This document shows positions 1 through 64,000 of a stretch of 64,000 nucleotides of DNA, one piece after another. The notes under the pieces were generated by a model. That model ran no database searches. It was given only the letters and a program-made list of their open reading frames with translations, and had not been told where the DNA came from. Origin of the DNA: a virus. The stretch covers positions 34,930 through 98,929 of the IMG/VR virus record IMGVR_UViG_3300042889_002115; one strand, written 5' to 3'. Position 1 is the stretch's first letter. Each line of letters begins with the position of its first letter. The position numbers and the translations under genes are program-made.

Positions 1-366
1 GCCTTGATTGATGTCATGCGCAGCAGCAACATTCCTGTAAAAACTGTGGGCCTGGGCCAAATTGGATCAGCTGGCCTGTTGATATTTCTAGCAGGCTCGC
101 CGGGACGTAGAATACTTACTCCCAACACCAGTATCTTGAGTCACCAGTTCAGCTGGGGCAGTGATGGCAAGGTACATGAATTGTTTGCCACAATGAAAGA
201 ATTTGAGCTTACACAAAAACGCATGGTACAGCACTACAAGGATTGTACCGGGCTCGATGATGAAACAATTCGAGCCAAGTTGTTGCCACCACATGATGTT
301 TGGCTCAGTGCTCAAGAAGCCCTGGCACTGAACATCTGCGATGCTATTTCTGAACTGGCTCGCTGA
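1..366 (+). CDS. clpP: ATP-dependent Clp protease proteolytic subunit (5'-truncated by window edge), divergent copy
   Basis: GQIGSAG (Ser), SILSHQ (His), HDVWLSAQEAL (Asp) catalytic motifs; frame open from base 1. Confidence 0.85.
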   Translation, partial: ALIDVMRSSNIPVKTVGLGQIGSAGLLIFLAGSPGRRILTPNTSILSHQFSWGSDGKVHELFATMKEFELTQKRMVQHYKDCTGLDDETIRAKLLPPHDVWLSAQEALALNICDAISELAR

Positions 367-368
367 GT

Positions 369-1949
369 TTAGCGTTTGGCCCGGCCAGTAACACTGGGAT
401 CAAAGTTTGGTTCTTGAGTTTGTTTTGATGCTCGGGCACCCGGTCCAGTTAGTCTTGGAGCACTAGTGATATTGTCCAAGGTATCTGTGTCCTGGTCAGC
501 TATCTCCGCATCACTCTTGGCAACTCCGGGAATGTCTCCTGGATCAAGGTCTGTACCACCCGGGGAGATTTCCACACTCATTTTACCCTTGATTTCACCT
601 GCAGATCCTTTGGTCTTGAGTTTAACTTGGCCGGATATTTTAGCAGGCCAAAAAGCCTCTGTGACCAACTTGTTGCCCTTGACGTTGGTGTAGAGTTGAA
701 TAAAGTTATAGCCCAAACTTTCAATCAATGCTGCTCTTAGGTCTGGCACGGCTCGATCAGAATTCACAGCCCGCATCACATCCGAAGTTACTGCATACCA
801 GGCCTTGCCACCGTCAGCAGCAGTACCATACAACACTTTGTCGCTGAGTTGTTTTTCAAAATTTTTCATAATGCCTCTTGGCAATGATTTGCCAGATTTC
901 ATACTGGCTTCTATCCGAGACACAAAATCTGAGTCAAACGGCAACATTGCATGATAGGCTTTTGGTACCTTGCTGGGATTAAGCAAATACAGATGGTTCA
1001 TCATGGCAAATGGTTGCGTGTATTGCGAAAGAGCAGGGTCTTGTGCAATATCCAAAAACTCCGCAGCATCAGGATATTTTTCACGTACCTCTTTTGGCAA
1101 CTTCATTGAACCAAGACTTGGTGGTGCTCCTTTGCCTGCTGCTTTGCTGGAAATCTTGACAGCATGACCTGTTGAATCGTTGACAACACTAAAACTATCA
1201 GCCAGCGGATTGTTTGACGCCTTGGGAAAGAACATGATCATGTCGGAAAGATCCCCCCCAACAAACTCTTGAAATTCTTCACGACTGCCCCGAACAAATG
1301 GCACTCCACCGCTGACCAATCCCAGAGCTCCAATGTATTCAGATGCATACAGTTCAATTGCCTTGGTTTGATCTTTGTTGAGATCTGAAGGAAATACCGG
1401 AACTTGTCCGTTGTTGGCCTGCTTGGCCAAATAAATTACTGCGTCACCCAGTTTTCCCATGTTCTGCAACGCAGGATTTTCTGCAATCTTGCTGTACATT
1501 TCTGAAGCCGGAAACCCGCCTGCTTTCAACAGAGAATCAATGTTGTTGCCAAGATCAGCAATTTCAGTGTCTGGATCAGTTGCAAAAACATCACTGGGTT
1601 TGATTTTAATATTTTCTGCTTCTTTACTGCCAAACTCCACAGTTTTCTGCAACTCAGTATTTTTGACTGTGCCGCCATCTGTGGTGCGCATGGTGATGGT
1701 TCCTTTGGGGCCACTGGCCAGCCAGGATGCAACCAAATTGGCATCTCCACGATTGATCACAACTTCGTCGCCATCAATTTTGGTGAACGGACTACCATTT
1801 TTGACCTTGTGTAAAAACAGTTCGGGCCGAGTGAACAGTGTTTTAGTTTTGGGATTGACCACTGCTGACATTTTTTTGGAAGGTATTTCGCCGGCTGCTA
1901 GACTGGCCTCTACCAGCATGTTATCGAGTAAGTTGAGTAGGTCTCTCAT
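369..1949 (-). CDS. Putative head-packaged protein, possible PD-(D/E/S)xK nuclease-like fold
   Basis: 526 aa ORF; leader [14 protein letters not shown]; ASEY...FP...NPLADSF...KISSK motif; TAAGTA upstream on minus strand. Confidence 0.5.
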
Positions 1950-2004
1950 TGTGTTTTCCGTAAAAAGATGTTATACTTACTTATCACTAACACAAGGAAC
2001 CCCT

Positions 2005-2598
2005 ATGTCAAACTTGGTACCAATGGTGCTGGAACAAACAGCCAAGGGCGAACGCAGCTACGATATCTACAGCCGTTTGCTCCGAGATCGCATCATCATG
2101 CTGCACACTGATGTGAATGAAAATTCAGCCAGCCTGATTGTGAGTCAGCTGTTGTTTTTGGAAGCAGACAATCCTGACAAAGACATCAGTTTTTACATCA
2201 ACTCACCAGGTGGCGCAGTCACAGCAGGCATGGCCATCTATGATACCATGCAGTTTATCAAATGTGATGTGCAGACCATTGTGATGGGGCAGGCATGCAG
2301 CATGGGCAGTTTGTTGGCACAAGCAGGCGCAGCAGGCAAACGCAGCATCCTGGCCAATGCACGACACATGATTCACCAGCCGTCGGGCGGAGCTCGTGGC
2401 CAGGCCACAGACATGCTGATTCAGGTGGAGGAAATTCTTGCCATGAAAAAGAACCTGACCGAGATCTATGTTGATCACAACTCAGCAGGCAAAACGTTTG
2501 ATCAGCTGAGTGCCGACATGGAACGGGATAACTACATGAGTGCAGATCAAGCAGTTGCTTATGGTCTTGCCGACAAAGTTATTTCTAAACGTGACTAA
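2005..2598 (+). CDS. clpP: ATP-dependent Clp protease proteolytic subunit, host-like copy
   Basis: [54 protein letters not shown]; AAGGA SD before ATG 2005. Confidence 0.97.
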
Positions 2599-3907
2599 TC
2601 CTAACATTTTTTGTAGCACACCCTGGTACGAACTGCACATCTATTGGGATGGCAGTCTGGGTATCTGCTGCGCCGAAGCACACAAACTGTACTCGCCTGA
2701 CAGCAGATACAACATAGCTCGCATGAGCATTGTGGAATGGTTCAATTCTGAACCAGTGAAACAATTTAGAACTAGAATTTCTGGAAATGCTCGTATATCT
2801 CAATGCCGTCGTTGTTATGATGAGGAAGATTTTGGTGGCAATAGTCGTCGGCAACGATCCAATCAAAAAAGTGTAATCTTTGAACAAGCATTTGATGAAA
2901 GTTTTCAGCAAAGTCCGGGGCACCAGTATTTTGTAAATAGTGCTAATAACAATGGTGCAACTGAAACCTACCCAATAGACATGCACATTGATTTAGGCAA
3001 TCACTGTAATCTTGCCTGTAAAATGTGCTTCCCTCGGGCCAGTAGTAAAATCGCAATGCAAGAAGTAAAATGGGGCATCGAATCCAGTAAACAGTATGTT
3101 GGTACTGATTGGACCAGAGATCAGTTGGTCTGGAACAATTTTAAAACCCAACTGGTAAACATTCACAAATTAAAAAATATTCACTTTATGGGCGGTGAGA
3201 CTCTGATCTCTCCAAGATTTGAGGACCTGGTGGACACACTAACAGCACATGAGCGATTTGATGTGGGGTTTAGTTTTGTGACCAATGGCACCACGGTAAA
3301 TCCTGCATTGATGAACAAGCTAAAAAAATTCAGTAGAGTAGGAATAGAAGTCAGTATTGAAACAACCACTCCACACAACTCCTATGTAAGACAAGGCACA
3401 GACACCAGTCAAGTGCTGAAAAACATAGCCTGGTATCAGTCACAGGCCAACAATACCACTATTTCAGTAGCTCTGCGTCCAGCAATCAGTATGTTGACCA
3501 TTGGATATTATTCTTCTTTGTTGGAGTATGCCTGGCACAATCAGTTGATCATAAAATCGTTGTTGGTAACAGATCCAGATTTTTTAAATGCCAGCAATCT
3601 CCCAACTGATGTGAAACAGCATTACTCTGGAACATTTGACAAAATCATCTCAAAATCGTCCCACATCACAGTTGATCCAGATTACAACGCTAGTGATCCC
3701 AACAATTATCAAACTGTGATTCAACAACAGGCTCACATGTGCAAACAATTGTTGAACACACCGGCTCACCACAACAGTTTGCACAATCATCGACTACTGG
3801 TAGAGCATTGTCAGCGATGGGACAAGGTGTACGGGCACAACGCAACAGTGCTGTATCCTGAACTGCAAGACATCTGGACTCAATATGACTACACTGGTTC
3901 AACTTGA
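2591..3907 (+). CDS. Radical SAM protein with N-terminal twitch/SPASM-like Cys domain
   Basis: CNLACKMC (CxxxCxxC), FMGGET, VTNGT; N-terminal C..PW...GICC...CRRC; GTG 2591 is the likely start. Confidence 0.88.
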
Positions 3908-4316
3908 ACTAACGCTGGAACCAGTGCATCTGCCCTGGATCGAAGTGGCACTAGACGGCATCAAGTACACTCAACAGTTGACCAAAGAAACGGCGTTTGT
4001 ATTTGAATTTGAAACTGACGTTCAGCAACTGCTGCTGACAGTGACTCATTTCAACAAACTGCCCGATGATCCGTCAACTGCGGTAATAGTCAAACAGTTG
4101 AGTTTTTTTGGAATATCAGATCCTAAATTCATATGGCAGGCACAATATAGACCCGAATATCCTGAACCCTGGTTTGGCCAACAACGTCCGTCTCCGCCAG
4201 AGATTGTGACTAGTGCCACCTACCTGGGCTGGAACGGAGTTTGGAGTTTGGAGTTTGGGGTGCCAGTATTCACATGGATACACCAGATTCAAAATCTTGG
4301 CTGGATTTACGATTGA
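3885..4316 (+). CDS. Hypothetical protein (paralog of 60346..60780)
   Basis: Shared C-terminal G.NG...L.F..PV..W motif. Confidence 0.65.
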   Translation: MTTLVQLELTLEPVHLPWIEVALDGIKYTQQLTKETAFVFEFETDVQQLLLTVTHFNKLPDDPSTAVIVKQLSFFGISDPKFIWQAQYRPEYPEPWFGQQRPSPPEIVTSATYLGWNGVWSLEFGVPVFTWIHQIQNLGWIYD

Positions 4317-4324
4317 TGTCCAAT

Positions 4325-4353
4325 TTGACCTAAATTCCCATTTGTGCTATAAT
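4325..4353 (+). promoter_or_regulatory. sigma70-type early promoter
   Basis: TTGACC-17 nt-TATAAT with TGn extension. Confidence 0.85.
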
Positions 4354-4403
4354 ATACACATAGATAGCAACAAAATTCTCAAAGAACACTTTGGAGTCGA
4401 AGA

Positions 4404-4754
4404 ATGAAATGGTTTGCTGAAACAACTGTGTGGAGTGACACCAACATTCCCAATGGTGTGTACTTGCTGGACGATGGCAAAAGCAAGATGTATGCATTCC
4501 GTCCACAGAGCACTGGTGCTATAAAAGTTTTCAAGAATGCAATCCGTATTGACACTCGTGGACGCAAGTTTGTGGTCAATCCTGTGCAGTTTGCAACTGG
4601 TGTGAAAGAACCAGAACCTCAAGGTCGTGCCTGGACAGTAAAAGGCAGCAAGGGCGACGAGTACAAGGTCACAGAGTTGAACGGAAACTTTTCTTGCACC
4701 TGTTCAGGATTTCGATTCCGGGGGGACTGCAAGCACGTTAAGGGTGTGACATGA
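4404..4754 (+). CDS. SWIM zinc-finger protein
   Basis: VKGSKGDEYKV...FSCTCSGFRFRGDCKH (CxC...CxH); GGAG SD. Confidence 0.8.
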   Translation: MKWFAETTVWSDTNIPNGVYLLDDGKSKMYAFRPQSTGAIKVFKNAIRIDTRGRKFVVNPVQFATGVKEPEPQGRAWTVKGSKGDEYKVTELNGNFSCTCSGFRFRGDCKHVKGVT

Positions 4755-4981
4755 ATTCAGCACAACGACGACAGGATGACCGAAAGTGGAAGTACCAGAT
4801 CAAGTTAACTTTGGAGGAGGCAGATCGTAACGGGTATGACAACATGTTTGACTGGTGCCGCACCACGTTTGGCAATGGTATACACAATGATCTTTGGCGG
4901 GAAAAACATCAAGAAACTGGCACCTGGTGGCAGTTCAGTGACAGCAAGGCCGCCGCACTGTTTGCACTGAAATGGTCGTAA
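4751..4981 (+). CDS. Small protein, 'F.D..A..F.LKW' paralog family
   Basis: DWC..TFG...WQFSDSKAAALFALKWS. Confidence 0.7.
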   Translation: MNSAQRRQDDRKWKYQIKLTLEEADRNGYDNMFDWCRTTFGNGIHNDLWREKHQETGTWWQFSDSKAAALFALKWS

Positions 4982-5003
4982 GAAAGCCCCTTTCGGGGCT
5001 TTC
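4982..5003. terminator. Bidirectional intrinsic terminator
   Basis: GAAAGCCCC-TTTC-GGGGCTTTC hairpin between convergent genes. Confidence 0.85.
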
Positions 5004-5008
5004 ATTTC

Positions 5009-5236
5009 TTACGCCTGGTCTACAAACTTCTTGAGTTCTTCAGCCTTGCTCACAATATCCGCACTAGACGGAAAGTCCGGTAAGGCTGGAAATGCAAGTG
5101 AGTCACGATTGGCATCAGTTAACTTGGCATGATACTCATTTATCTTAGCCTCGCGAGTTTGGTAGATTGGCGTTTGGAGTATTTCCCTAGCCAAGTGTAA
5201 GAGTTCGAGACGAATCTCATAGGGTGTTTTGCTCAT
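5009..5236 (-). CDS. Conserved phage hypothetical protein (MSKTPYEIRLELL type)
   Basis: 75 aa ORF with AGGAG SD. Confidence 0.75.
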   Translation of the reverse strand: MSKTPYEIRLELLHLAREILQTPIYQTREAKINEYHAKLTDANRDSLAFPALPDFPSSADIVSKAEELKKFVDQA

Positions 5237-5308
5237 GTTTTTCTCCTGTGTGATGTGTGTGTAATCGTGCCCCGCCCTTTGCAGGACAAGATTGCTACAC
5301 GAGCAAGT

Positions 5309-5740
5309 TTACTTATAGATGTAGTTGATGGTGTTGGAATTTTCACGCAATTCTCTAGCACCATTTTTCAAATGAAATCGTCGAGCCATTTCGGTCTTGG
5401 GACTTAGGGTCACATAGGTGCTGATATCGGGAAATTCTTGCTGAATGCTGGTCTGAGCCTGCTGGATTAGTTCTCGGCCTGCGCCAGCGGCATAGCTCCA
5501 AATGGTGTAAAATACCGCAGTTGTGGCACTCTCGACCAAGCCAACCAAGTCTTCCACAGCAGCAGGAACCACAGTCAAAAACTTCACACAGGTCACTGCC
5601 AGAGTTTGGTCACCATTTTTCAGCATGTAGATTCTGCTGTTGGCATTGACTCTTTGGCTTAGAGGAATTTCGGGACGTACCGGGTCATCCTGAATCAAGG
5701 TCTCAAGCTCGTCGGTAATGGTTGTGATGGTGTGTAACAT
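5309..5740 (-). CDS. Hypothetical protein, GNAT-like fold possible
   Basis: FYTIWSY..GAGRELI...MARRFHLKNGA resembles acetyl-CoA-binding motif A/B; TAAATA at 5767-5772 on minus strand. Confidence 0.6.
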   Translation of the reverse strand: MLHTITTITDELETLIQDDPVRPEIPLSQRVNANSRIYMLKNGDQTLAVTCVKFLTVVPAAVEDLVGLVESATTAVFYTIWSYAAGAGRELIQQAQTSIQQEFPDISTYVTLSPKTEMARRFHLKNGARELRENSNTINYIYK

Positions 5741-5841
5741 AATCTACGCCATTCGTTATATACAGCTATTTATCTTTGGCATCAAAATTTGATATTTTTT
5801 ATCAAAACAATAGATTATGGCAACATGTGTGCCAAACATGC

Positions 5842-5870
5842 TTGATTATATCGCACACATGCGTTATACT
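5842..5870 (+). promoter_or_regulatory. sigma70-type promoter
   Basis: TTGATT-17-TATACT. Confidence 0.65.
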
Positions 5871-5925
5871 AGTATCATGCTGTGACGCAAACAGCTAATT
5901 TAACTTACTTTGAAAGGTAACAATT

Positions 5926-6192
5926 ATGCGCTTTAATCCAGAAACTAAAACCTACAAACTTTTCTCCGCTCTCAATGCAGGCGAGAAAGTGTCCGCCAGT
6001 GTCGCTTCCAAGCGTTTTGGCATCAAGAACATTTCCGCTGAAGTGTCACGTATCCGTCAAGCAGGCTTTGCTGTGTACGGCAACTCCCGTGTGGCCGGCA
6101 ACGGTATCAAGGTTACAGAATATGTAATCGGCAAACCAAGCCGCAAGATTGTGGCTGCTGGCTACAAGGCCATGGCCATGGGCCTGGTCTAA
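5926..6192 (+). CDS. Small basic winged-helix DNA-binding protein
   Basis: LFSALNAGEKVS...KRFGIKNISAEVSRIRQAGFAV...TEY pattern. Confidence 0.65.
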   Translation: MRFNPETKTYKLFSALNAGEKVSASVASKRFGIKNISAEVSRIRQAGFAVYGNSRVAGNGIKVTEYVIGKPSRKIVAAGYKAMAMGLV

Positions 6193-6234
6193 TACAGACT
6201 CGCTGTCCGATTCAGACCGGACACTTAGGTAAAC

Positions 6235-6260
6235 AAGGCCCGTGCAATGCGGGCTTTCTC
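6235..6260 (+). terminator. Intrinsic terminator
   Basis: GC-rich hairpin GGCCCG...CGGGCT followed by TTCTC. Confidence 0.65.
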
Positions 6261-6289
6261 TTGACCATTAATTCAAGATGTTGTATAAT
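6261..6289 (+). promoter_or_regulatory. sigma70-type early promoter
   Basis: TTGACC-17-TATAAT. Confidence 0.85.
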
Positions 6290-6309
6290 TGTTCAGCAAA
6301 GGAGTAAGC

Positions 6310-6762
6310 ATGTTTTTAAAACTACTGGAGCGTCTGGGCCGAAAAAGGATTGTTTACGATCGCCTGGACAATGAACCGTATCTGGAGCGTTACTATATTT
6401 TTCTCAAGGACCGAAGCTGGTTCCCTTTTAATGTGTTCCTTCACAAGTTTCTCAAGAGTGATCCTGACGATGTGCATGATCATCCGTGGCCATTTGCCAC
6501 ACTAATTTTGAAAGGTGGATACTGGGAGTGGCGCCCGCAGTTTGATGCACAAGGTAACAAGGCCGGAGAGATTGCCAAATGGTGCGGTGCCGGTAGCTTT
6601 AGAACTGCTCGAGCCACAACATATCACCGCATTGAACTGGATCCCACAGTGGAATGTTGGACCTTGTTCATGCCTGGTGCCAAACAACGAGACTGGGGAT
6701 TCCTTGTGAAAAACAAGTGGGTACAGTGGGAACAATATTTAACTCAAAGGAAAACAGCATGA
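6310..6762 (+). CDS. Cupin-fold phage protein
   Basis: HDHPW...ILKGGYWE...YHRIEL...WGF; GGAG SD before ATG 6310. Confidence 0.8.
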   Translation: MFLKLLERLGRKRIVYDRLDNEPYLERYYIFLKDRSWFPFNVFLHKFLKSDPDDVHDHPWPFATLILKGGYWEWRPQFDAQGNKAGEIAKWCGAGSFRTARATTYHRIELDPTVECWTLFMPGAKQRDWGFLVKNKWVQWEQYLTQRKTA

Positions 6763-7061
6763 AATGGTTTGACAAATGGTTTCTCAACAAATCCAAGTGG
6801 GCCTGGCAGCACCGCAACGACGAACCTAATGTGGCTGAGGTAGAAACAAACAGCGTATCAAGATTGGTTGGCCGTGAGCATGACTGGCACGAAAATCTCA
6901 GCTTGTCGATAACTACTGCAAATGGTGGAAAAATTGTTTCGTTCAGGCGCTATGATCACAAGACTGATCGCCATGACAACAAGATCTATGTTGTGCCCGA
7001 TGATCTGGACTTTAATGCAGAACTGGGCAAGATGATCACTTTGGAAAGCATGCGAGGTTAA
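6759..7061 (+). CDS. Hypothetical protein
   Basis: ATGA overlap with upstream gene; AAGGA SD. Confidence 0.7.
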   Translation: MKWFDKWFLNKSKWAWQHRNDEPNVAEVETNSVSRLVGREHDWHENLSLSITTANGGKIVSFRRYDHKTDRHDNKIYVVPDDLDFNAELGKMITLESMRG

Positions 7062-7063
7062 AT

Positions 7064-7429
7064 ATGGACTTGATCATGGAGTTTTTAGAACTGGCTGGAT
7101 ATGTTGCAATTGCATATGGCATTGTTAGATGGATGACCAAAACGGCCGTGCCAAGTGAGACCAACCAGGTCCTGACCGAAATCCAGGATGGTAGCTTGAT
7201 ACCACTCACTGTTGAACTTGACAACAATACCTTTTTGTGCTATAATATGTTAACAAAGGAATTTGTGTGTCAGGGCAATGATCTCAACGAGATCATGAAA
7301 CGGTTCACTGAACGATTCCCTGACACAATGTTGTCCTTTTATGATGACAACAGTGTCGCAGTCAAAATCTTGAACGAACAACGCAGGAGTTTACTTGAAA
7401 ATCGCAATTGCATCGGACCTACACCTTGA
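7064..7429 (+). CDS. Hypothetical protein with N-terminal TM segment
   Basis: 121 aa ORF; GAGG SD. Confidence 0.65.
   Translation: MDLIMEFLELAGYVAIAYGIVRWMTKTAVPSETNQVLTEIQDGSLIPLTVELDNNTFLCYNMLTKEFVCQGNDLNEIMKRFTERFPDTMLSFYDDNSVAVKILNEQRRSLLENRNCIGPTP
7218..7246 (+). promoter_or_regulatory. Perfect-consensus sigma70 promoter inside a CDS
   Basis: TTGACA-17-TATAAT with TGn extension. Confidence 0.7.
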
Positions 7430-8273
7430 ATTTGGTGACCTGGAGTTTGACAACAGCAGCCACGCTGATGTGTTGATCCTGAGTGGCGATATCCTTGTGG
7501 CCCGAGATATCACACAACATGATCCCCACAACATCATGGGAACAGAATACCGTAGCAATCGATATCACAACTTTATGCAACGCTGCTGTGAACAGTTTGC
7601 TCATGTGATCTACGTCATGGGTAATCACGAACACTATCATCATGACTTTGCCAAGACCGAAAGTCATCTCAAAGATGTGCTTGGTTACCTGAAAAACTTG
7701 TATATCCTTGAGCGTGAAATCAAGGTCATTGACAACGTTACCTTTGTTGGTGGCACGTTATGGACTGACATGAACCAGGAAGATCCGCTGACCTTGTACC
7801 ACATGAAGAGCATGATGAATGATTTCAGGATCATCAGCAACAGCAACAAACAGGTCAATTATAGAACTTTTGATGATGTTGACAATCCTGAAAAACCAAC
7901 TTTTAGAACTCGGGAGGCCAAATTCAGCCCGGAGGATTCAGTAGAACAACATCGTATGTTTGTGGCCTACCTTCAACACTGTGTTGAAGGCCGAGCAGAT
8001 CAAAAGTTTGTGGTGGCGGGGCATCATGCACCCAGCAGACTCAGCACACATGCACAGTATGCCAACGCCACTCTGATGAACGGTGCCTACCGTTCAGACT
8101 TGGATGAATACATTCAGGATCATCCGCAGATTCGACTGTGGACTCATGGGCACACGCATCACAATTTTGACTACATGATTGGCGAAACTAGAGTGGTATG
8201 TAACCCGCGTGGTTATCATGGGCATGAGCAACAGGCCGCTACCTGGCAACTGCAAACCGTGGAGATTCAATGA
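7395..8273 (+). CDS. Calcineurin-like metallophosphoesterase
   Basis: SDLH, GD, GNHE, HH, HGHTH, NPRGY motifs; TTG start with AGGAG SD. Confidence 0.93.
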   Translation: MKIAIASDLHLEFGDLEFDNSSHADVLILSGDILVARDITQHDPHNIMGTEYRSNRYHNFMQRCCEQFAHVIYVMGNHEHYHHDFAKTESHLKDVLGYLKNLYILEREIKVIDNVTFVGGTLWTDMNQEDPLTLYHMKSMMNDFRIISNSNKQVNYRTFDDVDNPEKPTFRTREAKFSPEDSVEQHRMFVAYLQHCVEGRADQKFVVAGHHAPSRLSTHAQYANATLMNGAYRSDLDEYIQDHPQIRLWTHGHTHHNFDYMIGETRVVCNPRGYHGHEQQAATWQLQTVEIQ

Positions 8274-8530
8274 GCCAACAAGAAACTACTGCCAAGGGCC
8301 AACGAGGCATACTGATCACTGGTATGGATAATCAAGTGTACTTTAGACAGTACGCCAGTGACTACACCTTTGTTGACTACATGTTGACCAACTATGACGT
8401 TGAGATTGAAATCACTGATGCAGACGCTGCCTTGATCAGAAACGAAAGCGGCAACTTTCTTGACTACACTTCTGAAAGCATGAGTGTTGTGGCAAACAGT
8501 AACCTTGGTAGTGACAATGACCGAACTTGA
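8270..8530 (+). CDS. Hypothetical protein
   Basis: ATGA overlap; GGAG SD. Confidence 0.6.
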   Translation: MSQQETTAKGQRGILITGMDNQVYFRQYASDYTFVDYMLTNYDVEIEITDADAALIRNESGNFLDYTSESMSVVANSNLGSDNDRT

Positions 8531-8696
8531 AACTTTGTTGAAAACACATGACTGGGGTCATGCAGGATACATTACTCGACCTGCAATAGATCAAGCCATG
8601 CGAGCCACAGCAGGTGCAGAAGCCACTGCACTATGGGAAAAATACTGTCCTTGGAGTGAGACCAATGGCGGATACATTGCCTGGAGTAAACGATGA
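8517..8696 (+). CDS. Hypothetical protein
   Basis: Fills operon gap; ATG 8517. Confidence 0.55.
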   Translation: MTELETLLKTHDWGHAGYITRPAIDQAMRATAGAEATALWEKYCPWSETNGGYIAWSKR

Positions 8697-9415
8697 AAGT
8701 ATATATTAGCAAATATCGAGATCACTGGATCTCACCGTACACCATGTTGGACTATGCGTTTTGGTGGACTGACTGGTCACGGTGCAGTCGTGACAAAACT
8801 GTGATTCGTTCACTGGCCGAAGAGCGTGAACACAAATATGTGGAACACCCTGCCTGGGTAGAGCGGTGGTCGGATCGACTGCTGCCTGTTAGTCGTGCTA
8901 TTGCATGGGTGTGGGACCGTGTGCATCCACCCATCAACTACATCAAGATTGATCACTATGACACCTGGAGCATGGATCATACCCTGAGCCCCATCATCCT
9001 GCCCATGCTGAAACAACTAAAAGCGGCCAAGCATGGTTCACCGTTTGTGGATGACGAGGATGTGCCAGACGAACTAAAAAGCACAGCAGCGCCCCCCAAA
9101 GAAAACGAATGGGACACTGATGAAAACCACTTCCGGCGTTGGGACTGGGTCATGAGCGAAATGATCTTTGCATTTGAGTGCAAGGTAGATGACTCCTGGG
9201 AAGATGCTTTCCGTTCAGGCGAACATGACATTACATGGATCCCTGTGGATGCTGCCGGCAATGAAGTAGCCAAGGGCGAGCACAAGTACTATCAAATGGG
9301 ACACGGGCCCAAAGACACCTACCGGTGCGATTACGAAGGCATGAAGGTGGTAGAAGCTCGTATTCAAAACGGCTTCCGATTATTTGGCAAGTATTATGCA
9401 GCACTTTGGGATTGA
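8693..9415 (+). CDS. Conserved phage hypothetical protein
   Basis: IKIDHYDTWSMDHTL...RWDWVMSEMIFAF...GFRLFGKYY..LWD. Confidence 0.75.
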   Translation: MKVYISKYRDHWISPYTMLDYAFWWTDWSRCSRDKTVIRSLAEEREHKYVEHPAWVERWSDRLLPVSRAIAWVWDRVHPPINYIKIDHYDTWSMDHTLSPIILPMLKQLKAAKHGSPFVDDEDVPDELKSTAAPPKENEWDTDENHFRRWDWVMSEMIFAFECKVDDSWEDAFRSGEHDITWIPVDAAGNEVAKGEHKYYQMGHGPKDTYRCDYEGMKVVEARIQNGFRLFGKYYAALWD

Positions 9416-9416
9416 C

Positions 9417-10112
9417 ATGAGAACTGCACTGCAGACAATCAACTGGGACGAGGTTCTCACCATTGACAACGAGCCTCCCGAAGGACCAATTGTGTTCAAA
9501 GATGATCCAATTGCCATGGCCTGTGCCAGCTATAGATTGGGGCAACAGGGTGGATATGCCTGGTTGGATCTACATTCAGCAACAATAGAACCTCAGGATC
9601 GCGACACAGCCGCTGACATTCGCAAATACTATGCTGATCGACTGTTGGTAACAGCACTCAAGTCCAATGGCGTCATGAGTGAATTTAGACGCAAACTGTA
9701 TGGTGTGGTCACTGGCAACTATCAACTGAAGAAATCTGAAGAAGGTATGCTGTATCGACTGCCATACTTTTATGCTGAAGACACTGGCCTTGATCATGTG
9801 ATGAGTCAGACACAGTCAGTATCAATAGTCAACAATGCCACAGCAAAGATTGCAGGAAAGTTTACTCTTGTGAAAAAAATATTTTGCAGTCGTGCACATG
9901 CCGGATCTCATTGGCAGTTTTGGTTTGTGCGTGAAACATCTCAGGTGCCATACTTGGTAGAAATCCGGGATGACAATGTGCTGTACAAGTTGTTTGACAC
10001 CTTGACCCAGCAGCCGCAGATGTTTTCCGCGGGCACAACGCACGTCAAACATCATCGCGGCCATTATCGAGACAGGGTCTACATCAAGATGACACAGGTT
10101 GATCTAGCATGA
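9417..10112 (+). CDS. Hypothetical protein
   Basis: Long ORF in operon. Confidence 0.65.
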   Translation: MRTALQTINWDEVLTIDNEPPEGPIVFKDDPIAMACASYRLGQQGGYAWLDLHSATIEPQDRDTAADIRKYYADRLLVTALKSNGVMSEFRRKLYGVVTGNYQLKKSEEGMLYRLPYFYAEDTGLDHVMSQTQSVSIVNNATAKIAGKFTLVKKIFCSRAHAGSHWQFWFVRETSQVPYLVEIRDDNVLYKLFDTLTQQPQMFSAGTTHVKHHRGHYRDRVYIKMTQVDLA

Positions 10113-10134
10113 TGGGTCAAGCAGTATTTGCCAA

Positions 10135-10353
10135 ATGTATAGAATTGAATTACCAAACTTGACCCCCGATGACGGCATACGTCTCAAGAATCTGCTGATC
10201 AGTACTGGACTAGTAATGTATCAGGACTTTGTATGGCAATACCGCACAGCAGTTTACGACAAAACAGGATACAACTCAATTACCCCGCGCACAGTGACAT
10301 TTGACTTTGAGGATGGAGCCACTGCCACATACTGGCGGCTGAAATGGATCTGA
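10135..10353 (+). CDS. Small protein, LKW paralog family
   Basis: FDFEDGATATYWRLKWI. Confidence 0.7.
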   Translation: MYRIELPNLTPDDGIRLKNLLISTGLVMYQDFVWQYRTAVYDKTGYNSITPRTVTFDFEDGATATYWRLKWI

Positions 10354-10393
10354 CATTTTTGTCAAGCACTGCTAGACCAACTAATTAACATTG

Positions 10394-10630
10394 ATGAATA
10401 CTGTTTCAGTCCCTTATCAACATCGCAACAAAGAAAGTTTTCAGCATACCCGAAAAATTACCAAACCTTTTGGGGCACTGGATCACGTGATAGACTGGTG
10501 CAGAACTGAATGCACTGGAGATTGGCGCTGGGAGTTGGTTGACGTCAGTTCAGACACAAGTCCGGGACAATACATTTTTTATTTTGATTCAGATCGTGAT
10601 TGTGCAGCATTTTCCCTGCAATGGTGCTAG
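10394..10630 (+). CDS. Small protein, LKW paralog family
   Basis: DWCRTECTGDW...FYFDSDRDCAAFSLQWC. Confidence 0.7.
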   Translation: MNTVSVPYQHRNKESFQHTRKITKPFGALDHVIDWCRTECTGDWRWELVDVSSDTSPGQYIFYFDSDRDCAAFSLQWC

Positions 10631-10644
10631 TACTTTTGCTGTAC

Positions 10645-10673
10645 TTGACTCAAAACCCTGATTCAGCTATAAT
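10645..10673 (+). promoter_or_regulatory. sigma70-type early promoter
   Basis: TTGACT-17-TATAAT. Confidence 0.8.
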
Positions 10674-10698
10674 ACAAGCTCATCCACTAGGAAACGCC

Positions 10699-10923
10699 AT
10701 GACTATTCACATTGACAATCTAACCCAGGCGCAAGTTGACATGCTGGATCACATGTGGTCCTTGGAAACAGAACAAGACTACTTTGACTGGTACGAAACA
10801 CTGGACGCTAGAGAACAGCACAGTGCCGATGTACTGCAACGCTTGATCATTCTTGAGTGCATGGAAGAAAATCTAGGCAACCATGCCGAAGCCCGTGCAG
10901 TGCTACAACAATTTCGATTATGA
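10699..10923 (+). CDS. Hypothetical protein
   Basis: AGGA SD; follows promoter. Confidence 0.7.
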   Translation: MTIHIDNLTQAQVDMLDHMWSLETEQDYFDWYETLDAREQHSADVLQRLIILECMEENLGNHAEARAVLQQFRL

Positions 10924-11135
10924 GCCAAGACGGCCGAACAATTGATCATGTCATGCGTGACATCAAGAACTTGACAGAATACCAGGTTCAGATCACCATT
11001 CCGGAGGGATTTAAGTTCTCTGGCACAGTGCCATTTGACATGAACATTGTGGCCGGCGAAGCCTTTGTGACCCTGGTAGCACCCAGCTGGCCTGAGGCAG
11101 TGTCTAGAGTAAAAAACTTTTTTAATCAAACTTAA
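10920..11135 (+). CDS. Hypothetical protein
   Basis: ATGA overlap. Confidence 0.6.
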   Translation: MSQDGRTIDHVMRDIKNLTEYQVQITIPEGFKFSGTVPFDMNIVAGEAFVTLVAPSWPEAVSRVKNFFNQT

Positions 11136-11136
11136 T

Positions 11137-11382
11137 ATGAATATTGATCAAGCATCTGCATTTTTAGTAGGCTCAATCTTGATTGGCCTGGCCATATGTG
11201 TGTTGTCAGTGGTAATACTGGTGGTGAATAATTTGTTCAGCCGCTTCTGGCAGACTGTACATTGGTCCAAGTATGAATGGTTGCAGCCCGGCAGATTTGT
11301 CAACTCAGAAGATCCAGCGCCGCCAAAAGTAGCGCCCGAGTTTGACAGCAAGGCTACAAAAAAGAAACCACCAGTTGTATGA
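11137..11382 (+). CDS. Small membrane protein
   Basis: One long hydrophobic N-terminal helix. Confidence 0.65.
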   Translation: MNIDQASAFLVGSILIGLAICVLSVVILVVNNLFSRFWQTVHWSKYEWLQPGRFVNSEDPAPPKVAPEFDSKATKKKPPVV

Positions 11383-11729
11383 TCAACCAAGAAGATGAAG
11401 ATCCACGCAATAGCGTGTTTGCCATCATGTGGGACTGCAATGGCCTTGAAGCTGTGGCTCGTGTGCCCAACCCAGCTGACATCACCTTTGCATTGCTCAA
11501 GGGTGCAGAGCCTCCAAGACCGCCCAACATCAACCATTGGCAATTGCGAGCACGATACAACAGCCAGCGCCACTACGAAATCTACATCATTACTGCTGAC
11601 TCAGGCATTGTTGAAGATGACATTCGCAACATGTTTGAAGCTGATCCGCAAACAGCAGCCGACACCGTTCGACGCATTGGTGAAAAGTTTTACGGTGATC
11701 GCCGGTGCACTCCGGTGGCAATCACTTAG
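11379..11729 (+). CDS. Hypothetical protein
   Basis: ATGA overlap; 116 aa. Confidence 0.65.
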   Translation: MINQEDEDPRNSVFAIMWDCNGLEAVARVPNPADITFALLKGAEPPRPPNINHWQLRARYNSQRHYEIYIITADSGIVEDDIRNMFEADPQTAADTVRRIGEKFYGDRRCTPVAIT

Positions 11730-11732
11730 TGG

Positions 11733-11761
11733 TTGACCATTGATCATAATTTTGTTATAAT
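11733..11761 (+). promoter_or_regulatory. sigma70-type promoter of the ParB-like operon
   Basis: TTGACC-17-TATAAT with TGn extension. Confidence 0.85.
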
Positions 11762-11837
11762 ATACACAAGCTAGCCTGGTATGGTACCAGGCGGCCTGTT
11801 ACCCGATGCATTGTGCATCATTACTAAAGGAAACAAA

Positions 11838-12890
11838 ATGGCAACCAAACGCCTAACACGCAAACTCACTGACGTGATTGCAGAAGTTGAAACACAACTT
11901 CGAGCACACTACAATGTAACTCAAAACAACCTTGATGCCTGGCGAACCCGTGCAAAGGCTCTATCACACAAATTTCCTGTCAGTAGCATGATCCAAATTG
12001 AAGATCTTTGGATTGACTATGAAGTTCAGCGTGATGTGTTGCACAAGCACATCATTAATATCATGCGAAAGTGGGATCCACGCATTTGCTCCCCTGGATC
12101 TGCATGCCGCTTTGGCGGAACACCTCCAATCTATTTGTACGACGCCCAGCACCGTACCATTGCGGCAGGCTTGCTAGGCTACACAGAAATTCCTTGTGCA
12201 GTGGTAGAAACTGACGAACCCAACTTTGCATCCTACGCATTTGAAATGCTCAACGACACAGGCGTCAAACGACTCACTCCCGGCGATTTGCATCGCAATG
12301 CCTTGGTGCGTTACAAGAATGGCAGTCGCGACAGCAAGGTAGTTCACGCCAGAACTATGCAAGATCAATTTGACGCCACGGGCATTGACCTGCAAGACAA
12401 AGGTAGTCGCAACAGCGATAACCTACGTGGTGACAACGACTACTTCTTCAGTCACTTTAAGTATGCACAAAAAGGCATCGAAGTGGATGACAAGGGCAAG
12501 GTACTGTTTGAAGTCTTAAATTCTATCAAGACAGCGTTTCCATTACAAGAGGAAATTGACCAGGGCATTTACATTGGACTGTTGGAATTACACAAGTTAT
12601 CTCGTGCAGAGACAACCGAATTACCCAAAAGGTGGATAATTGAATTGTTAAATGTGGTCAAGAAAACTTTTAAGAGTTCTAATTTGATCCATTCCAAAGC
12701 CAAAGTGCAATGGGAACATGTGAATCCCGGCGGCACTTGGACTGCTCCTACTGCTATGAGCAACTTCATGCGTGAGCTGTATATTCGCAACGGCGGCACC
12801 CAGTTGAACTTGCCCTACCACGGAGAAGGCGCTAAAATGGGTATTACTGATGGCAATGTTGCCCCAGGTTTGTTTCCCGAGGAGAACTAA
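11838..12890 (+). CDS. ParB/Srx-like (DGQHR-type) domain protein
   Basis: LWIDYEVQR...YLYDAQHRTIAA...IPCAVV; AAGGA SD before ATG 11838. Confidence 0.7.
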   Translation: MATKRLTRKLTDVIAEVETQLRAHYNVTQNNLDAWRTRAKALSHKFPVSSMIQIEDLWIDYEVQRDVLHKHIINIMRKWDPRICSPGSACRFGGTPPIYLYDAQHRTIAAGLLGYTEIPCAVVETDEPNFASYAFEMLNDTGVKRLTPGDLHRNALVRYKNGSRDSKVVHARTMQDQFDATGIDLQDKGSRNSDNLRGDNDYFFSHFKYAQKGIEVDDKGKVLFEVLNSIKTAFPLQEEIDQGIYIGLLELHKLSRAETTELPKRWIIELLNVVKKTFKSSNLIHSKAKVQWEHVNPGGTWTAPTAMSNFMRELYIRNGGTQLNLPYHGEGAKMGITDGNVAPGLFPEEN

Positions 12891-12891
12891 A

Positions 12892-13413
12892 ATGAAAAAT
12901 GCATTTCACAACTACCCTGCAATCTACTTACCACTGGCCTCAATGAATGATCCTTGGGAAATCTGTGAATTCTTAGATGCTAAAAATATCAGACAGTACA
13001 CCTATTTCTTTGCTACCAGTTTAGGAATACTAAAATATGGACAGAGCGCCAATGATAACAGTGCATTTTGTGGCAACCGTCTATACAGACAAGCAGGCAA
13101 CATACTTGGTTGGCCCAAAGGCCTGATAGGTAACAGTGGCGATGACATGACGGTTATTAGTCAGGACTATACAGAAATGTACAGGAAAAATTTACACAGG
13201 AAGGATGTGATAATTGGTGTGGTTGACATGTCTGGGCACACCGCCGAAGACTGTGAAGAATTAGAACGAAATTTTATTGACCTACATATTCACCAGCGCG
13301 GTCATGCCCCAATTGGAAACAAGGATTATACAACTTTGTTAACTGAACGAAAATATCACAATCAACATCAACTAGAAAAGTTTGGCATTTATATCCTGGG
13401 TGACCATGCTTAA
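12892..13413 (+). CDS. Putative GIY-YIG-like nuclease
   Basis: YTYFF...LKYGQS...RLYRQ...LE..FI..H.....PIGN. Confidence 0.55.
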   Translation: MKNAFHNYPAIYLPLASMNDPWEICEFLDAKNIRQYTYFFATSLGILKYGQSANDNSAFCGNRLYRQAGNILGWPKGLIGNSGDDMTVISQDYTEMYRKNLHRKDVIIGVVDMSGHTAEDCEELERNFIDLHIHQRGHAPIGNKDYTTLLTERKYHNQHQLEKFGIYILGDHA

Positions 13414-13963
13414 AGAATCTCTAGAACAATTCACAGCACCGGTGTACGGCAAGACCCGTCGTACACCGGACACATACCGCACTGTGGCCGACCACTGTAC
13501 CGGGCACTTGGAACGTCTGGTTGCAGAGTACCGCGGTGTAAAAAACAATCAACAGTTGTTGCGTGAGATACGCAATGACATTGACTACTATCTGCGTCGA
13601 TATCACGAGTACTGCATCAAGCAACGCGATGGAATGCAAGCACACTACCACGAAATTGGCGCTGATGACGAGTGTGATTTTGAGCATTTGATTCCGGCCG
13701 CTCGCATTCGCGACCTGTTGTTGGTCAATGCCATCGCAGTAGAACAGGCTCTCAATGCACCCACTGTGCGACTGAGTCGTATCAAACATGCTCAACTCAA
13801 AGAAGCGGGCTGGGCCAGTACCACTCCTGACATGTGGCGGCCGTTCAGGCGCTACAGTCAGGTGTTTGAGGCCAAGTTTGAAACACACGACGGCACCCAG
13901 ATTAACACTGAGACTTGGACACTTGAACAACATTTCAACTACTTTCAACATCTTGTGCTATGA
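13406..13963 (+). CDS. Putative degenerate HNH (His-Me) protein
   Basis: DFEHLIP...PTVRLSRIKHAQL..AGW...P....PFRRY. Confidence 0.5.
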   Translation: MLKESLEQFTAPVYGKTRRTPDTYRTVADHCTGHLERLVAEYRGVKNNQQLLREIRNDIDYYLRRYHEYCIKQRDGMQAHYHEIGADDECDFEHLIPAARIRDLLLVNAIAVEQALNAPTVRLSRIKHAQLKEAGWASTTPDMWRPFRRYSQVFEAKFETHDGTQINTETWTLEQHFNYFQHLVL

Positions 13964-14190
13964 ACCTGGATCTTAACTCAGTATTGAAATGGTTGGGCAC
14001 TGTGACCTTGATTGTGGGCACTGGCATCAACAGCCTGGGCTATTATCCAGCAGGACCACTGATTCTGCTGTTGGGCGGCGCCTTTTGGTTGGCCGTGAGT
14101 ATTCGTTGGCGCGAACCTGCACTGATTGTGACCAATGCTGTGATGTTTGTGACAGCAGCCGCGGGCCTGACCTGGGCATGGCTAAAGTGA
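13960..14190 (+). CDS. Small 3-TM membrane protein
   Basis: Hydrophobic 76 aa; ATGA overlap. Confidence 0.7.
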   Translation: MNLDLNSVLKWLGTVTLIVGTGINSLGYYPAGPLILLLGGAFWLAVSIRWREPALIVTNAVMFVTAAAGLTWAWLK

Positions 14191-14194
14191 CTGC

Positions 14195-14548
14195 ATGATG
14201 TCACTGCCATTTCCCATTACTCAGGTCCGCAACGGTTGGATGATTAGCTGGCCCGGCTTTCGTGACATCAGCCAGATAGAAATCAAACAGAAACTGGCAG
14301 ATTTAATTTTTGACTCCATTGGAGTGGAAGAGGCCCGTTTTGGTGTTCGAGTGCAGAGTGGCAAAACTGAATTCTTGCACATACAATTCGATGACTGGGC
14401 CGCAGATCGATCCGGCATTGCAGACAAAATACTGGACCGAATTGAAATAACCGGGGTGTTGTTCGACACTAAACAGTCGGCTGAATGGTTGCAGGACTAC
14501 TTTGAAAAAAAGCTGATGTGGAAACGGTTAAAACAGGTTGCTCAATAA
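14195..14548 (+). CDS. Hypothetical protein
   Basis: 117 aa ORF. Confidence 0.6.
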   Translation: MMSLPFPITQVRNGWMISWPGFRDISQIEIKQKLADLIFDSIGVEEARFGVRVQSGKTEFLHIQFDDWAADRSGIADKILDRIEITGVLFDTKQSAEWLQDYFEKKLMWKRLKQVAQ

Positions 14549-14566
14549 TCACTTTAGTGCTATAAT
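14538..14566 (+). promoter_or_regulatory. sigma70-type promoter
   Basis: TTGCTC-17-TATAAT with TGn extension. Confidence 0.7.
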
Positions 14567-14589
14567 AATAGCACACAAGGAGACAATCC

Positions 14590-15117
14590 ATGCTTACTTT
14601 GCCCGAATTTCTTGAATTGATTGATCATCGCATCACTGGCGGCAGTGAATACGGTTGGCAGTGCTACGGCGGCCATGCACAGACCATTGACTCAGACGCA
14701 GTAGACTACAACTTCTCAGTGATTTTTGATCGGCAAGATCAAACAGTGTACGAAGTCACTGTGTGTGATTATCCCAACAACCGTGCCTATCGCATTATCA
14801 ACCCTGATTACAAAACCAAACATGATGCCGAAGCGTCCATGCGTGGGGTTCAATCCCGCCAGGCCTGGGACGATGTTAACTATGTGGATCTAGATGTGGA
14901 TGACGATTTTATACAAAAAGGTCTGGCCATCCGTGCAGGCAACTCATACGACACACGAGTTCAAGTTGAGTTGGACCTAGACGATGACCTGTTGCTCCAG
15001 CTCATGACTCAAGCTCACAAGCAAGACATTACCCTGAATAAAATGGTCGAGCAGATCCTGACGGAAATGATTGATCGTACTCAAAAATCACAAACTGAAT
15101 CTCAAAGGCAGCTGTAA
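14590..15117 (+). CDS. Hypothetical protein with C-terminal ribbon-helix-helix-like segment
   Basis: VQVELDLDDDLLLQLMTQAHKQDITLNKMVEQIL; AGGAG SD. Confidence 0.65.
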   Translation: MLTLPEFLELIDHRITGGSEYGWQCYGGHAQTIDSDAVDYNFSVIFDRQDQTVYEVTVCDYPNNRAYRIINPDYKTKHDAEASMRGVQSRQAWDDVNYVDLDVDDDFIQKGLAIRAGNSYDTRVQVELDLDDDLLLQLMTQAHKQDITLNKMVEQILTEMIDRTQKSQTESQRQL

Positions 15118-15120
15118 ATC

Positions 15121-15175
15121 GGTTGACCTTTATTCACCAAAATGCTATAATTAACACTTAAACAGCAACAAGGAG
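15121..15175 (+). promoter_or_regulatory. Early promoter-leader cassette, copy 1
   Basis: TTGACC(15123)-17-TATAAT...TAAACAGCAACAAGGAG. Confidence 0.88.
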
Positions 15176-15181
15176 CCTTGA

Positions 15182-15508
15182 ATGTTTGCACTAGACAATA
15201 TTGAATCCGTCCATAACACTGCCGTAGCCGCCGCGCAACAGGCCGAAACAGAATTCCGCGCCCGGCATGGTGAGCCTGGCTACTGTGGTTTTGCCTGGGT
15301 GCAGGTAACTGAAAAAGCCAGTACCAAACTGGGTCGTGCGCTGAAAACTGTGGGCTTTACCAAGGCCTACGGTGGCGGTCTCCAGCTGTGGAATCCGGGT
15401 GGTAGCTTCACGCAGAGCATGGACATCAAAGAAACAGGTGCCCGAGCCTATGCTGAGGTACTCAAGTCGCATGGCATCACTGCATACATGAGCTCAAGAG
15501 CCGATTGA
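15182..15508 (+). CDS. Conserved phage early protein (CGFAWV motif)
   Basis: YCGFAWV...QSMDIKE.GA.AYA.VL...GI.AY..SR.D. Confidence 0.75.
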   Translation: MFALDNIESVHNTAVAAAQQAETEFRARHGEPGYCGFAWVQVTEKASTKLGRALKTVGFTKAYGGGLQLWNPGGSFTQSMDIKETGARAYAEVLKSHGITAYMSSRAD

Positions 15509-15557
15509 CCCTTATTCACCATTCTGTTATAATATATACATAAACAGCAACAAGGAG
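15503..15557 (+). promoter_or_regulatory. Early promoter-leader cassette, copy 2
   Basis: TTGACC(15505)-17-TATAAT...TAAACAGCAACAAGGAG; near-duplicate of 15121-15175. Confidence 0.88.
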
Positions 15558-15563
15558 TTCTAA

Positions 15564-16037
15564 ATGGGCACACACAGTCGAATTGGGGTCATGCACGGTG
15601 ACACTGTTAAGAGTGTTTACTGTCATTGGGATGGCTACCTGGAGCACAATGGCCGGATCCTACAAGAGCATTATGGCTCAAATCAATCCCCCAAAGCAAA
15701 TCATCTTGTGGCCTTGGGCGACATTAGCTCGCTGGGCAAAGAGATTGGTGAGAAGCATCCGTTCAGTCGATTTGACACTGACATGTCAGACGAAGCGTAT
15801 GAGAAACTCTATGGCAACATGACCACTTTTTACGGTCGCGACCGTGATGAACAAGGCGTGGACTTCAAAGTGGCACACACCTTTGCCTCCTTCCTGGATC
15901 AGGTTGAGGCCTGTGGTGCAGAGTATTACTACATCATGCGTGACGGTGTGTGGTACTGTGGTAGTCCTAACAAGGGTAGCCGACTGGTGGCTCTGACAGA
16001 GGCTCTGGCTGCAATACAGGAGACTGAACATGCGTAA
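15564..16037 (+). CDS. Conserved phage early protein (YCHWDGY motif)
   Basis: MGTHSRIG...SVYCHWDGY...GDISSL...EYYY. Confidence 0.75.
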   Translation: MGTHSRIGVMHGDTVKSVYCHWDGYLEHNGRILQEHYGSNQSPKANHLVALGDISSLGKEIGEKHPFSRFDTDMSDEAYEKLYGNMTTFYGRDRDEQGVDFKVAHTFASFLDQVEACGAEYYYIMRDGVWYCGSPNKGSRLVALTEALAAIQETEHA

Positions 16038-16158
16038 TTTAATAATTGGATTCATTCTAGGCCTGGTGGTCAGTGCTGTGGGATTTTCGGGTATTGCTCG
16101 AATGTTCGACCGAGGTGTCCAAACCATCCAGGAAACCAGCAAAGAACTCGCCCAGTAA
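16030..16158 (+). CDS. Small membrane protein (42 aa, below ORF-track cutoff)
   Basis: MRNLIIGFILGLVVSAVGFSGIARMFDRG...; AGGAG SD. Confidence 0.6.
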   Translation: MRNLIIGFILGLVVSAVGFSGIARMFDRGVQTIQETSKELAQ

Positions 16159-16194
16159 AACGGGCAAACAGAGTCAAAATTATGCAGAAAGTGG

Positions 16195-16223
16195 TTGACC
16201 GTTATGCCGCAATCTGCTATAAT
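16195..16223 (+). promoter_or_regulatory. sigma70-type early promoter
   Basis: TTGACC-17-TATAAT with TGn extension. Confidence 0.85.
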
Positions 16224-16288
16224 TTAGACATGCAGAAAAACACTGCATTAATTTTAAACTTGACAGGCAACTTTTTAAAGGCAACAAA

Positions 16289-16645
16289 ATGACAGAAAAA
16301 CTCTTCACAGTGGCAGGTACTGCAACTAACCCCGATGGCACAACCAAGGCTCGTTTTGCAAACGACCTGGTGGCTCGCATCAAGATTCTAAACAAATCCA
16401 AATGCACTGACATTAACCTGATGGAACTGCCCGAGCCCATGACCAAACTGCAAGCTCTGCAATTTTTGCAAGCACAGGGGGTCACTGACGGCGAAGCTGG
16501 TTATGCAGTGAGTGCCAAATTGGCAGAGAAAAGCAAGGTCGCTAAAAAAGGCGAAGTCAAAGTGGCTGGCGTCAAGACCAAATCCGCTAAACCAGCGGTC
16601 ACTGCTGAACAGGTGCTGTCTGCAGTAAACAAAGCCTCCGTTTAA
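16289..16645 (+). CDS. Basic hypothetical protein with K/A-rich tail
   Basis: FTVAG...KARFAND...LMELPEPMTK. Confidence 0.7.
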   Translation: MTEKLFTVAGTATNPDGTTKARFANDLVARIKILNKSKCTDINLMELPEPMTKLQALQFLQAQGVTDGEAGYAVSAKLAEKSKVAKKGEVKVAGVKTKSAKPAVTAEQVLSAVNKASV

Positions 16646-16667
16646 AAACTGACCAGCTCAGACCCAC

Positions 16668-16691
16668 AAGCGGCCTCCGGGCCGCTTTTTT
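16668..16691 (+). terminator. Intrinsic terminator
   Basis: AAGCGGCC-TCCG-GGCCGCTT then T-run. Confidence 0.88.
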
Positions 16692-16751
16692 ACGATCGTG
16701 ACACTTTGGCATATATAAACTGTGCGTCAAGTTGACGCCATTTTTTTACCA

Positions 16752-17000
16752 ATGACCATACTTTCGTATCGCTCCGCCGAGCCCTTGTATATTGTCAGCA
16801 TGCGTAACAACCCTCGAGCAGAAACTATGTTTCGGACCTGGATCAAAGATCACAAGATTGAGCATGCTTCAGTGTCTGACTACCGACTCCAATTACACGA
16901 CCAACGCGGATTTGAGAAATTCTGCTTGACCTGGTCACACGATTGGCAGTGCCTGAATGTGTGGGATACCTGGAATCGACGCCACATTTATCTGGATTAA
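16752..17000 (+). CDS. Hypothetical protein (distant LKW-family-like)
   Basis: LHDQRGFEKFCLTWS. Confidence 0.55.
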   Translation: MTILSYRSAEPLYIVSMRNNPRAETMFRTWIKDHKIEHASVSDYRLQLHDQRGFEKFCLTWSHDWQCLNVWDTWNRRHIYLD

Positions 17001-17015
17001 TTTACTCGTCTTTTA

Positions 17016-17044
17016 TTGACACCAGGTGTAGTTGACGTTATAAT
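17016..17044 (+). promoter_or_regulatory. sigma70 consensus promoter
   Basis: TTGACA-17-TATAAT. Confidence 0.88.
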
Positions 17045-17094
17045 TACTTTGCTGCCAGCAAATCAGCTGGCACAGTCTTAATAAGGAAACTCAA

Positions 17095-17283
17095 ATGACT
17101 ACACAACATGAAACAATCGTCGCCGCTTATGAATCTTACATCTCTGAAAATGAGAAGTTCACAACCAAGGGTGTGAAAGCCTCTGCGGCCCGAGCCCGTA
17201 AAGCTCTGCAGGAAATGTCAAAAGGTATCAAGGAGCGCCGTAAAGAAATCACAGCTGAAAAAGAAGCACTAGCTGCAAAATGA
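17095..17283 (+). CDS. Histone H1-like (Hc1-family) basic protein
   Basis: EKF..KGVKASAARARKALQEM.K..KERRKEI. Confidence 0.75.
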   Translation: MTTQHETIVAAYESYISENEKFTTKGVKASAARARKALQEMSKGIKERRKEITAEKEALAAK

Positions 17284-17450
17284 TTGTGAAACAAGACCAA
17301 GTACACCGGCAGCATCCAGAACACTGGCCCGAAGAACTAACACCTGCACAACGAGAGCAACTGTTGCAGGCCAAGTTGACTCGGGCTGTGGAATGGATTC
17401 GTGCTCGTGCTGGTCTTGATACCTTTAGGTATCAAAAGGAATCAACATGA
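17280..17450 (+). CDS. Small hypothetical protein (56 aa, not in ORF track)
   Basis: ATGA overlaps at both ends. Confidence 0.5.
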   Translation: MIVKQDQVHRQHPEHWPEELTPAQREQLLQAKLTRAVEWIRARAGLDTFRYQKEST

Positions 17451-17884
17451 GTGATGATGAATTAACAATTACCTGGCCTGATATTTCTGACACTTCGGAC
17501 ACATACAATATCAACCTTGACTCAATGGGCACAGTCAGTAGTGGTGGAGCGTATGTCTACAGTGCCAACACGAACAACACAATCTGGACCACAAACACCA
17601 CAACTGGTTCAAATCCGCAATTCAATAACTGGAACATAGGCAACAGCAATGTTGTACCGACGGGACAGTTGAGCCTAGTGGGCGACAATGCTGACATTGT
17701 GATCAATGGTCAAAGCCTAAATGACACACTGACAATCATACAAGAACGCCTGGGCATGTTGGTACCCAATGCAGAAATGGAAGCAGAATGGGACGAACTG
17801 CGCGAGCTCGCTGAACGCTATCGTGAACTAGAAAAACTATGCAAGGAAAAAAGCACAGTATGGAACAAGCTCAAAAAGATTTAA
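17447..17884 (+). CDS. Conserved phage hypothetical protein
   Basis: T/N-rich N-terminus; ADIVING.SL...ERL..L.PN.E.E..W.EL. Confidence 0.7.
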   Translation: MSDDELTITWPDISDTSDTYNINLDSMGTVSSGGAYVYSANTNNTIWTTNTTTGSNPQFNNWNIGNSNVVPTGQLSLVGDNADIVINGQSLNDTLTIIQERLGMLVPNAEMEAEWDELRELAERYRELEKLCKEKSTVWNKLKKI

Positions 17885-17922
17885 CATCCCGGCACAAGAT
17901 GACCCCCCATTCCTGTGTGCAG

Positions 17923-17953
17923 ACTTGACAACTAAGTCAAGTTCTTGTATAAT
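17923..17953 (+). promoter_or_regulatory. sigma70 consensus promoter overlapped by an inverted repeat
   Basis: TTGACA(17925)-17-TATAAT(17948); ACTTGAC-6-GTCAAGT palindrome. Confidence 0.85.
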
Positions 17954-18049
17954 ACAATACGTGAGTTAACTGCTCACATAATGGCAAAATCGTGCCATTT
18001 GGGCCCGATGATTCGGGGTTATGCAACTCTCTGAGTAAGTAAAACTACC

Positions 18050-18628
18050 ATGAAAGCACAAGTAAACTCTATCAACCAAGCACTGACCACCTGGAGCGCA
18101 AGACTGCTAAAGTCTCTGGGTCTGCTGGCAGTGGCCGTGACATTGTTCACTGTGGTTGGTGCCAAATTTGATCATCTGCGCCTGGCCAACAGCAGAATGC
18201 CCGAGCACATGATCACTGCTGAGCAACGCATGAAAGAACTGGATTGTCTTACTAGAAATATCTACTGGGAAGCTGCCTCGGAACCTTTTGAAGGCAAAGT
18301 AGGCGTGGCCCAGGTCACACTGAATCGAGTAGAATCGGGCAAGTTCGCCCCTACCATATGCGGAGTGGTGTACCAAAAGAATGTGTTCTACGAAAAAGTA
18401 GTGTGCCAATTCAGCTGGTTCTGCGAAGCAACTCACAAGATCAGACCCATTCACAAACCTTTGTGGCTGGAAAGTGAAGAAGTGGCCAAGAAGGTACTGC
18501 TGGAAGGATTCCGCCTGCCCAGCCTGGAAAACGCATTGTTCTATCACGCAGATTACGTGAGCCCAGGCTGGAAACTGCCCCGAATTGAAAAAATTGGACG
18601 ACATATTTTTTATGGAGAACGTGTATGA
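18050..18628 (+). CDS. Cell wall hydrolase, SleB/Hydrolase_2 family, membrane-anchored
   Basis: CLTRNIYWEA..E...VAQVTLNRV...ICGVVYQ...CQFSW...FYHADYV.P.W...IGRHIFY. Confidence 0.92.
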   Translation: MKAQVNSINQALTTWSARLLKSLGLLAVAVTLFTVVGAKFDHLRLANSRMPEHMITAEQRMKELDCLTRNIYWEAASEPFEGKVGVAQVTLNRVESGKFAPTICGVVYQKNVFYEKVVCQFSWFCEATHKIRPIHKPLWLESEEVAKKVLLEGFRLPSLENALFYHADYVSPGWKLPRIEKIGRHIFYGERV

Positions 18629-18933
18629 AATGGCAAATCTTATTTTTTGGCCTGCGAGATTATATCCGCGAAAGTTCTGCCAAAATCTCAGCTGACACTC
18701 TGGGATGGCTGGCTGCAATTGTACTGCATGCAGCCACAGTGCCCACAACACTGGCCCTGATAACCGGACTCAGCGACCGCACTCCCAATTTGGATATAGT
18801 GCTGTTTCTGTGGTCGGGTCTGGTGCTGTTGTTTCTTCGAGCAGTGGTACTCAAAGACATGCTGAACATCATCACAATCGGGGTGGGATTCATGGTGCAG
18901 GCAGCATTGATGGCCCTGATTCTGTTTAAGTAA
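18625..18933 (+). CDS. Small 3-TM membrane protein
   Basis: Hydrophobic; ATGA-coupled to the SleB gene. Confidence 0.7.
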   Translation: MKWQILFFGLRDYIRESSAKISADTLGWLAAIVLHAATVPTTLALITGLSDRTPNLDIVLFLWSGLVLLFLRAVVLKDMLNIITIGVGFMVQAALMALILFK

Positions 18934-18944
18934 AAAGTACTAGA

Positions 18945-18973
18945 TTGACCATTAATCACAATCGTGCTATAAT
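18945..18973 (+). promoter_or_regulatory. sigma70 promoter, probably giving a leaderless transcript
   Basis: TTGACC-17-TATAAT, then 6 nt, then ATG 18980 with no SD. Confidence 0.8.
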
Positions 18974-18979
18974 AACAGC

Positions 18980-19210
18980 ATGATAAAGATTACTTCTGGT
19001 CGATCCTTTCGAACAATCAAGTCTGGCGATCCTGACTGGCATTTCAGTCCCAATGAATTTACTTTGGTGCCACGTGCTGGTTTTGAAATCAGTGAAAAAT
19101 GTCCAAAAGAATATCGAATGATCCTTGCAGATTGTATCAACTACGGCTGGATCAAACCCGTTGCCCACATGCAAGATTCTGAATACACCTGGGAGTTATT
19201 GAAAAAATGA
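18980..19210 (+). CDS. Hypothetical protein
   Basis: PRAGFEI...CP.EY...GWIKPVA. Confidence 0.7.
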   Translation: MIKITSGRSFRTIKSGDPDWHFSPNEFTLVPRAGFEISEKCPKEYRMILADCINYGWIKPVAHMQDSEYTWELLKK

Positions 19211-19605
19211 GCATGCACCTACATCATCCTAGTCTTAGTCTTAATGGCAAGCGCAAAGGCAAAGTAAAGTTTCGCAATGCAGCCGAAGCACAACGAGCAC
19301 GAGAACTTGACGCCAGCTGGAAAGAGATCCTCAAAGCTCAGGGTGTTGCAGACGAGCAGCGCAAACGTACACGGGCCATGAAAGCAGAACCCTTGCAATA
19401 CAATCTCTCTTCGGTTAATGACCGTGCCAACACACGACACATTCCCAGCCTGGATACAGGACACTCTGGTGCTTTGCGTACCAAGGATATTCCCAAGTAC
19501 ACCGGCACAAAGATTCTGGGCATTGGTACCATGCACAAATCAAATGCAGTGCCTGTGTTCAGCGAAGAAGAAGCACATGACATCGCAACCATGCGCCGTG
19601 GCTAA
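19207..19605 (+). CDS. Conserved T4-like phage hypothetical protein
   Basis: YTGTKILGIGTMHKSNAVPVFS...DIATMRR. Confidence 0.8.
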   Translation: MSMHLHHPSLSLNGKRKGKVKFRNAAEAQRARELDASWKEILKAQGVADEQRKRTRAMKAEPLQYNLSSVNDRANTRHIPSLDTGHSGALRTKDIPKYTGTKILGIGTMHKSNAVPVFSEEEAHDIATMRRG

Positions 19606-19840
19606 ACACACAGTGAGAACGCATTACCCTTGGGCAGAGGTACTGAGTTACTTGCAGGAACATGTGGGTGTGTTGCTGCATTCTCAACCTATAATATTTT
19701 GGCACGGTCGAGGCTGGCACATGAAAGCCGGCACCTCACATAGACAAGTAGCACCAAGAGGCACTGTGGGAACTAGTTTTTATGATGTCACCTTTGATGA
19801 TCCCAAGCAGGCAGTGGCCTTTGCACTAAAGTGGGCATGA
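19598..19840 (+). CDS. Small protein, LKW paralog family
   Basis: VTFDDPKQAVAFALKWA; GTG start. Confidence 0.65.
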   Translation: MAKHTVRTHYPWAEVLSYLQEHVGVLLHSQPIIFWHGRGWHMKAGTSHRQVAPRGTVGTSFYDVTFDDPKQAVAFALKWA

Positions 19841-20004
19841 AATTTTTCCGTAAAGTAAAAATACCCGAAGCATACGCTCGTATAGAGTGGTGTCGTATGA
19901 CGTTGGGTCGCGAGCGCAAAAGTGGCAATTGGTGGCGTCATCGAGGACATATCTACTTCAAAGATGAACAAGCATTTGTATTTTACACATTGAAATGGGC
20001 ATGA
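19837..20004 (+). CDS. Small protein, LKW paralog family (55 aa, not in ORF track)
   Basis: EWCRMTLG...NWW...IYFKDEQAFVFYTLKWA; ATGA overlaps at both ends. Confidence 0.7.
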   Translation: MKFFRKVKIPEAYARIEWCRMTLGRERKSGNWWRHRGHIYFKDEQAFVFYTLKWA

Positions 20005-20324
20005 TAAAGAAACAAGCCATTGCTGCGGGCAGACAATTTGGTAAGACTGGTTTGACAACCGACCAAATTTGGTGGAACGACATGTGGAACAACACTCCAC
20101 GACTCGAAACTGGCTATGCCTTCAATCAACCCAAATGGCCCTATTGGGTCAAGCCGTGTAACTACTCTGCCGAAGAGTGGTTGGATATGACTAATTGGAT
20201 GGTAGAAACATTTGGTGATACTGACTGGTCTACTCCCGGTGGGCGCTGGGTAGGCAGCGATAGAAAATTCTGGTTCCGTGATGCAGCCGATAGAACCTTG
20301 TTCTTGTTGAAATGGTCACGATGA
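20001..20324 (+). CDS. Small protein, LKW paralog family
   Basis: WMVETFG...RW...FWFRDAADRTLFLLKWS. Confidence 0.7.
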   Translation: MIKKQAIAAGRQFGKTGLTTDQIWWNDMWNNTPRLETGYAFNQPKWPYWVKPCNYSAEEWLDMTNWMVETFGDTDWSTPGGRWVGSDRKFWFRDAADRTLFLLKWSR

Positions 20325-21145
20325 ACAGGTGGGCCAAGTTACTGGCAACATCAGCCTTGATCATGTGCGGAAATGTGCAAGCCAAGCCAAGTATCTGGGT
20401 GTACAATCAAACTCAAGACACAATTGTTTTCAATCAAAATGTCAACACAGTTAGACCAATTGCATCTATTACCAAATTGATGACAGCCATGGTGGCCTTG
20501 GACCATGACCCTGCGCTTGCTCGTAGCATAAAACTCATCAACCGTGTGGGCAGTAGCTTGCCAAACGGGCATTACACTCGACGTCAGTTGTTTGATGCTA
20601 TGCTGGTACGCAGTGACAACGCAGCAGCCGAAACACTGGCAGAAGACTTTCCCGGCGGCAGAGCGGCTTTTGTCCGAGCCATGAATCGTCGGGCTCGTGC
20701 CCTGGGCATGACCGGCACTAGATTTCAAGATCCCTCAGGACTGAGCCGAAGCAATGTGGGCACCGCAGGAGACATAGGCACCTTGGTCACAGCCGCTGGC
20801 AAATACGCACTCATACGAGAAATCAGTGTGCAGCAACAAGTTCGGATTGAGTCACACTTTAAACAGCGTGTTCGAATCATTTCTTTGCCCAATACCAATC
20901 AGCCCGTGTTGTTTAGTTTTGACAACATACAGGTCAGCAAAACAGGATTTACTAATCCTGCTGGTTGGTGTGTGGCTCTGCTGGTGGAACGCAACAAGCA
21001 GACATTTGCTGTGGTGGTATTGGGGTCCGAAAACAAGTCTCGCAGACTTGACACAGTAAGAAATCTAATGTATAATCATATTAATGATGCAGCAGAATTG
21101 CCCGCGGTGGACGATCCCAGCATCATACCGGAGATAAGATGGTAG
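20321..21145 (+). CDS. D-alanyl-D-alanine carboxy/endopeptidase (peptidase S11, PBP7-like), secreted
   Basis: Signal peptide; ASITK (SxxK), SDN (SxN), KTG. Confidence 0.92.
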   Translation: MNRWAKLLATSALIMCGNVQAKPSIWVYNQTQDTIVFNQNVNTVRPIASITKLMTAMVALDHDPALARSIKLINRVGSSLPNGHYTRRQLFDAMLVRSDNAAAETLAEDFPGGRAAFVRAMNRRARALGMTGTRFQDPSGLSRSNVGTAGDIGTLVTAAGKYALIREISVQQQVRIESHFKQRVRIISLPNTNQPVLFSFDNIQVSKTGFTNPAGWCVALLVERNKQTFAVVVLGSENKSRRLDTVRNLMYNHINDAAELPAVDDPSIIPEIRW

Positions 21146-21528
21146 AAAATAAATTGTCAATTTGGGAACAGCAAGAAATTGTGCGACTGCTCAAGGGAGC
21201 GCCAGGCACACAGTATCAAGCAGCAGATGATGCCAACAAAATGATCATGCGAGATTGGATAAAGAGTTTGCTGCAAGCATCCACAATTACAGTACAGTTT
21301 ACCAAGGCTGATGGCACGGTACGGGACATGCAATGCACACTAAATCCTGAACAACTGCCAGACATGGTCACAACCGGCCCGGTGGACGGTATTGTTGTGG
21401 AATCTGCCAGGCCTCGAAAAGTACCTGATCCACACAGTTTGCGAGTGTTTGATGTAGAAAAACAAGAATGGCGCAGTTTTAGATTTGATCGTTTGCTCAA
21501 GATCACAGCTGAACTAAAGTTTGAATGA
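21139..21528 (+). CDS. WYL_2/Sm-like SH3 barrel protein
   Basis: VQFTKADGTVRDMQCTL...VFDVEKQEWRSFR. Confidence 0.8.
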   Translation: MVENKLSIWEQQEIVRLLKGAPGTQYQAADDANKMIMRDWIKSLLQASTITVQFTKADGTVRDMQCTLNPEQLPDMVTTGPVDGIVVESARPRKVPDPHSLRVFDVEKQEWRSFRFDRLLKITAELKFE

Positions 21529-21956
21529 GACACTTGTATTTTGCATATGGCATGAATACACACCTAGATCAAATGGCTCAGCGTTGTCCTGGTGCCGAAG
21601 TTGTGGGCGTGGCTGAGCTACAGGACTATGCTCTAGAGTTTGCTTACCACTGCAATGTCACCCCTGTGCCCGGATCAAGCGTGCCAGGTCTGCTGTGGAC
21701 CATAACTGATCAGGATCTGGAAGCACTGGATTGGGTCGAAGGATATCCTGTCTATTACGATCGTTTACAAGTGCCAGTTGCGGTCAACGGGATTGTACTC
21801 AACGCTGTGGTGTATGTTATGACGGGCAAAACACAGCCATGCCCGCCCGGACAGGGATACTTGGACCTGGTGCGAACTGGCTATGCCCAGAACAAAATAA
21901 ATCAAACACAGCTGGATCTGGCATTAAATAAAAGCTATGAACTATACACTGTTTAA
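21525..21956 (+). CDS. Gamma-glutamylcyclotransferase-family protein
   Basis: LYFAYGMN...RCP...[11 protein letters not shown]. Confidence 0.88.
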
Positions 21957-21958
21957 CT

Positions 21959-22177
21959 GTGGCTAAAGAAACGACCATCAACATGGAAGGTAAAGTGGAA
22001 GAAATTCTTCCGGCTGCTATGTTCCGCATCCGACTGGACGTGAATCAAAGCATGGTCCTGGGTCATCTAAGTGGCCGCATGCGAACCAACAACATCAAGG
22101 TACTGCTGGGAGATCGTGTGGAAATGGAATTTTCACCATACGATCTCACTCGTGGGCGTATTACCCGTCGCAAATAA
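21959..22177 (+). CDS. infA: Translation initiation factor IF-1
   Basis: MAKE...EG.V.E.LP.AMFR...HLSGRMR...[18 protein letters not shown]. Confidence 0.96.
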
Positions 22178-22180
22178 ATA
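22175..22180 (+). promoter_or_regulatory. Late promoter motif TAAATA (leaderless geometry)
   Basis: 5 nt before ATG 22186; the motif recurs before most structural genes. Confidence 0.7.
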
Positions 22181-22185
22181 CTAGT

Positions 22186-22734
22186 ATGACCATCAGACAA
22201 ACCATTGACCTAATAGAAGCGTCCACTCGCCCGGCCAAGCTGGAAACCACTCCTTTGCCCTATGGCGAAAAGGATCTGGACCCTGTATTGAGTGCAGACA
22301 GCATCAACTATCACTACGGCCACCTGGCCCGGGGCTATGCCAAACGCTACAATGCAGGAGAAGGCAATGCAGATTTTAATCGTGCTGGTAGTTTTCTACA
22401 CAATAAATTTTTCCCCCAGCTTAGGGCTCCCAAGGGCGCCAATCGTCCCAGGGGAGCAGTACTTGAACTTATAGAGACCAACTTCAAAACATACGAAGAC
22501 TTCAAAGAAGAGTTCAAACAAACTGCCATGAAGATCCAAGGATCAGGCTGGGTGTATTTGAGCACAGGTGGAGCAATCAAAACAATTGCCAACCATGCAG
22601 TTCGTACTGATATCTGTGTGCTGGTGGACTGGTGGGAACATGTGTGGGCCACAGATTACCAGTGGGACAAAGAAGCATACCTTGATAATATCTGGAAGAT
22701 TATCAACTGGGACGTTTGCAACGAAAGACTGTAA
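22186..22734 (+). CDS. Compact Fe/Mn superoxide dismutase-like protein with N-terminal leader
   Basis: LPY..LDP...YHYG, FLHNKFF, GSGW, DWWEH; extra [11 protein letters not shown] leader. Confidence 0.85.
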
Positions 22735-23054
22735 TGAATATTTTACCTGGTGCTGTGACCAAACTTCAAGAATTGTTTGCTGAAGAAAACAATCCCAATC
22801 TCAAACTTCGTGTGTTTGTGCAAGGTGGCGGCTGTTCAGGATTCAGCTATGGATTCACATTTGACGAAGTTCAAGCTGAAGACGACTTTGACTTTGTGGC
22901 TGAAGACGTCAAGGTTCTGGTAGATGCCATGAGCATGCAGTATCTTCAAGGTTCTGATATTGACTACAAGGAAGATGCCATGGGCTCCAGCTTTGTGATC
23001 AACAATCCTCAAGCGGCCAGCACCTGCGGCTGCGGATCAAGTTTTAGCGTTTAA
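22734..23054 (+). CDS. erpA: A-type Fe-S cluster carrier (HesB/IscA/ErpA)
   Basis: [19 protein letters not shown]...[12 protein letters not shown]. Confidence 0.93.
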
Positions 23055-23243
23055 CCAAGCGGTGTACTCTGTTGCAAGAGGATGTGTCAGCACTTGCTGA
23101 CCAGTTGCATGACCAATCAGTGGCAATCCTGGCATGATTTTATCTAGTAACGTGGCATGTTCAGAAATTATCTGAAACAATACATGTTTCTCATCTTGCG
23201 GTAATCCAATGATAGTCTGGGTAATGGTCGGTATTGTGTACAT
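23037..23243 (-). CDS. Small hypothetical protein
   Basis: Directly follows 23246..25081 on the minus strand. Confidence 0.5.
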
Positions 23244-23245
23244 TT

Positions 23246-25081
23246 TTATTTCCGTGTAAATAATTTTCCTAGCCCGGCAACTGTCCTGAGAGCCACAAAT
23301 ACTGGTATAAGCATCAGTCCCTTGCCAAACCCAGCTGGACGTTTACTTGGACCCATCACCCGCTGCCAGACACCAACTACTTTACATATTGGAGTTCCCA
23401 CAGCCATTATGGCTTTGCCTGTTGCATTACTTGATTCTCTACAACCCATTTGATAGGCCATTTCTTCGGCCCAGGGTGTGGCAATTTCTTGTGCCCAACT
23501 GGTTGACCAACGTTGAGTAATTTCACGTCTACGTTGCTCTGACAACCAAGGCATCATGTTGGGACCATTGCCGTCCATCCAGTCAACCACAATTTCTGCC
23601 CAGGCACGATATCCGTTGTAAAGGTCTGGATGGGATTTCACTAGATCCGCACCAAATGCTTGATCGGCTTCGTAGATCTCTTTGCTCATTAATCCAAGCT
23701 CGTGTAGTTTGGTACAAATGATCTTGCCGCCGCCACCACCGCCACCTTGGCCCCCTATTCCTTCTCTTGGGTTTATGCCAAATCGACCTGGCACGTTGCT
23801 GAATCCTGGTGCTTCAGATCCGTTGATAGTAGCCCAGTCCCCGTCTTTTTTAATATAAGTTGATTGTACCGGTTGCCAAACGTTGTTTAATTTTACATAA
23901 GTTTGAGTCACTGGTTGGAAAGATACACCGTCATGCACAAAAGTTCCTGGTACTTCAAATTCAAAAACTGCAAAGCCTGGCACTCCACCGCCACCACCAA
24001 AGGATCCGCCCCGACCGGCCCTACCGGGATAGTAAGAGTTGGTTGTGCCGCCAGGTTGAAGGCCCACAGGATCTTGAAAATCACCTGAACTCAGACCAAA
24101 TGCACCTGCAAATCCTCCTGTGTCACCGCCTGGAGTAGTTCCGCCATTGCCGCCAGCCCAGCCCCCACCACCACCACCACCGCCGCCACCGTCTCCTGAT
24201 TTGTTGGTACCGTTTTGTCCAGCATTATCTCCTACTGCGGCCTGACCACGATCTCCTGGCGCAGTTTGACCTATTGCTGCGCCAGTATTGCCACCGCCAC
24301 CACCACCTGCACCGCCACCTGCTGCGCCAATTGGCACACCATTTAGTAAAATCACAGTACCGCCACCACCACCACCGCCAGCGCCCGAAGTACCAGAGCC
24401 GCCTGCGTTGCCACCACGACCGCCACTGTAGGCGACGCCTTGGTTGATAGTCAATGCCACAGCTCCTGGTCCGCCAGTGTTGGTTCCTAAAATTCTTATG
24501 GAATGATTGCCTGCAGACACCGGTATGCTGATAGTGAATTCGTTAGTATAGTTGTTGGCAAAAAACGCTGATGTGCCGTCAATAAAAAATTGAGCAGAGT
24601 TGTCAGCTGATGCTGTAAATTGATAGTCGCCTGACACTGGAAAATTCACAGTGTAGGTTCGATCAAATACAGCCGCACTAGTTGGGTTTACCCAAACACC
24701 GTAGGTGTTTAAGAATGTGCAATAGGCTGAATTGAACTGTTTGAATACTGGCGGGCTAGCAGCATTGTCAATGGTGTTAAAATCGCTTGATTCAAGGAGA
24801 CTGGCCCCAGCAAAACCACCGCCTGCGCCACGTTGTCCACTTGCACCCGGCCCACCGCCTTCGCCAACTGCAACCTCAAGCACATCGCCAACATTGATGG
24901 TAAATTGCACTGGTGTGAATCCGGCGCCACATCCGTTCCCGCCTCGGTTAGAGTCATTGCCACCACCACCACCACCGCCTCCCCATAGATAAGCAGTTAC
25001 TGGAACGTTGTTACCTTGCGCCCAGATCAACTGTTGCAAAGAGCCAGTATAGCCGGCTGGTCTGACTACGATTTTTCCCAT
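23246..25081 (-). CDS. Glycine-rich tail/receptor-binding protein with PA14-like insert and C-terminal 'KIICT' domain
   Basis: Poly-Gly tracts; YQFTASADNSAQFFIDG; YVKLNNVW..V...YIK; G7-KIICT. Confidence 0.65.
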   Translation of the reverse strand: MGKIVVRPAGYTGSLQQLIWAQGNNVPVTAYLWGGGGGGGGNDSNRGGNGCGAGFTPVQFTINVGDVLEVAVGEGGGPGASGQRGAGGGFAGASLLESSDFNTIDNAASPPVFKQFNSAYCTFLNTYGVWVNPTSAAVFDRTYTVNFPVSGDYQFTASADNSAQFFIDGTSAFFANNYTNEFTISIPVSAGNHSIRILGTNTGGPGAVALTINQGVAYSGGRGGNAGGSGTSGAGGGGGGGTVILLNGVPIGAAGGGAGGGGGGNTGAAIGQTAPGDRGQAAVGDNAGQNGTNKSGDGGGGGGGGGGWAGGNGGTTPGGDTGGFAGAFGLSSGDFQDPVGLQPGGTTNSYYPGRAGRGGSFGGGGGVPGFAVFEFEVPGTFVHDGVSFQPVTQTYVKLNNVWQPVQSTYIKKDGDWATINGSEAPGFSNVPGRFGINPREGIGGQGGGGGGGKIICTKLHELGLMSKEIYEADQAFGADLVKSHPDLYNGYRAWAEIVVDWMDGNGPNMMPWLSEQRRREITQRWSTSWAQEIATPWAEEMAYQMGCRESSNATGKAIMAVGTPICKVVGVWQRVMGPSKRPAGFGKGLMLIPVFVALRTVAGLGKLFTRK

Positions 25082-25084
25082 ATA

Positions 25085-26755
25085 TTAAATTTGATACCAA
25101 ATGTCACCGTCTTGTCCGCCTGTGGGCGATGATGTACTTACATAACGTGTGCCGTATCCATTACTATTGGTGGCGATGCTTAGTGTACGATCAGTAACAA
25201 GACTACCGCCGCCAGCAAGGCCAGCACCTGCTATAATTTGTGTACTACTTCCAGCAGCAGCAAGACTGGTTCTTGCACCTGCAGCAGTGTTGGCTCCGGT
25301 TCCGCCATCGGCTATGGCCAAAGAAATAATACCACTGATGGAGCCACTGGTAATAGTTACATTGGCACCATTGAACTGAGTAATCCCTACCATGGTGCCG
25401 CCTGTGATTCCCACAGCATTGGCATTTTGTGTTGAGATACTGCCAAGTCCAAGTCCTGCCCGTGCACCTGGTTGGTCGGTGCCGCTTGTGCCACCCGACG
25501 ACACTGCTAGTGGGGTATTGAGTCCAGAAATATTGCCACCAATGATATTGATGTTGTCTGCATTTTGCGTAGACACAGTGCCCAACCCAATATTTATACG
25601 AGCATTGGCAGCATTGGTGGCACCCGTGCCACCAGATATTATTGCAAGTGGAGACGTTAGATTGCTAATAGCACTATTGGTAATAGAAATGTTATCTAAG
25701 GTACCACCGGTGATAGTAATTTCGCCTGAATTTTGAGTAGCAATATTTCCCAGCCCTAGATTGATCCTGGCATCAGCAGCAGTATTTGAACCAGTTCCTC
25801 CAAATGCAATCGACAGCGGAGAAATACCTGTGATGGTTCCGCCTGTGATGGCTACTGCGTTAGAATTTTGCTGACTCATTGTGGGCAAGTTTGAAGCTGT
25901 TTGTTGCACAAACTGTGTAGTAGCAATTTGAGTTGTACTGGTTCCCACTGCAGCAGTGGGTGCAATGGGTGTGCCTGTAAATGCAGGACTGACTTTTTCG
26001 CCTTGCACAAAAGCAGTTGTTGCAATTCTGGTACTAGAGTCACCTGTAGCGGCTGTGGTAGCAGTGGGAGTACCAGTTAATACAGGACTAATTTTTTGTA
26101 ACTGAACAAACTCTGTAGTGGCCAACTGTGTGGTATTGGCAGTGGCAGTTGCAGTGGGCGCTGTGGGTATGCCTGCAAATTGCGGGCCAGCTGTGACAAA
26201 AGCTGTAGTGGCCAACTGTGTGGTGTTGGTTCCCGCAGCGGCTGTGGGCGCTGTGGGTATGCCTGCAAATTGCGGGCCAGCTGTGACAAAAGCTGTAGTG
26301 GCCAACTGTGTGGTGTTGGTTCCCGCAGCGGCTGTGGGTGCAACAGGCACACCGACAAATTGCGGGCTGTTGGTCACAAAAGCAGTGGTAGCCACCTGGG
26401 TAGTGGCTGTGCCTGCGGCTGCTGTGGGTGCAGTGGGGGTGCCCGTAAATGCAGGGCTGACTTTTTGTAGTTGCACATATTCTTGTGTAGCCAGTGGAAT
26501 CCACGCATTGCCTGAGCCGTATGTGGAAATCACATCTATAGCATTGTTGTACCACAGTTGTCCCAGTATGGGTTGCAAAGGTGCAGTACTGTTGGCAAAG
26601 TTTTCCAACAAAAACACATAGTTTTCGTTTTCAAAAGTACCGTAGTCAGTAAGGGCTCGTCCTACCAAAGATAGGTCTGTGGCAGTGGTGTTTACTGTGC
26701 CATCTGCTACTACTGCAATGACTTGCCCGCGGCTGTTGTTGATAATATATGACAT
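25085..26755 (-). CDS. Tail fibre protein
   Basis: ENFA...P.QP..GQLWY N-terminus; SP.FTG.PTAPT...TQ.ATT.FV repeats; GGTG......AR.NLG repeats; PTGGQDGDIWY end; GGAG SD and TAAATA (26775-26780) upstream of ATG 26755. Confidence 0.85.
   Translation of the reverse strand: MSYIINNSRGQVIAVVADGTVNTTATDLSLVGRALTDYGTFENENYVFLLENFANSTAPLQPILGQLWYNNAIDVISTYGSGNAWIPLATQEYVQLQKVSPAFTGTPTAPTAAAGTATTQVATTAFVTNSPQFVGVPVAPTAAAGTNTTQLATTAFVTAGPQFAGIPTAPTAAAGTNTTQLATTAFVTAGPQFAGIPTAPTATATANTTQLATTEFVQLQKISPVLTGTPTATTAATGDSSTRIATTAFVQGEKVSPAFTGTPIAPTAAVGTSTTQIATTQFVQQTASNLPTMSQQNSNAVAITGGTITGISPLSIAFGGTGSNTAADARINLGLGNIATQNSGEITITGGTLDNISITNSAISNLTSPLAIISGGTGATNAANARINIGLGTVSTQNADNINIIGGNISGLNTPLAVSSGGTSGTDQPGARAGLGLGSISTQNANAVGITGGTMVGITQFNGANVTITSGSISGIISLAIADGGTGANTAAGARTSLAAAGSSTQIIAGAGLAGGGSLVTDRTLSIATNSNGYGTRYVSTSSPTGGQDGDIWYQI
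26107..26430 (-). repeat. 90-bp (30 aa) coding tandem repeat in the tail fibre
   Basis: CTGTGGGTATGCCTGCAAAT at 26161 and 26251; about two identical plus degenerate copies. Confidence 0.9.
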
Positions 26756-26774
26756 TAATTGCTCCGAATACGTG

Positions 26775-26824
26775 TATTTAGTACTTGACAGGTTGTTGCT
26801 GTAGCACAAAACTTTTGGTAAATA
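26775..26824. promoter_or_regulatory. Divergent pair of late promoters
   Basis: TATTTA 26775-26780 (minus) and TAAATA 26819-26824 (plus). Confidence 0.75.
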
Positions 26825-26845
26825 CAATCAACAGGAATTTCAAAC

Positions 26846-29152
26846 ATGGCACAGCAAACGATCAATGTAGGCAACGTAGCAAACGATGGGCAAGGCGATC
26901 CTGTCCGTACTGCTTTTGAAAAAACAAACAGCAATTTTACTGAACTTTTTAATATTGGTGGTATTTCGGGTATTGCCAATGGCACTTCAAACATTCAAAT
27001 TGTTGAAGATTCCACTGTGAGTGTAAGTGCCGCCAACGTGGCCAACGTGTTTGTGGTTTCAGGGACCGGAGCAACAGTAAAAGGCACATTGGTAGCCAAT
27101 ACCACAATTTCTGCCACAGGCAACATCACATCAGGCGGTTTGTTCTTTGGCAACGGATCCCAGCTGACTGGCGTGGTTGCAAGTGCTCCGGCTGCGCTGA
27201 TCACAGGAAACACACTCAGTGCCAACGTGATAAATTCAAGTTTGGTCACTGTGGGGACATTGACTTCGTTGTTGGTATCAGGCAATGCCACAGGCGGCAA
27301 CTTGACTTCTAGCGGTGTTGTTACTGCATCTGGCAACATCTCTGGACAAAACATTGTGACCAATGGCACTGTGAGTGCAGCAGGCAACGTCACTGGCAGC
27401 AACATTGTCACAGCAGGTCAGGTCAACAGCACAGGCAACATCACCAGCCTGGGCAACATCACCGCCAGCTACTTCATCGGCGATGGCAGTTTGTTAAGCA
27501 ATGTCAGTGGCAGCGGTGGCGGCTCTAATGCACAGCTACTGACCGGAAGCACACTGAGTTCAAACGTGGTCAACTCTGTTCTACAAACAGTAGGCGACCT
27601 AAACAGTTTGGTGGTCAGCAATGCCCTGGGCGGCACTGGCAATATTGCCAGCAACAATATCAGTGCGGCAGCCAGCATGATTGCAACCGGCAACATCACA
27701 GGCGGCAACATTATTAGTCTTGGCACAGTGTCCACTGTGACTATCACAGCTCTGGGCGAAATACAATGCGACAATGTGATTGCCAATACCACCGCAGGCA
27801 CAGTGGCAGGCAATCTAGTGGCTGCAACCAGTTTGATTACCACATCAGTGTTGAGTGCTTCGGGCAACATCACAGGTGGCAATGTGGCCACAGCCGGACG
27901 AATAATTGCCACAGGCAACATCACAGGTGGCAACTTGATTGGTGCAATTGCTACTGCCAGTCAGACTGCTATCACAGCAATTGGTACACTGGGCAGTCTA
28001 AACGTAACAGGCAATATTGCCGGTGGGAATATCTCCTTGGGCGGAGAAGTTGTGGCCACAGCCAACGTCAGCGGCGGCAACGTGATCAGCGGCGGCCTAA
28101 TCAGTGCAGCAGGAGCAGTAACTGTGGTGGGCAACGTCACCGGCGGTAACATCAGCACAGCTGGCCTGATCACTGTGGTGGGCAACGTCACCGGCGGCAA
28201 CATCAGCACAGCAGGTCAGGTCAGTGCCACCGGTGCCATCACAGGCGGCAGTTTGACAGTGAACGGTGCCACTGTGATTGCTGGCAACTTGACTGTGACC
28301 GGCAATACTTTTTACACCAACGTTGAGACCCTGGCCATTCAGGATCCTATTATTAGCCTAGGCAACGGTGCTAACAATGCTCCACTGATTAGCAACGACA
28401 GCAAGGATCGCGGAACTGCTCTGCAGTATTATGACACTGCTGCAAGAACAGCATTTGTGGGCTACGACAATAGTGTAAACAAACTGGTTGCTGCAGTTCG
28501 AGTCAACATTACCAACGAAGTGATCACTGTGAGTAGTTACGGCACACTGGTAGTGGGCACACTAGAAGGCAGCAATGTCAGCGTCACAGGCGATGTCAAT
28601 GCTGGCAATGTGGTATCTGTAGGATTTGTACAGTCAGCCACAGTTTCTGCGTCAGGCAACGTCACTGGCGGCAATGTCGTCACCAGCGGCCTGATCAGTG
28701 CAGGAGGCACTGTCAGTGCAACAGGCAACGTCACCGGCGGCAACATAAGAACAGCAGGTTCAGTCAGTGCCACAGGAACCGTCATAGGCGGCCTAATCAG
28801 TGCAACAGGCAACGTCACCGGTGCTCAGTTCAATGGATCTGGTGCAGGTCTAACATCAATTCCTGGTGCCCAGGTCACAGGCACTGTGCCTAGTGCAACC
28901 ACCGCCTCCACCGCAGGATCAGCAACCACCGCAGGATCAGCAACCACAGCAGGATCAGCAACCACCGCAACCACAGCAGGCACAGTGACCACAGCGGCAC
29001 AGCCCAATATTACCAGCCTGGGTTCGTTGATCAGCTTGATCATACCAGTATCAAGTTTTGATCCAGCAAGTCCAGCCGTTGGGCAATTCTATTACAACAC
29101 CTTTACTGGCGGCCTTAGACTCTGGACCGGCAGCGTCTGGGATAACGTTTAA
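26846..29152 (+). CDS. Long beta-repeat tail fibre/structural protein
   Basis: T4 gp9/10-like start INVG..ANDG.GD..R.AF.K.N.NF.EL; many SATGNVTGGNI repeats; SATTAG repeats. Confidence 0.8.
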   Translation: MAQQTINVGNVANDGQGDPVRTAFEKTNSNFTELFNIGGISGIANGTSNIQIVEDSTVSVSAANVANVFVVSGTGATVKGTLVANTTISATGNITSGGLFFGNGSQLTGVVASAPAALITGNTLSANVINSSLVTVGTLTSLLVSGNATGGNLTSSGVVTASGNISGQNIVTNGTVSAAGNVTGSNIVTAGQVNSTGNITSLGNITASYFIGDGSLLSNVSGSGGGSNAQLLTGSTLSSNVVNSVLQTVGDLNSLVVSNALGGTGNIASNNISAAASMIATGNITGGNIISLGTVSTVTITALGEIQCDNVIANTTAGTVAGNLVAATSLITTSVLSASGNITGGNVATAGRIIATGNITGGNLIGAIATASQTAITAIGTLGSLNVTGNIAGGNISLGGEVVATANVSGGNVISGGLISAAGAVTVVGNVTGGNISTAGLITVVGNVTGGNISTAGQVSATGAITGGSLTVNGATVIAGNLTVTGNTFYTNVETLAIQDPIISLGNGANNAPLISNDSKDRGTALQYYDTAARTAFVGYDNSVNKLVAAVRVNITNEVITVSSYGTLVVGTLEGSNVSVTGDVNAGNVVSVGFVQSATVSASGNVTGGNVVTSGLISAGGTVSATGNVTGGNIRTAGSVSATGTVIGGLISATGNVTGAQFNGSGAGLTSIPGAQVTGTVPSATTASTAGSATTAGSATTAGSATTATTAGTVTTAAQPNITSLGSLISLIIPVSSFDPASPAVGQFYYNTFTGGLRLWTGSVWDNV

Positions 29153-29160
29153 AATATAGT

Positions 29161-32100
29161 ATGGCACAACCAATCTGGATCACGCCAGCTGGCAACCTAG
29201 GAGTCATACCCGAAGGTGTGTTTTTTCAGCTGATTCTTGAAGCAGCAGACGCCGATCTTGGCGGAGTCACGTTTTCTTTAATTGCAGGCAGTTTGCCAGC
29301 AGGTATTCAAATCACAGCCAACGGTAGTATTACTGGTGTACCAGTTGCTGCAGCACGACTACAAGGTGTACCACTAGATGTAAGTGCAGATGTAACCAGC
29401 AAATTCACCATACGTGCTAGCAGTCAAGACCTGCTGCCGCGTGTGCGAGACCGAACATTTGAAATAACCATTACTGGTGACGAGGCTCCTGAATTTACCA
29501 CACCCTCAGGTAGTCTAGGAACATTTTACGATGGTGACCAACTCAATATTCAAATAAATTACACAGACACAGATGCTGCTGACACTGTGATTGTTAGACT
29601 GGTTGATGGAGAACTGCCCGGGGGTATCACTGTGAGTCCAACTGGGTTGATTTCAGGTTATATACAACCAGCAGCAGATGTAAATGAGCCAGCAGGATAT
29701 GATGTTACTCCCATCTATACTTTGCCCTATGACTTTGTGGTCAGTGCTATCAACAAGAACTATCAATTCACGCTGGAAGTCACAGACGGCCGTAATAATA
29801 ATCTGCGTACATTTGAATTCTTTGTGTATGACCGAACCACAATCACAGCAGACAACACCACAATCACAGCAGACAACACAGTGGTCACTGCAGATGAAAC
29901 CACAGAGCGTCGCCCGTTTATCATCAATTCAGAACCCAGCAATTTGGGACTGGTCCGAGGCGACAACTACTATGCTTATCAATTTATTGGCAACGACTAT
30001 GACACTCCTGACATACGTTATGCTATCTCAGTAAATCAAGGTTCAGGTTTGCCATCTGGACTTGTACTGGATCCAGTAACTGGCTGGTATTACGGTTATA
30101 TTCCAGATCAAGGTGTCACTGAAGTTGACTACAGTTTCAACATTGTGGCCTATCAGGAAGAATTTGTGAGCAGTATCACATGCTCAGCAACCACATTTGG
30201 CACCAATCGTATCACTTGTGCCAGCACAGAATCAATTGGTCCAGGACAGCCACTGATATTCACAGGCACTGCATTTGGCGGCATTGTTGCAGCACCCATT
30301 CAAGTGTACTATGTGTTAGCGGTGGTCAACTCCACACAGTTCACAGTGACTGAACGTTTGACTTCAACCACAGCAGTCACGTTGACCACCGCAGCAGGAA
30401 CCATGACTGCCAACTTGATTGTGGCCAGTGATCCCTACCCCTACACTATAACTCTTGCTGGTGATATTGATGCTGAAGTCGCCTGGCTAACCAATGCAGA
30501 TCTTGGCGTGCTAGACAACGGAGATATTAGTCTGCTTCAGGTAGAAGCGGTAAATCGTGGTGGCCGAACTCTGTTGTATCGACTTGAGAGTGGTGCATTC
30601 AATGAACTGCCGCAAGGACTAGAACTATTGCCCACTGGAGAAATTTCTGGTCGTGTGAGCTTCAACACCTTTGCCATTGATCTGGGCCATACCACATTTG
30701 ACCAGGATACCACCTGGGATAGCACCTTTAGATTTACAGTGAATGCCTATGCTCAAGACACTGAGCAATTGCTATATGATGTTGAAAGTGTGCTTGTAGT
30801 CAACGGCGGCACGGGCTACAGCAGCGTTAATCTACCAGCAATTGAATTCAGTTCTCCAGTGGGAGCATCAGCATTTCCGGCACAAGCGGGCAACGTCACA
30901 GTGATTGGCAGCTCTATTGCTACAGTAGAATTGATCAGTTCTGGTGAAGGCTACAGTTCTCCTGCTATAATCACAATCACTGAAGGATTTGGTGGCACAG
31001 GTGCAGTGCTAGAATCAGTCATGCGTGTGACTGGCATTAGAGACGTAGTATCTGTGTTCAAAGAATTTGTTGTGAAAGTTCAAAGAGAATACAACAAACC
31101 GTATCAGAATCTTGAGGTGCAGGCCATGCCTCCGGCCAACGATCGTGAGTTGATTGCTGAACTATTGACCAACAACAATATTTTTGTTCCTGATTACATA
31201 TTTAGACCCACAGATCCTTATTTTGGCAAGTCTGATCGAGTGGTGTATCAACATGCATTTGGTCTAGATCCTGAAACCCAAGATCTGTATGTGGAAAGCT
31301 TGTATCTCAATCACTACTGGAAAGAACTAGTACTGGGTTCCATCGAAACTGCCCAAGCACTGGATGCACAAGGCAATGTGGTCTATGAAGTGGTTTATAG
31401 CCGTGTGATTGATAATCTAGTGAACAATCAAGGTCAGAGTGTTGGCAAGATTGTGAACCTGTCTTACCCAATCACGGATCCTGGTGACGGTAGTACCGAA
31501 CTCACGCAAGTGTACCCCAACAGCTTGGCCAACATGCGAGATCAAGTGATTGATGTGGTAGGACAAATATCTACCAAATTGCCTCTATGGATGACGTCAA
31601 AACAAACTGATGGACGAGTGTTGGGCTTTACTCCAGCCTGGGTCTTATGTTATACACAACCTGATCGAGCTCGACAGATTGCATACTATATTGCCACTCA
31701 GTTTGGTCAGCAATTGAACCGTGTGGACTTCAAAGTCGATCGATATATCCTAGGAACTGATCTCAGTCGCAACTGGGATCCTGTAACTCAACGTTGGACT
31801 CCAACGCCAAATCTAACCACATTTGACAGATTTGGCACCGGCAACAACACATTTATCGGCACAGTGGACATTGCCACAGACTTGGCCTACAGTGACGTCA
31901 ACAACCGTACCCTAGATTATATCAATGCCCTGGGCGGCCTTGACGGAGTGATATTAGGCATCAACAACGACACCTTGATCTTTGTCAAACAGCAAGATTA
32001 CAACGGCCCTCCGGGCAGCAATTATCCCAACACCGATGACGCTTGGCAGGATTACCTGTATCCTTATGACAGCATAGGCTACGATCTGGGCACAACAGAA

Positions 32101-32466
32101 TTTGACGAAGCAGTCACCGTGCCCAATGGCGACGAATCCAGTCTAAATGATCGAATGGCCATCTATACTATTAGTGTAGATCCTGTGACTGAATTTGTGA
32201 CCTTGACCTTGACCACTCTCACAGAACCCGACGACTTTGTGCAAGTCTCACGCGGTAATTTCTACCGAAGTGCACAACTACGGCACCCCACGGCACCTGC
32301 TGTGGGATTGACTGAAATCAGTTGGGTGCCGTTGGAAACCGTGGTAACTGAAGAAACATTCTTTGACGAAGGCAGTGTGGCGTTCACTGAACCTGTGGAT
32401 ATGTACGATCCAACCGATCAGTTCGATAAATATCTTGTATTCCCCAAAGCCAACATATTGGCCTAA
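29161..32466 (+). CDS. Large structural (baseplate-like) protein with Ig-like repeats
   Basis: P.W.TP.G.LG and G.LP.GL.L...G.I.G repeats; 1101 aa; within late cluster. Confidence 0.7.
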   Translation: MAQPIWITPAGNLGVIPEGVFFQLILEAADADLGGVTFSLIAGSLPAGIQITANGSITGVPVAAARLQGVPLDVSADVTSKFTIRASSQDLLPRVRDRTFEITITGDEAPEFTTPSGSLGTFYDGDQLNIQINYTDTDAADTVIVRLVDGELPGGITVSPTGLISGYIQPAADVNEPAGYDVTPIYTLPYDFVVSAINKNYQFTLEVTDGRNNNLRTFEFFVYDRTTITADNTTITADNTVVTADETTERRPFIINSEPSNLGLVRGDNYYAYQFIGNDYDTPDIRYAISVNQGSGLPSGLVLDPVTGWYYGYIPDQGVTEVDYSFNIVAYQEEFVSSITCSATTFGTNRITCASTESIGPGQPLIFTGTAFGGIVAAPIQVYYVLAVVNSTQFTVTERLTSTTAVTLTTAAGTMTANLIVASDPYPYTITLAGDIDAEVAWLTNADLGVLDNGDISLLQVEAVNRGGRTLLYRLESGAFNELPQGLELLPTGEISGRVSFNTFAIDLGHTTFDQDTTWDSTFRFTVNAYAQDTEQLLYDVESVLVVNGGTGYSSVNLPAIEFSSPVGASAFPAQAGNVTVIGSSIATVELISSGEGYSSPAIITITEGFGGTGAVLESVMRVTGIRDVVSVFKEFVVKVQREYNKPYQNLEVQAMPPANDRELIAELLTNNNIFVPDYIFRPTDPYFGKSDRVVYQHAFGLDPETQDLYVESLYLNHYWKELVLGSIETAQALDAQGNVVYEVVYSRVIDNLVNNQGQSVGKIVNLSYPITDPGDGSTELTQVYPNSLANMRDQVIDVVGQISTKLPLWMTSKQTDGRVLGFTPAWVLCYTQPDRARQIAYYIATQFGQQLNRVDFKVDRYILGTDLSRNWDPVTQRWTPTPNLTTFDRFGTGNNTFIGTVDIATDLAYSDVNNRTLDYINALGGLDGVILGINNDTLIFVKQQDYNGPPGSNYPNTDDAWQDYLYPYDSIGYDLGTTEFDEAVTVPNGDESSLNDRMAIYTISVDPVTEFVTLTLTTLTEPDDFVQVSRGNFYRSAQLRHPTAPAVGLTEISWVPLETVVTEETFFDEGSVAFTEPVDMYDPTDQFDKYLVFPKANILA

Positions 32467-32478
32467 TCAGGACCCCAA

Positions 32479-33357
32479 ATGACCAGTCAAATCAACCCCA
32501 ACAACATTGACACTGCTTATCCAGTGGCAGGCCAAGACAACAACACACAAGGTTTTCGTGACAATTTCACGTTTATCAAAAACAACTTCACAGCGGCTGC
32601 TAGTGAAATCACTGTGTTGCAAAACACTGGTGCTGTAAAAGGATCAACTGCTGTAAACGATTTTGGTGGTGGGCTGATATACGATGCAAAAATACAAGAC
32701 TTAGCAGCAACGGCTGTAAATCTTGGATCAGTAACAGGCACAGTCACTATCAACTATGCTGCTGGGCACTACCAACAAATGAGCACATCAGGCAGTATCA
32801 CCATTGCGTTAGATGCTGCCAGTTTGCCACCTATCGGTCGTTATGGATTTGTTCGACTGGAAATCACAGCAAGCAGTGCTGCACACACAGTGACCTTGCC
32901 CGGTTCAGTGACCATAAACCGCAGTGGTATCCAAGGCCTCAACGTGTCAACCAATGTGATCACTTTTGCTGCTGCTGGAGTTTATACATTTGACTTTACC
33001 ACTGTAAACACTGGGTCAACTGTGACTGTGAATGAAACCAACAACCAGCTACAGCCTTTCAACAATTCCAGCGAAGACCTTGCGGCCAGTGCTGCTGCAA
33101 GCCTGGTTACAACTGCTAGTTATTTCACTACTGCTGCTGCTGAAACTGCTACTCTAGCAGCCGGCGTAGAAGGACAGATCAAAACTTTTGCAATGTATGC
33201 TGACAGCGGTGACATGGTTATTACTGTGACCAATGCAGGATGGAAAACGTCAGGCACAGGTACTATAACATTCGACACTATTGGTGATGCTTGTACTCTG
33301 CAATACATCAATGCCAAGTGGTTCTGTATTGGCAACAACGGCTGTGTGTTTGCTTAA
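32479..33357 (+). CDS. Structural protein (paralog of 33377..34858)
   Basis: M.SQINPNNID..YPVA.QDNN.QGFRDNF; TAAATA at 32427. Confidence 0.75.
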   Translation: MTSQINPNNIDTAYPVAGQDNNTQGFRDNFTFIKNNFTAAASEITVLQNTGAVKGSTAVNDFGGGLIYDAKIQDLAATAVNLGSVTGTVTINYAAGHYQQMSTSGSITIALDAASLPPIGRYGFVRLEITASSAAHTVTLPGSVTINRSGIQGLNVSTNVITFAAAGVYTFDFTTVNTGSTVTVNETNNQLQPFNNSSEDLAASAAASLVTTASYFTTAAAETATLAAGVEGQIKTFAMYADSGDMVITVTNAGWKTSGTGTITFDTIGDACTLQYINAKWFCIGNNGCVFA

Positions 33358-33376
33358 ATATCTCAAGGAATAACAA

Positions 33377-34858
33377 ATGCCCAGTCAAATTAATCCCAAC
33401 AACATCGACGGTTCGTATCCAGTTGCCAACCAAGACAATAACTCACAAGGCTTCAGAGACAACTTTACCAACATCAAGGTAAACTTTCAAGATGCTGCAG
33501 GTGAAATCACTGACCTACAAAACAAGGCCGTTCTCAAAGCTGCCCTAATTGGTGATGTGTTAGACAACAACATGAATGATGCACTGTTGTATGCTGCCCG
33601 CATACAAGATTTTTCAGCAACCAAAGTGACCATTGGAACCACTACTGGAGCCATTGCTGTGAACTATACTTTGGGCCACTATCAAGGAATCAGCACCACA
33701 GGCAGTATCACTTTAAGTTTTACTAACTTTCCTCCGTCAGGTATGTATGGCTATATCAAACTGCAGATCAACATTACCAATATTGCACACACAGTGACTT
33801 TGCCTGCTGCGGTGAGTCTTGGCCTCTCAGGTCTACAGGGATATGCAGCTGGCACAATCACGTTTGGTGCCACTGGTGTTTATGAATTTGCATTTGGAAC
33901 CTATGACGCTGGTGCTATTATTACCATATTTGACTTGAACCGTGCACTGACCAATTTTAGCACAGGTAATCTTTCAGTGGGCACATTGAGTGCTACCACA
34001 GCCACTATTAGTGGCAACTTCTCAGCAGGTAACATCAGCACAGGTGGCCTGATCACCGCCACAGGCAACGTCACAGGCGGCAATGTGGCCACTGCAGGCC
34101 AAATAACTGCCACCGGAAACATTGTGGGTGGTAACATTACCACAGCTGGTGCTGTGAGTGCAACTGGTGCCGTGAGTGGGTTGACAGTGGCAGGATTTGT
34201 GCGTCCCACTGCTGGATCTGCCAGCCAAGCACCTGTGGTTTTGACTGCTGGTACCAATACCAGTGTGGCCACAGCAGGTGCCGTGGAATACAACGGCAGT
34301 GTGTTTTTTGCATCGCCAGCAGCATCTCAACGTGGCTTGATGCCAGCAGAATATCTAGTGGCCCTGGCATCAAACTACACTGGCATTGATTCTTCTGGTG
34401 CACAAAAAGTGTTTAACCTGCCTGCTGATGGAGCCATTGCTGTTCTGGCCAACACCACTTACATGATCGAAGGCTTGTATATTGTGGCGCCTGCCATCAA
34501 CTTCAACGCTGAATCCTTGCAGACTTTGTTTGCGTTAAGTGGTGGTGCTACACTGACTAGTATCAGATATGTTGCAGATTCTAGCACAGGCCTGGCAAGT
34601 GCCAGCAGTGCACTCACACGCCGCCAAGTTGCCACAGCCAGTGCTACCACAGTGACCAGTGCAGCACCAGGTGGTGCAGCAACCAATTTTGTGGTGCAAC
34701 TTCGCGGCGTAATACGAACCAACGCTGCTGGCACACTGACCCCGCAGTTTCAGTTGACAGGCACACCCGGTTCCGCTCCTGTGGTGCAGGCCAACAGTTT
34801 CTTTAGATTAGTTCCCATTGGTTCAGGATCTGCAACCACAATTGGTGCTTGGACCTGA
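33377..34858 (+). CDS. Structural protein with fibre-like C-terminus
   Basis: Same N-terminus as the upstream paralog, plus GNVTGGN repeats; TAAATA at 33355. Confidence 0.75.
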   Translation: MPSQINPNNIDGSYPVANQDNNSQGFRDNFTNIKVNFQDAAGEITDLQNKAVLKAALIGDVLDNNMNDALLYAARIQDFSATKVTIGTTTGAIAVNYTLGHYQGISTTGSITLSFTNFPPSGMYGYIKLQINITNIAHTVTLPAAVSLGLSGLQGYAAGTITFGATGVYEFAFGTYDAGAIITIFDLNRALTNFSTGNLSVGTLSATTATISGNFSAGNISTGGLITATGNVTGGNVATAGQITATGNIVGGNITTAGAVSATGAVSGLTVAGFVRPTAGSASQAPVVLTAGTNTSVATAGAVEYNGSVFFASPAASQRGLMPAEYLVALASNYTGIDSSGAQKVFNLPADGAIAVLANTTYMIEGLYIVAPAINFNAESLQTLFALSGGATLTSIRYVADSSTGLASASSALTRRQVATASATTVTSAAPGGAATNFVVQLRGVIRTNAAGTLTPQFQLTGTPGSAPVVQANSFFRLVPIGSGSATTIGAWT

Positions 34859-34867
34859 TCAAAACTG

Positions 34868-34896
34868 TTGACTTTGCAGTGTCCAGCAGTTATAAT
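34868..34896 (+). promoter_or_regulatory. sigma70 promoter (leaderless geometry)
   Basis: TTGACT-17-TATAAT, 5 nt, ATG 34902. Confidence 0.75.
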
Positions 34897-34901
34897 ATGT
34901 T

Positions 34902-35141
34902 ATGGAACACCCACTCATAGGCAATCTTGACGACCAAAGCACAGATCAACTGACTGCTCAAATCAGTGATCTTTCTCGAAAATTAGGCATTGCTAGCCGA
35001 ACTGGCAATGCCCATTTGTGTAATCAAATCCGCATGGCCTTGGAGAGTTATCAAACCAAGTATCAAGAAAAACTTCAGGCTGACTACAATCGTCGCCTGG
35101 CCGACGCCAAGATTGACACAACCAGGATCGATATACAATGA
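34902..35141 (+). CDS. Small helical hypothetical protein
   Basis: 79 aa ORF after promoter. Confidence 0.7.
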   Translation: MEHPLIGNLDDQSTDQLTAQISDLSRKLGIASRTGNAHLCNQIRMALESYQTKYQEKLQADYNRRLADAKIDTTRIDIQ

Positions 35142-35737
35142 ACGTTAGATTACAAATCAATCTAGAATTTCCTGCTGGCCTCTACATTGGAGATCAACTG
35201 CAACTCAATTGGTATTCAGTCAGTGTGCAGTTATGTACCGCCACAGGAGATCCTGATCAAACCAACACGGCCATGGACCGTCTCAAGACGTTTGTGTACG
35301 CAGAGTTAGCAGACACTGTGTTTATCAATCAAGAAGATGCTGAACGGGCCCAGATGCTGGACTTGTTGGGAATAAACATTACTACTTTGCCCGAAGAACC
35401 TGTTGACCAAATTGTGGGTCTCATGCTACACTGCAAACTAAATGCTGTCATGGAAGATCGCATGATTGTGGAACGCTTGGACATTGCCAGCAGCTTGGGA
35501 GACGATGTGTTTTACCTGCATGAACATGGTGATGCTGTGGGACCATTTCAGGCTGCTGGCTGGTGGTCGGTCAGCGACACCACACACAATTCACTCACAC
35601 CGATTGAAACACACGAAAATGTAGTTCATGTTCCAGTCACTGGTTGGAGCAAATACAATCTAAATTGGCCTGATTCCGCAGGCCCAGAATCGGGAAAAAC
35701 AGTGAGTTTTGGCAAACTAAACAAAAATGCAAACTAA
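35138..35737 (+). CDS. Hypothetical protein, possible remote T-fold (QueD-like)
   Basis: Secondary-structure pattern only (LPEEP.DQI...L..KL...M.V..L.I.S); QueD metal histidines absent. Confidence 0.45.
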   Translation: MNVRLQINLEFPAGLYIGDQLQLNWYSVSVQLCTATGDPDQTNTAMDRLKTFVYAELADTVFINQEDAERAQMLDLLGINITTLPEEPVDQIVGLMLHCKLNAVMEDRMIVERLDIASSLGDDVFYLHEHGDAVGPFQAAGWWSVSDTTHNSLTPIETHENVVHVPVTGWSKYNLNWPDSAGPESGKTVSFGKLNKNAN

Positions 35738-36245
35738 CACTGTGGGCGAAATTGTTCTAGATGAGCAAGATCTTTGTGATCTTGTGATGCAGGGCCGATC
35801 TATTGCTAACCTGAAAAGAGTCACCGTAGATCACTCAGTGGATCTGGAACAACTGATCTTTGTGCTAGAAGACCCTGCTGCCCTGACCTGGACCCGGCCC
35901 GCAGACAGTAATACCAGTGTGTTGGACTGGGACTTGGTACAGCAACAACACTGGCACATGCCCGAACAATATGCTGTGTTAGACATTGCTGCTTATGTAC
36001 TGGGCCTGTGCTCAACTGACGCAGAACTGCAACGGGCCGGGCACGAACTCATGCTGTATCAAGAACGAGGTCTGTTTGATCTTTTGAAATATCTCAAGTA
36101 CCTGGTGGATGTGATGACTGACAATCATGTGATCTGGGGTGTGGGTCGAGGCAGCAGTGTGTCCAGTCATGTGCTATACTTGTTGGGTGTGCACAGAATT
36201 AATTCTATGTTCTATGATTTAGACATAGACGAGTTCCTGCGTTAA
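35727..36245 (+). CDS. DNA polymerase III alpha-like fragment (split DnaE)
   Basis: R...EL..Y....L...L.YLVD......V.WGVGRGSSVSS.VLYLLGV..I......L....FL. Confidence 0.85.
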   Translation: MQTNTVGEIVLDEQDLCDLVMQGRSIANLKRVTVDHSVDLEQLIFVLEDPAALTWTRPADSNTSVLDWDLVQQQHWHMPEQYAVLDIAAYVLGLCSTDAELQRAGHELMLYQERGLFDLLKYLKYLVDVMTDNHVIWGVGRGSSVSSHVLYLLGVHRINSMFYDLDIDEFLR

Positions 36246-36266
36246 ATACTTTTTTAGGAGATAATT

Positions 36267-36479
36267 ATGACCAAAGATATTCATCGATCAGCAAATGGCA
36301 AACAAGTAGATATGGGTTCCTTGCGGCTCCGCAACGAACATGTACGAGCAGTAGGCAACATGCAAGTCAATGCTCGTGGAGACCTAGTGGATGACAAAAA
36401 CCAAGTGATCTCAACCAAGAATCAACAAGTGACTCAAACCTACGACAAACAAGTGACCAATCCCAAAGGCAGCAAATGA
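36267..36479 (+). CDS. Conserved hypothetical protein
   Basis: G..VDM..L...NE...AVGNM.VNARGD; TAAATA 36243 and AGGAG SD. Confidence 0.75.
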   Translation: MTKDIHRSANGKQVDMGSLRLRNEHVRAVGNMQVNARGDLVDDKNQVISTKNQQVTQTYDKQVTNPKGSK

Positions 36480-36877
36480 TCAAAGCAGCATACTCGGCAC
36501 ACAGAATTGATCGTGACAAACTGCGCCCGCTGGGCAAATCGGTGATTGTGAGTGACATGAACTTTGAAGAGCGTATCAGCACTGGCGGTATTATTATCAT
36601 GACCGACAATGGCAAAAGCACAGGTATTAGACCACGCTGGGGTCAAGTGTATGCAGTGGGTCCAGACCAACAGGATGTAAAAGTCCATGACTGGGTGTGT
36701 GTGGAACACGGGCGTTGGACTCGTGGCATAGACATTGAAGATGAAAATGGTAAAATTACTCTACGTCGAGTTGATCCCAAAGACATCATGATGACTGCTG
36801 ATCAAAAGCCAGACGATCTTACTTTCTCTGGAGCAATTCACGTGGAAGCCAAACCCAGTCACATGCAGCACAACTGA
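36476..36877 (+). CDS. groES: GroES/Cpn10-like co-chaperonin
   Basis: LRPLG..VIV......STGGII......G.V.AVGP....VKV.D.V. Confidence 0.8.
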   Translation: MIKAAYSAHRIDRDKLRPLGKSVIVSDMNFEERISTGGIIIMTDNGKSTGIRPRWGQVYAVGPDQQDVKVHDWVCVEHGRWTRGIDIEDENGKITLRRVDPKDIMMTADQKPDDLTFSGAIHVEAKPSHMQHN

Positions 36878-36878
36878 C

Positions 36879-37130
36879 ATGGGATTTCAAACACCCATGG
36901 ACTACAAATCGTTGCATGATCAAATCTGCAAGAGTGGTGCTGAACTTTGCAGCCCTTACAATGACGGATACACCACATGGGAAATCAAAAAAGACCTGTA
37001 CCAGCTGAAATTTTTGCTGGACGAGATCTTGGCCAACTCTCCCACATATTCAGTGGAACCACAGTTTCTAGAGGAACAGTCCAAAAAGAAAATGTGGAAA
37101 ACTCTCACGCAACCACAAGGAAACACATGA
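36879..37130 (+). CDS. Hypothetical protein
   Basis: 83 aa ORF in operon. Confidence 0.65.
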   Translation: MGFQTPMDYKSLHDQICKSGAELCSPYNDGYTTWEIKKDLYQLKFLLDEILANSPTYSVEPQFLEEQSKKKMWKTLTQPQGNT

Positions 37131-37297
37131 TAGATATTCAACCTAAAGACACCAGCCGCGGCCATTTTTATGTTAGCCTTGCAAAGAGTGCTATTCGTAT
37201 TGTGGCAGGCGGATGTTTGATCACAGGCAACTTGCTAATGGCAGGTGTTTGCTTGATTTTAGCCGAAGTGCTTGGCATTGTTGAAGAATTAGTGTGA
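37127..37297 (+). CDS. Small membrane protein
   Basis: HFYVSL.KS.IRI...AEVLGIVEELV; ATGA overlap. Confidence 0.7.
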   Translation: MIDIQPKDTSRGHFYVSLAKSAIRIVAGGCLITGNLLMAGVCLILAEVLGIVEELV

Positions 37298-37364
37298 ATG
37301 TTGCATCAGTTGTTGTTACTGTTTAAAGTACACACATAAATATGGTTATCCCCGGGGCCACATT

Positions 37365-38123
37365 ATGCACAAACCAACCCACAATCAGACTGTAAGGTCG
37401 TTGCAGATAACTAATCATCTGCTGAGTTTGGCTGGAATTTTTTATGTGGTTTATACATCACAATGGATTTGGTTATTGACAGCATTGTTGACTTATTGGT
37501 TCATTGGAGTTTTTGGAATAAACATTGGACTTCACCGACTGTTGAGTCACAGAAGTTTTAAAACTTATTCCTGGTTTGAAAAATTTGTAAGCGTAATTGG
37601 AGTCATCACAACTGTGGGATCTCCCTTGGCCTGGGTGGCTATTCATAGGCAGCATCATCGTGCTGCTGAAACTCCTGAAGACCCCCATAGTCCGTATCAA
37701 ATTGGTAACTTACGTGCCTGGTTTGGTATCTGGTCCCTGATTAAATTAGATACTAAACTAGTAAGAGACATGAGGCAAGATCGTTTTCAGCGTTGGTTGC
37801 ATCGCAACTATATCTGGGTAATTGCTGTCTATGCGTTGATATTATTGACGTTATGGGGGCCATTGGGCGTGATTTTTGGATATTGTTTGCCCGCCCTGTT
37901 GTGTTTACACTCAAGCAGTGCAATCATTGTGATTGCTCACAGGCATGGTTACAAGACACACAAATGTCGTGACGAAAGCCGTAACAGCTGGATTGCCAAT
38001 ATTATTACTCTGGGCGAAGGATGGCACAACAATCATCATGCCAAGCCATACGCCTGGAGTAACTGGGAAAAGTGGTGGGAATGGGATGTTCCTGCAGTGA
38101 TTATCTGGGCAATTAAAAAATGA
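37365..38123 (+). CDS. Membrane fatty-acid desaturase (delta-9-like) 1
   Basis: HRLLSH, HRQHH, GEGWHNNHH; TAAATA at 37337. Confidence 0.93.
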   Translation: MHKPTHNQTVRSLQITNHLLSLAGIFYVVYTSQWIWLLTALLTYWFIGVFGINIGLHRLLSHRSFKTYSWFEKFVSVIGVITTVGSPLAWVAIHRQHHRAAETPEDPHSPYQIGNLRAWFGIWSLIKLDTKLVRDMRQDRFQRWLHRNYIWVIAVYALILLTLWGPLGVIFGYCLPALLCLHSSSAIIVIAHRHGYKTHKCRDESRNSWIANIITLGEGWHNNHHAKPYAWSNWEKWWEWDVPAVIIWAIKK

Positions 38124-38836
38124 CATTTTATTATTTCTCAAGATTATTGCAAGTTATAACATTTGCATTTTCTCTGTATGTGTTTGATTGGCAGTATTTT
38201 ATAATTGCAGTTGTTGTAGGCTGGGTGCTGGCTGGTTTCAGTATAAGTGTAATTTTGCATAGACAAATTTGCCACAATGCATTCAAATTCAGAAATAAAC
38301 TAGTAGAATTTTTGAGTTATACAATATTGGTTATTACTGGCCAAAGCTCACCGTTGTCCTGGGCTATAATACATCGACAACATCACTTGCATACTGACAC
38401 AGAACTAGACCCACAGAGTCATCGAATTGTAGGGCATTGGCGCACATTGTTTTCTTGGTACAAGCCTAACAAAGTAAATCCTAGACAAGTAGTTGATCTA
38501 TTGGCAAATACCAGAGTGATGTTTTTGCATCGGCACATAGATAAACTATTTTTAACTTATGCTGCAATTATGATAGCAGTTAGCCCAATACTATTTTTGT
38601 ATGCTGTTGGTGTGGTCCCTGTCGTTGCCTATTTGTTTATTGGTATAATCAACACATTTGGACACCGTGATGAACAACGCATACACGGCACCTATGCTGC
38701 TAATTTGCCATTTGCTGCAATGTTTTGGGGAGAGAGCTATCACAAAACACACCACTTGACTCCCAGGGCCCAGCAACTAGGTCAATACGATTTTGGTTTT
38801 TACATAATACAAATATTGAAAAAACAACATGAATAA
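38120..38836 (+). CDS. Membrane fatty-acid desaturase 2
   Basis: HRQICH, HRQHH, GESYHKTHH. Confidence 0.9.
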   Translation: MTFYYFSRLLQVITFAFSLYVFDWQYFIIAVVVGWVLAGFSISVILHRQICHNAFKFRNKLVEFLSYTILVITGQSSPLSWAIIHRQHHLHTDTELDPQSHRIVGHWRTLFSWYKPNKVNPRQVVDLLANTRVMFLHRHIDKLFLTYAAIMIAVSPILFLYAVGVVPVVAYLFIGIINTFGHRDEQRIHGTYAANLPFAAMFWGESYHKTHHLTPRAQQLGQYDFGFYIIQILKKQHE

Positions 38837-39587
38837 ACATGCAATGCTAGTTATTGTCCCATTCCATCTTTTGGCCGTGGTGGGGTTGTTTTTTGTTGAC
38901 CAGTATTGGCCCTGGGCAATCGCGTTCTTTGTGCTTTTTGGAATCATTGGCAACGGGGTCGCTGGACACAGATATTTTGCGCACAGATCTTTTCAGGTGG
39001 CCAAGTGGTTGCATCCAGTATTGACCTACCTCAATGTTATGTCTGCATTTGCACCACCCACATACTGGGTGATACAACATGCACATCATCACAGAACATC
39101 AGACAAGAACGAAGATATTCATAGCCCTCGACGAGGACTTTGGCAATCTTGGTATGGGTGGTTGTTTGATCAGCCCTATGTAGAATTTATGTTGAGTAAC
39201 AAAATGGCAGTGGCCAAGGCAGTGATCAAAAGCCGAGTACAGTGGGTTGAACGGCATTACTACAAAACATTATTTGTGTCTATTGCTATAGTTGCTGTGA
39301 TAAATTGGCAAGTTGCATTGATGTATTTTGTTGCGTATGCTGCTGAAATGTTTAGAATTGGTGCAGTAAACACAGTTTGTCATAGTTGGGGTTATAGAAA
39401 TCATGACACATCAGATCACAGCAAAAATAACATTTTGGTGGGCATTCTGGGCATGGGATTTGGTTGGCACAACAATCATCATGCTAATCCTTCACGCTTG
39501 ATACTTACCGAACGCTGGTGGGAGATCGACATAGAAGGATACATAGCCTGGCTATTGAGTAGAACACATCAAGGAAAAATTCAATGA
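38829..39587 (+). CDS. Membrane fatty-acid desaturase 3
   Basis: HRYFAH, HAHHH, GWHNNHH. Confidence 0.92.
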   Translation: MNKHAMLVIVPFHLLAVVGLFFVDQYWPWAIAFFVLFGIIGNGVAGHRYFAHRSFQVAKWLHPVLTYLNVMSAFAPPTYWVIQHAHHHRTSDKNEDIHSPRRGLWQSWYGWLFDQPYVEFMLSNKMAVAKAVIKSRVQWVERHYYKTLFVSIAIVAVINWQVALMYFVAYAAEMFRIGAVNTVCHSWGYRNHDTSDHSKNNILVGILGMGFGWHNNHHANPSRLILTERWWEIDIEGYIAWLLSRTHQGKIQ

Positions 39588-40360
39588 CATATTATCGAAA
39601 ACATTTTTTTGCAGTTATTTGTGTGCAGATGATGCTGGCAGGTGTAGCTGTTACAGATTTAGCTGTAAACGGCACAACGATATGGTTGTATGCAACATTT
39701 ATCATGTGGTTCTTGATGTACGTGGTCGGAGAAGGCATTTTCCTACACAGATATTTTGCACACAAATCTTTTGAAACTCATCCTGTACTAGCAAAAGTTT
39801 TTTCAGTATTTGCAGCACTTGGCGGATTTGGCGGCCCAATTGGTTATCGCGCAGCTCATATAGGATTACATCATGCGCACTCAGACAAACCTGGAGATTG
39901 CCACAGTCCTGTACAAAATGGATTCTGGTACGCAGCAGTGACCTGGCATTTGCATAACCATAAATTGCCCATGTTACTCTGCAAGTCGCTGCTGAGAGAT
40001 CCATTTTACGTCTGGTTGGAAAATCATGTCATCAGCATTTGGTGGACCACACTTGTGGTATTTGCTTTTATTGACATGAGATTAGCTGTGTATGGTCTAG
40101 GGTTAGCAGGATTTATAGGATTTGTATTTGTTGCAATTACAAATGCCGCGGCTCATACCTACGGCACACGCAGATTTCAAACCGACGACAACAGCCGTAA
40201 TATATCCATCCTGAGTTGGATAACTTGGCAGGGATCATCAGTACTGCAAAACAATCATCATGCACATCCTGGACGATTTCACGACAGCTGGGCCTGGTAT
40301 GAGTTCGACATTGGAAAATGGTTGATTCCACTGATAGCCACCCGAATAAATCAAAGATAG
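39584..40360 (+). CDS. Membrane fatty-acid desaturase 4 (variant His boxes)
   Basis: HRYFAH, HIGLHH, QNNHH. Confidence 0.88.
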   Translation: MTYYRKHFFAVICVQMMLAGVAVTDLAVNGTTIWLYATFIMWFLMYVVGEGIFLHRYFAHKSFETHPVLAKVFSVFAALGGFGGPIGYRAAHIGLHHAHSDKPGDCHSPVQNGFWYAAVTWHLHNHKLPMLLCKSLLRDPFYVWLENHVISIWWTTLVVFAFIDMRLAVYGLGLAGFIGFVFVAITNAAAHTYGTRRFQTDDNSRNISILSWITWQGSSVLQNNHHAHPGRFHDSWAWYEFDIGKWLIPLIATRINQR

Positions 40361-40361
40361 C

Positions 40362-40390
40362 TTGACTTCCTGCACAATATGTAGTAAACT
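40362..40390 (+). promoter_or_regulatory. sigma70-type promoter
   Basis: TTGACT-17-TAAACT. Confidence 0.7.
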
Positions 40391-40423
40391 ACCAGTAGTG
40401 TTACATTATTAAAAGGAAAAAGA

Positions 40424-41347
40424 ATGAAACAACTATGGGTAGAAAAATATCGTCCTAATACTGTGGACGGATATGTGTTTGTGGATCAAGCACAACGAGA
40501 ACAAGTGGAGTCTTGGATTCGTGATGGATCAATTCCGCATCTAATGCTGAGTGGGTCAGCGGGCACAGGCAAAACTACACTGGCCAAACTGTTGATCAAA
40601 CAACTGGGCGTGGACGAGTATGATGTGATGATGGCCAATGGATCCAAAGAAGCCCGCAAGGTAGAATGGGTTGATCGACTTATCAGTTTCTGTCAGACCA
40701 TGCCGTATGGCAAATTTAAAGTGGTGCTGATTGACGAAGCAGATTACATGAATATTAATTCAGTTCAGCCTGCACTGCGTAACTTGATGGAAGACTACAG
40801 CCAGACCGTGCGGTTTATTTTGACCTGTAACTATCCTCATAAAATTATACCAGCAATACACAGTCGTTGCCAAGGATTTCATATTGCCAAGACTGACCAC
40901 ACAGAATTCACAGCCCGTGCTGCCACAGTACTGGTGTCTGAAGGTGTGGAGTTTGATCTAGATGAACTTGACAGCTATGTCAAGGCCACATACCCTGATC
41001 TTCGCAAGTGTCTAAATTTGTTGCAGCCCAACTCACAATCAGGACAACTGCAGCCCCCCAGTGCCGCAGACAAAAGTGCACGTGACTGGAAGCTGGAGTG
41101 TGTGGACCTGTTTAAAAAGGGTCGAGTTCGCGAGGCACGAACTCTGCTGTGTCAAAGTTCTACTCCTGAAGAAGCCGAAGATATTTTCCGCTGGATGTAC
41201 GACAACCTGGAACTATGGGGCTCGACTCCTGAGCAACAAGATCAAGCTATTGTGATTATTCGCAACGGACTTGTGAGCAACAACGCTGTGGCTGACGTTG
41301 AGATCAATCTAAGTGCTACTCTGATTGAACTGGCAGGAATACAATGA
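40424..41347 (+). CDS. Sliding-clamp loader ATPase subunit (RFC small/T4 gp44-like)
   Basis: LWVEKYRP, GSAGTGKTT, IDEAD, SRC, DLRK. Confidence 0.95.
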   Translation: MKQLWVEKYRPNTVDGYVFVDQAQREQVESWIRDGSIPHLMLSGSAGTGKTTLAKLLIKQLGVDEYDVMMANGSKEARKVEWVDRLISFCQTMPYGKFKVVLIDEADYMNINSVQPALRNLMEDYSQTVRFILTCNYPHKIIPAIHSRCQGFHIAKTDHTEFTARAATVLVSEGVEFDLDELDSYVKATYPDLRKCLNLLQPNSQSGQLQPPSAADKSARDWKLECVDLFKKGRVREARTLLCQSSTPEEAEDIFRWMYDNLELWGSTPEQQDQAIVIIRNGLVSNNAVADVEINLSATLIELAGIQ

Positions 41348-41655
41348 GATATCTTACACTTACCTACTACACCAAACCCGACGGCAAAATTGACGAAGCA
41401 ATGGCCGTGAGCAAGAACATCAGGACACGGGACCTGCAGACGGCCAGTGTGATCCTGGACTTTAAAAAGCTCCAAGTGGTCAAGTGCAGCATGAACGGTG
41501 TACAGGTTCCCAAAGACTGGGACAGAATTGTGACCTACTATCATCAACACTATGCTGCCACCATTGAGCGATTGTTTGCAGAAAACGGCTGGGAAGTTGT
41601 TAAACCAGAAACTACAACCAAGGAACCTCATGAACCAACGCCTAATACTAACTGA
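41344..41655 (+). CDS. Hypothetical protein
   Basis: ATGA overlap; 103 aa. Confidence 0.65.
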   Translation: MRYLTLTYYTKPDGKIDEAMAVSKNIRTRDLQTASVILDFKKLQVVKCSMNGVQVPKDWDRIVTYYHQHYAATIERLFAENGWEVVKPETTTKEPHEPTPNTN

Positions 41656-42241
41656 CGCAGACGGCGTGTTGCTGGACTGGGAATGGGCATTTTCAGTTTG
41701 GATGCAGGAGCGTGGGTACACACTCACCGCAGACAACAAGAAAAGCTATCTGCTGCATCATCACTACCGTGAACTGGAAGAAAAAGACGCCAAAAAGGTT
41801 GTAAAAACCTTCAACGAATCGGCTGCTGTGGGCTTCTTGCCTGCCTTGCGTGATGCCACCTACTATGTCAAACGCCTGTATGAAGAACACGGCTATCAGT
41901 TTCGAGTGATCACCAGTCTGAGCCTGGACCGAAATGCTGCCAAGCTGAGAGAAATGAACCTGAACAAACTGTTTGGTAATGCAATTGAAAGTGTGATTTG
42001 CCTGGACACCGGCGCAGACAAAGATTCAGCACTAGAACCCTATCGTGGCAGCGGCATGTGGTGGATTGAGGACAAGCCCGAAAATGCTGATGTCGGCCAT
42101 GCACTGGGGCTACGGAGTCTCTTAATAGAACACGGGCACAACATGCATCATGTGTGTCCGTATCCTGTTGTTAAAAATTGGAAAGAGATCTATTCTATAA
42201 TTGCTCCTAGTGAGAATACAGTCTCAACACATCACCAATAA
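41630..42241 (+). CDS. HAD-family phosphatase/5'-nucleotidase (T4 30.2-like)
   Basis: LTDADGVLLDW, ITSL, K, WIEDK..N. Confidence 0.85.
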   Translation: MNQRLILTDADGVLLDWEWAFSVWMQERGYTLTADNKKSYLLHHHYRELEEKDAKKVVKTFNESAAVGFLPALRDATYYVKRLYEEHGYQFRVITSLSLDRNAAKLREMNLNKLFGNAIESVICLDTGADKDSALEPYRGSGMWWIEDKPENADVGHALGLRSLLIEHGHNMHHVCPYPVVKNWKEIYSIIAPSENTVSTHHQ

Positions 42242-42950
42242 TTTTATGGCGCTGCACATCTCGAGCTCCAAGTTCGCACACAGCGATACCCGGAACTGAG
42301 TTTCCTTTCAATCGTTTACAAAGATCCATCAAGCCGTTGTCTCCGTGATTACGATCGGCTTGCTCCACATCTCCTGTGATAACAATGCGTGAGTTTTGTC
42401 CAATACGTGTCATTAACATCTTGACCTGTGCTGGTGTTGCGTTTTGCATTTCATCCGCAATAATCCAGGCATTTTTGAAGGTGCGGCCGCGCATGTATGC
42501 CAGTGGCGCAATTTCCACAGTTTGATCTTCTATCATGGTCACAATGTCTTGGGCACGATAACATTCCCGCATGACGTCCAACAACGGACGGGTCCACGGC
42601 TCCATTTTTTGATTAAGGTCTCCAGGTAGGAAACCATGTGATTCACCTTCTACACCCACTGCTGGGCGAGTCAGCACAATCCTCGAGCACTCTCCTGTTC
42701 TAAGAGCTTGAACTGCGGCCAACATAGCAAGGTAAGTTTTACCTGTACCTGCTGGACCCACAGTGACAACTATGTGTTGTGAAGAATCTTGCAAAGCCAA
42801 TACCAATTGCTCTTGATTTCGTGTTCGAGGGATCAAGTCTATGCGTCTAGGAGCCGCCTTAGGTGCTTGCGAAAAGTTTATGGTGTTTTCTACTGCCTGA
42901 TTCATACGTTTGTTTTGTGCTTTTTGGGCGCGATTTCTACTCAAATGCAT
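42207..42950 (-). CDS. phoH: PhoH-family ATPase
   Basis: GPAGTGKT, LTRPAV, GFLPG, YMRGRTF, DEMQN, TRIG, GD..Q.D. Confidence 0.96.
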   Translation of the reverse strand: MHLSRNRAQKAQNKRMNQAVENTINFSQAPKAAPRRIDLIPRTRNQEQLVLALQDSSQHIVVTVGPAGTGKTYLAMLAAVQALRTGECSRIVLTRPAVGVEGESHGFLPGDLNQKMEPWTRPLLDVMRECYRAQDIVTMIEDQTVEIAPLAYMRGRTFKNAWIIADEMQNATPAQVKMLMTRIGQNSRIVITGDVEQADRNHGDNGLMDLCKRLKGNSVPGIAVCELGARDVQRHKIIGDVLRLYSH

Positions 42951-43104
42951 TTCTCCTGGTGTAAGTCCTCTTGGACACTAATATTTACAGTAACGTACTC
43001 AATGATAAGTGGGTGGTGATTTTTAATATCTGGATCATAAGTATTTGGCTTTGTTCCTGATATTCAAGATACAAGCTATCATGTTCGGTGCCATAAATAC
43101 TTTC

Positions 43105-43695
43105 ATGGACAAAGAACTCTTTAAGGACCACACGGATTACTGGCAAGTGGCCAACAACATCCGCGATATCTACATGTCAGAAGGCAGTATCGCCACGCTG
43201 TTGGATTTTGAGCGTGTGCTAGACGAAGTTGATCTGTATGCTTTCAAAAACTGGAGCATTGGAGAACTGGTAGCAGGCCCTGAAATTTCAAAGTATCGTG
43301 TGACCTGCACGTTTATGTGGCCGCTAAATCTCATGCCTGATCCACGTGGTGCACGTAGACTGCTGCCGTTTGATTGCGAAATAGAGTATCAGAAAAAAGA
43401 AATCAAGATTCCGGTCAAAATCAACGACCCGTCGGACTATCGAGGCGGAACCATGAAAGCCAAGCTCATGACCAAACAGGTGTGGTTGGTGTCAATCACT
43501 ATGCCCAAAAGTCTCATGAACGACATTCGTACAGGATCCATTGAAATGGAAGATCAAGACATTGATCTTGATGAACTAGATCAAGCCTATGAGCAGGATC
43601 TAGACAAAGAAGCTGTCCAAAGCGACCAACAGGCACAAGATGCAGAACAATCACTACAACAATCCGTTCAACCCGGCCAAGCCCCTGCTGCTTGA
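43105..43695 (+). CDS. Conserved large-phage hypothetical protein (late)
   Basis: LLDFERVLD..DLY.F.NW..GELV.GP...MPDP.G; TAAATA 5 nt upstream. Confidence 0.75.
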   Translation: MDKELFKDHTDYWQVANNIRDIYMSEGSIATLLDFERVLDEVDLYAFKNWSIGELVAGPEISKYRVTCTFMWPLNLMPDPRGARRLLPFDCEIEYQKKEIKIPVKINDPSDYRGGTMKAKLMTKQVWLVSITMPKSLMNDIRTGSIEMEDQDIDLDELDQAYEQDLDKEAVQSDQQAQDAEQSLQQSVQPGQAPAA

Positions 43696-44215
43696 AGGTC
43701 TTGAATACAAAGACATGGAGGGCCTGATCAAGCCCACAATCTTTGTGGACGAATTTGCGGCCAAGATGGGCGACGATGATGATATCATTGTGATTTCATT
43801 CTTTGTGCGTGACCTACAAGCAGCCAAGGACCTGATGGCCTGGTTTGAAAAAGGCTATGACTTTGTGCTGGATGCAGATCGCAGCCCCGGCGAAATCAAA
43901 CCAGGACGATACCTGGTTTATGTGGAACTGCGTCGCAGAAGCACTGCACCAGTCAATGTCAATACACTGCTGGAAGACCTTGCCAGCCTAACAGAATTTG
44001 ACACTGCAGACTGGCGCATGAGCTACAAAGGCAATGAGTCTGACTGGAGCGAAGAAGCATTTGCTGAACAAGTTCCACTCACACCCGACGCATATCGCAA
44101 GCGTTATGAAGGCGACCTAAACGAAATGCGTGTGGCAGCAGGTATTGCTCCACGCCGCATACATGAACCTCGTGAAGATGTACAAGCACTACAAAGCATG
44201 GCAGGACTACGATAA
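43640..44215 (+). CDS. Conserved large-phage hypothetical protein
   Basis: DEF..KMG.DDD..V.SF...A.DL..W.EKGY.FVLDAD.S.GE. Confidence 0.7.
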   Translation: MQNNHYNNPFNPAKPLLLEGLEYKDMEGLIKPTIFVDEFAAKMGDDDDIIVISFFVRDLQAAKDLMAWFEKGYDFVLDADRSPGEIKPGRYLVYVELRRRSTAPVNVNTLLEDLASLTEFDTADWRMSYKGNESDWSEEAFAEQVPLTPDAYRKRYEGDLNEMRVAAGIAPRRIHEPREDVQALQSMAGLR

Positions 44216-46686
44216 TGAGAATCACCGAACTAAACAAACGCACACGAATTGACGAATCCTTGCTGTTGCAAGATCCTGTTTATCGCAGTTTCAAACAAGT
44301 GGGTCGCTACCTTGCTGAACGCCGCATGAGCGAAAAAGAAATTCTACAGGTGTTTGCTGACGCAGAAACAGGCATGACCAACACAGCCACTGGCACCAAT
44401 CGTACCATGCTGGGACGCGGCAAAGACAAGGCCACAGATCTTGCAGCCAGCATTAGAGATTCGGTCAACAAGGTGTTGAGCGGTGTACAGAATTCTGTGC
44501 CTGTGTCAGCAGTTGACACTGCTTACGATCAGGCCACTGATGCCCTGGCTGGCCTGGCCGGCGGACAAAAAGGTGCAGTAATGCAGGCGATCAAGAAATA
44601 TCGCATGCTGGTAAAGAAATATCCCAAGTCTGCTGGATTCGCCAAAGCAGCACTGGTGGCCGTCACAGGCCTGGCCACAGGCGGTGCAAGTCTTCCAGTC
44701 ATTGCTGGCCTAACCTATGCGTTGGACGCAGCAATCAAAGGCGAAAAACTTTCCAGCGTGTTTGGCAAAGGTGCAGGTGCAGCAGCACTGGCCTGGGCAG
44801 GTCAATCTATTGCTGGTATGTTTGGGGCAGACCCAGCAGCTGGTGCAGCAGCCGCTGGTACTGATCCAGCTGCCGCGGCGTCTACATTTGTACCTGGTCC
44901 TGACTTGCCTACATACACTGTGCAAGCCGGCGACACACTGAGTCAGATTGCTCAAGCAAACGGTGTATCGGTACAAGAACTAGTTGGGCTAAATCCACAA
45001 TTGGCAGCAGACGCTGGCGCTGTTGGTGGCCAGAATCTCAACCCTGACGTGATATTTCCCGGACAAGAAATTACATTGCCGCCTGCATCAGGAGCCGACG
45101 TTTATGCTGGTGGTGTAGGCACCAGTGCTGACACCATGGCAGACATTGCCAAAGGCAATGTGCCTGACAGTTCTATTTCGCAGACCGCAAGCCTGGAGCG
45201 CCTGGGAGGGGTTGACGCTGCTGATGTGAGTCAAGCTGCTGCTGATCCATCAAAATATTCTGCTCCTATTGATTACAGTCAATCTGGACCAACCGGTACT
45301 GACTCACTGGGACAAAAATTAGAATACGGCATTCCTGTCAACGACAAGGGTAGTTTTATTCCACCAAACGCTGGTTTGCCCGCTGACGAATTGGCCAGAC
45401 AAACAGCCGCATATGATGCCTGGAAAGCAGACTTTACCAAACGTTTTCCAAGTGCTGAACTACAGCCAGACGGATCTATGAAAGCGACCAAACCAGGCCT
45501 AGCGCCCATGTATCCATCAAACTACACACCCGGTGGTGCCAGCGGTTCAATAAGACCAAAAGGATTTACAGAATCTGTCAAGTTGATAAGATTACCGGTC
45601 AGTCAGTTGATTGACAAAAAAACAACCATCTTGAATTGGAAATTGAACGAAAGCACAGGACGCAAGAGCAAAACTGTGAACTTAACCACTGCTGGCGCCT
45701 ACACAGTGTTTGAAAACGTTGACCGATACCGCAAAGCCATCATGGAACTCAAGGGTGTGCCTGGAAGCACACGCCCGGCATTGTATCGTCCCGACATGGC
45801 GGGTGCTCCAGTTGCACCTGCAGCCAAAAAACCCGGCCTATTGAGCCGTGGGCTCAGCAAAGTAGGTGGTGCACTGAGCACATTTGGTCGTCAATTTACC
45901 ACCAACGTGACCAAAGAAAAACTCAAGATGAACTGGCATCAAAAGGGCAAACCCAGTGATTCAGATCAATTGGCTGCTTGGTTGGTCACACAAGGCGTGC
46001 CACAAGAAGTGGTAACTTCAGTTTACAGTAAAATGGGTCTACCAGTTGCTGCGGCTGCTACGGTAGCAGCACAACCAACAGCAGCACCAACAGCTCCTAC
46101 CGCACCAACAACACCAACAACACCAACAGTAGCTACACCAACAGTAGCTACACCAACAACACCAACAACACCAACAGTAGCTACACCAACCGCCGCTACA
46201 ACCAAGCCAACAGCAACCACAACAGCCGGTAAATTCCCAGGTGAAGATCCGCAAGGTGCTGGCTATATTGGTCGTAGAGAAGTTGCTCGTCGTCAGGCTG
46301 CACGTGATGCAGCGGCTGCCAAGAAACCAGTCACACCCAATTTTGGTCAACAGAATGCTGGTTACAAGAGTGTGAACTATGCACCCGCTATCAAAACTGG
46401 GGGTAGTTTGCCTAAATCAACTGCTGCACCAGCCGCAGCACCAACAAAGACACCAACTCAAGCAGAAAAGGATGCTTACATCAAATCAATTGGCGCACCT
46501 GCCATGGCCGAAACCAGCAATGAAAAAATTGGTGGACGATACGAACCTGATGAGTTTGACGCCATGATGAGTAGACTCAAGAAACTGGCCGGGGCAGGAC
46601 CGTTAAAAACTGTGTATGATCCTGCCCGACGTGTGTACAAGAATGTACCCACTGCTGCACAACCACTGACACAACCTAAAAAATGA
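44215..46686 (+). CDS. LysM-domain putative virion/ejection protein with P/T-rich linker
   Basis: [28 protein letters not shown]...[10 protein letters not shown]; leader MRITEL...IDE; hydrophobic A/G segment. Confidence 0.75.
46070..46225 (+). repeat. Low-complexity PT/PTVAT coding repeats
   Basis: ACACCAACA and ACACCAACAGTAGCT units. Confidence 0.85.
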
Positions 46687-46790
46687 AAACATACAACTTC
46701 ACAGTCAACGGCAAGACTTATACTATTGAAGCTGAAAACTTTCAGGTAGCTCGTGCTATTCTGGCTCAGCGTATTTCAGCTGGTGCCTAA
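46683..46790 (+). CDS. 35-aa protein (paralog of 48300..48407; not in ORF track)
   Basis: [35 protein letters not shown]; ATGA overlap. Confidence 0.65.
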   Translation: MKTYNFTVNGKTYTIEAENFQVARAILAQRISAGA

Positions 46791-46791
46791 C

Positions 46792-47151
46792 ATGAGATAC
46801 AGAGAAATTCTCGAAGCTTGTTGGACTGGTTACCGCCAGGCTGGCATGAAGAAAAAAGGCGATCGCATGGTGCCCAATTGTGTTCCTGTGAACGAAGCCG
46901 AACTGGAAGAAGATCTACGCAAGTGGTTCAAACAAAAATGGGTGCGGTTTGGACCTGATGGCAAGATCCGTGGTGACTGTGCCCGTGGTTCAGAATCTGA
47001 AGGCAAGCCCAAGTGTTTGCCACAGGCCAAGGCACATGCACTGGGCAAAAAAGGTCGTGCAAGTGCAGCAGCCAGAAAACGCCGCAAAGATCCTGATGCC
47101 AATCGTTCAGGCCCAGCAATAAATGTTAGTACCAAAGGAAAAAGCAAATGA
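46792..47151 (+). CDS. Basic Cys-containing modular putative head protein
   Basis: MRYREILE|ACWTGY...VPNCVPVNE...LEE|DLRKWF..KWV...C......KPKCLP. Confidence 0.75.
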   Translation: MRYREILEACWTGYRQAGMKKKGDRMVPNCVPVNEAELEEDLRKWFKQKWVRFGPDGKIRGDCARGSESEGKPKCLPQAKAHALGKKGRASAAARKRRKDPDANRSGPAINVSTKGKSK

Positions 47152-48269
47152 TAATATCTGATCTACTGACTGAATCTGCTGGTCGTTGTCCTGAGTGCGG
47201 AGGCCCTGCTTTCTCAGATTTAATACTGGCCGAAAAGAAAGATGCCTGCTATCACAAGGTCAAGGCTAGTGCAAAAGTATGGCCCAGTGCTTATGCATCA
47301 GGTCGCCTGGTACAGTGTCGCAAAAAAGGTGCTGCCAACTATGGCAACAAGTCAGAAGGTGTGGCGGAGGACGAAGAGGTCTACCTCGGAGGAATGTCCA
47401 GGGCAGAAAGAGAAAGCCGCTTCAGACGTAGAAAACAAGATCTATTACAAGATTATGCTTTGTTGGGTAAGCTAACAACAGACATGATTCGTGCAATTAA
47501 TAACGAAGTGTTTTTGACAAAAGAACAAATAATTGATTTTTACAAGCAACAAATCGAAGATCCTGATTTAACAGCATTAGAATATGCTCATGACAATAAT
47601 ATTCCAAGTAGCGGATTGTTAAAAGGTGTTTTACGCTACCTGGTCCAGCGCGGTTTTAGTATGCTTGACATTCGTAAGTTAATGGGAAAAGCAGCTGAAC
47701 AAAAAAAGAAAGATACGCTGGCATTGCCGCCACCTGGACCTGGTGAAGGTGTAGCGGAGGTCACAGGCGATGAAAAATTTAACAAAGCAATGAGACGAAC
47801 CACTGGCGACATCACTTCAGACGATGCTGCCGAAATGTGGCCAACACAAGAATTTGAACCAATTAATCTTGATTCATCATACTTGCCAATGATGGAGAAA
47901 TACAAGGCAAAATTATTTCCGTTAGCTTATGAATACTGGACTGACGGTGACAATGCAGATGAATTAAGAGCACTAGGTTGGGAGCCTGATTACGGCGACG
48001 ACTATGTTATGGTGGTGCTGTCTGGCATTGGACATGATGGTCATATCCAATATGACAAATATGATTTTGATGCCGAAGGTGAAAATGTGACGGAAGCAGC
48101 AGACAACACTGCCTTTCGACAAGGCTACGAACGAGGCATACGATACTATCGTCGCGGCCCACAAAATCCCTACCAACCCAGAACTCTAGAGTTTACAGAC
48201 TACAATGATGGCTATCAGATGGGCGAAGCTGACAGTTATGACAAATATGACACCTCAAGCATGGATTAA
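47148..48269 (+). CDS. Modular polyprotein with GVAE junctions (putative head cargo)
   Basis: MIISDLLTE leader; CxxC; junctions ILAE, GVAE x2, NVTE. Confidence 0.7.
   Translation: MIISDLLTESAGRCPECGGPAFSDLILAEKKDACYHKVKASAKVWPSAYASGRLVQCRKKGAANYGNKSEGVAEDEEVYLGGMSRAERESRFRRRKQDLLQDYALLGKLTTDMIRAINNEVFLTKEQIIDFYKQQIEDPDLTALEYAHDNNIPSSGLLKGVLRYLVQRGFSMLDIRKLMGKAAEQKKKDTLALPPPGPGEGVAEVTGDEKFNKAMRRTTGDITSDDAAEMWPTQEFEPINLDSSYLPMMEKYKAKLFPLAYEYWTDGDNADELRALGWEPDYGDDYVMVVLSGIGHDGHIQYDKYDFDAEGENVTEAADNTAFRQGYERGIRYYRRGPQNPYQPRTLEFTDYNDGYQMGEADSYDKYDTSSMD
47355..47760 (+). repeat. 16-bp direct repeat GAAGGTGTRGCGGAGG flanking an AT-rich in-frame module
   Basis: Copies at 47355-47370 and 47745-47760; related CAAGGTGTGGCGGAA at 62368-62382. 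Confidence 0.85.
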
Positions 48270-48299
48270 AACTCCAGGTAACCAAAAACGAATTAAGAA

Positions 48300-48407
48300 A
48301 TGAAAACTTATAGGTTTACCAACCGCGGCCAAGAATTCATAATACAAGCTGTGGATTTGACCGCAGCACTGGTCATTTATCGTGAGCGACTGCGTGATGC
48401 GAGCTAA
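48300..48407 (+). CDS. 35-aa protein (paralog of 46683..46790)
   Basis: MKTYRFTNRGQEFIIQAVDLTAALVIYRERLRDAS. Confidence 0.6.
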   Translation: MKTYRFTNRGQEFIIQAVDLTAALVIYRERLRDAS

Positions 48408-48756
48408 AGAATTTGCACACTTGAAAGAAGATGCTGTGGAGGATCTTGAAAAAGATCTTGACAATCCCACGAGCTACAGTGCAATTGATCACATGATGCA
48501 GACCATTGCTAGAGATCACGGCATCACTGGCAAACAGTTGCACGATGCATTTGTGGCCAAACATGGTGTGATTCCAGACAAGTGGACACGCAAACAACTA
48601 AAAGAACTTAGCTTTTTGGGATCTGAATGTACCAAGGACTGCTCGGGGCATCGAGCTGGTTATGACTGGAGTGCCCGCAAAGGCAATCGCCCAGGCAACA
48701 GTCCCTACAGTCCCAGCTTCAACAAAGGCGCCAATCTCCGAGCCGCTGGCAAGTAA
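48397..48756 (+). CDS. Two-module putative head protein
   Basis: MRAKEFAHLKE leader; IDHMM..IA..H.ITGK.LH..F..KH...PD.W; LKE| then CTKDCSGHRAGY.W. Confidence 0.7.
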   Translation: MRAKEFAHLKEDAVEDLEKDLDNPTSYSAIDHMMQTIARDHGITGKQLHDAFVAKHGVIPDKWTRKQLKELSFLGSECTKDCSGHRAGYDWSARKGNRPGNSPYSPSFNKGANLRAAGK

Positions 48757-49485
48757 TCACAGCCGAGTATAAACAAAGTACAAGCGTTCGTTGGCTTCAC
48801 GCTTGAATGTGTCCAGCTTTAGATTGTACAGTTCAGCAAACTCATTTGCTATTTCAAACGTCCAAGGAAAGATTTCCACATAAGGACCTGTCTTGTGCGG
48901 AATTCCCGGATTGGCTCGCAAAAAGAATTTGCCACCAGGCCGAAGCAAACTCACACAATGTGCAAATCGTACCTGAATATCTTCTCGGCTGTTGAAGTTG
49001 ATGGATCCCAGTGCAATAATCACATCATGGCTTTCAGGTCGGACTCGGTAATCTAATATATCCACTTCGTAATCTGCGCAGTTATTGTAGGGGTCTATAC
49101 CAATTAGGTTCTGGATGCGTCCTTTGAATGGATGATAGCCACAGCCCACATCCAGCACACTCACAGGATCGAGTTTGTTGATTTGATCTGCCAACTCCCA
49201 GCCTGTGTGCTCGTAGTCGCCGGTGCGTGGTTTCCAGATTTCACTGAAGAAACGCAGGATATAGCGTTCACTTAGATCATCTACAATATCTCGCAGTGTG
49301 CCTTGATAGTCACAGGACAAGCTGAGTTCAGCTTCTACAGCGTCTTTGAACTTGGCGTATCTTGCTGGTGTCCACGGCAGTTGATCTACCGGTGTATCAG
49401 CATCAATAACAATTTTCTGATACTTGGGTAAATTAAACGCAGACTGAAGATTTTTTTGGATTAGAGTAAAAATTTTTGTGTTCAT
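48757..49485 (-). CDS. Class I SAM methyltransferase with N-terminal ACP-like domain
   Basis: VLDVGCG, GIDP, LLRPGG; N-terminal I..DT....L......VE.E......TLRDIVD. Confidence 0.8.
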   Translation of the reverse strand: MNTKIFTLIQKNLQSAFNLPKYQKIVIDADTPVDQLPWTPARYAKFKDAVEAELSLSCDYQGTLRDIVDDLSERYILRFFSEIWKPRTGDYEHTGWELADQINKLDPVSVLDVGCGYHPFKGRIQNLIGIDPYNNCADYEVDILDYRVRPESHDVIIALGSINFNSREDIQVRFAHCVSLLRPGGKFFLRANPGIPHKTGPYVEIFPWTFEIANEFAELYNLKLDTFKREANERLYFVYTRL

Positions 49486-49537
49486 GAGAAAAATTTGGTA
49501 AATAAATGTGATTCAAAGTTATTTAAGGAGTTTTACT

Positions 49538-50494
49538 ATGATCAAAAAATTATTACTGGTGTTGTTGGCCGTGCCTGTTATGGCTGCTGCCTGGCAACCC
49601 ACCAAACCTGTAACAGTTATCTACCCCAATGGCCCCGGTGCAGGCAACGAAATTTCATTTCGCATTGTGGCCGACATTGTGGAAAGAAAAACCGGTACAG
49701 TATTCCGAGCAGAGCACCGACCAGGCGCAGATGGTAACATTGCTATCAATCACTTTGCCACTGTACCAGCTGATGGATACACTGTGGCCATGCCTGCTTG
49801 CAACTCCAATTGGGTTACAGCAGAAGTTTGGTACCCACAAACAGTCAAGTACAATATGTTTGATTTTGAACCAGTGGCCAACATTGCCAAGAGTCCACTA
49901 GCATTTTGGGCAAACCCTGCTAGCAAAGTAAACACACCTGAAGATTTAATTCGTGAAATTCGAAGCAAGAGCCGGCCACTTAACTTTGCTATCGGCGGCG
50001 GCGGACACAAACTAGCAGTGGAATACCTAACAGATGCACTAGCTGTGCCGGGCGGTGATCGAGTACAAACTGCCATGTACAAAGGTCCAGCGCAAGCATT
50101 GTTGGATGTCATAGGTGGCCATGTGGAATTTGCAGTTACTCCAGTGGGAGTAGGTTATCCCCATGTCAAGGCTGGCAAACTCAAGCTGATTGGTTTGGCC
50201 AGCGAAGTTCCGCTCAAAGGTCTAGAGTCTGCTGAATTAATGAGCAAGTATGCTCCAGGACTCAACTTGTATGGTTGCTGGAACTTGATTCTGCCCAAGG
50301 GCACACCACAAGATGTACAGCAATGGTATCATGACAATTTTGTGCCGGCTATCCGTAGCGCAGAAGCACAAAAGAAGTTTGATGATAATTTGATGTTTAT
50401 CACTCGGAAAGAACACACCCCGGCTGGTGTGCATGCGGCCATGGTTAGACTCAAGTCAGACTGGACTCCGATTGCTAGAAAGGTTGCGCCTTGA
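49538..50494 (+). CDS. Bug/TctC tripartite tricarboxylate transporter substrate-binding protein
   Basis: Signal peptide; W.PTKPV, RPGADG.I, ADGYT, YKG.AQAL.DV.GG.V, PKGTP; TAAATA at 49499. Confidence 0.92.
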   Translation: MIKKLLLVLLAVPVMAAAWQPTKPVTVIYPNGPGAGNEISFRIVADIVERKTGTVFRAEHRPGADGNIAINHFATVPADGYTVAMPACNSNWVTAEVWYPQTVKYNMFDFEPVANIAKSPLAFWANPASKVNTPEDLIREIRSKSRPLNFAIGGGGHKLAVEYLTDALAVPGGDRVQTAMYKGPAQALLDVIGGHVEFAVTPVGVGYPHVKAGKLKLIGLASEVPLKGLESAELMSKYAPGLNLYGCWNLILPKGTPQDVQQWYHDNFVPAIRSAEAQKKFDDNLMFITRKEHTPAGVHAAMVRLKSDWTPIARKVAP

Positions 50495-50547
50495 AATACC
50501 CAGCATAAAAATATCAAATACACAACATTATCTTGATAAATTAATGC

Positions 50548-51408
50548 ATGACACAATCTAAACGTATACTAATCATGGGCTTGCCTGGCTCGGGCAAAAC
50601 CTACTTTGCCGAAAAGCTAAAGAAATACCTGGAGGACAATTCTAATACACAGACCATGCCAGTTGAGCGTATGCTGCACTTAGAATTGCCGCCCATTTAC
50701 TATACCAGCAAGGTGGACTGGTTCAATGCAGATGATGTGCGCAAACGATTCAACGACTGGGATTTCAGCCGTGAAGGGCGCATTCGTCAAAGTATCAGAA
50801 TGTTTGATTTTGCTGTGAGCTGCACTGAAGACTTTGTGATCTGTGACTTTGTGGCACCTTTGGTGGAGATGAGAAACAACTTCAAAGCAGATTGGACCAT
50901 CTGGATGGACACCATTGATGCAGGCCGCTACGAAGATACCAACCGAGCGTTTGTTCCACCCGAGCAGTATGACTTTAGAGTCACAGAACAAAATGCTGAA
51001 AAATGGGCAGAGTTTGTGGGTGACCATATTTTGTATAATCGTCGGCGTCCAAGATTTGATTGGCAACGAGAAACAGTGCAAATGTTGGGTCGTTGGCAAC
51101 CTTGGCATGCAGGACATCGGGCCTTGTTTGATCGACTTATTGCTCGTACTGGGCAAGTTGTCATACAGATTCGTGATGTGCAAGGTTGGCAAGGTTCAAA
51201 TCCTTTTGCAGTACAACAAGTAAAAGACTTTATTCGTCGAGATCTAGACCCATTGTATCAGGGACAATACGAAATACAAGTGGTGCCCAACATTGTACAC
51301 ATTGGGTGGGGGCGCGGGGTAGGATACACGTCAGGTGAAGAAACATTTGACGAAACCATTACAAACATTTCTGCCACCAAAATCCGAAAAGAATTAGGGT
51401 TAAAATAA
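50548..51408 (+). CDS. Adenylylsulfate kinase-like domain fused to an HxGH nucleotidyltransferase domain
   Basis: GLPGSGKT, ADDVR...DFS.EGR, DFVAP; C-terminal GRWQPWHAGH...ISATKIR. Confidence 0.85.
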   Translation: MTQSKRILIMGLPGSGKTYFAEKLKKYLEDNSNTQTMPVERMLHLELPPIYYTSKVDWFNADDVRKRFNDWDFSREGRIRQSIRMFDFAVSCTEDFVICDFVAPLVEMRNNFKADWTIWMDTIDAGRYEDTNRAFVPPEQYDFRVTEQNAEKWAEFVGDHILYNRRRPRFDWQRETVQMLGRWQPWHAGHRALFDRLIARTGQVVIQIRDVQGWQGSNPFAVQQVKDFIRRDLDPLYQGQYEIQVVPNIVHIGWGRGVGYTSGEETFDETITNISATKIRKELGLK

Positions 51409-51455
51409 AATGTTCAACTGTGTGAAATGTAATGTATTATTAGAAAGAACTTATT

Positions 51456-51623
51456 ATGTCAGAAAACAAACCAACTTTTATACAAGCAATCAAAGCAGCA
51501 CAGGCGCTCAAAACCAAAATTTCGCCTGAGACGGCGGCAACAATACAACAAACAAAGAAAACACCTAGGTCGCAGGTCACCACCAACAAGCCCACCACAC
51601 GAACCACTGGCCGCGGTAGATAA
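51456..51623 (+). CDS. Small basic protein (55 aa, not in ORF track)
   Basis: MSENKPTFIQAIKAAQALK...RTTGRGR. Confidence 0.5.
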   Translation: MSENKPTFIQAIKAAQALKTKISPETAATIQQTKKTPRSQVTTNKPTTRTTGRGR

Positions 51624-52490
51624 ATGATATTGTCTGATTTATTTCAACTTTTTAGAATCAATCAACATTGGGGCACGTCAGGAATAGATTCTATTAAGCG
51701 ATGTTTGAACAAACAACATTTTTTAAACTATCCGCACAAGGTTGAATATCAGTACAACAGTCGAGGATTTAGAGATGCCGAATGGCCTGAGACTATACAG
51801 GAGTTACAGAACGCTATTTGGTGTGTTGGAGACAGTTTTACTGTGGGTATTGGCAGTCCTTATGAATTCACGTGGCCGCAAGTTCTAGCCAAAGCCACTG
51901 GTCGCCGATGTATCAATGTCAGCATGGACGGTGCTAGCAATACCTGGATTAGTCGCCGTGCCAGACAAATTATTCATGAAATCAACCCAACTCACATGGT
52001 AGTGTTATGGTCGTACATTCATCGTAGAGAATTGCCTAACGTTGATATCCCTGACGAAACTAGAATGATGCATTTTGACAAATCCCAGTCAGAATTAGAC
52101 GATCTTAAGAATTTTATCAATTGCTACACCAATTTAAAAAATTGTACAGCAAGTGTCAATATATTTAACGGAATTATACCACGTTCGGGAGTGAATGGTG
52201 TTTGTGATCATATGATCCAAAGCTGGCACAACATAAAAGATCCTTCATGGTCTGAATTTCCCCCAACTACACAGGTTGAATTTGACCAATTACCTGCCCA
52301 TATAAAACAAGAAACTACTGATATATTTTCCAATGACCAGTTAGAAATTTGGTTTATTAAAAACAATTTTTGTAATATAAATCAACTGACTGCATTGTCC
52401 ATGTTAGACTATGCTAGAGATTACCATCATTTTGACTGTATCACTAGCGAGTTTTTTGTTAAACAGATTCTCAAGAACTTTGATGATTAA
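51624..52490 (+). CDS. SGNH-like hypothetical protein
   Basis: YNSRGFRD, GDSFT.G.G, N....GASN, ARD..H. Confidence 0.7.
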   Translation: MILSDLFQLFRINQHWGTSGIDSIKRCLNKQHFLNYPHKVEYQYNSRGFRDAEWPETIQELQNAIWCVGDSFTVGIGSPYEFTWPQVLAKATGRRCINVSMDGASNTWISRRARQIIHEINPTHMVVLWSYIHRRELPNVDIPDETRMMHFDKSQSELDDLKNFINCYTNLKNCTASVNIFNGIIPRSGVNGVCDHMIQSWHNIKDPSWSEFPPTTQVEFDQLPAHIKQETTDIFSNDQLEIWFIKNNFCNINQLTALSMLDYARDYHHFDCITSEFFVKQILKNFDD

Positions 52491-53700
52491 CTAAATCTGT
52501 TGTAGATTTGTGCCAGAATTGATTTTCTTGCCGGACCTGATTTAAAACATCTTCAGCAGCAATTGGTTTTGCAATGCTCGAATTGTTGATTGCCCAATGG
52601 TTGTATATTTCAGTCAATTGATCGAAATTTTTTACTATCTTTGTTTTTTCGGCCAGGGTTTGTTTTTTGATTGGTGGCCCATTCTTCAAAATTCCTAATT
52701 TGACCATTTGATCAATAGTCTTTTGTGCTTCTACATAGCCTTGTTTTGCAAAAGACAATTCAGATTGTCGATCTTGTGGCAACAAAGAAAATATGCCCTC
52801 TTGACGAACATAGTCACGTGTAAATTGTGTTTTGATTGACACGGGCAGTTGATTAATATCTTGCGGTGTAGTTATTGCTGGCCAATCTATTGGCGATTTT
52901 TGCTGATAGTAAGACACTGACTCAGGAAGGTCTAATATCAATTGGTCAATTTTGTTGTTTGAGTCAAACATTAAACTACTCAAATCACTGCGAGCATAGT
53001 GCATCTTGTTCCAGGTGTTGAATGTAATTCCAAAGTTTTTTTCCCAGGTTACCAATTCAGGCTGACTGCTAAACACTGGAAGGCCAAGAATAAACTGTTC
53101 AAGTCTTGGCACATCTTGTTCGTAGTTAAAATATGAACTTACGTTGAAATACTGATTGCTCCAGTTGATATAATCACGGTACGCATTGAGCTGATACTCA
53201 AAAGCCTGCGAATCAAGTTGTATTCCTGATTGATAAATGTCATAAAATGTATCTATTTTTTCAGTGGCTGAATATACATTTAATTTTTTAGTTACTTTGT
53301 TGAGTGTCATACTCAAAGCATGCTCGAACACATTGGCTCTGCGACACGCAATTATGTAAAAGTTTTTGTTAAGGTACTGATAAAAAGGCACCTGTTGAGC
53401 AACAGTATCGTTGCGATGACGTATATGATAATGCGCAAGTCTGGAAGTTTTATAATGATCTACACTGCCGAGTAGTTCAACCACTTGTTCCAGCGACTGA
53501 TAATACCCCCAGTTTTTGATTGCATGTTTGCTTACAAGTTCCTGGTTGAATTCAGGACTGTAATACTTGGCCAGGCCATTGGTTAATTCGTGCAGGTTAA
53601 TCACCGGACGGCCGAACTGATGAAACTGCATGTATATGGTCAGCATGCGTTGCAACAAAGTGCTGCCCACAGCGTCGGGCGTCAGAATTAATACATTCAT
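52471..53700 (-). CDS. Sulfotransferase-like P-loop protein
   Basis: LILTPDAVGSTLL (5'-PSB-like), RRANVFEHALS (3'-PB-like), FNYE. Confidence 0.55.
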   Translation of the reverse strand: MNVLILTPDAVGSTLLQRMLTIYMQFHQFGRPVINLHELTNGLAKYYSPEFNQELVSKHAIKNWGYYQSLEQVVELLGSVDHYKTSRLAHYHIRHRNDTVAQQVPFYQYLNKNFYIIACRRANVFEHALSMTLNKVTKKLNVYSATEKIDTFYDIYQSGIQLDSQAFEYQLNAYRDYINWSNQYFNVSSYFNYEQDVPRLEQFILGLPVFSSQPELVTWEKNFGITFNTWNKMHYARSDLSSLMFDSNNKIDQLILDLPESVSYYQQKSPIDWPAITTPQDINQLPVSIKTQFTRDYVRQEGIFSLLPQDRQSELSFAKQGYVEAQKTIDQMVKLGILKNGPPIKKQTLAEKTKIVKNFDQLTEIYNHWAINNSSIAKPIAAEDVLNQVRQENQFWHKSTTDLVNHQSS

Positions 53701-53800
53701 ATAGCAATACTTATGATGTAAAAATTATGTGCCCAGTTAATCACGACGTGAATCACGCCAGAATGGGATAAATATTCTTATATAACAAGGTATCAACACT

Positions 53801-53869
53801 ATGCAAATTAGCACTGCACAACTGCAACAAATCATACCCGGTAATCCCTATGTTTAGCATGGCTGCTAA
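53801..53869 (+). pseudogene. Remnant of a second GH19 endolysin N-terminus
   Basis: MQISTAQLQQIIPGNPYV*HGC* aligns with LTLSQLEEMVPGNPHIDSW of the next gene; TAAATA at 53769. Confidence 0.6.
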
Positions 53870-53910
53870 CACACAGGGTGGTCAGTCTAAAATTAATGGA
53901 GCACACTAAA

Positions 53911-54537
53911 ATGTCAAACAATTTTGGGTTAACATTGTCACAACTGGAAGAAATGGTTCCGGGAAATCCTCATATTGATAGTTGGTACGAAGCACTGGAG
54001 CAGATACTGCCAGACTACGATATCAACACTCCGCAGAGAATTGCAGCATTTGTTGCTCAATGCGCTCATGAAAGCGGTGGATTCAAATTTATCAAAGAAA
54101 ATTTAAATTATAGGGCAGTCAGTCTGCGCAAGACTTTTGCCAAGTATTTTCCCACAGATGAATTGGCACAGCAGTATGCAGGCAAAGGCGAAATGATTGC
54201 CAATAGAGTTTATGCCAATCGCATGGGCAACGGCAATGAAGCCAGTGGCGATGGTTATCGTTATTGTGGTCGAGGCCTTATTCAGTTGACTGGCAAAGAC
54301 AACTACACTCGCTATGCCGAAAGCACAGAACAGTCAGTGGAAGAAGCCAGCGAACATTTATTAACCTTCGAAGGCTGTGTACAAAGTGCTGCATGGTTCT
54401 GGGAAGCCAACAACTTGAATCAATGGGCCGACAAGGGTGACATTGTCACCTTGACCAAACGAATCAATGGCGGCACCATTGGGCTCGAAGATCGTATCAA
54501 ACACTATAATCATGCTTTACATGTGCTAGGATTATAA
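53911..54537 (+). CDS. Endolysin, glycoside hydrolase family 19
   Basis: AAF.AQ..HESG, ENLNY, GRGLIQLTG..NY, SAAWFW, RINGG..GL.DR. Confidence 0.93.
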   Translation: MSNNFGLTLSQLEEMVPGNPHIDSWYEALEQILPDYDINTPQRIAAFVAQCAHESGGFKFIKENLNYRAVSLRKTFAKYFPTDELAQQYAGKGEMIANRVYANRMGNGNEASGDGYRYCGRGLIQLTGKDNYTRYAESTEQSVEEASEHLLTFEGCVQSAAWFWEANNLNQWADKGDIVTLTKRINGGTIGLEDRIKHYNHALHVLGL

Positions 54538-54538
54538 T

Positions 54539-55021
54539 ATGTGGTTACTGCATTTCTTTTCGGACAGTTTTTTACAGTTTATAGTCAATGCAGTATTGAT
54601 AACTGGCGTAGTCGGCACTGTTTTATTCTGTTTCTTTCTCAATAAGATTTTACAATTTTTTCCGCCACTGGCACCGTACTACAAAGCATTGCAAATTGGC
54701 AGCATAGTTGTACTGTTGGCTGGCGTGTACTTTAAAGGCGGCTACGCTACTGAAATGATTTGGCGTGACAAGGTAAAAGAAGTAGAAGCCAAGTTGGCCG
54801 CAGCTGAAGCTGAAAGCAAAAAAGAAACTGTAAAAATTGTAGAACGGGTTGTCAAGAAGACCGAAGTTATTCAGCGGCGTGGGCAAGATGTTGTTCAATA
54901 TATTGATCGAGAAGTTGTCAAATACGATACAAAATTTTTACCTGGTGGCGTGTGTGAAATACCAAAAGAATTTGTCAAAGCACACAATGACGCTGCTACT
55001 CCAGTTGAGGCTAAGAAATGA
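54539..55021 (+). CDS. Putative inner-membrane spanin (Rz-like)
   Basis: N-terminal TM helices, coiled coil, C-terminal Cys; next to endolysin. Confidence 0.7.
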   Translation: MWLLHFFSDSFLQFIVNAVLITGVVGTVLFCFFLNKILQFFPPLAPYYKALQIGSIVVLLAGVYFKGGYATEMIWRDKVKEVEAKLAAAEAESKKETVKIVERVVKKTEVIQRRGQDVVQYIDREVVKYDTKFLPGGVCEIPKEFVKAHNDAATPVEAKK

Positions 55022-55287
55022 AATATCTATTATTACTGTCAGTAGTGTTGTTACAAGCCTGTGGCACAACAGTACCAGTCTCTGCAAAATTTCCCGACAG
55101 TCCAGGCGCAATTGCAACACAAACATGCCCCGCATTGCAGCAACTATCACAGGATCCCAAACTAAGCGAAGTATCTAAAACAATCACCATCAACTATACC
55201 ACCTACTATGAATGTGCAATCAAAGTTGATGCCTGGAATGATTGGTACAAAATACAAAAAAATATTTTTGAAAAGGCAGCAAAATGA
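55018..55287 (+). CDS. Putative outer-membrane spanin lipoprotein (Rz1-like)
   Basis: Lipobox LLQAC; Pro-rich; two further Cys. Confidence 0.75.
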   Translation: MKYLLLLSVVLLQACGTTVPVSAKFPDSPGAIATQTCPALQQLSQDPKLSEVSKTITINYTTYYECAIKVDAWNDWYKIQKNIFEKAAK

Positions 55288-55781
55288 GTAAAGAAACAAA
55301 AAAAGAAGACTGGATGAATTCAAAATGGCGTCCAGCCATGGGTTGGATGTACATGGTTGTCTGTATGATGGACATGGTGATATTTCCCATACTATGGAGT
55401 CTACTACAGACCGTAACTCACACACCTATCACTCAGTGGAATCCGTTGACACTGCAAGGCGCTGGACTATTTCACCTGGCCATGGGTGCAGTGTTAGGTG
55501 TTGCTGCGTATGGTCGTACGCAAGAAAAACTTGGCGGAGCCAACAATGGCGGAATACAAACACCAACAACAGGATTCTCCAGCGGGCCTTCAACATTTAG
55601 CCAACCGTCGGCAGGAGGCTTCGGTTCTCCAGCACCAAGTAGCTTTGCTGGTAGTTCAGGATTTGGAACGGCAACGCCTGCATCAAGTTTTACCCCAGCA
55701 CCAAGTTGGGGGACAACCCCAACAGCAACAACAGCCAGCGGTAAGAAAGTTGTACCAGAGTTTAATCAGCCAGAAATTTAA
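55284..55781 (+). CDS. Putative holin (3TM GTA-type holin family)
   Basis: KWRPAMGW.Y, LG...YGRT.EK; low-complexity tail. Confidence 0.75.
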   Translation: MSKETKKEDWMNSKWRPAMGWMYMVVCMMDMVIFPILWSLLQTVTHTPITQWNPLTLQGAGLFHLAMGAVLGVAAYGRTQEKLGGANNGGIQTPTTGFSSGPSTFSQPSAGGFGSPAPSSFAGSSGFGTATPASSFTPAPSWGTTPTATTASGKKVVPEFNQPEI

Positions 55782-55794
55782 AAAGGAGTATAAA

Positions 55795-56010
55795 ATGAAA
55801 TTATTATTAGCACTAGCAACAAGTTTGATATTAGTTGGCACAGCACATGCCGCTGCTGAAATTAAAGAAATTTGCTCACCAAAAATGGACTCCTCTGGCA
55901 AACCAGTCATGGATAAGAAAACTGGTAAACAAGTTCAAATTTGTAAGAAAATCAAAGTCCATAAAAAAGTAGAAGGTACCACTGTCCCTGACAAAAATGC
56001 TAAAAAGTAA
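55795..56010 (+). CDS. Small secreted basic protein
   Basis: Signal peptide ending AHA; two Cys; AGGAG SD. Confidence 0.7.
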   Translation: MKLLLALATSLILVGTAHAAAEIKEICSPKMDSSGKPVMDKKTGKQVQICKKIKVHKKVEGTTVPDKNAKK

Positions 56011-56020
56011 CGACTAACTC

Positions 56021-56057
56021 AGCAGTCAGCATAACTATTGTGTTGACTGCTTTTTTA
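56021..56057 (+). terminator. Probable intrinsic terminator
   Basis: AGCAGTCAGCA...TGTTGACTGCT followed by T-run. Confidence 0.65.
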
Positions 56058-56067
56058 CGACTCAAAT

Positions 56068-56835
56068 ATGGATCACTACAAAACACTTGATGTTGCTCGT
56101 ACTGCCACTCCGGACGAAATAAAAAAAGCCTATCGCAAGCTGGCTTCTCAACATCATCCTGACAAAGGCGGCAACACTGTCAAGTTTCAAGAACTGCAAA
56201 CTGCATACGATACCCTGAGCGATCCTGCCCAGCGAGCTGAATACGACAACCCTAGACCGCAGTTTTCAGGATTCCCCGGCGGTGGATTCAACATGCACGA
56301 CATCTTTGGACAGATGTTTGGTCAGCAGTCCGGACAAACATCTCGCAGAAATCATGTGCGTATGACTGTGTGGATCACCTTGCTGGATGTGGCGCAAGGC
56401 GGCAGTCGCACTGTGAATGTAGGCACATCAACAGGGTCCAGCACCGTGCAAATTGAAATCCCAAAAGGCATCAACGATGGAGACAATGTTCAATACAGTG
56501 GCGTGGGCCCAGGTGGTGTAGACCTGATTGTGCAATTTCGAGTCCGCCCAGATGCCAGATGGCGCCGAGAAGACCTCAATCTCTACTGCGAGCATCGTGT
56601 GCCAATCTGGGACCTGATTCTAGGAGTCGAGACCGAAGTGATCAATATACTAGGACACCAATTGGTTGTGGGTGTGCCGCAAGGCACTCAACCGGGCACC
56701 ACCATGCGACTGAAAGGACATGGCCTGCAGGATCGTCACGGCCAAACAGGAGATCTAATGTTACGTGTTCAAGGCGAAATACCCAAAACAATTGCCCCAG
56801 AAATTGTGGCGGCCATACAACAATACCAAAAATAA
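56068..56835 (+). CDS. dnaJ: DnaJ/CbpA-type co-chaperone (no zinc finger)
   Basis: J-domain with HPD; G/F region; DnaJ C-terminal domain. Confidence 0.92.
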   Translation: MDHYKTLDVARTATPDEIKKAYRKLASQHHPDKGGNTVKFQELQTAYDTLSDPAQRAEYDNPRPQFSGFPGGGFNMHDIFGQMFGQQSGQTSRRNHVRMTVWITLLDVAQGGSRTVNVGTSTGSSTVQIEIPKGINDGDNVQYSGVGPGGVDLIVQFRVRPDARWRREDLNLYCEHRVPIWDLILGVETEVINILGHQLVVGVPQGTQPGTTMRLKGHGLQDRHGQTGDLMLRVQGEIPKTIAPEIVAAIQQYQK

Positions 56836-56837
56836 AC

Positions 56838-56866
56838 TTGCATTGCAGTTGGCATTGCGTTATAAT
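56838..56866 (+). promoter_or_regulatory. sigma70-type promoter
   Basis: TTGCAT-17-TATAAT. Confidence 0.7.
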
Positions 56867-56890
56867 AAACAAAACAACTCAAGGATTCCA

Positions 56891-59149
56891 ATGACCCCTA
56901 CTCCCGAAATTGAACACATTGTTGATCAGGCTGTGAAAATTGCACAGGAGCGGCAGCACGAATATGTGACCTCTGAACACCTGCTGTTGAGCATGATTCG
57001 ATATGCACCTTTTAGAAAAACTGTGGCCAATTTTGGTGTGGACACTGACCACATGGACCAGGAAATTGATGTATATCTAAAAAGCCTTGTGAGCCTGGTC
57101 AACCCCGACGTTGATGTGCCTAAAAAGACACAGGCCCTGGAACGCATTTTTAACCGTGCCAACGTACAGGTCATGTTTACCGGTCGTCGCAACCTTACCG
57201 TGATTGATCTGTATCTTTCAATCATGAGCGAAGGCAATAGTCACGCACAATATTTCATGTTGAAATTTGGCATGAAGAAATCAGAGTTTGTGGAGTTCTG
57301 GCAAAAGAATTATCGACCCACTGATGTCAAACTCAGTAGCAGCCAGGCCGACAGCATTCTAAACGAATACTGCACTAGTCTTACTGCTTGTGCTGAAAAA
57401 GATCAGTTAGAACCCATGATTGGTCGAAGCAAAGAACTGGAAGAAATGATCACCGTGCTGGCTCGACGCTTCAAGGCCAATGTGCTCATGGTTGGCGATC
57501 CTGGTGTGGGCAAAACACACATTGTGGATGGCCTGGCACAGGAAATCATTGCCGGACGTGTGCCCGAGTTCCTAAAAGGGCATGAAGTCTGGAGTCTTGA
57601 AATTGGCAGCCTGCTGGCAGGTTCTAAATATCGCGGCGAGTTTGAAGAAAAATTTAAAGCAGTTATTTCTGCTCTGGAATCCAAGAAAAACTGTATCCTG
57701 TTTGTGGACGAAGCGCACACCATGAAAGGTGCGGGTGCAGGGTCAACTGCAGGGCTGGACTTTGCCAACATGCTGAAGCCGGCTATTACCAAAGGCAACC
57801 TCAAGGTTGTGGCGTCAACCACCTGGGAAGAGTACTACGAAAGCTTTGAAAAAGATCGTGCACTCATGCGTAGATTCTATCGACTCAGCATTGACGAGCC
57901 CGATGCAGAAACCACGGAAAAGATCCTGATTGGCCTCAGTCCGCGCCTGGAACAGTTTCACAATGTGTTGATTGACACAGAAGCCATGATCACTGCAGTG
58001 GAACTGGCTGCTCGTTACATTCATGACCGCAAGAATCCTGACAAAAGTATTGACATCATTGATGCTGCTTGTGCTCGAGAGCGTGTGAAAGATCAAGGCA
58101 CAGTCACCGTCACTCGAGACATGATTGAACAGCAGGTGGCTCGCATGACTGGCGTGCCCACGGACAAACTGCAAAACGAGCGATCAGCCAAGATTGTGGA
58201 ACTGGAATCAAACATCAAGCAAAAACTGTATGGGCAAGACTCAGCTGTGGACGCTGTGCTGGATCGAGTGTACATCAGCTTTGCTGGCATCAGCAACGAA
58301 AAACGACCCATGGCCAGTTTCTTGTTCTTGGGTCCAACCGGTACAGGCAAAACTGAACTGGCACGATTGTTGAGCCAAAATCTTGACATGCATCTACTCA
58401 AGTATGACATGAGCGAGTTTCAAGAGCGGCACAGTGTGAGCGGCTTGATCGGTGCTCCCCCAGGCTATGTGGGTTTTGAAGATGGCAACGTGGGCGGCGG
58501 CAAACTGATTTCTGACATCAGTAAGAATCCGTTCAGCATCATCTTGTTTGACGAAATTGAAAAAGCACATCCTGACGTCAGTAACATCTTGCTACAGATG
58601 CTGGACGAAGGTGTGATTACCAGCAGTGGTGGCAAACGAGTCAACGTCAAGAACTGTATCATTATCTTGACATCCAACCTGGGTGCTGCTGCCAGTGAAG
58701 TCAACAACATTGGCTTTGGTTCGCAGGAAAAAAGCGGAGAAGATGAGCGAGCACTCAAGGAGTTTTTCAAACCTGAAATGCGTAACCGTATTGATCAGAT
58801 TGTGAAGTTCTCCAAGCTGGACACCCTGGCTATCAAGAAAGTGGTTGTGAAGTTTGCCGAAGAACTCAAGACCAGCTTGCTGGCCAAGAACATTCGACTC
58901 AACATGACCGAAGCTGTGATTGACATGCTGGCTGACAAAGGATATGACTCCAAGATGGGTGCACGACCCCTGAGTCGCAAGATTGACCAGTTGATTCGAG
59001 TGCCACTCAGCAAGCGAATCTTGTTTGATCGGCTGGCAGACTGCGACATCACTGCGGACATGAATGGTGATGATGTGGTGTTTGATGCAGTGGCTCACGA
59101 AATTCCTGTGGTAGGCGATGACGGAATTATTCGATTTCCCACTCCATGA
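56891..59149 (+). CDS. clpA: Clp ATPase, ClpA-type
   Basis: Clp N-domain; GDPGVGKT and GPTGTGKT; IGF loop (NNIGFG); no M-domain; GARPL. Confidence 0.93.
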   Translation: MTPTPEIEHIVDQAVKIAQERQHEYVTSEHLLLSMIRYAPFRKTVANFGVDTDHMDQEIDVYLKSLVSLVNPDVDVPKKTQALERIFNRANVQVMFTGRRNLTVIDLYLSIMSEGNSHAQYFMLKFGMKKSEFVEFWQKNYRPTDVKLSSSQADSILNEYCTSLTACAEKDQLEPMIGRSKELEEMITVLARRFKANVLMVGDPGVGKTHIVDGLAQEIIAGRVPEFLKGHEVWSLEIGSLLAGSKYRGEFEEKFKAVISALESKKNCILFVDEAHTMKGAGAGSTAGLDFANMLKPAITKGNLKVVASTTWEEYYESFEKDRALMRRFYRLSIDEPDAETTEKILIGLSPRLEQFHNVLIDTEAMITAVELAARYIHDRKNPDKSIDIIDAACARERVKDQGTVTVTRDMIEQQVARMTGVPTDKLQNERSAKIVELESNIKQKLYGQDSAVDAVLDRVYISFAGISNEKRPMASFLFLGPTGTGKTELARLLSQNLDMHLLKYDMSEFQERHSVSGLIGAPPGYVGFEDGNVGGGKLISDISKNPFSIILFDEIEKAHPDVSNILLQMLDEGVITSSGGKRVNVKNCIIILTSNLGAAASEVNNIGFGSQEKSGEDERALKEFFKPEMRNRIDQIVKFSKLDTLAIKKVVVKFAEELKTSLLAKNIRLNMTEAVIDMLADKGYDSKMGARPLSRKIDQLIRVPLSKRILFDRLADCDITADMNGDDVVFDAVAHEIPVVGDDGIIRFPTP

Positions 59150-59811
59150 CAGCCACAAGAAACGTTGCCACTTCACAGTTGTATTTTGGCCAGTATCAGT
59201 ACTGTCTCAGCTTTGGCATGCTGTACTCAGCACAGATGCGCAAGCTAGATCCTGAACGGATCCTGACCAACATACGCTGGAAAAACTCCAGAGTTGTGGG
59301 ATATATCAGCCGAGGAAATATGTTTGTAGACCAACAAGAACTGGTTGCCGCTGAACTGGCCTGTCTGGAACTAGCTGCTGAATTACAGTCAGCTGCGGAA
59401 CCGTTTAGGCGTGTGTGCCAGTGGGAATCACAGGCTATTTACAGCAACGATCATGCCTGGCTGTTGCGCTTGGCCAAGTTTCCGGGCCTAGACAATCAGC
59501 TAATTTCCACTGCTGTGGTCAGTCGTCCACACAATCAGATACAGTTGAAACAAAGTGACTGGGCATGGCGCAGCTACTTTCGGGAACAACGTCTGGATCA
59601 ACCGGCGGCTGCTCGCCTGCGTGATTTTTTTCACAGTCGTGGCAACTATTTCAGACTCACTGACTCTTTTCGGCATCGTTTGGCACAGCCTGCATTCTAC
59701 ATGCAGCGTTGGCAGTTTGTGGATCATCACACGGAAGCAGACGTTACCATGCTGACCATGTTCATGCCCGGGCTGGTAAGAAAGACCGTACCCATCACTG
59801 TGACTAAATAA
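59146..59811 (+). CDS. Hypothetical protein
   Basis: ATGA overlap; 221 aa. Confidence 0.65.
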   Translation: MTATRNVATSQLYFGQYQYCLSFGMLYSAQMRKLDPERILTNIRWKNSRVVGYISRGNMFVDQQELVAAELACLELAAELQSAAEPFRRVCQWESQAIYSNDHAWLLRLAKFPGLDNQLISTAVVSRPHNQIQLKQSDWAWRSYFREQRLDQPAAARLRDFFHSRGNYFRLTDSFRHRLAQPAFYMQRWQFVDHHTEADVTMLTMFMPGLVRKTVPITVTK

Positions 59812-59817
59812 TACACT

Positions 59818-59985
59818 ATGGCAAAAATCATCGAACACGTTCTGGTAATAAAATTCAGTAAAATTGCAAAAGACTCAGAATCTGAATCTGCAGCAATTGT
59901 CAGTGCCGACATTCAACAAGCACTGGAACAAGTGGCCCAGGAACTGGTGGGCAGCAGTATTGTGGTGGAAATTGGACCAGCATGA
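59818..59985 (+). CDS. Small late protein (55 aa, not in ORF track)
   Basis: MAKIIEHVLVIKFSKIAKD...ALEQVAQELVG...VEI; TAAATA at 59805. Confidence 0.7.
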   Translation: MAKIIEHVLVIKFSKIAKDSESESAAIVSADIQQALEQVAQELVGSSIVVEIGPA

Positions 59986-60344
59986 TCACCACTGAAACAC
60001 TGCTGACTGCTGTGATTCACGGAACTCCGTCAGGCAACTACGACGGGTCCAGTCAGGACTGGTTCAGTGACGCAGTCAAAGCTGCTGACTACTATCGTGG
60101 TCGCGGCGGTGTACAAACCATTGGATTTAGTGTTACTGGATTTCAGGGCGAAATTATAATAGAAGCCACACTAGACACAGATCCTGATTCGGCTGCTTGG
60201 TTTGTCACACTGACCTACGGCGACGCCAGCAGTGTGATCACACAAACGCTGTCTGAATCTGTTGTGGGCAATTTCACTTGGCTGCGGGCCAGGATTGAGG
60301 CATTTGAATCCGGCACCATCAACACAGTGACTGCAACCTACTGA
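59982..60344 (+). CDS. Beta-rich putative structural protein
   Basis: YY....G.QT......F.G.I.IEATL..DP....WF...GNFTWLRA. Confidence 0.7.
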   Translation: MITTETLLTAVIHGTPSGNYDGSSQDWFSDAVKAADYYRGRGGVQTIGFSVTGFQGEIIIEATLDTDPDSAAWFVTLTYGDASSVITQTLSESVVGNFTWLRARIEAFESGTINTVTATY

Positions 60345-60345
60345 A

Positions 60346-60780
60346 ATGGACACTTCTAGAATTTCATTTGAGATCTCTCCTTCGGATCAGGCTTGTCCAC
60401 TAGGTGTGGAAGTTTGGCTAGATCAACAACAAATTTTCAACACCGAACATCTTGCTGACACAGTTAATGTATCACATGATATTGACGAAAACAATGCCGA
60501 ACACGTACTGCGTGTTGTACTCAAGCACAAAAAAACCGAGCATACCACAGTAGATGCTGATGGCAACATCACACAAGACGCTGTGATCAATGTTGGCTCA
60601 TTTAAATTTGAAGAAATTGATATCAATCAAACGGTTCAGGATCTGGCCATTTACACCCACGATTTTAACGGTTCAGGCAACACAACACAAAGCAAGTTTT
60701 TTGGCAGCATGGGCTGCAACGGCACCCTGAGTCTAAAGTTTACCACTCCTGTTTATCTCTGGTTGCTGGAACACATGTAG
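60346..60780 (+). CDS. Hypothetical protein (paralog of 3885..4316)
   Basis: MGCNGTLSLKFTTPVYLWLLE. Confidence 0.7.
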   Translation: MDTSRISFEISPSDQACPLGVEVWLDQQQIFNTEHLADTVNVSHDIDENNAEHVLRVVLKHKKTEHTTVDADGNITQDAVINVGSFKFEEIDINQTVQDLAIYTHDFNGSGNTTQSKFFGSMGCNGTLSLKFTTPVYLWLLEHM

Positions 60781-60795
60781 GGCTAAATACCTGGT

Positions 60796-63093
60796 ATGAA
60801 ACAATTAGTCATCATGCCTGGCGGATTTCACCCTTTTCACGCAGGCCATCTAGCACTTTATCAATCTGCTGTTCAGGCTTTTCCTGGCGCTGATGTCAAA
60901 GTAGCTGCTACCAACGACACATCAACTCGTCCATTCCCTTTTGCACTCAAAGAAAAACTAGCACAACTGGCAGGAGTCGCCCCGGGCAACTTTTATCAAG
61001 TCAAAAGTCCATTTCGTGCTGAAGAGATTACCAAGAGTTACAATCCTGCTACCACACAGTTGATCTTTGTTCGCAGTGAAAAAGATGCCAACAAACTACC
61101 GCAAGCAGGAGGGGTCAAACGTGATGGCGCACCTGCATATCTGCAGCCCATCAGTGATCAACTGGCACCAATGACTCAGCATGCCTACATGGTGTACTTG
61201 CCCACAGTGGAGTTTGGTCCAGGCATGACCAGTGCCACAGAAATACGCTCTGCCTGGCCCACACTCACAGATCGCCGCAAAACAGCCTTGGTCATGAGCT
61301 TGTACCCCAAAACACAACGCAACCCCAAACTGGCTGCTGTTGTGGTCAAAATGCTGGATACTGCCATTGGCACACAAGAAGTAGATGAAAGATCGCTGAA
61401 AGAATTTGCTCCCGGGTCAGGCGGTGATGACGACATCGGCGATGATCCCTACAAGTATCCCAAGCCAGAGCGGTACCGTCGCAGTGCGGATTACTTTGGC
61501 CAATTTGAAGCAGATCATTTTGATCGTGAAGCCTTTGATGATGCCACTGGTGAGTTCAAAGGCTACTGGGGGCGTACACCAATTGCTTATTTCAAGTTTG
61601 ACAACCCAGCACGAACTGGCAGCGATGATCCGGGCCGAGGCTGGTACTACGAACCACAGTCAAACAACAGCGGTGACGACACCAGTGCCGAACCTGCTGA
61701 TGATAACGCTGAGCAACGCAAGCAACAAGAGTTGGGCATGATCCGTCAGTTTTTGAAATCTGGCAATCGACCAAATCCAGACAGTCAAATTGGTCGATTG
61801 ATGAAAAAACATGGCATAGAGGAAGATCTAAGCCGCAGAGGATTCTTACGAGGCCTAGGCGCTGCGGCTGCTGGTGCGGTCGGTGTTGGCGCTGCTGGTC
61901 CGGCTCAAGCACGATCAACTGATGCGTCACGAAAAGAAGATGCTGAGGCCTTGGCATTACTGGCCAAAGGTATGACTCCTGAACAAGTTGCTAAAAAATT
62001 AGGAGTTGCTGGACCAAATCACGGGCAGACCCATCATATGGGTGGTCGGTGGGCTTCAATCAATCGGGCAGCAGCACAGCTCCGACGACAACGAGGCCTA
62101 AACGAATTTGCAATGGGCGGCGGTGACGATGACGGCAACGATGGCTTCAGTGATGACACACTTAAACAGCTGGCAGCACAGTGGTACAATGGCGACGAAG
62201 ATCCCAGAGTAGAACAAACACTGGCAGCAGCAGGTTGGGAAATTGGTCAAGATGAAGGCTATGATGATACACCGGGTGTGTTTGTGGTGCAGGCCGGAGA
62301 CATCAACGGCAACAGCTATATCAGTTGGCCTGCCCACGAACTAGAAGGCCTGGCCGAAGCAAGCAAGCAAGGTGTGGCGGAAAACTTTGCTGATGGTAAA
62401 AACCCACAAGACAAAGGTGATGCCAAGCGTCACGGTATCAACACCAAGGCCAGTGTAAGCAGTCTACGCAAAACTGCCAAGCAAGGTGGACGCAAAGGAC
62501 AACTGGCACACTGGTTGGCCAACATGAAAGCTGGCCGAGCCAAGAACGAGGACATAACAGAAGATAATGACTGCCCTCCGGCTACACAGGATATCTCACT
62601 CAATCTCAAGAACAGACAAAAAGCCATCAACGAATACGGTTACGGTCCGCTCAACCCAGACTTGCCCAACACCAAGTTCTGGATGAAAAAGGTTGATGAG
62701 TGGAATCTAGACAGCATGGAAGAAGCACAAAGCAGCTTGTGCGGTAATTGTGCAGCATTTGACATACGACAAGAAACTCTAGACTGTATTGCACAAGGTA
62801 TTGATAGTGATAGTCCCGAAGACGCCGAAGGTGTGATTGATGCTGGCGACTTGGGCTATTGCAAGTTCCTAAAGTTCAAGTGTGCAAGCCGCAGAACATG
62901 TGATGCTTGGGTAACCGGTGGACCACTAGAGGACAAACCAGTTGACGAAAATCAAGGTTGGGCAGCAACATACCAAGAAGCAGACTCTGACTATATTGAA
63001 GAAAAGTGGAGCGCAAAATACAAGAGCAGTATCAATTGTGCCAATCCCAAAGGATTTAGTCAAAAAGCTCACTGCGCTGGTCGTAAAAAATAG
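60796..63093 (+). CDS. HxGH nucleotidyltransferase-like domain followed by a string of E-delimited modules (polyprotein)
   Basis: PGGFHPFHAGH...SATEIR; junctions LKE, IEE, LNE, LAE, VAE, ITE, VDE, IEE; TAAATA 6 nt upstream. Confidence 0.8.
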   Translation: MKQLVIMPGGFHPFHAGHLALYQSAVQAFPGADVKVAATNDTSTRPFPFALKEKLAQLAGVAPGNFYQVKSPFRAEEITKSYNPATTQLIFVRSEKDANKLPQAGGVKRDGAPAYLQPISDQLAPMTQHAYMVYLPTVEFGPGMTSATEIRSAWPTLTDRRKTALVMSLYPKTQRNPKLAAVVVKMLDTAIGTQEVDERSLKEFAPGSGGDDDIGDDPYKYPKPERYRRSADYFGQFEADHFDREAFDDATGEFKGYWGRTPIAYFKFDNPARTGSDDPGRGWYYEPQSNNSGDDTSAEPADDNAEQRKQQELGMIRQFLKSGNRPNPDSQIGRLMKKHGIEEDLSRRGFLRGLGAAAAGAVGVGAAGPAQARSTDASRKEDAEALALLAKGMTPEQVAKKLGVAGPNHGQTHHMGGRWASINRAAAQLRRQRGLNEFAMGGGDDDGNDGFSDDTLKQLAAQWYNGDEDPRVEQTLAAAGWEIGQDEGYDDTPGVFVVQAGDINGNSYISWPAHELEGLAEASKQGVAENFADGKNPQDKGDAKRHGINTKASVSSLRKTAKQGGRKGQLAHWLANMKAGRAKNEDITEDNDCPPATQDISLNLKNRQKAINEYGYGPLNPDLPNTKFWMKKVDEWNLDSMEEAQSSLCGNCAAFDIRQETLDCIAQGIDSDSPEDAEGVIDAGDLGYCKFLKFKCASRRTCDAWVTGGPLEDKPVDENQGWAATYQEADSDYIEEKWSAKYKSSINCANPKGFSQKAHCAGRKK

Positions 63094-63143
63094 TCAGCTC
63101 TGCTATACTCTGTAAATAGTTATATACTTTTACGGAGAACCCA

Positions 63144-64000
63144 ATGGCCGACGCCTTACCAACTACTACACCCCCAACTGATCCTGCTGCAACAACTCAG
63201 CAAAATATCCAGGTAAATTTGGATTACTTGCGTACCACACGAGTTCACATGTGCATGCCCTGCTATGGCGGACAACTGACTGAAAGCACATTCATGAGCT
63301 ACATCAAGTGGGCCAACATGGCACGCCAATTGGGCATTGAGTGGACAGTAGAAACCATGACCAATGAGAGCTTGATCAGTCGAGCACGTAACACACTCAC
63401 TGCCAAGTTTTTGGCCACCGAAGGCTCAACGCACTTGATGTTTATTGACGCTGATATTGGTTGGGAACCCTGGCATTTACTGGTCATGATGGATGCACAA
63501 AAAGATGTCATCGGCGGCCTGTACCCAATGAAAAGCCTGCCTATCAAATGGTGCGTGAATGGCATTCCGGGGGTAGACGAAGACCCCAATAGCAACTTGA
63601 TTGAAGTGTCCAAAACTGGCACGGGTTTTATGTTGATCAAGCGTGATGTGTTTGAAAAATTAAACGCACATCCTGCTACCAAGCCCTTTGCCAACGACAT
63701 TGGACTTGACCCTAGCTTGAATCAGTACATGAAAACCTACTTTGACACTGCGGTACGTGAAGGTCGCTACTATTCGGAAGACTGGACATTCTGCGAAAAC
63801 TGGCGTGATTTGGGTGGACAAGTCTGGGTGGACAAGCGAGTGCTGTTGCGACACACAGGCACTTACACATTTGATGCGGCCACGCAAGACAAACTGTACA
63901 ACGACCTGCATGCCATGGTGCTGGCCAAGCAAGCACCCACACAGCCCTTGCACAATATAGCACCGGAGGTGCTTGCAGCAGAATCCAACGCCGAAGTCAT
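63144..64000 (+). CDS. GT-A fold glycosyltransferase (3'-truncated; absent from ORF track)
   Basis: MPCYGG, ESLISRARN, FIDAD (DxD), GTGFMLIKR, SEDWTFC; TAAATA at 63113. Confidence 0.88.
   Translation, partial: MADALPTTTPPTDPAATTQQNIQVNLDYLRTTRVHMCMPCYGGQLTESTFMSYIKWANMARQLGIEWTVETMTNESLISRARNTLTAKFLATEGSTHLMFIDADIGWEPWHLLVMMDAQKDVIGGLYPMKSLPIKWCVNGIPGVDEDPNSNLIEVSKTGTGFMLIKRDVFEKLNAHPATKPFANDIGLDPSLNQYMKTYFDTAVREGRYYSEDWTFCENWRDLGGQVWVDKRVLLRHTGTYTFDAATQDKLYNDLHAMVLAKQAPTQPLHNIAPEVLAAESNAEV

Follow-up and report, generated by a model that had tools for sequence, protein, structure and literature searches.

Five genes in the window, the 64-kb stretch of DNA analysed here, belong to a protein family with shuffled modules that has more than 5,500 members from environmental phages (genes 44215, 46792, 47148, 48397 and 60796, named by their first nucleotide). 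Their architecture, their genomic context and the conservation of short sites between modules lead us to propose that their products are probably polyproteins carried as head cargo in a T4-type maturation system and cut by a gp21-type protease.

We infer targeting, cleavage, packaging, delivery and effector roles from sequence as follows. The leader, acting like the T4 capsid-targeting sequence (CTS), would bring the protein into the prohead scaffolding core, where a gp21-type (Peptidase S77) protease would cleave behind the Glu that ends the leader and each joint between modules, the predicted consensus for cutting being Q-G-V-A-E↓G with an aliphatic P3 and Glu at P1 (arrows mark the point after Glu throughout). 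Many small released proteins would remain in the head with the DNA, and delivery with the DNA is probable. The putative cargo of the window comprises basic Cys-rich modules, an NMNAT-like enzyme, a HiPIP-like module, LysM and a module with a Tat signal; homologs in other phages may carry ParB_N-like and RMF-like modules.

Modular genes and their setting

The window is the terminal part of a 98.9-kb (~99-kb) fragment with a CheckV completeness of ~29%, the source of which is a PA5oct/Atu_ph07-like jumbo phage; synteny is with PA5oct and Atu_ph07, not phiKZ. Searches of the region against isolated phages with megablast and blastn gave zero matches, similarity being found only at the protein level and by module. 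Genes 43045, 43640, 44215, 46683, 46792 and 47148 form, in this order, a chain of overlapping or closely spaced genes with two conserved virion structural genes at its head (Table 1). The homologs of this pair are PA5oct gp189 and gp188 and Atu_ph07 gp306 and gp305, and PA5oct gp189 is flagged ESI-MS/MS. Comparison of 72 loci from relatives showed that the slot following the structural gene is occupied by a leader-bearing ORF of 117–653 aa in 21, mainly the closest ones, and by a GDSL-like gene in most of the remainder. The 35-aa ORF within the chain is a paralog of an ORF at 48300-48407 and a possible part of the modular-protein system. The T4 late-promoter octamer TATAAATA shows no enrichment (one match against 1.15 expected); TAAATA occurs 7 nt before the start of gene 60796 and, given the lack of overall enrichment, no promoter is claimed for this gene.

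Table 1. Features of the modular genes and their neighbours, in window coordinates
Feature	Location	Strand	Remarks
526-aa protein, leader-like N-terminus (MRDLL..MLVE↓AS)	369..1949	-	Sequence only; weakest member of set
Fe/Mn superoxide dismutase, ~17-aa N-terminal leader (..↓AS)	22186..22734	+	Sod_Fe_N aa 22-66, Sod_Fe_C aa 88-181
Two conserved virion structural genes	43045-43695 and 43640-44215	+	phrog_12928 (E 2e-29) and phrog_13138 (E 2e-17), both 'virion structural protein'
823-aa leader-bearing protein	44215..46686	+	Hydrophobic segments, LysM, long Pro/Thr/Ala-rich stretch, conserved C-terminal tail
44215 leader (MRITEL..RIDE)	aa 1-14, 44215-44256	+	
44215 LysM	aa 234-289, 44914-45081	+	Pfam, E 4e-11
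44215 C-terminal tail, after MAE766	46513-46683	+	
35-aa ORF (MKTYNFT..)	46683-46790	+	ATGA-coupled to stop of gene 44215
119-aa two-module protein	46792..47151	+	Leader, CW module, spacer, basic module
46792 leader (MRYREILE)	aa 1-8, 46792-46815	+	Directly adjoins CW.GY..VPNCVP module
46792 CW.GY..VPNCVP module	46816-46896	+	
46792 spacer VNE/LEE	46897-46911	+	
46792 LRKWF..PKC basic module	46912-47148	+	
373-aa polyprotein (predicted)	47148..48269	+	Leader, Zn-ribbon module, cassette, acidic module, tail
47148 leader (MIISDLLTE)	aa 1-9, 47148-47174	+	
47148 Zn-ribbon plus WPSAYASG module	47175-47369	+	
47148 GVAE joint 1	47358-47369	+	
47148 130-aa cassette	47370-47759	+	
47148 GVAE joint 2	47748-47759	+	
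47148 acidic 112-aa module	47760-48095	+	Ends VTE
47148 tail	48096-48266	+	
119-aa two-module protein	48397..48756	+	Leader, module, Cys-rich module
48397 leader (MRAKEFAHLKE)	aa 1-11, 48397-48429	+	
48397 first module	aa 12-70, 48430-48606	+	Ends QLKE
48397 Cys-rich module	aa 71-119, 48607-48753	+	
765-aa polyprotein (predicted)	60796..63093	+	Enzyme, FAPG, Tat-signal, basic, HiPIP-like, KWSAKYK modules
60796 cytidylyltransferase/NMNAT-like enzyme	aa 1-198, 60796-61389	+	CTP_transf_like, E 1e-3 (weak)
60796 FAPG module	61405-61824	+	
60796 Tat-signal module	aa 344-437, 61825-62106	+	
60796 module	aa 438-521, 62107-62358	+	
60796 GLAE and GVAE joints	62347-62358, 62371-62382	+	
60796 basic module	62383-62562	+	
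60796 HiPIP-like module	aa 590-718, 62563-62949	+	Phage records label aa 593-714 HiPIP
60796 KWSAKYK..C..C module	aa 737-765, 63004-63090	+	

The modules recur in many combinations. The tail of the 44215 protein (..KKLAG.GP.KTVYDP..R.Y.N.PTA.QP.K) is common to dozens of otherwise unrelated modular proteins, and both modules of the 46792 protein are found again within cyanophage gp114/T4-GC119 proteins and PHROGs 727/9737/23735. Matches of the 48397 protein to phrog_10346 and to cyanophages are limited to aa 10-70, and in two relatives (L018 and L048) both of its modules are present behind other leaders or joints. Pieces of the 60796 protein each separately match different proteins; in relatives, its type of enzyme occurs alone (249-335 aa) and the HiPIP-like module is a leader-bearing gene of its own. 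For the 47148 protein, which has more than 5,550 homologs, an AlphaFold2 model from a 25-row alignment had a pLDDT of 40, too poor for separate domains to be resolved, an atlas search with its acidic module (aa 205-316) gave unnamed clusters only and a tblastn search of this module against the relatives' loci gave too few copies to improve the alignment. Pfam searches of the modular proteins of the window returned LysM and the weak cytidylyltransferase match only, with no MuF, portal or MPTase domain, and Pfam and PHROG searches of the protein encoded at 369-1949 (minus strand) gave no match. DUF6321 (PF19846) is matched by no window protein and is present in many homologs and in cyanophage proteins, while ParB_N and RMF occur in some homologs from other phages.

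Joints and leaders

The earlier note had taken [ILV]-x-E as the module boundary. The internal sites on which it drew (LAE, VAE, VTE, LKE, IEE, LNE, ITE and VDE) are all found in the 47148 and 60796 proteins, but the motif is too generic, and the true joint is narrower: G-[VM]-A-E, or Q-G-V-A-E-G. Bare [ILVM]-x-E, with 954 occurrences against 544 expected from composition in 122 homologs, is weakly informative, whereas G-V-A-E was seen 165 times against 1.5 expected (~100-fold), and GVAD, GVAQ and the reversed EAVG were each found zero times in the same count. The joint contexts are diverse, with 78 different upstream and 104 different downstream. When the proteins were cut at G[VMLI][AS]E, 5,728 of 19,431 HSP pairs matched end-to-end across proteins, compared with 134-284 of ~24,000 for random cuts. 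This segment test supersedes a crude test based on alignment (HSP) endpoints, in which homology breakpoints showed ~4-fold enrichment at the joint and none at the controls [ILVM]xD and [ILVM]xK, with the control Ex[ILVM] somewhat enriched near breakpoints. A motif arising by chance or from the composition of Glu-rich linkers, and without any specific function, would suit the frequency of the bare motif and the behaviour of the Ex[ILVM] control but not the excess of G-V-A-E, the zero counts of its variants, the end-to-end homology between joints or a nucleotide identity far beyond codon usage; we reject this explanation as extremely improbable.

Whether indels fall at the junctions had been suggested as a check, and cassette gain and loss occur exactly there: one homolog (P0004) is the 47148 protein minus aa 75-199, at 91-97% identity, and another (P0005) holds the 130-aa cassette of 47148 (95% identity) inside an unrelated protein, again flanked by two joints. 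Homologous joints vary (GVAE, DVAE, SVAE, GVEE, GVTE, GVKE, GMAE, SMSE, SIAE), with P1 always Glu and never Asp, P2 and P4 variable and P3 Val, Met, Ile or Leu with rare exceptions of Ser or Thr (VVSAE, VVTAE). In T4 IPIII, processing depends on residues 8 and 10 and is blocked by Asp at position 10 (PMC9026906). As predicted cut sites, the joints vary in accordance with the T4 gp21 rule of Glu at P1 and an aliphatic residue at P3.

Leaders were compared with T4 gp24, gp22, gp23, ipII and ipIII, taken from NC_000866 (gp24 MAKINELLRE↓S, gp22 MLKEQLIAE↓A, gp23 cut at FLTE↓A). All six leaders described in the earlier note (44215, 46792, 47148, 48397, 369-1949 on the minus strand and 22186) were found where it had placed them, and each is CTS-like, ~10 aa in length with hydrophobic targeting positions and an aliphatic-x-Glu end. 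The leader pattern, of ~9 aa, is M-[KR]-x-x-[DEQ]-[FLIV]-[FLIV]-x-E, in which the hydrophobics at 3, 6 and 7 and the Glu at 9 correspond to IPIII Y4, F7, I8 and E10; all four mapped T4 CTS positions are matched. In its strict form the pattern is ~5-6 times as frequent at the N-termini of ORFs as at internal Met (three against 0.5 expected in this contig; nine against 1.8 in a complete relative), and a leader is present in 33 of the 53 5'-intact ORFs with the joint 18-mer compared with ~2% of all ORFs. The leader of 22186 is similar to MRELINFIE↓AV and MRQYINLVE↓AV of stand-alone HiPIP-like genes.

Leaders and joints may also be compared before the same module. The HiPIP-like module stands behind MRELINFIE↓AVQQGCP as the relatives' own gene and behind NEDITE↓DNDCPP within the 60796 protein; the KWS module stands behind MRATEFITE↓KWS in relatives and behind DYIEE↓KWS in the window; and the CW module in other proteins has LVE↓K, LDE↓K or IDE↓K before it, with a register matching that of the 46792 leader. 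At the level of sequence, leader and internal joint thus hold an equivalent register before the same module.

The DNA of the joint is conserved beyond its protein sequence. The exact 12-mer GGTGTGGCGGAA makes up 19 of 27 unique joints (P ~1e-35), despite GCG being a rare Ala codon, the 18-mer is present in more than 120 viral contigs, and chance GVAE within ordinary proteins uses other codons. Such conservation indicates a DNA-level constraint that is unexplained by a protease site alone, and the joint DNA very likely doubles as microhomology for in-frame cassette exchange, which at a frozen joint would explain the extreme architectural diversity. This freezing adds a recombination aspect that was absent from the earlier [ILV]-x-E reading.

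The same nucleotide data favour a different explanation, in which the multi-domain proteins stay uncut and Q-G-V-A-E-G is simply a conserved linker, with DNA that provides microhomology for shuffling domains in frame, much like the glycine-rich motifs in gp38 adhesins of T4-type phages; motif-mediated shuffling has a precedent in these phages (PMC3157838, PMC2839356). We consider this unlikely, since diverged joints still hold Glu at P1 (never Asp) and, with rare exceptions, an aliphatic P3, h-x-E is kept by cyanophage proteins despite unrelated linkers, and leaders, which vary at synonymous sites, share their end motif and register with the joints. Internal Tat signals are likewise hard to reconcile with an uncut protein, and the modules occur elsewhere as separate small proteins. 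Shuffling at the linker could also coexist with the head-cargo explanation, the joint then having two roles. Only tentatively can this be extended to a dual-use Q-G-V-A-E-G, at once a dedicated in-frame recombination site and a prohead-protease site, by which an exon-shuffling-like system would assemble combinatorial magazines of pre-made proteins, to be separated inside the head and to enter the host along with the DNA, some Tat signals being unmasked for periplasmic export in the new host.

Prohead protease and proposed fate of the modules

An S77 (PF03420) gene was not found on the 98.9-kb fragment, which is ~29% complete; we infer its presence in the phage because the relatives carry it. 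Each of five out of five complete relatives (~320-347 kb) has exactly one gp21-type S77 protease, and S77 also occurs in PA5oct, Atu_ph07 and cyanophages. The T4 gene order is seen around S77 in the relatives: portal, small leader-bearing ORF, acidic protein, protease, scaffold and gp23-type capsid protein. The small leader-bearing ORF beside the protease is PA5oct gp333 (MKINDIITE↓G), described as 'structural protein, ESI-MS/MS' and the sole leader carrier in PA5oct; no GVAE polyprotein was found in that phage, and its proteome is therefore uninformative on joints. In one contig rated 99% complete the joint is present, but S77 and a gp23-type capsid gene were not detected.

Tat-like signals lie 1-7 aa downstream of a leader or joint Glu in eight of eight cases in relatives and in the 60796 protein, and some of those in relatives are internal, at residues 109-608. 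Tat signals function at N-termini, so internal ones make little sense in an uncut protein. Two small phages, HTVC035P and C75C1, have the same modules as leaderless genes of 78-84 aa, sited among non-structural genes, and no S77 match was found in either. The proposal in the earlier note that leaders and prohead-protease sites divide a polyprotein is strengthened by six independent lines of comparison: the match between leader and CTS, the joint variation, the common register, the protease in complete relatives, the stand-alone modules of phages without the protease and the restriction of Tat signals to positions after a joint or leader Glu; the 60796 protein, which has no N-terminal leader, fits it less well.

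Alternatively, the polyproteins may be cut in the cytoplasm, whether by another protease or by S77 acting outside the head. The modules would then work in the cell that produced them, for instance once exported by Tat to the periplasm, and would not be virion cargo. This reading would agree with the non-structural neighbourhood of the stand-alone modules, with the cytoplasmic folding and export that Tat-signal modules require and with the intracellular roles of RMF-, ParB_N-, NMNAT- and SOD-type modules. T4 gp21, however, is not known to be active outside the assembled prohead, the leader that matches the T4 CTS is common to the virion protein encoded beside the protease, and the modular genes are chained to virion structural genes. 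In cyanophages, a homolog is encoded among head and tail genes; the summary of three cyanophage proteomes in Sullivan 2010 does not mark T4-GC119 as a virion protein, whereas S-SCSM1 ORF29 is labelled 'virion protein' (in the GenBank annotation, not a peptide table). The S-SCSM1 genome paper includes virion mass spectrometry (PMC9602691), and NMNAT/cytidylyltransferase-like proteins have been detected in cyanophage virions (PMC9602691; PMC3037559). Taken with the evidence above, we regard cutting outside the head as rather unlikely and head cargo as the preferred reading.

Relation to known phage proteins and implications

The head-cargo proteins proposed here most resemble T4 IPI, IPII, IPIII, Alt and gp24, from which the gp21 prohead protease removes the CTS and with which they have in common a short N-terminal leader, hydrophobic targeting positions and an aliphatic-x-Glu end. 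As in the T4 internal proteins, very diverse cargo stands behind a conserved leader, and the relatives have the gp21-type protease and the T4 gene order. The DNA of the T4 ipII and ipIII leaders is identical (30 of 30 nt), recalling the frozen joint. The T4 internal proteins, however, have a single cargo and one N-terminal cut, whereas the window family has up to seven or more modules with predicted internal sites, a fixed, nucleotide-frozen Q-G-V-A-E-G joint and, commonly, a conserved C-terminal tail.

Many inner-body and ejection proteins of phiKZ, 201phi2-1 and SPN3US are cut by gp21-like proteases after the Glu of short motifs, often at several sites, and the cargo is ejected into the host (PMC5694885, PMC9026906). 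They differ in having Ser, Ala or Gly at P3 and propeptides of more than 100 aa, in that cutting takes off propeptides instead of separating shuffled cassettes, and in belonging to another jumbo lineage; with Val, Met, Ile or Leu at P3 and the synteny described above, the window proteins were not assigned to this group. Polyvalent proteins (Iyer et al. 2017, PMC5512222) are multi-domain, predicted to be packaged and delivered, and have mosaic, fast-changing architectures. ParB-type domains occur both in these and in homologs of the window family, but polyvalent proteins are defined by large enzymatic domains related to conflict, usually together with a MuF/portal fusion or a Zincin-like metallopeptidase of their own, where the window family has modules mostly of 30-130 aa and a uniform protease-type site; the Pfam result, LysM and a weak cytidylyltransferase match, likewise sets the window proteins apart.

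Cyanophage gp114/T4-GC119 proteins, which are encoded in the head/tail gene block of phages with gp21, have at least four small basic Cys-containing modules in common with the window family. Their linkers are different, yet h-x-E still stands before each module. They contain DUF6321, unlike the window proteins, and neither an N-terminal CTS-like leader nor a GVAE joint was found in them. Glycine-rich motifs in the gp38 adhesins of T4-type phages, and PeSL cassettes, are likewise short conserved elements bracketing hypervariable segments and are thought to mediate shuffling; they are not protease sites, and PeSLs are intergenic rather than in-frame.

If cleavage and packaging hold true, thousands of 'hypothetical' proteins of environmental phages and cyanophages would be explained as protease-released head cargo, and the T4 internal-protein model would grow from one leader and one cargo to a modular, expandable polyprotein. 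Leader and joint together would provide a simple sequence rule for finding injected proteins, a likely source of anti-defence and host-takeover factors, and could serve as tools to pack more than one protein into a phage head. A joint frozen in its nucleotides would be a rare case of selection on a short coding element at two levels, as peptide and as DNA for cassette exchange, and the family as a whole would represent a widespread, previously undescribed mode of swappable phage protein cargo.

Modular proteins and their joints

An earlier note had proposed virion-cargo polyproteins punctuated by [ILV]-x-E. The leaders and internal sites that it quoted are all present in the sequence, but the bare motif is common and weak when taken alone, and homologues narrow it to a GVAE-type joint. 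The 47148 protein (genes are named by their start) has >5,550 relatives of 205–653 residues in environmental data, with architectures that differ by whole blocks joined at a single motif, [KQE]-G-V-A-E-[GADE]. In 122 homologues, GVAE was seen 165 times versus 1.5 expected, with no occurrence of GVAD, GVAQ or EAVG; the motif has 78 distinct neighbours on its upstream side and 104 on its downstream side. Segments cut at G[VMLI][AS]E aligned end-to-end with segments of other proteins in 5,728 of 19,431 pairs, compared with 134–284 of about 24,000 pairs for random cuts. One homologue (P0004) is the 47148 protein without residues 75–199 (identity 91–97%), and in another (P0005) the 130-residue cassette missing from P0004, 95% identical, lies between two joints and the rest is unrelated. 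With such indels mapping exactly to joints, the proposal withstood the objection that they might be unrelated to the E motifs.

Homologous joints (GVAE, DVAE, SVAE, GVEE, GVTE, GVKE, GVME, GMAE, SMSE, SIAE, GLAE) invariably have Glu at P1, the last residue before the proposed cut, and Val, Met, Ile or Leu at P3, with rare Ser or Thr exceptions (VVSAE, VVTAE); P2 and P4 are unconstrained. In T4 IPIII, residues 8 and 10 of the ten-residue capsid-targeting sequence (CTS) control processing, which Asp at position 10 blocks (PMC9026906). At the sequence level, the variation at the joints is that of T4 gp21 sites. The gp114/T4-GC119 proteins of T4-like cyanophages have several modules in common with the window family; their linkers are Lys/Glu-rich and quite unlike GVAE, yet hydrophobic-x-Glu directly precedes each module (VNEE|GLRDWF, LVE|KCW, MVE|GAAWT, VSE|GWS).

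The joints are also conserved as DNA. Among 27 GVAE joints of unique context, all from leader-bearing ORFs, 19 read exactly GGTGTGGCGGAA, with the rare Ala codon GCG, against a frequency of 0.7% predicted from the codon use of the same ORFs (P about 1e-35). The 18-mer CAAGGTGTGGCGGAAGGC is found in >120 IMG/VR contigs (L135–L214 and more; chance estimate 1–2), with up to 4 copies per 2 kb; the ORFs that carry it reach 1,498 residues and 7 joints. Leaders, unlike joints, vary at synonymous sites. The simplest reading suggests that the joint may also be a microhomology or recombination site for in-frame cassette exchange.

Leaders and gene neighbourhood

The leader consensus is M-[KR]-x-x-[DEQ]-[FLIV]-[FLIV]-x-E; hydrophobic positions 3, 6 and 7 and Glu 9 match, offset by one, Y4, F7, I8 and E10 of IPIII, which mapping has tied to targeting and processing (PMC9026906). 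Comparable T4 sequences (NC_000866) are MAKINELLRE|S in gp24, MLKEQLIAE|A in gp22, FLTE|A in gp23 and the MKTYQEFIAE start of ipII and ipIII. Only 80 loci of relatives yielded ∼55 different leader-bearing ORFs, and 33 of 53 5′-intact ORFs holding the joint 18-mer begin with a leader versus about 2% of all ORFs. The leader is absent from the 60796 protein and from cyanophage gp114-type proteins. A HiPIP-like module is a gene of its own in relatives (MRELINFIE|AVQQGCP) and internal in the 60796 protein (NEDITE|DNDCPP), and a KWSxKYK module is preceded by MRATEFITE| in relatives and by DYIEE| in the window; the putative leader and joint signals are interchangeable in the same register. The leader can sit on an ordinary enzyme too: the Fe/Mn superoxide dismutase (22186–22734) has a ∼17-residue CTS-like N-terminal extension ending LIE|AS and may be packaged in the virion.

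The final 64 kb of a 98,929 bp IMG/VR contig make up the window; CheckV completeness of this contig is 29%, implying a whole genome of roughly 340 kb. The order PhoH (minus strand), two virion structural proteins, DnaJ and ClpA/B-like ATPase is shared with Pseudomonas phage PA5oct and Agrobacterium phage Atu_ph07, and in the window a ∼12 kb insert, with the modular genes at its start, separates the second structural gene from DnaJ. Modular and structural genes are probably co-expressed, since neighbours among 43045, 43640, 44215, the 35-residue ORF at 46683, 46792 and 47148 overlap or almost abut. The lysozyme and small membrane proteins of the insert resemble a lysis cassette. Many otherwise unrelated modular proteins (P0026, P0036 and others) close with one conserved C-terminal tail (..KKLAG.GP.KTVYDP..R.Y.N.PTA.QPKK), and in relatives the stop codon after this tail overlaps the ATG that starts the following leader-bearing ORF, giving gene trains. 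Among the more distant relatives (51 of the 72 loci with an ORF found after the conserved structural gene; L020, L025–L088), most have this slot filled by a GDSL/SGNH-like gene (M.LKSFGCSFIFGS..) and not by a leader-bearing ORF.

Features of the modular genes and the insert
Feature	Position	Strand	Remark
Conserved C-terminal tail	46513–46683		window copy
35-residue ORF MKTYNFT..	46683–46790		immediately 5′ of modular gene 46792; ATGA-coupled to 44215 stop
Joint	47358–47369		frozen nucleotide sequence
Joint	47748–47759		frozen nucleotide sequence
35-residue ORF MKTYRFT..	48300–48407		paralogue of 46683–46790 ORF; immediately 5′ of modular gene 48397
Remainder of insert	48757–55781		
Methyltransferase-like gene	within 48757–55781	−	
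TctC-family binding protein	49508–50494		signal peptide
P-loop kinase-like gene	within 48757–55781		
GH19-like lysozyme	53878–54537		
Small membrane proteins	within 48757–55781		
Tat signal of 60796 protein	61825–61911		residues 344–372
Joint	62371–62382		frozen nucleotide sequence

Prohead protease and proposed virion cargo

No gene for an S77 (gp21-type) prohead protease is present on the 98,929 bp contig; exactly one is found in each of five complete or near-complete relatives (320–347 kb), and S77 also occurs in PA5oct, Atu_ph07 and cyanophages. In a complete relative (G003), portal is followed in order by a 73-residue ORF (MILNELYQRE..), an acidic protein, S77, a scaffold-like protein and a gp23 homologue (E 8e-37), the last with ILE34 and LKE42 near the T4 cut at E65. 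All five relatives keep the small leader-bearing ORF, and its PA5oct counterpart, gp333 (MKINDIITE|G), is a structural protein detected by mass spectrometry. In another large contig (G007, behind L168; 342,865 bp, rated 99% complete) the joint 18-mer is present, and neither S77 nor a gp23-type capsid gene was detected. Separate leaderless genes of 78–84 residues encode the same modules in Pelagibacter phage HTVC035P and phage C75C1, and no S77 match was found in either.

Tat-like signals ([STD]RRxFL plus an Ala/Gly-rich core) embedded in modular proteins follow the Glu of a leader or joint by 1–7 residues in 8/8 cases in relatives (L021, L031, L076, L147, L150, L177, L217, L244) and in the 60796 protein (residue 346). 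Some lie at residues 109–608, a placement that makes sense only if a cut exposes them.

Residues 1–198 of the 60796 protein belong to an NMNAT/cytidylyltransferase-like family, members of which have been detected in cyanophage virions (PMC9602691; PMC3037559). Homologues of this region (60796–61389; 249–335 residues) all end in ..DYI[DE]E-K plus 3–8 residues, or plus the KWS module (read in L020, L035, L044, L062, L071 and others), a possible sign of C-terminal processing like that known from T4 Alt and gp21. The gp114-type homologue ORF29 of S-SCSM1 is annotated 'virion protein' in GenBank, and the genome paper reports virion mass spectrometry (PMC9602691); T4-GC119 is not among the virion proteins listed in older cyanophage proteomes.

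With its putative CTS and gp21 scheme, the window family resembles T4 internal proteins; it is also reminiscent of the ejection proteins of phiKZ-like phages, which are cut at several sites, and of the concept of 'polyvalent proteins'. What sets it apart from each of these is the stringing together of small shuffled cargo cassettes by a uniform, nucleotide-conserved joint, a system of which no description was found in the literature searched. On balance, we lean towards a role of the joints and leaders in head cargo, as signals for S77 cleavage and for targeting.

Follow-up and report, generated by a model that had tools for sequence, protein, structure and literature searches.

Candidate mosaic polyprotein genes with a recurrent in-frame junction in a probable giant lake phage

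Two genes in the viral DNA examined here are best explained as mosaic polyproteins, in which unrelated modules of 30-130 residues are joined in frame by a portable junction encoding G-V-A-E. As comparison with related phages shows, whole modules are inserted, deleted and replaced at this junction, and the junction DNA itself is conserved beyond what the peptide requires, its silent sites lying far from the codon-usage expectation. The joint reading that we hold to be probable, if only just, is that these mosaic polyproteins exchange modules through microhomology at the junction, that V-A-E is a cleavage site for a head protease, and that the cut products are head cargo. The window, meaning the whole 64-kb stretch that was analyzed, is the final part of a 98,929-bp IMG/VR record with a CheckV completeness of ~29%. 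Its source is best explained as a fragment of an uncultured giant lake phage that is T4-related in head maturation.

If true, giant lake phages would package strings of small effectors as one polyprotein and diversify them by whole-module swaps at a universal in-frame joint. Two T4 themes, head-internal proteins and motif-mediated shuffling, would be united in one short sequence. Metagenomes could then be searched for injected phage effectors by a simple rule, taking the sequence between two junctions, and the arrangement would provide a natural design for modular protein delivery via phage heads.

Layout of the two genes and exchange of their modules

The first gene (47148..48269, plus strand, as are all features described here) encodes 373 aa, and its module limits were placed where homology with relatives breaks. 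Translation begins with a nine-residue leader, MIISDLLTE (47148..47174), which ends in L-T-E and is followed by module A (47175..47354), recognized by homology and containing a CxxC motif and a DUF5872-like core (KVWPSAYASGRLVQCRKKGAANYGNKSE). Junction 1, GAAGGTGTGGCGGAGG, encodes E-G-V-A-E (47355..47370) and is where homology ends in relatives. It leads into module B (47371..47744), a 374-bp cassette of 125 residues distinguished by its lower GC and by its absence or replacement in relatives. Junction 2, GAAGGTGTAGCGGAGG, again encodes E-G-V-A-E (47745..47760), and the homologies of two related loci, L084 and L085, break there. Module C (VTGDEKF...YDFDAEG; 47761..48080), which has varied neighbours in relatives, is separated from module D (AADNTAFRQGYERG...SSMD; 48097..48269) by a decayed junction, GAAAATGTGACGGAAG, which encodes E-N-V-T-E (48081..48096) and is still a module boundary by the breaks in homology. 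Module D is common to a related protein, P0007, and to three related loci, L086, L087 and L088. Junctions 1 and 2 are identical at 15 of 16 positions and lie 390 bp, or 130 codons, apart from start to start; GAAAATGTGACGGAAG is the third member of the same repeat family, D1, at 75% identity.

The second gene (60796..63093) encodes 765 aa with a cytidylyltransferase-like domain first, as judged from the ORF and a domain search, and blastn divides it into at least six independently distributed segments. A motif match placed junction 3, CAAGGTGTGGCGGAA, at 62368..62382, where it encodes Q-G-V-A-E. All four junction sequences that a sequence-only reading of this DNA had pointed out, at 47355, 47745, 48081-48096 and 62368, are present and in frame. 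By their translations, the modules of each gene are in-frame parts of a single ORF, and internal start and stop codons are absent. An internal twin-arginine-like signal, SRRGFLRGLGAAAAGAVGVGAAGPAQA, lies at 61816-61890 (residues ~341-365 of the 765-aa ORF; Pfam TAT_signal E = 0.013, under the cut-off); it would act as a signal solely if cleavage exposed it.

That same reading had described the segment between junctions 1 and 2 as visibly AT-richer. At 39.6% GC overall and 31-33% in 150-bp windows of its core, module B does lie below module A (47.3%) and the window (46.4%); the drop is real yet moderate, and module C (41.6%) is likewise under average. We also considered module B as an intein or self-splicing insert and rejected this, since it lacks such terminal residues.

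Several neighbouring genes have related features. Directly upstream, a small gene (46753-47151) has the leader MRYREILE followed by two modules, CWxGY...VPNCVP and LRKWF...GKPKCLP, both of which also occur in cyanomyovirus multi-module proteins and are joined here without a GVAE motif. An 823-aa protein encoded at 44215-46686 has a targeting-sequence-like leader (MRITEL...), LysM/transglycosylase-type matches and extended stretches rich in Pro/Thr/Ala. The C-terminal tail of this protein is also found at the ends of other polyproteins (P0011, P0013, P0029 and the L084 ORF at 1339-2490); it may be a module for targeting or anchoring that these proteins have in common. The segment at 56068-59149 encodes a DnaJ-like protein with an HPD motif and, after it, a 794-aa ClpB/Clp-type AAA+ protein that matches PHROG 4871 'ATP-dependent protease' best (E = 5e-236); the phage therefore has its own chaperone/unfoldase pair.

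Alignment of related loci to the window placed the limits of homology at the junctions. By blastn and alignment, the match of L086, L087 and L088 to the window runs from 44214 with 92-93% identity and stops exactly at 47368, where the core motif ends; it resumes at 48082, in the decayed junction, at 86% identity. The intervening stretch holds two different modules in these loci, with GVAE, GVAE and SVSE as the joints; in L087 the counterpart of the decayed junction reads K-Q-S-V-S-E. Homology ends at 47368-47375 in five further loci (L089, L090, L091, L095 and L110), and that of L085 covers 47757-48079 only, i.e., module C. L084 shares module B at 97.5% identity over 47398-47752, ending inside junction 2, and the rest of its shared backbone is 74-81% identical to the window. 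There the module belongs to a different polyprotein, the gene upstream of a gene with a D-like module; module D itself has 74% DNA identity to a separate L084 gene. At junction 3, matches on the upstream side run out at 62359-62360, and those on the downstream side, to more than 20 loci, set in at 62366-62380.

Protein homologues gave the same picture. One (P0006) is a full-length copy of the 373-aa protein at 96% identity, and P0007, a 243-aa protein with 97% identity, has the sequence ...NKSEGVAEATGDEKF...; it has modules A, C and D, contains a single GVAE and lacks module B. It is the empty-site allele for which the sequence-only reading had suggested looking; a viral-contig scan with P0007 did not find that allele as DNA, and it is known as protein sequence only. 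An unrelated 584-aa polyprotein (P0008) contains module B at 95% identity, between ...SQGVAE and NEGVME.... Modules present in one phage and missing or replaced in another are delimited by the repeat at nucleotide resolution, contrary to one of the conditions that would have refuted that reading, and segments that related phages have exchanged have the conserved motif at their ends. Repeat-bounded variation of this kind recurs in the alignments and is in part recent, and it supports the exchange of cassettes at the repeat. Since homology must stop wherever unrelated cassettes start, breakpoints at the junction are by themselves no proof of crossover inside the motif.

Two further loci, L004 and L009, present the cleanest case of recent cassette movement: L004:3001-3359 and L009:3001-3359 are 98.9% identical over exactly 359 bp, comprising module C and both flanking motif copies, and their other shared stretches are 73-84% identical and differ in order. 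In L020 (~1783-1840), MPQPSQGVAE is the start of a small stand-alone gene that goes on with the NFADGKNP... module, the one that follows junction 3 in the window; the gene is a single cassette retaining its junction behind a mini-leader.

The protein search returned more than 5,000 matches, nearly all of them mosaic, with G[VIM]AE in 112 of the best 120. Module A is 85-91% identical to portions of multi-module proteins in the cyanomyoviruses P-SSM4, Syn33/S-RIM12 and S-SKS1; its Pfam match to DUF5872 (E = 0.033) is under the cut-off, and its PHROG matches range from 1e-17 to 1e-23. Against L001-L003, its core has ~90% protein identity to marine cyanomyoviruses, the DNA of the host phages being otherwise unrelated, and the cyanophage junctions after module A (SEEVIWDE, SEGMTYQE and SESVEY) do not carry the DNA motif. 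Module C precedes and follows many differing neighbours among relatives. Its copies have 81-87% DNA identity between phages whose large structural protein is ~30% identical, so the cassettes are younger than the genomes that carry them. Module B had no family match, a search of the ESM Atlas with modules B and C gave no usable match, and a megablast of 44000-50000 against phage records found none.

A candidate head-protease site

The gp21-family proteases of T4, phiKZ and SPN3US recognize a three-residue motif and cut behind its Glu (PMC5694885); T4 Alt is cut at ITE-6 and LTE-619, and the SPN3US motif is A-x-E (PMC5694885). The V-A-E of the junction fits the hydrophobic-x-Glu rule of these prohead proteases as a candidate cut site, and cleavage there is plausible. 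The decayed junctions, which read NVTE, SVSE and DVSE, retain V-x-E.

The leader may point to the same pathway. The T4 capsid-targeting sequence, MKTYQEFIAE, ends in I-A-E (PMC8442874), and the T-even internal proteins are diverse injected anti-defence proteins that share only their targeting sequence (PMC3012670). MIISDLLTE seems to resemble the T4 sequence in length and form, a resemblance only. Leaders of the types MIISELFE, MKINQLVTE and MKISQIITE recur among 49 distinct N-termini of homologues and end in [LIVF]-x-E. A short leader of this kind would allow the polyprotein to be taken into the prohead, where it would be cut into separate small head-internal or ejected proteins; by analogy, then, the polyproteins may be head cargo cut into modules.

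Two relatives, G001 and G003, encode a Peptidase_S77 (T4 gp21) homologue scoring over the cut-off, and the large structural protein of G001 is 60% identical to that of the contig. Peptidase_S77 had no match in the contig, itself ~29% complete. An AlphaFold model built from the mosaic alignment (mean pLDDT 45.5) is too weak to show exposed linkers; in this same weak model, residues 68-82 around junction 1 score below 50 and lie between two better-modelled modules.

GVAE could instead be a mere flexible linker between the domains of proteins that stay intact, neither cut nor packaged, which would rival only the protease half of our reading. Multi-domain phage proteins are common, and the same modules occur in cyanomyovirus multi-module proteins that do not carry GVAE. 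Unrelated and freely permuted modules would, however, be odd in a protein that works as one unit; the decayed junctions keep specifically the hydrophobic-x-Glu pattern, the leaders resemble the T4 targeting sequence, the stand-alone gene of L020 starts with MPQPSQGVAE directly before its module, and relatives carry a gp21-type protease. We consider a plain linker possible, though unlikely.

Junction DNA and the mechanism of exchange

The string GGTGTRGCGGA occurs three times in the window and three times in the whole 98,929-bp contig, always on the coding strand and in frame, against 0.03 occurrences expected from shuffles. Codon choice at GVAE departs from the contig background, contrary to the other refuting condition named in the sequence-only reading, and its view that synonymous positions are kept is supported. 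GCG, which it had taken for a minority Ala codon, makes up 6.4% of the 2,215 Ala codons in 79 long ORFs (GGT, 30% of Gly; GAG, 21% of Glu) and is used in all three copies. Elsewhere the contig contains a single GVAE, located in an ordinary ORF and encoded GGC GTG GCT GAG. Under contig codon usage, the probability that three GVAE peptides would all be written GGT-GTR-GCG is ~2e-6, a post hoc figure.

A wider codon survey drew on loci that had been retrieved for their protein similarity and independently of the DNA motif; it comprised 75 distinct GVAE contexts in 49 ORFs. In these, GGT was used in 91%, GTG in 83% and GCG in 84%, versus 37%, 28% and 7% in the background of the same ORFs; the Glu codon, GAA, matched its background (83% vs 81%). 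The preceding codon ended in AA in 96% of contexts, and the following base was G in 77%. The junction consensus among relatives is [C/G]AA GGT GTG GCG GAR G, encoding (Q/E)-G-V-A-E, and the 18-mer junction sequence is CAAGGTGTGGCGGAAGGC. Allowing one mismatch to the 12-mer GGTGTGGCGGAA, we counted 92 distinct in-frame copies, flanked by 68 upstream and 80 downstream sequence classes, and just two additional copies outside a long open frame. The motif lay on the coding strand in every copy surveyed, its GGT always being a Gly codon.

Copy number per genome is low. The 349-kb genome of G001, which is 97% complete, encodes five GVAE peptides in 362 ORFs, all five at such junctions and four of them canonical, so that the motif in this lineage marks a few mosaic genes, with no large array. 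Much more array-like than the window are an ORF of 1,089 aa with 11 junction copies (L237) and one of 1,200 aa with six (L202).

The fixed silent positions clearly signal constraint on the DNA itself, for which selection for evolvability would be a weak explanation and an as yet unrecognized DNA- or RNA-level function a possible one. A comparison of silent sites among homologous copies of module A and its junction was discarded, the sequences being too closely related to inform.

We weighed whether an RNA-level or translational cause, such as a ribosome pause, a rare codon or an RNA-processing signal, fixes the silent sites, with recombination at the boundaries incidental. It would account for a rare GCG kept in 84% of junctions and for the placement of all copies in frame on the coding strand; in addition, the motif holds AGGUG, and its GAG variant holds GGAGG. 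One translational cause, pairing with the 16S 3' end, was assessed by prediction, and here the canonical encoding was average, ranking 696 of 1,024 synonymous encodings of QGVAEG (usage-weighted P = 0.51); a Shine-Dalgarno-like pause was rejected because its pairing is no better than average. The GGAGG variant occurs in only 17% of junctions, one rare codon leaves the fixation of GGT and GTG unexplained, and the unrelated flanks make a conserved RNA structure impossible. No in-frame start codon follows the motif in the window, and internal translation starts behind the GGAGG were rejected, nearby ATGs being out of frame or too close. A cause of this kind strikes us as rather improbable.

The reading that we prefer, exchange through microhomology, would start from the 13-18 nt of the junction as the sole sequence common to otherwise unrelated cassettes. 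Because it is all that they share, it could act as portable microhomology for general recombination or replication machinery, either by strand invasion of the RecA/UvsX type or by annealing or template switching between direct repeats. Any crossover at this point would yield an in-frame product with intact modules, and cassettes that keep the motif would keep spreading, which would explain the fixed silent sites. Two relatives, G001 and G003, have a RecA/UvsX-family gene scoring over the cut-off; the enzymes involved are a matter of conjecture, 13-18 nt being little sequence for strand exchange.

The junction might instead be doubly coded, a cut site for the head protease and at the same time the DNA recognition site of a dedicated enzyme or programmed mechanism, with in-frame cassettes moving between the polyprotein genes of co-infecting giant phages. 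We find this double role quite improbable; if true, it would imply a shared modular library of injected effectors.

The sequence-only reading had gone on to picture an integron-like array inside an ORF and had suggested searching for a recombinase. A system of the integron or shufflon type would have its own site-specific recombinase or nuclease, which would recognize the junction and move cassettes as circles. The motif is indeed strictly conserved, one-stranded and in direct orientation, it bounds cassettes of 100-400 bp, ORFs with six and 11 copies exist, and nearly identical cassettes with ends exactly at the two motif copies have moved from phage to phage. Against this, the search found no tyrosine or serine recombinase in the five records, one of them 97% complete: Phage_integrase (PF00589) was absent from the contig (29% complete) and from four relatives, including the 97%-complete 349-kb genome, with 14 of 14 controls matched, and Resolvase (PF00239) was absent from the same five records with the control genomes matched. 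The motif is without dyad symmetry, 47148-48269 contains no inverted repeats, and each genome has only three to five copies. What is supported of the proposal is cassette exchange bounded by the repeat; the integron mechanism is not supported, and we regard it as very doubtful. Chance similarity or ordinary codon usage, which so short a motif with only three contig copies might suggest, has practically no probability left given the 0.03 copies expected, the codon probability of ~2e-6 and the recurrence of the same 13-mer in dozens of unrelated contexts in other phages.

Comparison with known systems

A literature search for the GVAE/QGVAE peptide motif returned nothing on phages, which is no proof of absence. 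Of the systems that invite comparison, integrons are defined by the integrase IntI, encoded beside the array, an attI site and attC sites, the last being imperfect inverted repeats that can fold as hairpins, and each of their cassettes is a gene of its own, usually without a promoter. Both systems have variable cassettes that lie between copies of a recurring site and are gained, lost and reordered. Unlike in integrons, no integrase was found in the five records searched here and no attC-like hairpin in the 373-aa gene, and the cassettes are in-frame protein modules; the junction system fails the defining integron tests. The silent vls cassettes of Borrelia are joined into one reading frame by 17-bp direct repeats, are variants of one sequence and are transferred into the expression site by gene conversion. 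The phage genes likewise have in-frame cassettes set off by a short direct repeat that is conserved, but these cassettes are unrelated to one another and all lie in the expressed ORF.

The likeness to the internal proteins of T4 and the T-even phages (IPI, IPII, IPIII and Alt) would include a short leader ending in hydrophobic-x-Glu, diverse and fast-changing small putative cargo, a gp21-family protease (here in relatives) and a junction that fits the after-Glu cutting rule. T4 internal proteins are encoded by separate genes, each product being cut once behind its leader (PMC8442874, PMC3012670, PMC5694885). In contrast, the genes described here combine many unrelated modules in one ORF, with repeated candidate sites and fixed silent positions.

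For the exchange itself, the promoter-terminator motifs termed PeSL mediate gene swapping in T4-type phages and give mini-circles (PMC2839356, PMC4122927). In both cases, a short conserved motif with its own function flanks variable genes and is an exchange point between unrelated sequences. PeSLs are intergenic, combine a promoter with a stem-loop, serve whole-gene swaps and owe their conservation to a regulatory function; the junction motif, in contrast, is 13-18 nt long, coding and in frame, with no stem-loop or inverted repeat. Exchanges of the gp38 adhesin in T-even phages fall within or near conserved motifs, according to PMC3157838, which cites Tetart et al. 1996 and 1998. On that account, in-ORF exchange at conserved motifs likewise yields chimeric functional proteins, with the difference that the adhesins swap homologous variants within one fold, whereas here unrelated domains are exchanged and a single identical junction is reused. 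The junction system resembles a blend of T4 internal proteins and PeSL/adhesin-type shuffling, and is a member of neither family.

Follow-up and report, generated by a model that had tools for sequence, protein, structure and literature searches.

An internal Tat-type signal segment behind a predicted protease joint in a modular protein from a giant relative of phage T4

Among the closest described systems is that of the T4 internal proteins IPI, IPII, IPIII and Alt, in which hypervariable cargo stands behind a constant short leader that ends in hydrophobic-x-E. Internal proteins are cut after Glu, and packaged fusions are delivered to the next cell and folded there (PMC9026906, PMC5694885, PMC3012670). 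The T4 protease gp21 cuts after Glu at I/L-x-E, with Alt being cut at ITE-6 and LTE-619 (PMC5694885). In the giant phages phiKZ, 201phi2-1 and SPN3US, a single protein is cut by the prohead protease behind several Glu residues, and its pieces are ejected (PMC5694885, PMC10052503); the motif there is A/S/G-x-E, the protease is of the S80 type and no export signals have been reported. Phages and conjugative elements also encode polyvalent proteins (Iyer et al. 2017, via PMC9503650), large chains of many domains with effectors that have been shuffled, for which packaging in the virion is presumed. In the sections of PMC9503650 drawn on here, protease-type joints and internal export signals go unmentioned, whereas the carriers described below have both.

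The protein considered here, P0001, is a modular carrier of 765 residues according to the ORF list and its translation. It is encoded at 60796..63093 in a window of 64,000 nucleotides, which forms positions 34,930 to 98,929 of IMG/VR record IMGVR_UViG_3300042889_002115, a 98.9-kb contig of a giant T4-related phage from a lake; all features given below are on the + strand of this window. The 2310 homologues of P0001 have very mosaic architectures; genomic contexts were read from IMG/VR loci. T4 internal proteins begin with a leader, whereas P0001 has an enzyme domain in its place, a NadD/NMNAT-like nucleotidyltransferase domain (residues 1-198, 60796..61389). The protein starts with MKQLVIMPGGFHPF, which forms strand 1 of the NadD-like fold and does not resemble a capsid-targeting leader. 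The HxGH (HPFHAGH) and TSATEIR (ISSTxxR-type) motifs are visible in the sequence, the AF2 model has pLDDT >90 with a Foldseek match to NadD structures (E 3e-4, prob 1.0), and Pfam CTP_transf_like scores 19.7 bits, slightly below its cut-off of 21. From its motifs and Rossmann-like fold, the domain is a predicted enzyme of the NadD/NMNAT type.

The next cassette, residues 204-343 (61405..61824, FAPGSGGDDD... to ...KHGIEE), is delimited by BLAST break-points at 198-203 and 343-346 and accompanies the Tat-type signal in some relatives. Its last residues, I-E-E at 341-343 (61816..61824), form a T4-type prohead-protease motif [L/I]-x-E with a presumed cut after E343. The Tat-type signal (residues 344-372, 61825..61911) follows, and then a cargo module, residues 373-437 (61912..62106), a small three-helix HTH-like domain that ends with L-N-E (62098-62106). 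Two more cassettes defined by BLAST break-points, 438-521 and 522-589 (together 62107..62562), are bounded by GLAE, QGVAE and DITE. In P0103 and P0149, module 438-521 is directly followed by the Tat signal, and module 525-592 is present in a leader-bearing 512-aa protein of G001, the closest near-complete relative. The C-terminus holds a Cys-rich module (590-718, 62563..62949) and a basic Cys motif (737-765, 63004..63090) that matches small cyanophage proteins and in G001 stands directly behind the leader MKTKEFTTE. In all, T4 internal proteins differ from this carrier in that many cassettes are joined here in one polypeptide with internal joints.

The Cys-rich module was found by tblastn, at 52% identity, in a protein of phage DSL-LC01 labelled 'HiPIP', which has no Tat signal and adjoins genes annotated 'capsid maturation protease'. 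The label comes solely from the GenBank annotation and was not adopted, because a phmmer search of the C-terminal 180 residues of P0001 against PDB sequences gave no match at E up to 1. The module also had no Pfam match at E up to 1, and its AF2 model is poor (pLDDT 35-65). At the DNA level, the last 8 kb had only trivial matches among isolated phages.

The signal segment (DLSRRGFLRGLGAAAAGAVGVGAAGPAQA) stands right behind ...KHGIEE(343) and before the 65-aa module that ends GLNE(437). It reads DLSRRGFLRGLG…GPAQA, with an n-region DLS, the consensus S-R-R-G-F-L-R-G at 346-353 (twin arginine codons at 61834-61839), an Ala/Gly h-region and a peptidase-type site A-Q-A at 61903-61911 with Arg at +1. 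An earlier note on this DNA had described an S-R-R-x-F-L motif, an Ala/Gly h-region and an A-x-A site within 61816-62106; all of these are seen, and the translation places that interval exactly at residues 341-437. The TIGR01409 TAT_signal_seq model matches over positions 1-29 of 29 with 20.1 bits for the fragment and 17.3 for the whole protein (cut-off 16.7), while Pfam TAT_signal (PF10518) reaches 15.9 bits, below its cut-off of 22.7. The h-region is weakly hydrophobic, with a highest 19-residue Kyte-Doolittle mean of 1.29, compared with 1.99-2.35 in membrane proteins of the same phage, and AF2 gives the region pLDDT <50. Twin arginine, weak h-region, A-x-A site and nearby basic residue are shared with bacterial Tat signal peptides (TIGR01409, PF10518). 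The P0001 signal differs from these in lying 343 residues inside the primary product, and after a cut it would have an n-region of only three residues with Asp first. Its first residue is number 344 of 765, and only a cut at E343 or initiation at M336 would place it at an N-terminus.

In related phage proteins, 38 non-redundant instances of the same signal were found in internal positions, and in 28 of these the joint spacing, A-x-A site and Met context were scored. The Glu of [LIVMFYA]-x-E sits 3-5 residues before RR in 28/28 scored instances, drawn from about 16 different upstream contexts, which is the layout that the earlier note had proposed to search for as [ILV]xE before RR. An A-x-A-like site lies downstream of RR in all 28 as well, and 25 of the 38 have a basic residue close to that site. 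Most instances have Asp at P1', a possible point against cutting by a T4-type protease. The Kyte-Doolittle mean of the 38 is 1.23 (19 residues, range 0.91-1.47). Among cluster representatives (<=50% identical) whose match includes the signal, RR is kept in 19/19, so that the loss of RR in homologues, which by the earlier note would have told against its reading, was not seen. In the 32 codons around the signal, comparisons with close relatives gave 8 synonymous to 2 non-synonymous changes and 7 to 1. The long ORFs of three genomes (782 kb) contain five strong Tat-like segments, every one of them internal and behind L/I-x-E; the 98.9-kb contig holds none besides that of P0001. P0122 and P0155 have two signals each. 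Judged from these alignments, the P0001 signal is more than a chance match, and it is conserved and separable from its cargo.

The joints themselves have the form of protease sites. Six of the nine BLAST break-point clusters of P0001 fall at [LIVMFY]-x-E sites, and the break-point zones coincide with low-pLDDT linkers of the AF2 model. Among all ORFs of the contig there are 10 joint motifs of the form G[VLIM][AEN]E, four of them in P0001. The sole other ORF with at least two is a 373-aa cassette protein (47148..48269), in which two EGVAE joints follow the leader MIISDLLTE. The DNA of a joint is repeated between 47355 and 62368, where 13/15 bases agree. Cassettes have demonstrably been exchanged at these putative joints, which fit the cutting rule of the T4 prohead protease (behind the Glu of [L/I/V/M]-x-E), and cleavage at E343 is predicted.

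A candidate protease is encoded in relatives. G001 (340 kb) is syntenic with the contig at 65-92% nucleotide identity. Its head module is of the T4 type and encodes a portal protein, a small core protein (MILNELYQK...), a scaffold protein, and matches to Peptidase_S77 (84.9 bits) and Gp23 (328 bits). G005 also has a Peptidase_S77 prohead protease (87.9 bits), and in both genomes this T4-type protease gene adjoins the Gp23 capsid gene. The loss of S77 and Gp23 from '99% complete' G004 is apparent only, because contig ends flank the head module. S77 was not found in the 98.9-kb contig, which is a fragment 29% complete. A PHROG 'head maturation protease' match at 1459-2598 is a canonical ClpP (PF00574, 1.9e-75) and was not taken as the cutter. 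With Glu-ending motifs and a T4-type S77 protease in relatives, the likeness to the T4 internal proteins extends to the cutting, which is predicted here.

Leaders of about 10 residues that end in [L/I]-x-E, another likeness to the T4 internal proteins, are present in the G001 carrier and in the window genes at 44215 and 47148. The G001 carrier is a 1466-aa LysM protein that begins MILNELYKLNE, a T4 capsid-targeting-like leader, and holds both the 204-343 block (84% identical) and the same Tat cassette; several P0001 cassettes are thus found in G001 behind such leaders. Its ortholog in the window is an 823-aa LysM protein with a leader and without the Tat cassette (44215..46686; 92.7% nucleotide identity to G001 66929-69004), which has endolysin/transglycosylase-type PHROG matches. 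P0001 itself is flanked by DnaJ-like, ClpA/C-like and small unknown genes and one unannotated gene, with no head genes. As it lacks a leader and lies among non-structural genes, packaging of this particular carrier is unsupported.

The cargoes behind the signal are of about 10 unrelated types, whereas the signal is constant. The same cargo module as in P0001 occurs without the signal in P0137-P0139, P0141, P0142 and P0144. In the full-length AF2 model it has three helices with pLDDT up to 94, and a GPN...MGG.W...N loop is conserved in the alignment columns. A Foldseek search of the cargo model against PDB gave nothing below E 2, with a weak list of GerE/TrpR-type HTH proteins; Atlas structure rows are HTH-like with TM 0.5-0.6, and the Atlas feature search gave no usable match. 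These models agree with the caveat of the earlier note that the passenger looks HTH-like. Such a cargo, if the predicted fold is right, is odd for the periplasm and counts against export.

Other cargoes are of the envelope type. A GH19 muramidase (L105; Glyco_hydro_19, 58.5 bits) is headed by the same signal with a leader MRATEFVTE before it, and in G001 a Peptidase_M48 domain has a looser signal upstream (LSE-VD-RRAALK...). Export is a sensible reading because the GH19 muramidase carries the same signal. L105 resembles secreted and SAR endolysins, in which the muralytic domain likewise comes after an N-terminal stretch that is rich in Gly and Ala and weakly hydrophobic. These endolysins use the Sec route and are not known to have a twin-arginine signal or to be internal to polyproteins. 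The layout kept in relatives before such varied cargo suggests that cutting would expose an export address; no T4 internal protein is known to have a Tat signal, whereas some cassettes here start with one.

The reading that we prefer, at a probability of about 0.4, is that a modular protein is cut at its joints, that the cut unmasks a Tat signal and that export follows, with residues 344-372 being a genuine Tat-type export signal carried as a movable cassette. Cutting at the joints would release a 94-residue piece, DLSRR...GLNE, with a free N-terminus and the three-residue n-region. The piece would be recognised by the host TatBC receptor and exported by the Tat system, and signal peptidase I would trim it after AQA, leaving the 65-residue helical domain in the periplasm. 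If the cutter were the head protease, the piece would be made in the capsid and would be ejected along with the DNA to act in the next host. The T4 head protease is active only inside proheads. A T4 precedent speaks for feasibility: CTS-GFP packaged in that phage reaches the infected cell and folds there (PMC9026906). Cleavage, packaging of P0001, ejection and export are all predicted events.

A wider, two-step delivery reading extends this to giant T4-related phages as a group and is doubtful. Their capsids would be filled with pro-proteins in which the Tat signal stays masked up to the head-protease cut, and the host Tat system would then move the ejected pieces to the periplasm; among the pieces could be domains of the muramidase and peptidase types as well as small binders like the P0001 cargo. 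Literature searches on Tat signals within the head or ejection proteins of phages brought up no relevant paper. The earlier note had proposed head-protease cleavage of P0001 and engagement of the host Tat translocon by an injected fragment. That proposal holds in part, in that the signal is conserved, the Glu joint is fixed, and relatives have both S77 and a leader-bearing carrier; it is weakened by the missing leader of P0001 and its location outside the head module. The further suggestion that the fragment might jam the translocon is not supported.

An unlikely alternative needs no cut at E343. The signal could work in place as a hairpin in the Tat translocon of the producing cell, with the NadD-like part staying in the cytoplasm and the downstream part exported. 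Release at AQA would then free residues 373-765, or just the first cassette should cutting be limited to the downstream joints. Tat signals insert as loops with the N-terminus remaining on the cis side, as this requires, and the position of the gene among non-structural genes fits this reading. The actinobacterial Rieske protein and other dual Sec-Tat membrane proteins have a functional internal twin-arginine signal (PMC3471235, PMC5449189), which makes the premise of the earlier note, that Tat signals work at N-termini, too strict. The known internal signals, however, follow Sec-inserted transmembrane helices and stay as anchors, whereas P0001 has an A-x-A release site, and its residues 1-343 are a soluble NadD-like fold with small folded modules and linkers in the AF2 model, with no transmembrane helices. 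The constant [LIVM]-x-E joint 3-5 residues before RR is left unexplained, as are the cassettes and leaders common to carriers and head-type proteins.

It is equally improbable that the segment has no export role and is an Ala/Gly-rich flexible linker from a captured exported protein, the joint-plus-signal DNA being kept as a site of in-frame cassette exchange. The shuffling of cassettes at joints and the repeated joint DNA at 47355 and 62368 are what such a site would leave, and the HTH-like cargo has no obvious periplasmic role. A linker of this kind would not account for the retention of RR, F, L, low hydrophobicity, A-x-A and a nearby basic residue across otherwise dissimilar cargoes, nor would DNA kept for exchange be expected to tolerate the synonymous changes around the signal. 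The GH19 and M48 cargoes, moreover, must cross a membrane.

A start at the in-frame ATG of M336 (61801..61803, MKKHGIEEDLSRRGFL), eight codons before D344, would give a 430-aa protein of its own, headed by an ordinary Tat signal (MKKHGIEEDLSRRGFL...), and the long ORF would be a fusion in which the old start survives. The ATG is at the right distance, a Met lies <=12 residues upstream in 18/28 instances (several with D-M-S/N-RR), the signal is N-terminal in L105 and P0147, and many genes of this phage have no strong ribosome-binding site. This explanation is nevertheless very unlikely: 10/28 contexts have no Met at all, and 61801 lacks the upstream AGGA-like motif that about half of the phage genes checked possess. 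S/N-RR is preceded by L, I, V or M (codon CTA in P0001), which reads as a hydrophobic position and not as a start. A single copy of the T4 late-promoter word TATAAATA in the window is what chance would give and is no help on an internal transcript. The earlier note had named an internal start as evidence against its reading; a candidate codon exists.

It is just as remote that the segment belongs to an ejected virion protein and interacts with membranes, going into the inner membrane from the periplasm while DNA is delivered, in the manner of T7-type ejection proteins, with the Tat likeness incidental: the LysM domain of the G001 carrier, the endolysin/transglycosylase-type matches of its window ortholog and the GH19 domains of the related polyproteins L106-L108, behind Ala/Gly-rich hydrophobic segments without RR, would agree with it, but Kyte-Doolittle values of 0.91-1.47 lie below those of real membrane segments of the same phage, and a full S-R-R-x-F-L-K consensus with A-x-A is hard to explain otherwise.

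If the unmasking of a Tat signal by cutting is true, it would be a natural case of a conditionally exposed Tat signal. By the two-step route, proteins would reach the host envelope moments after infection and before phage gene expression, and injected phage proteins would be re-addressed to the periplasm by a proteolysis-unmasked signal, instead of being confined to the cytoplasm like T4 IPI and Alt. It would also offer a ready design for the delivery of proteins to the bacterial envelope by phage particles. Even without export, the cassette architecture, with its joints, leaders, shuffled cargo and address tag, is a useful map of phage effector modules; the domains seen in the carriers include ParB_N, an SprT-like metallopeptidase, a nucleotidyltransferase and an amidoligase.

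The modular carrier protein P0001 is encoded by an ORF of 765 residues at 60796-63093 (+), in a window that takes up the final 64 kb of an IMG/VR viral contig (98.9 kb, estimated completeness 29%). In its translation, an I-E-E motif (residues 341-343) is followed by the Tat-type signal DLSRRGFLRGLGAAAAGAVGVGAAGPAQA (residues 344-372) and by a 65-residue cargo module (window 61912-62106, +) ending in G-L-N-E at residue 437. An earlier note had reported a twin-arginine-type signal inside this protein at 61816-62106; translation of P0001 returned exactly these coordinates, and the observation was confirmed with the NCBIfam Tat model TIGR01409, which matched over its full length and scored the fragment at 20.1 bits and whole P0001 at 17.3 bits, both above the curated cut-off of 16.7 bits. 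Pfam TAT_signal scored 15.9 bits, under its cut-off of 22.7. The h-region is weakly hydrophobic, with a top 19-residue Kyte-Doolittle mean of 1.29 versus 1.99-2.35 in membrane proteins of the same phage, so that a Tat signal fits and a membrane anchor does not. This segment is the sole one of its kind within the 98.9-kb contig.

A search with whole P0001 retrieved 2310 homologues of very different architectures, and 38 non-redundant copies of the signal were gathered among the retrieved proteins. Their positions range from 39 to 1127, and the signal is internal in all copies but two, which lie behind a 6- or 9-residue N-terminus. Across 28 scored instances, with about 16 different upstream contexts, the Glu of [LIVMFYA]-x-E stands 3-5 residues ahead of the first Arg and an A-x-A-like site 19-34 residues past the RR. 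An exhaustive profile-free search with P0001 residues 341-437 yielded 29 cluster representatives; RR is kept in all 19 whose match covers the signal, and the P0001 cargo module occurs without any signal in six. About ten unrelated cargo sequences were found behind the signal, and two proteins have two signals apiece. Compared with close relatives, the stretch of 32 codons that spans the signal shows 8 synonymous and 2 non-synonymous changes in one case, and 7 and 1 in another. Because RR is kept, the cargo varies and also occurs alone, and synonymous changes are in excess, the signal is, on sequence evidence, an address tag that is under selection and can be separated from its cargo, rather than a relic.

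BLAST alignments of P0001 with 119 homologues break at nine clusters of positions, six of which (E198/203, E343, E437, E521/529, E589 and E718-736) coincide with [LIVMFY]-x-E, the type of joint between exchangeable cassettes. An AlphaFold model made with 75 homologues gave a confident N-terminal domain and small folded modules, with low confidence at the joints and a disordered signal. Of the 10 occurrences of the narrow joint motif G[VLIM][AEN]E across the contig's ORFs, 4 fall in P0001 and 2 in the gene at 47148; at the DNA level, a joint sequence is shared between positions 47355 and 62368. In two homologues (P0103 and P0149), the module that ends ...HELEGLAE in P0001 runs straight into the signal, so the joints are precisely where modules are exchanged. 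The N-terminal domain is NadD/NMNAT-like, with HxGH and TSATEIR motifs and a Foldseek match to NadD (3e-4). At the syntenic locus of the related phage genome G001 (53576-54352), a 258-aa NadD-like gene, 38% identical, stops just past a DYIDE-K joint and has no cassette train; the P0001 cassettes look as if they had been added later to an enzyme gene already in place. In Actinomycetia phage DSL-LC01 (L001:3656-4390), the Cys-rich module found at window 62563-62949 bears the annotation 'high potential iron-sulfur protein', a label for which Pfam and PDB sequences gave no support. The DSL-LC01 protein has no Tat signal and lies beside genes annotated 'capsid maturation protease'.

In T4, gp21 cleaves after Glu at I/L-x-E, for example in Alt at ITE-6 and LTE-619 (PMC5694885), and IPIII carries the capsid-targeting sequence as its first 10 residues, of which residues 8 and 10 govern gp21 processing (PMC9026906). 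G001 is near-complete at 340 kb, shares synteny with the contig (65-92% nucleotide identity) and carries a T4-type head module comprising portal, small core protein (MILNELYQK start), scaffold, Peptidase_S77 (84.9 bits) and Gp23 (328 bits). Both S77 and Gp23 are present in relative G005. The portal-protease-capsid module is entirely absent from the 342.9-kb contig of G004 (L087-L104; 99% complete per CheckV), where S77 and Gp23 are missing only because the two contig ends map either side of the head module in G001. P0001 block 199-445 recurs, 84% identical, as the last part of a LysM carrier of G001 that is 1466 aa long and starts MILNELYKLNE; the window ortholog of this carrier, 44215-46686, is leader-bearing and has no cassette block. 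Further P0001 cassettes occur in G001 genes starting MKTKEFTTE and MNINDIITE. The leaders of these G001 genes and of 44215-46686 resemble the T4 capsid-targeting sequence, and such leaders are found on three neighbouring window genes (44215-46686, 46753-47151 and 47148-48269, +). In the G001 version of 44215-46686, additional cassettes precede the rest of the protein, and the fusion point is exactly the leader (..TIITEPNKRIRIDE); therefore, the leader of one phage is the internal joint of another.

Envelope-type cargoes were found in relatives. With the 88-aa P0147 as query, a search recovered at locus L105 a protein of 216 aa that reads MRATEFVTE-DLSRRGFLGGLG...NANA, followed by a GH19 muramidase (Glyco_hydro_19, 58.5 bits versus a cut-off of 25.5). 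This leader-signal-GH19 protein has the same signal as P0001 at a true N-terminus, in front of a cargo of a type that acts on peptidoglycan. Its gene is the second of three adjacent genes (L105:2007-6469). The first encodes a cassette protein of 836 aa that contains five Q/EGVAE-type joints as well as an internal signal, LDE-DVD-RRSILKALAAAGAS..AFA, ahead of a Gly-rich tract; the product of the third, with a Sec-type N-terminal signal, looks by eye like a non-specific nuclease. A second, looser internal signal in G001, LSE-VD-RRAALKALGAG...AKA, precedes Peptidase_M48 in a 1449-aa protein. This polyvalent-type protein (L109:236-4582; G001 56235-60581) carries, in order, NTP_transf_2-like and SprT-like parts, the Tat-like signal, Peptidase_M48 (33.5 bits) and Amidoligase_2 (33.7 bits). 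Five strong Tat-like segments occur in the long ORFs of three genomes (782 kb), and every one of them is internal and behind L/I-x-E. The GH19 domain seen at L105 also lies inside leader-bearing proteins of 397-534 aa (L106:4353-5543, L107:1491-2732 and L108:4104-5705), two of them with ParB_N, behind Ala/Gly-rich hydrophobic segments with KK or no basic pair, not RR; these segments may represent internal signals that have decayed or are of the Sec/SAR type.

In the proposed mechanism, the carrier would be cleaved at the joint, the cut would expose the Tat signal at the new N-terminus, and the exposed signal would direct export of the fragment; we assign this full chain a probability of roughly 40%. 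It is somewhat more likely than not that the segment functions as a Tat signal under some circumstances. The version in which the head protease cuts and the fragment is exported in the next host after ejection is rather unlikely. Literature searches for Tat signals inside phage head or ejection proteins found no publication describing such an arrangement. The earlier interpretation, that a head-protease cut unmasks the signal for host Tat export, is upheld in part: a conserved, separable signal does lie behind a joint, but P0001 lacks a leader and opens directly with strand 1 of the enzyme fold, and its neighbours are not head genes but DnaJ-like, ClpA/C-like and unknown genes. Tat export of part of P0001 without an upstream cut is conceivable, since dual Sec-Tat membrane proteins have internal Tat signals (PMC3471235, PMC5449189). 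Translation may instead start at the in-frame ATG 61801, 8 codons ahead of D344, but this ATG is not preceded by an AGGA motif, as around half of the inspected genes are, and Met is absent from 10 of 28 other signal contexts.

The contig's match to a 'head maturation protease' PHROG (window 1459-2598, +) was found to be a canonical ClpP (PF00574, 1.9e-75), the label being misleading. Other Clp/DnaJ genes are a DnaJ-like gene (56068-56835, +) and a ClpA/C-type double-AAA unfoldase with Clp_N, AAA, AAA_2 and ClpB_D2-small (56765-59149, +). Window 53878-55781 (+) is likely a lysis region: a protein with the GH19-type lysozyme motifs AQCAHESGGF and YCGRGLIQLTG comes first, and after it two small proteins that are strongly hydrophobic in part (KD19 2.35 and 1.99).

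The P0001 cargo (61912-62106) is a three-helix, HTH-like domain, a further weak point for the export reading in this window, and structure comparison gave no significant match. Helices 2 and 3 are connected by the loop that holds its most conserved columns (alignment A1), G..GPN......M.G.W...N.A. This loop is rich in Gly, Pro and Asn and is not an HTH recognition helix; its conservation hints at a binding site.
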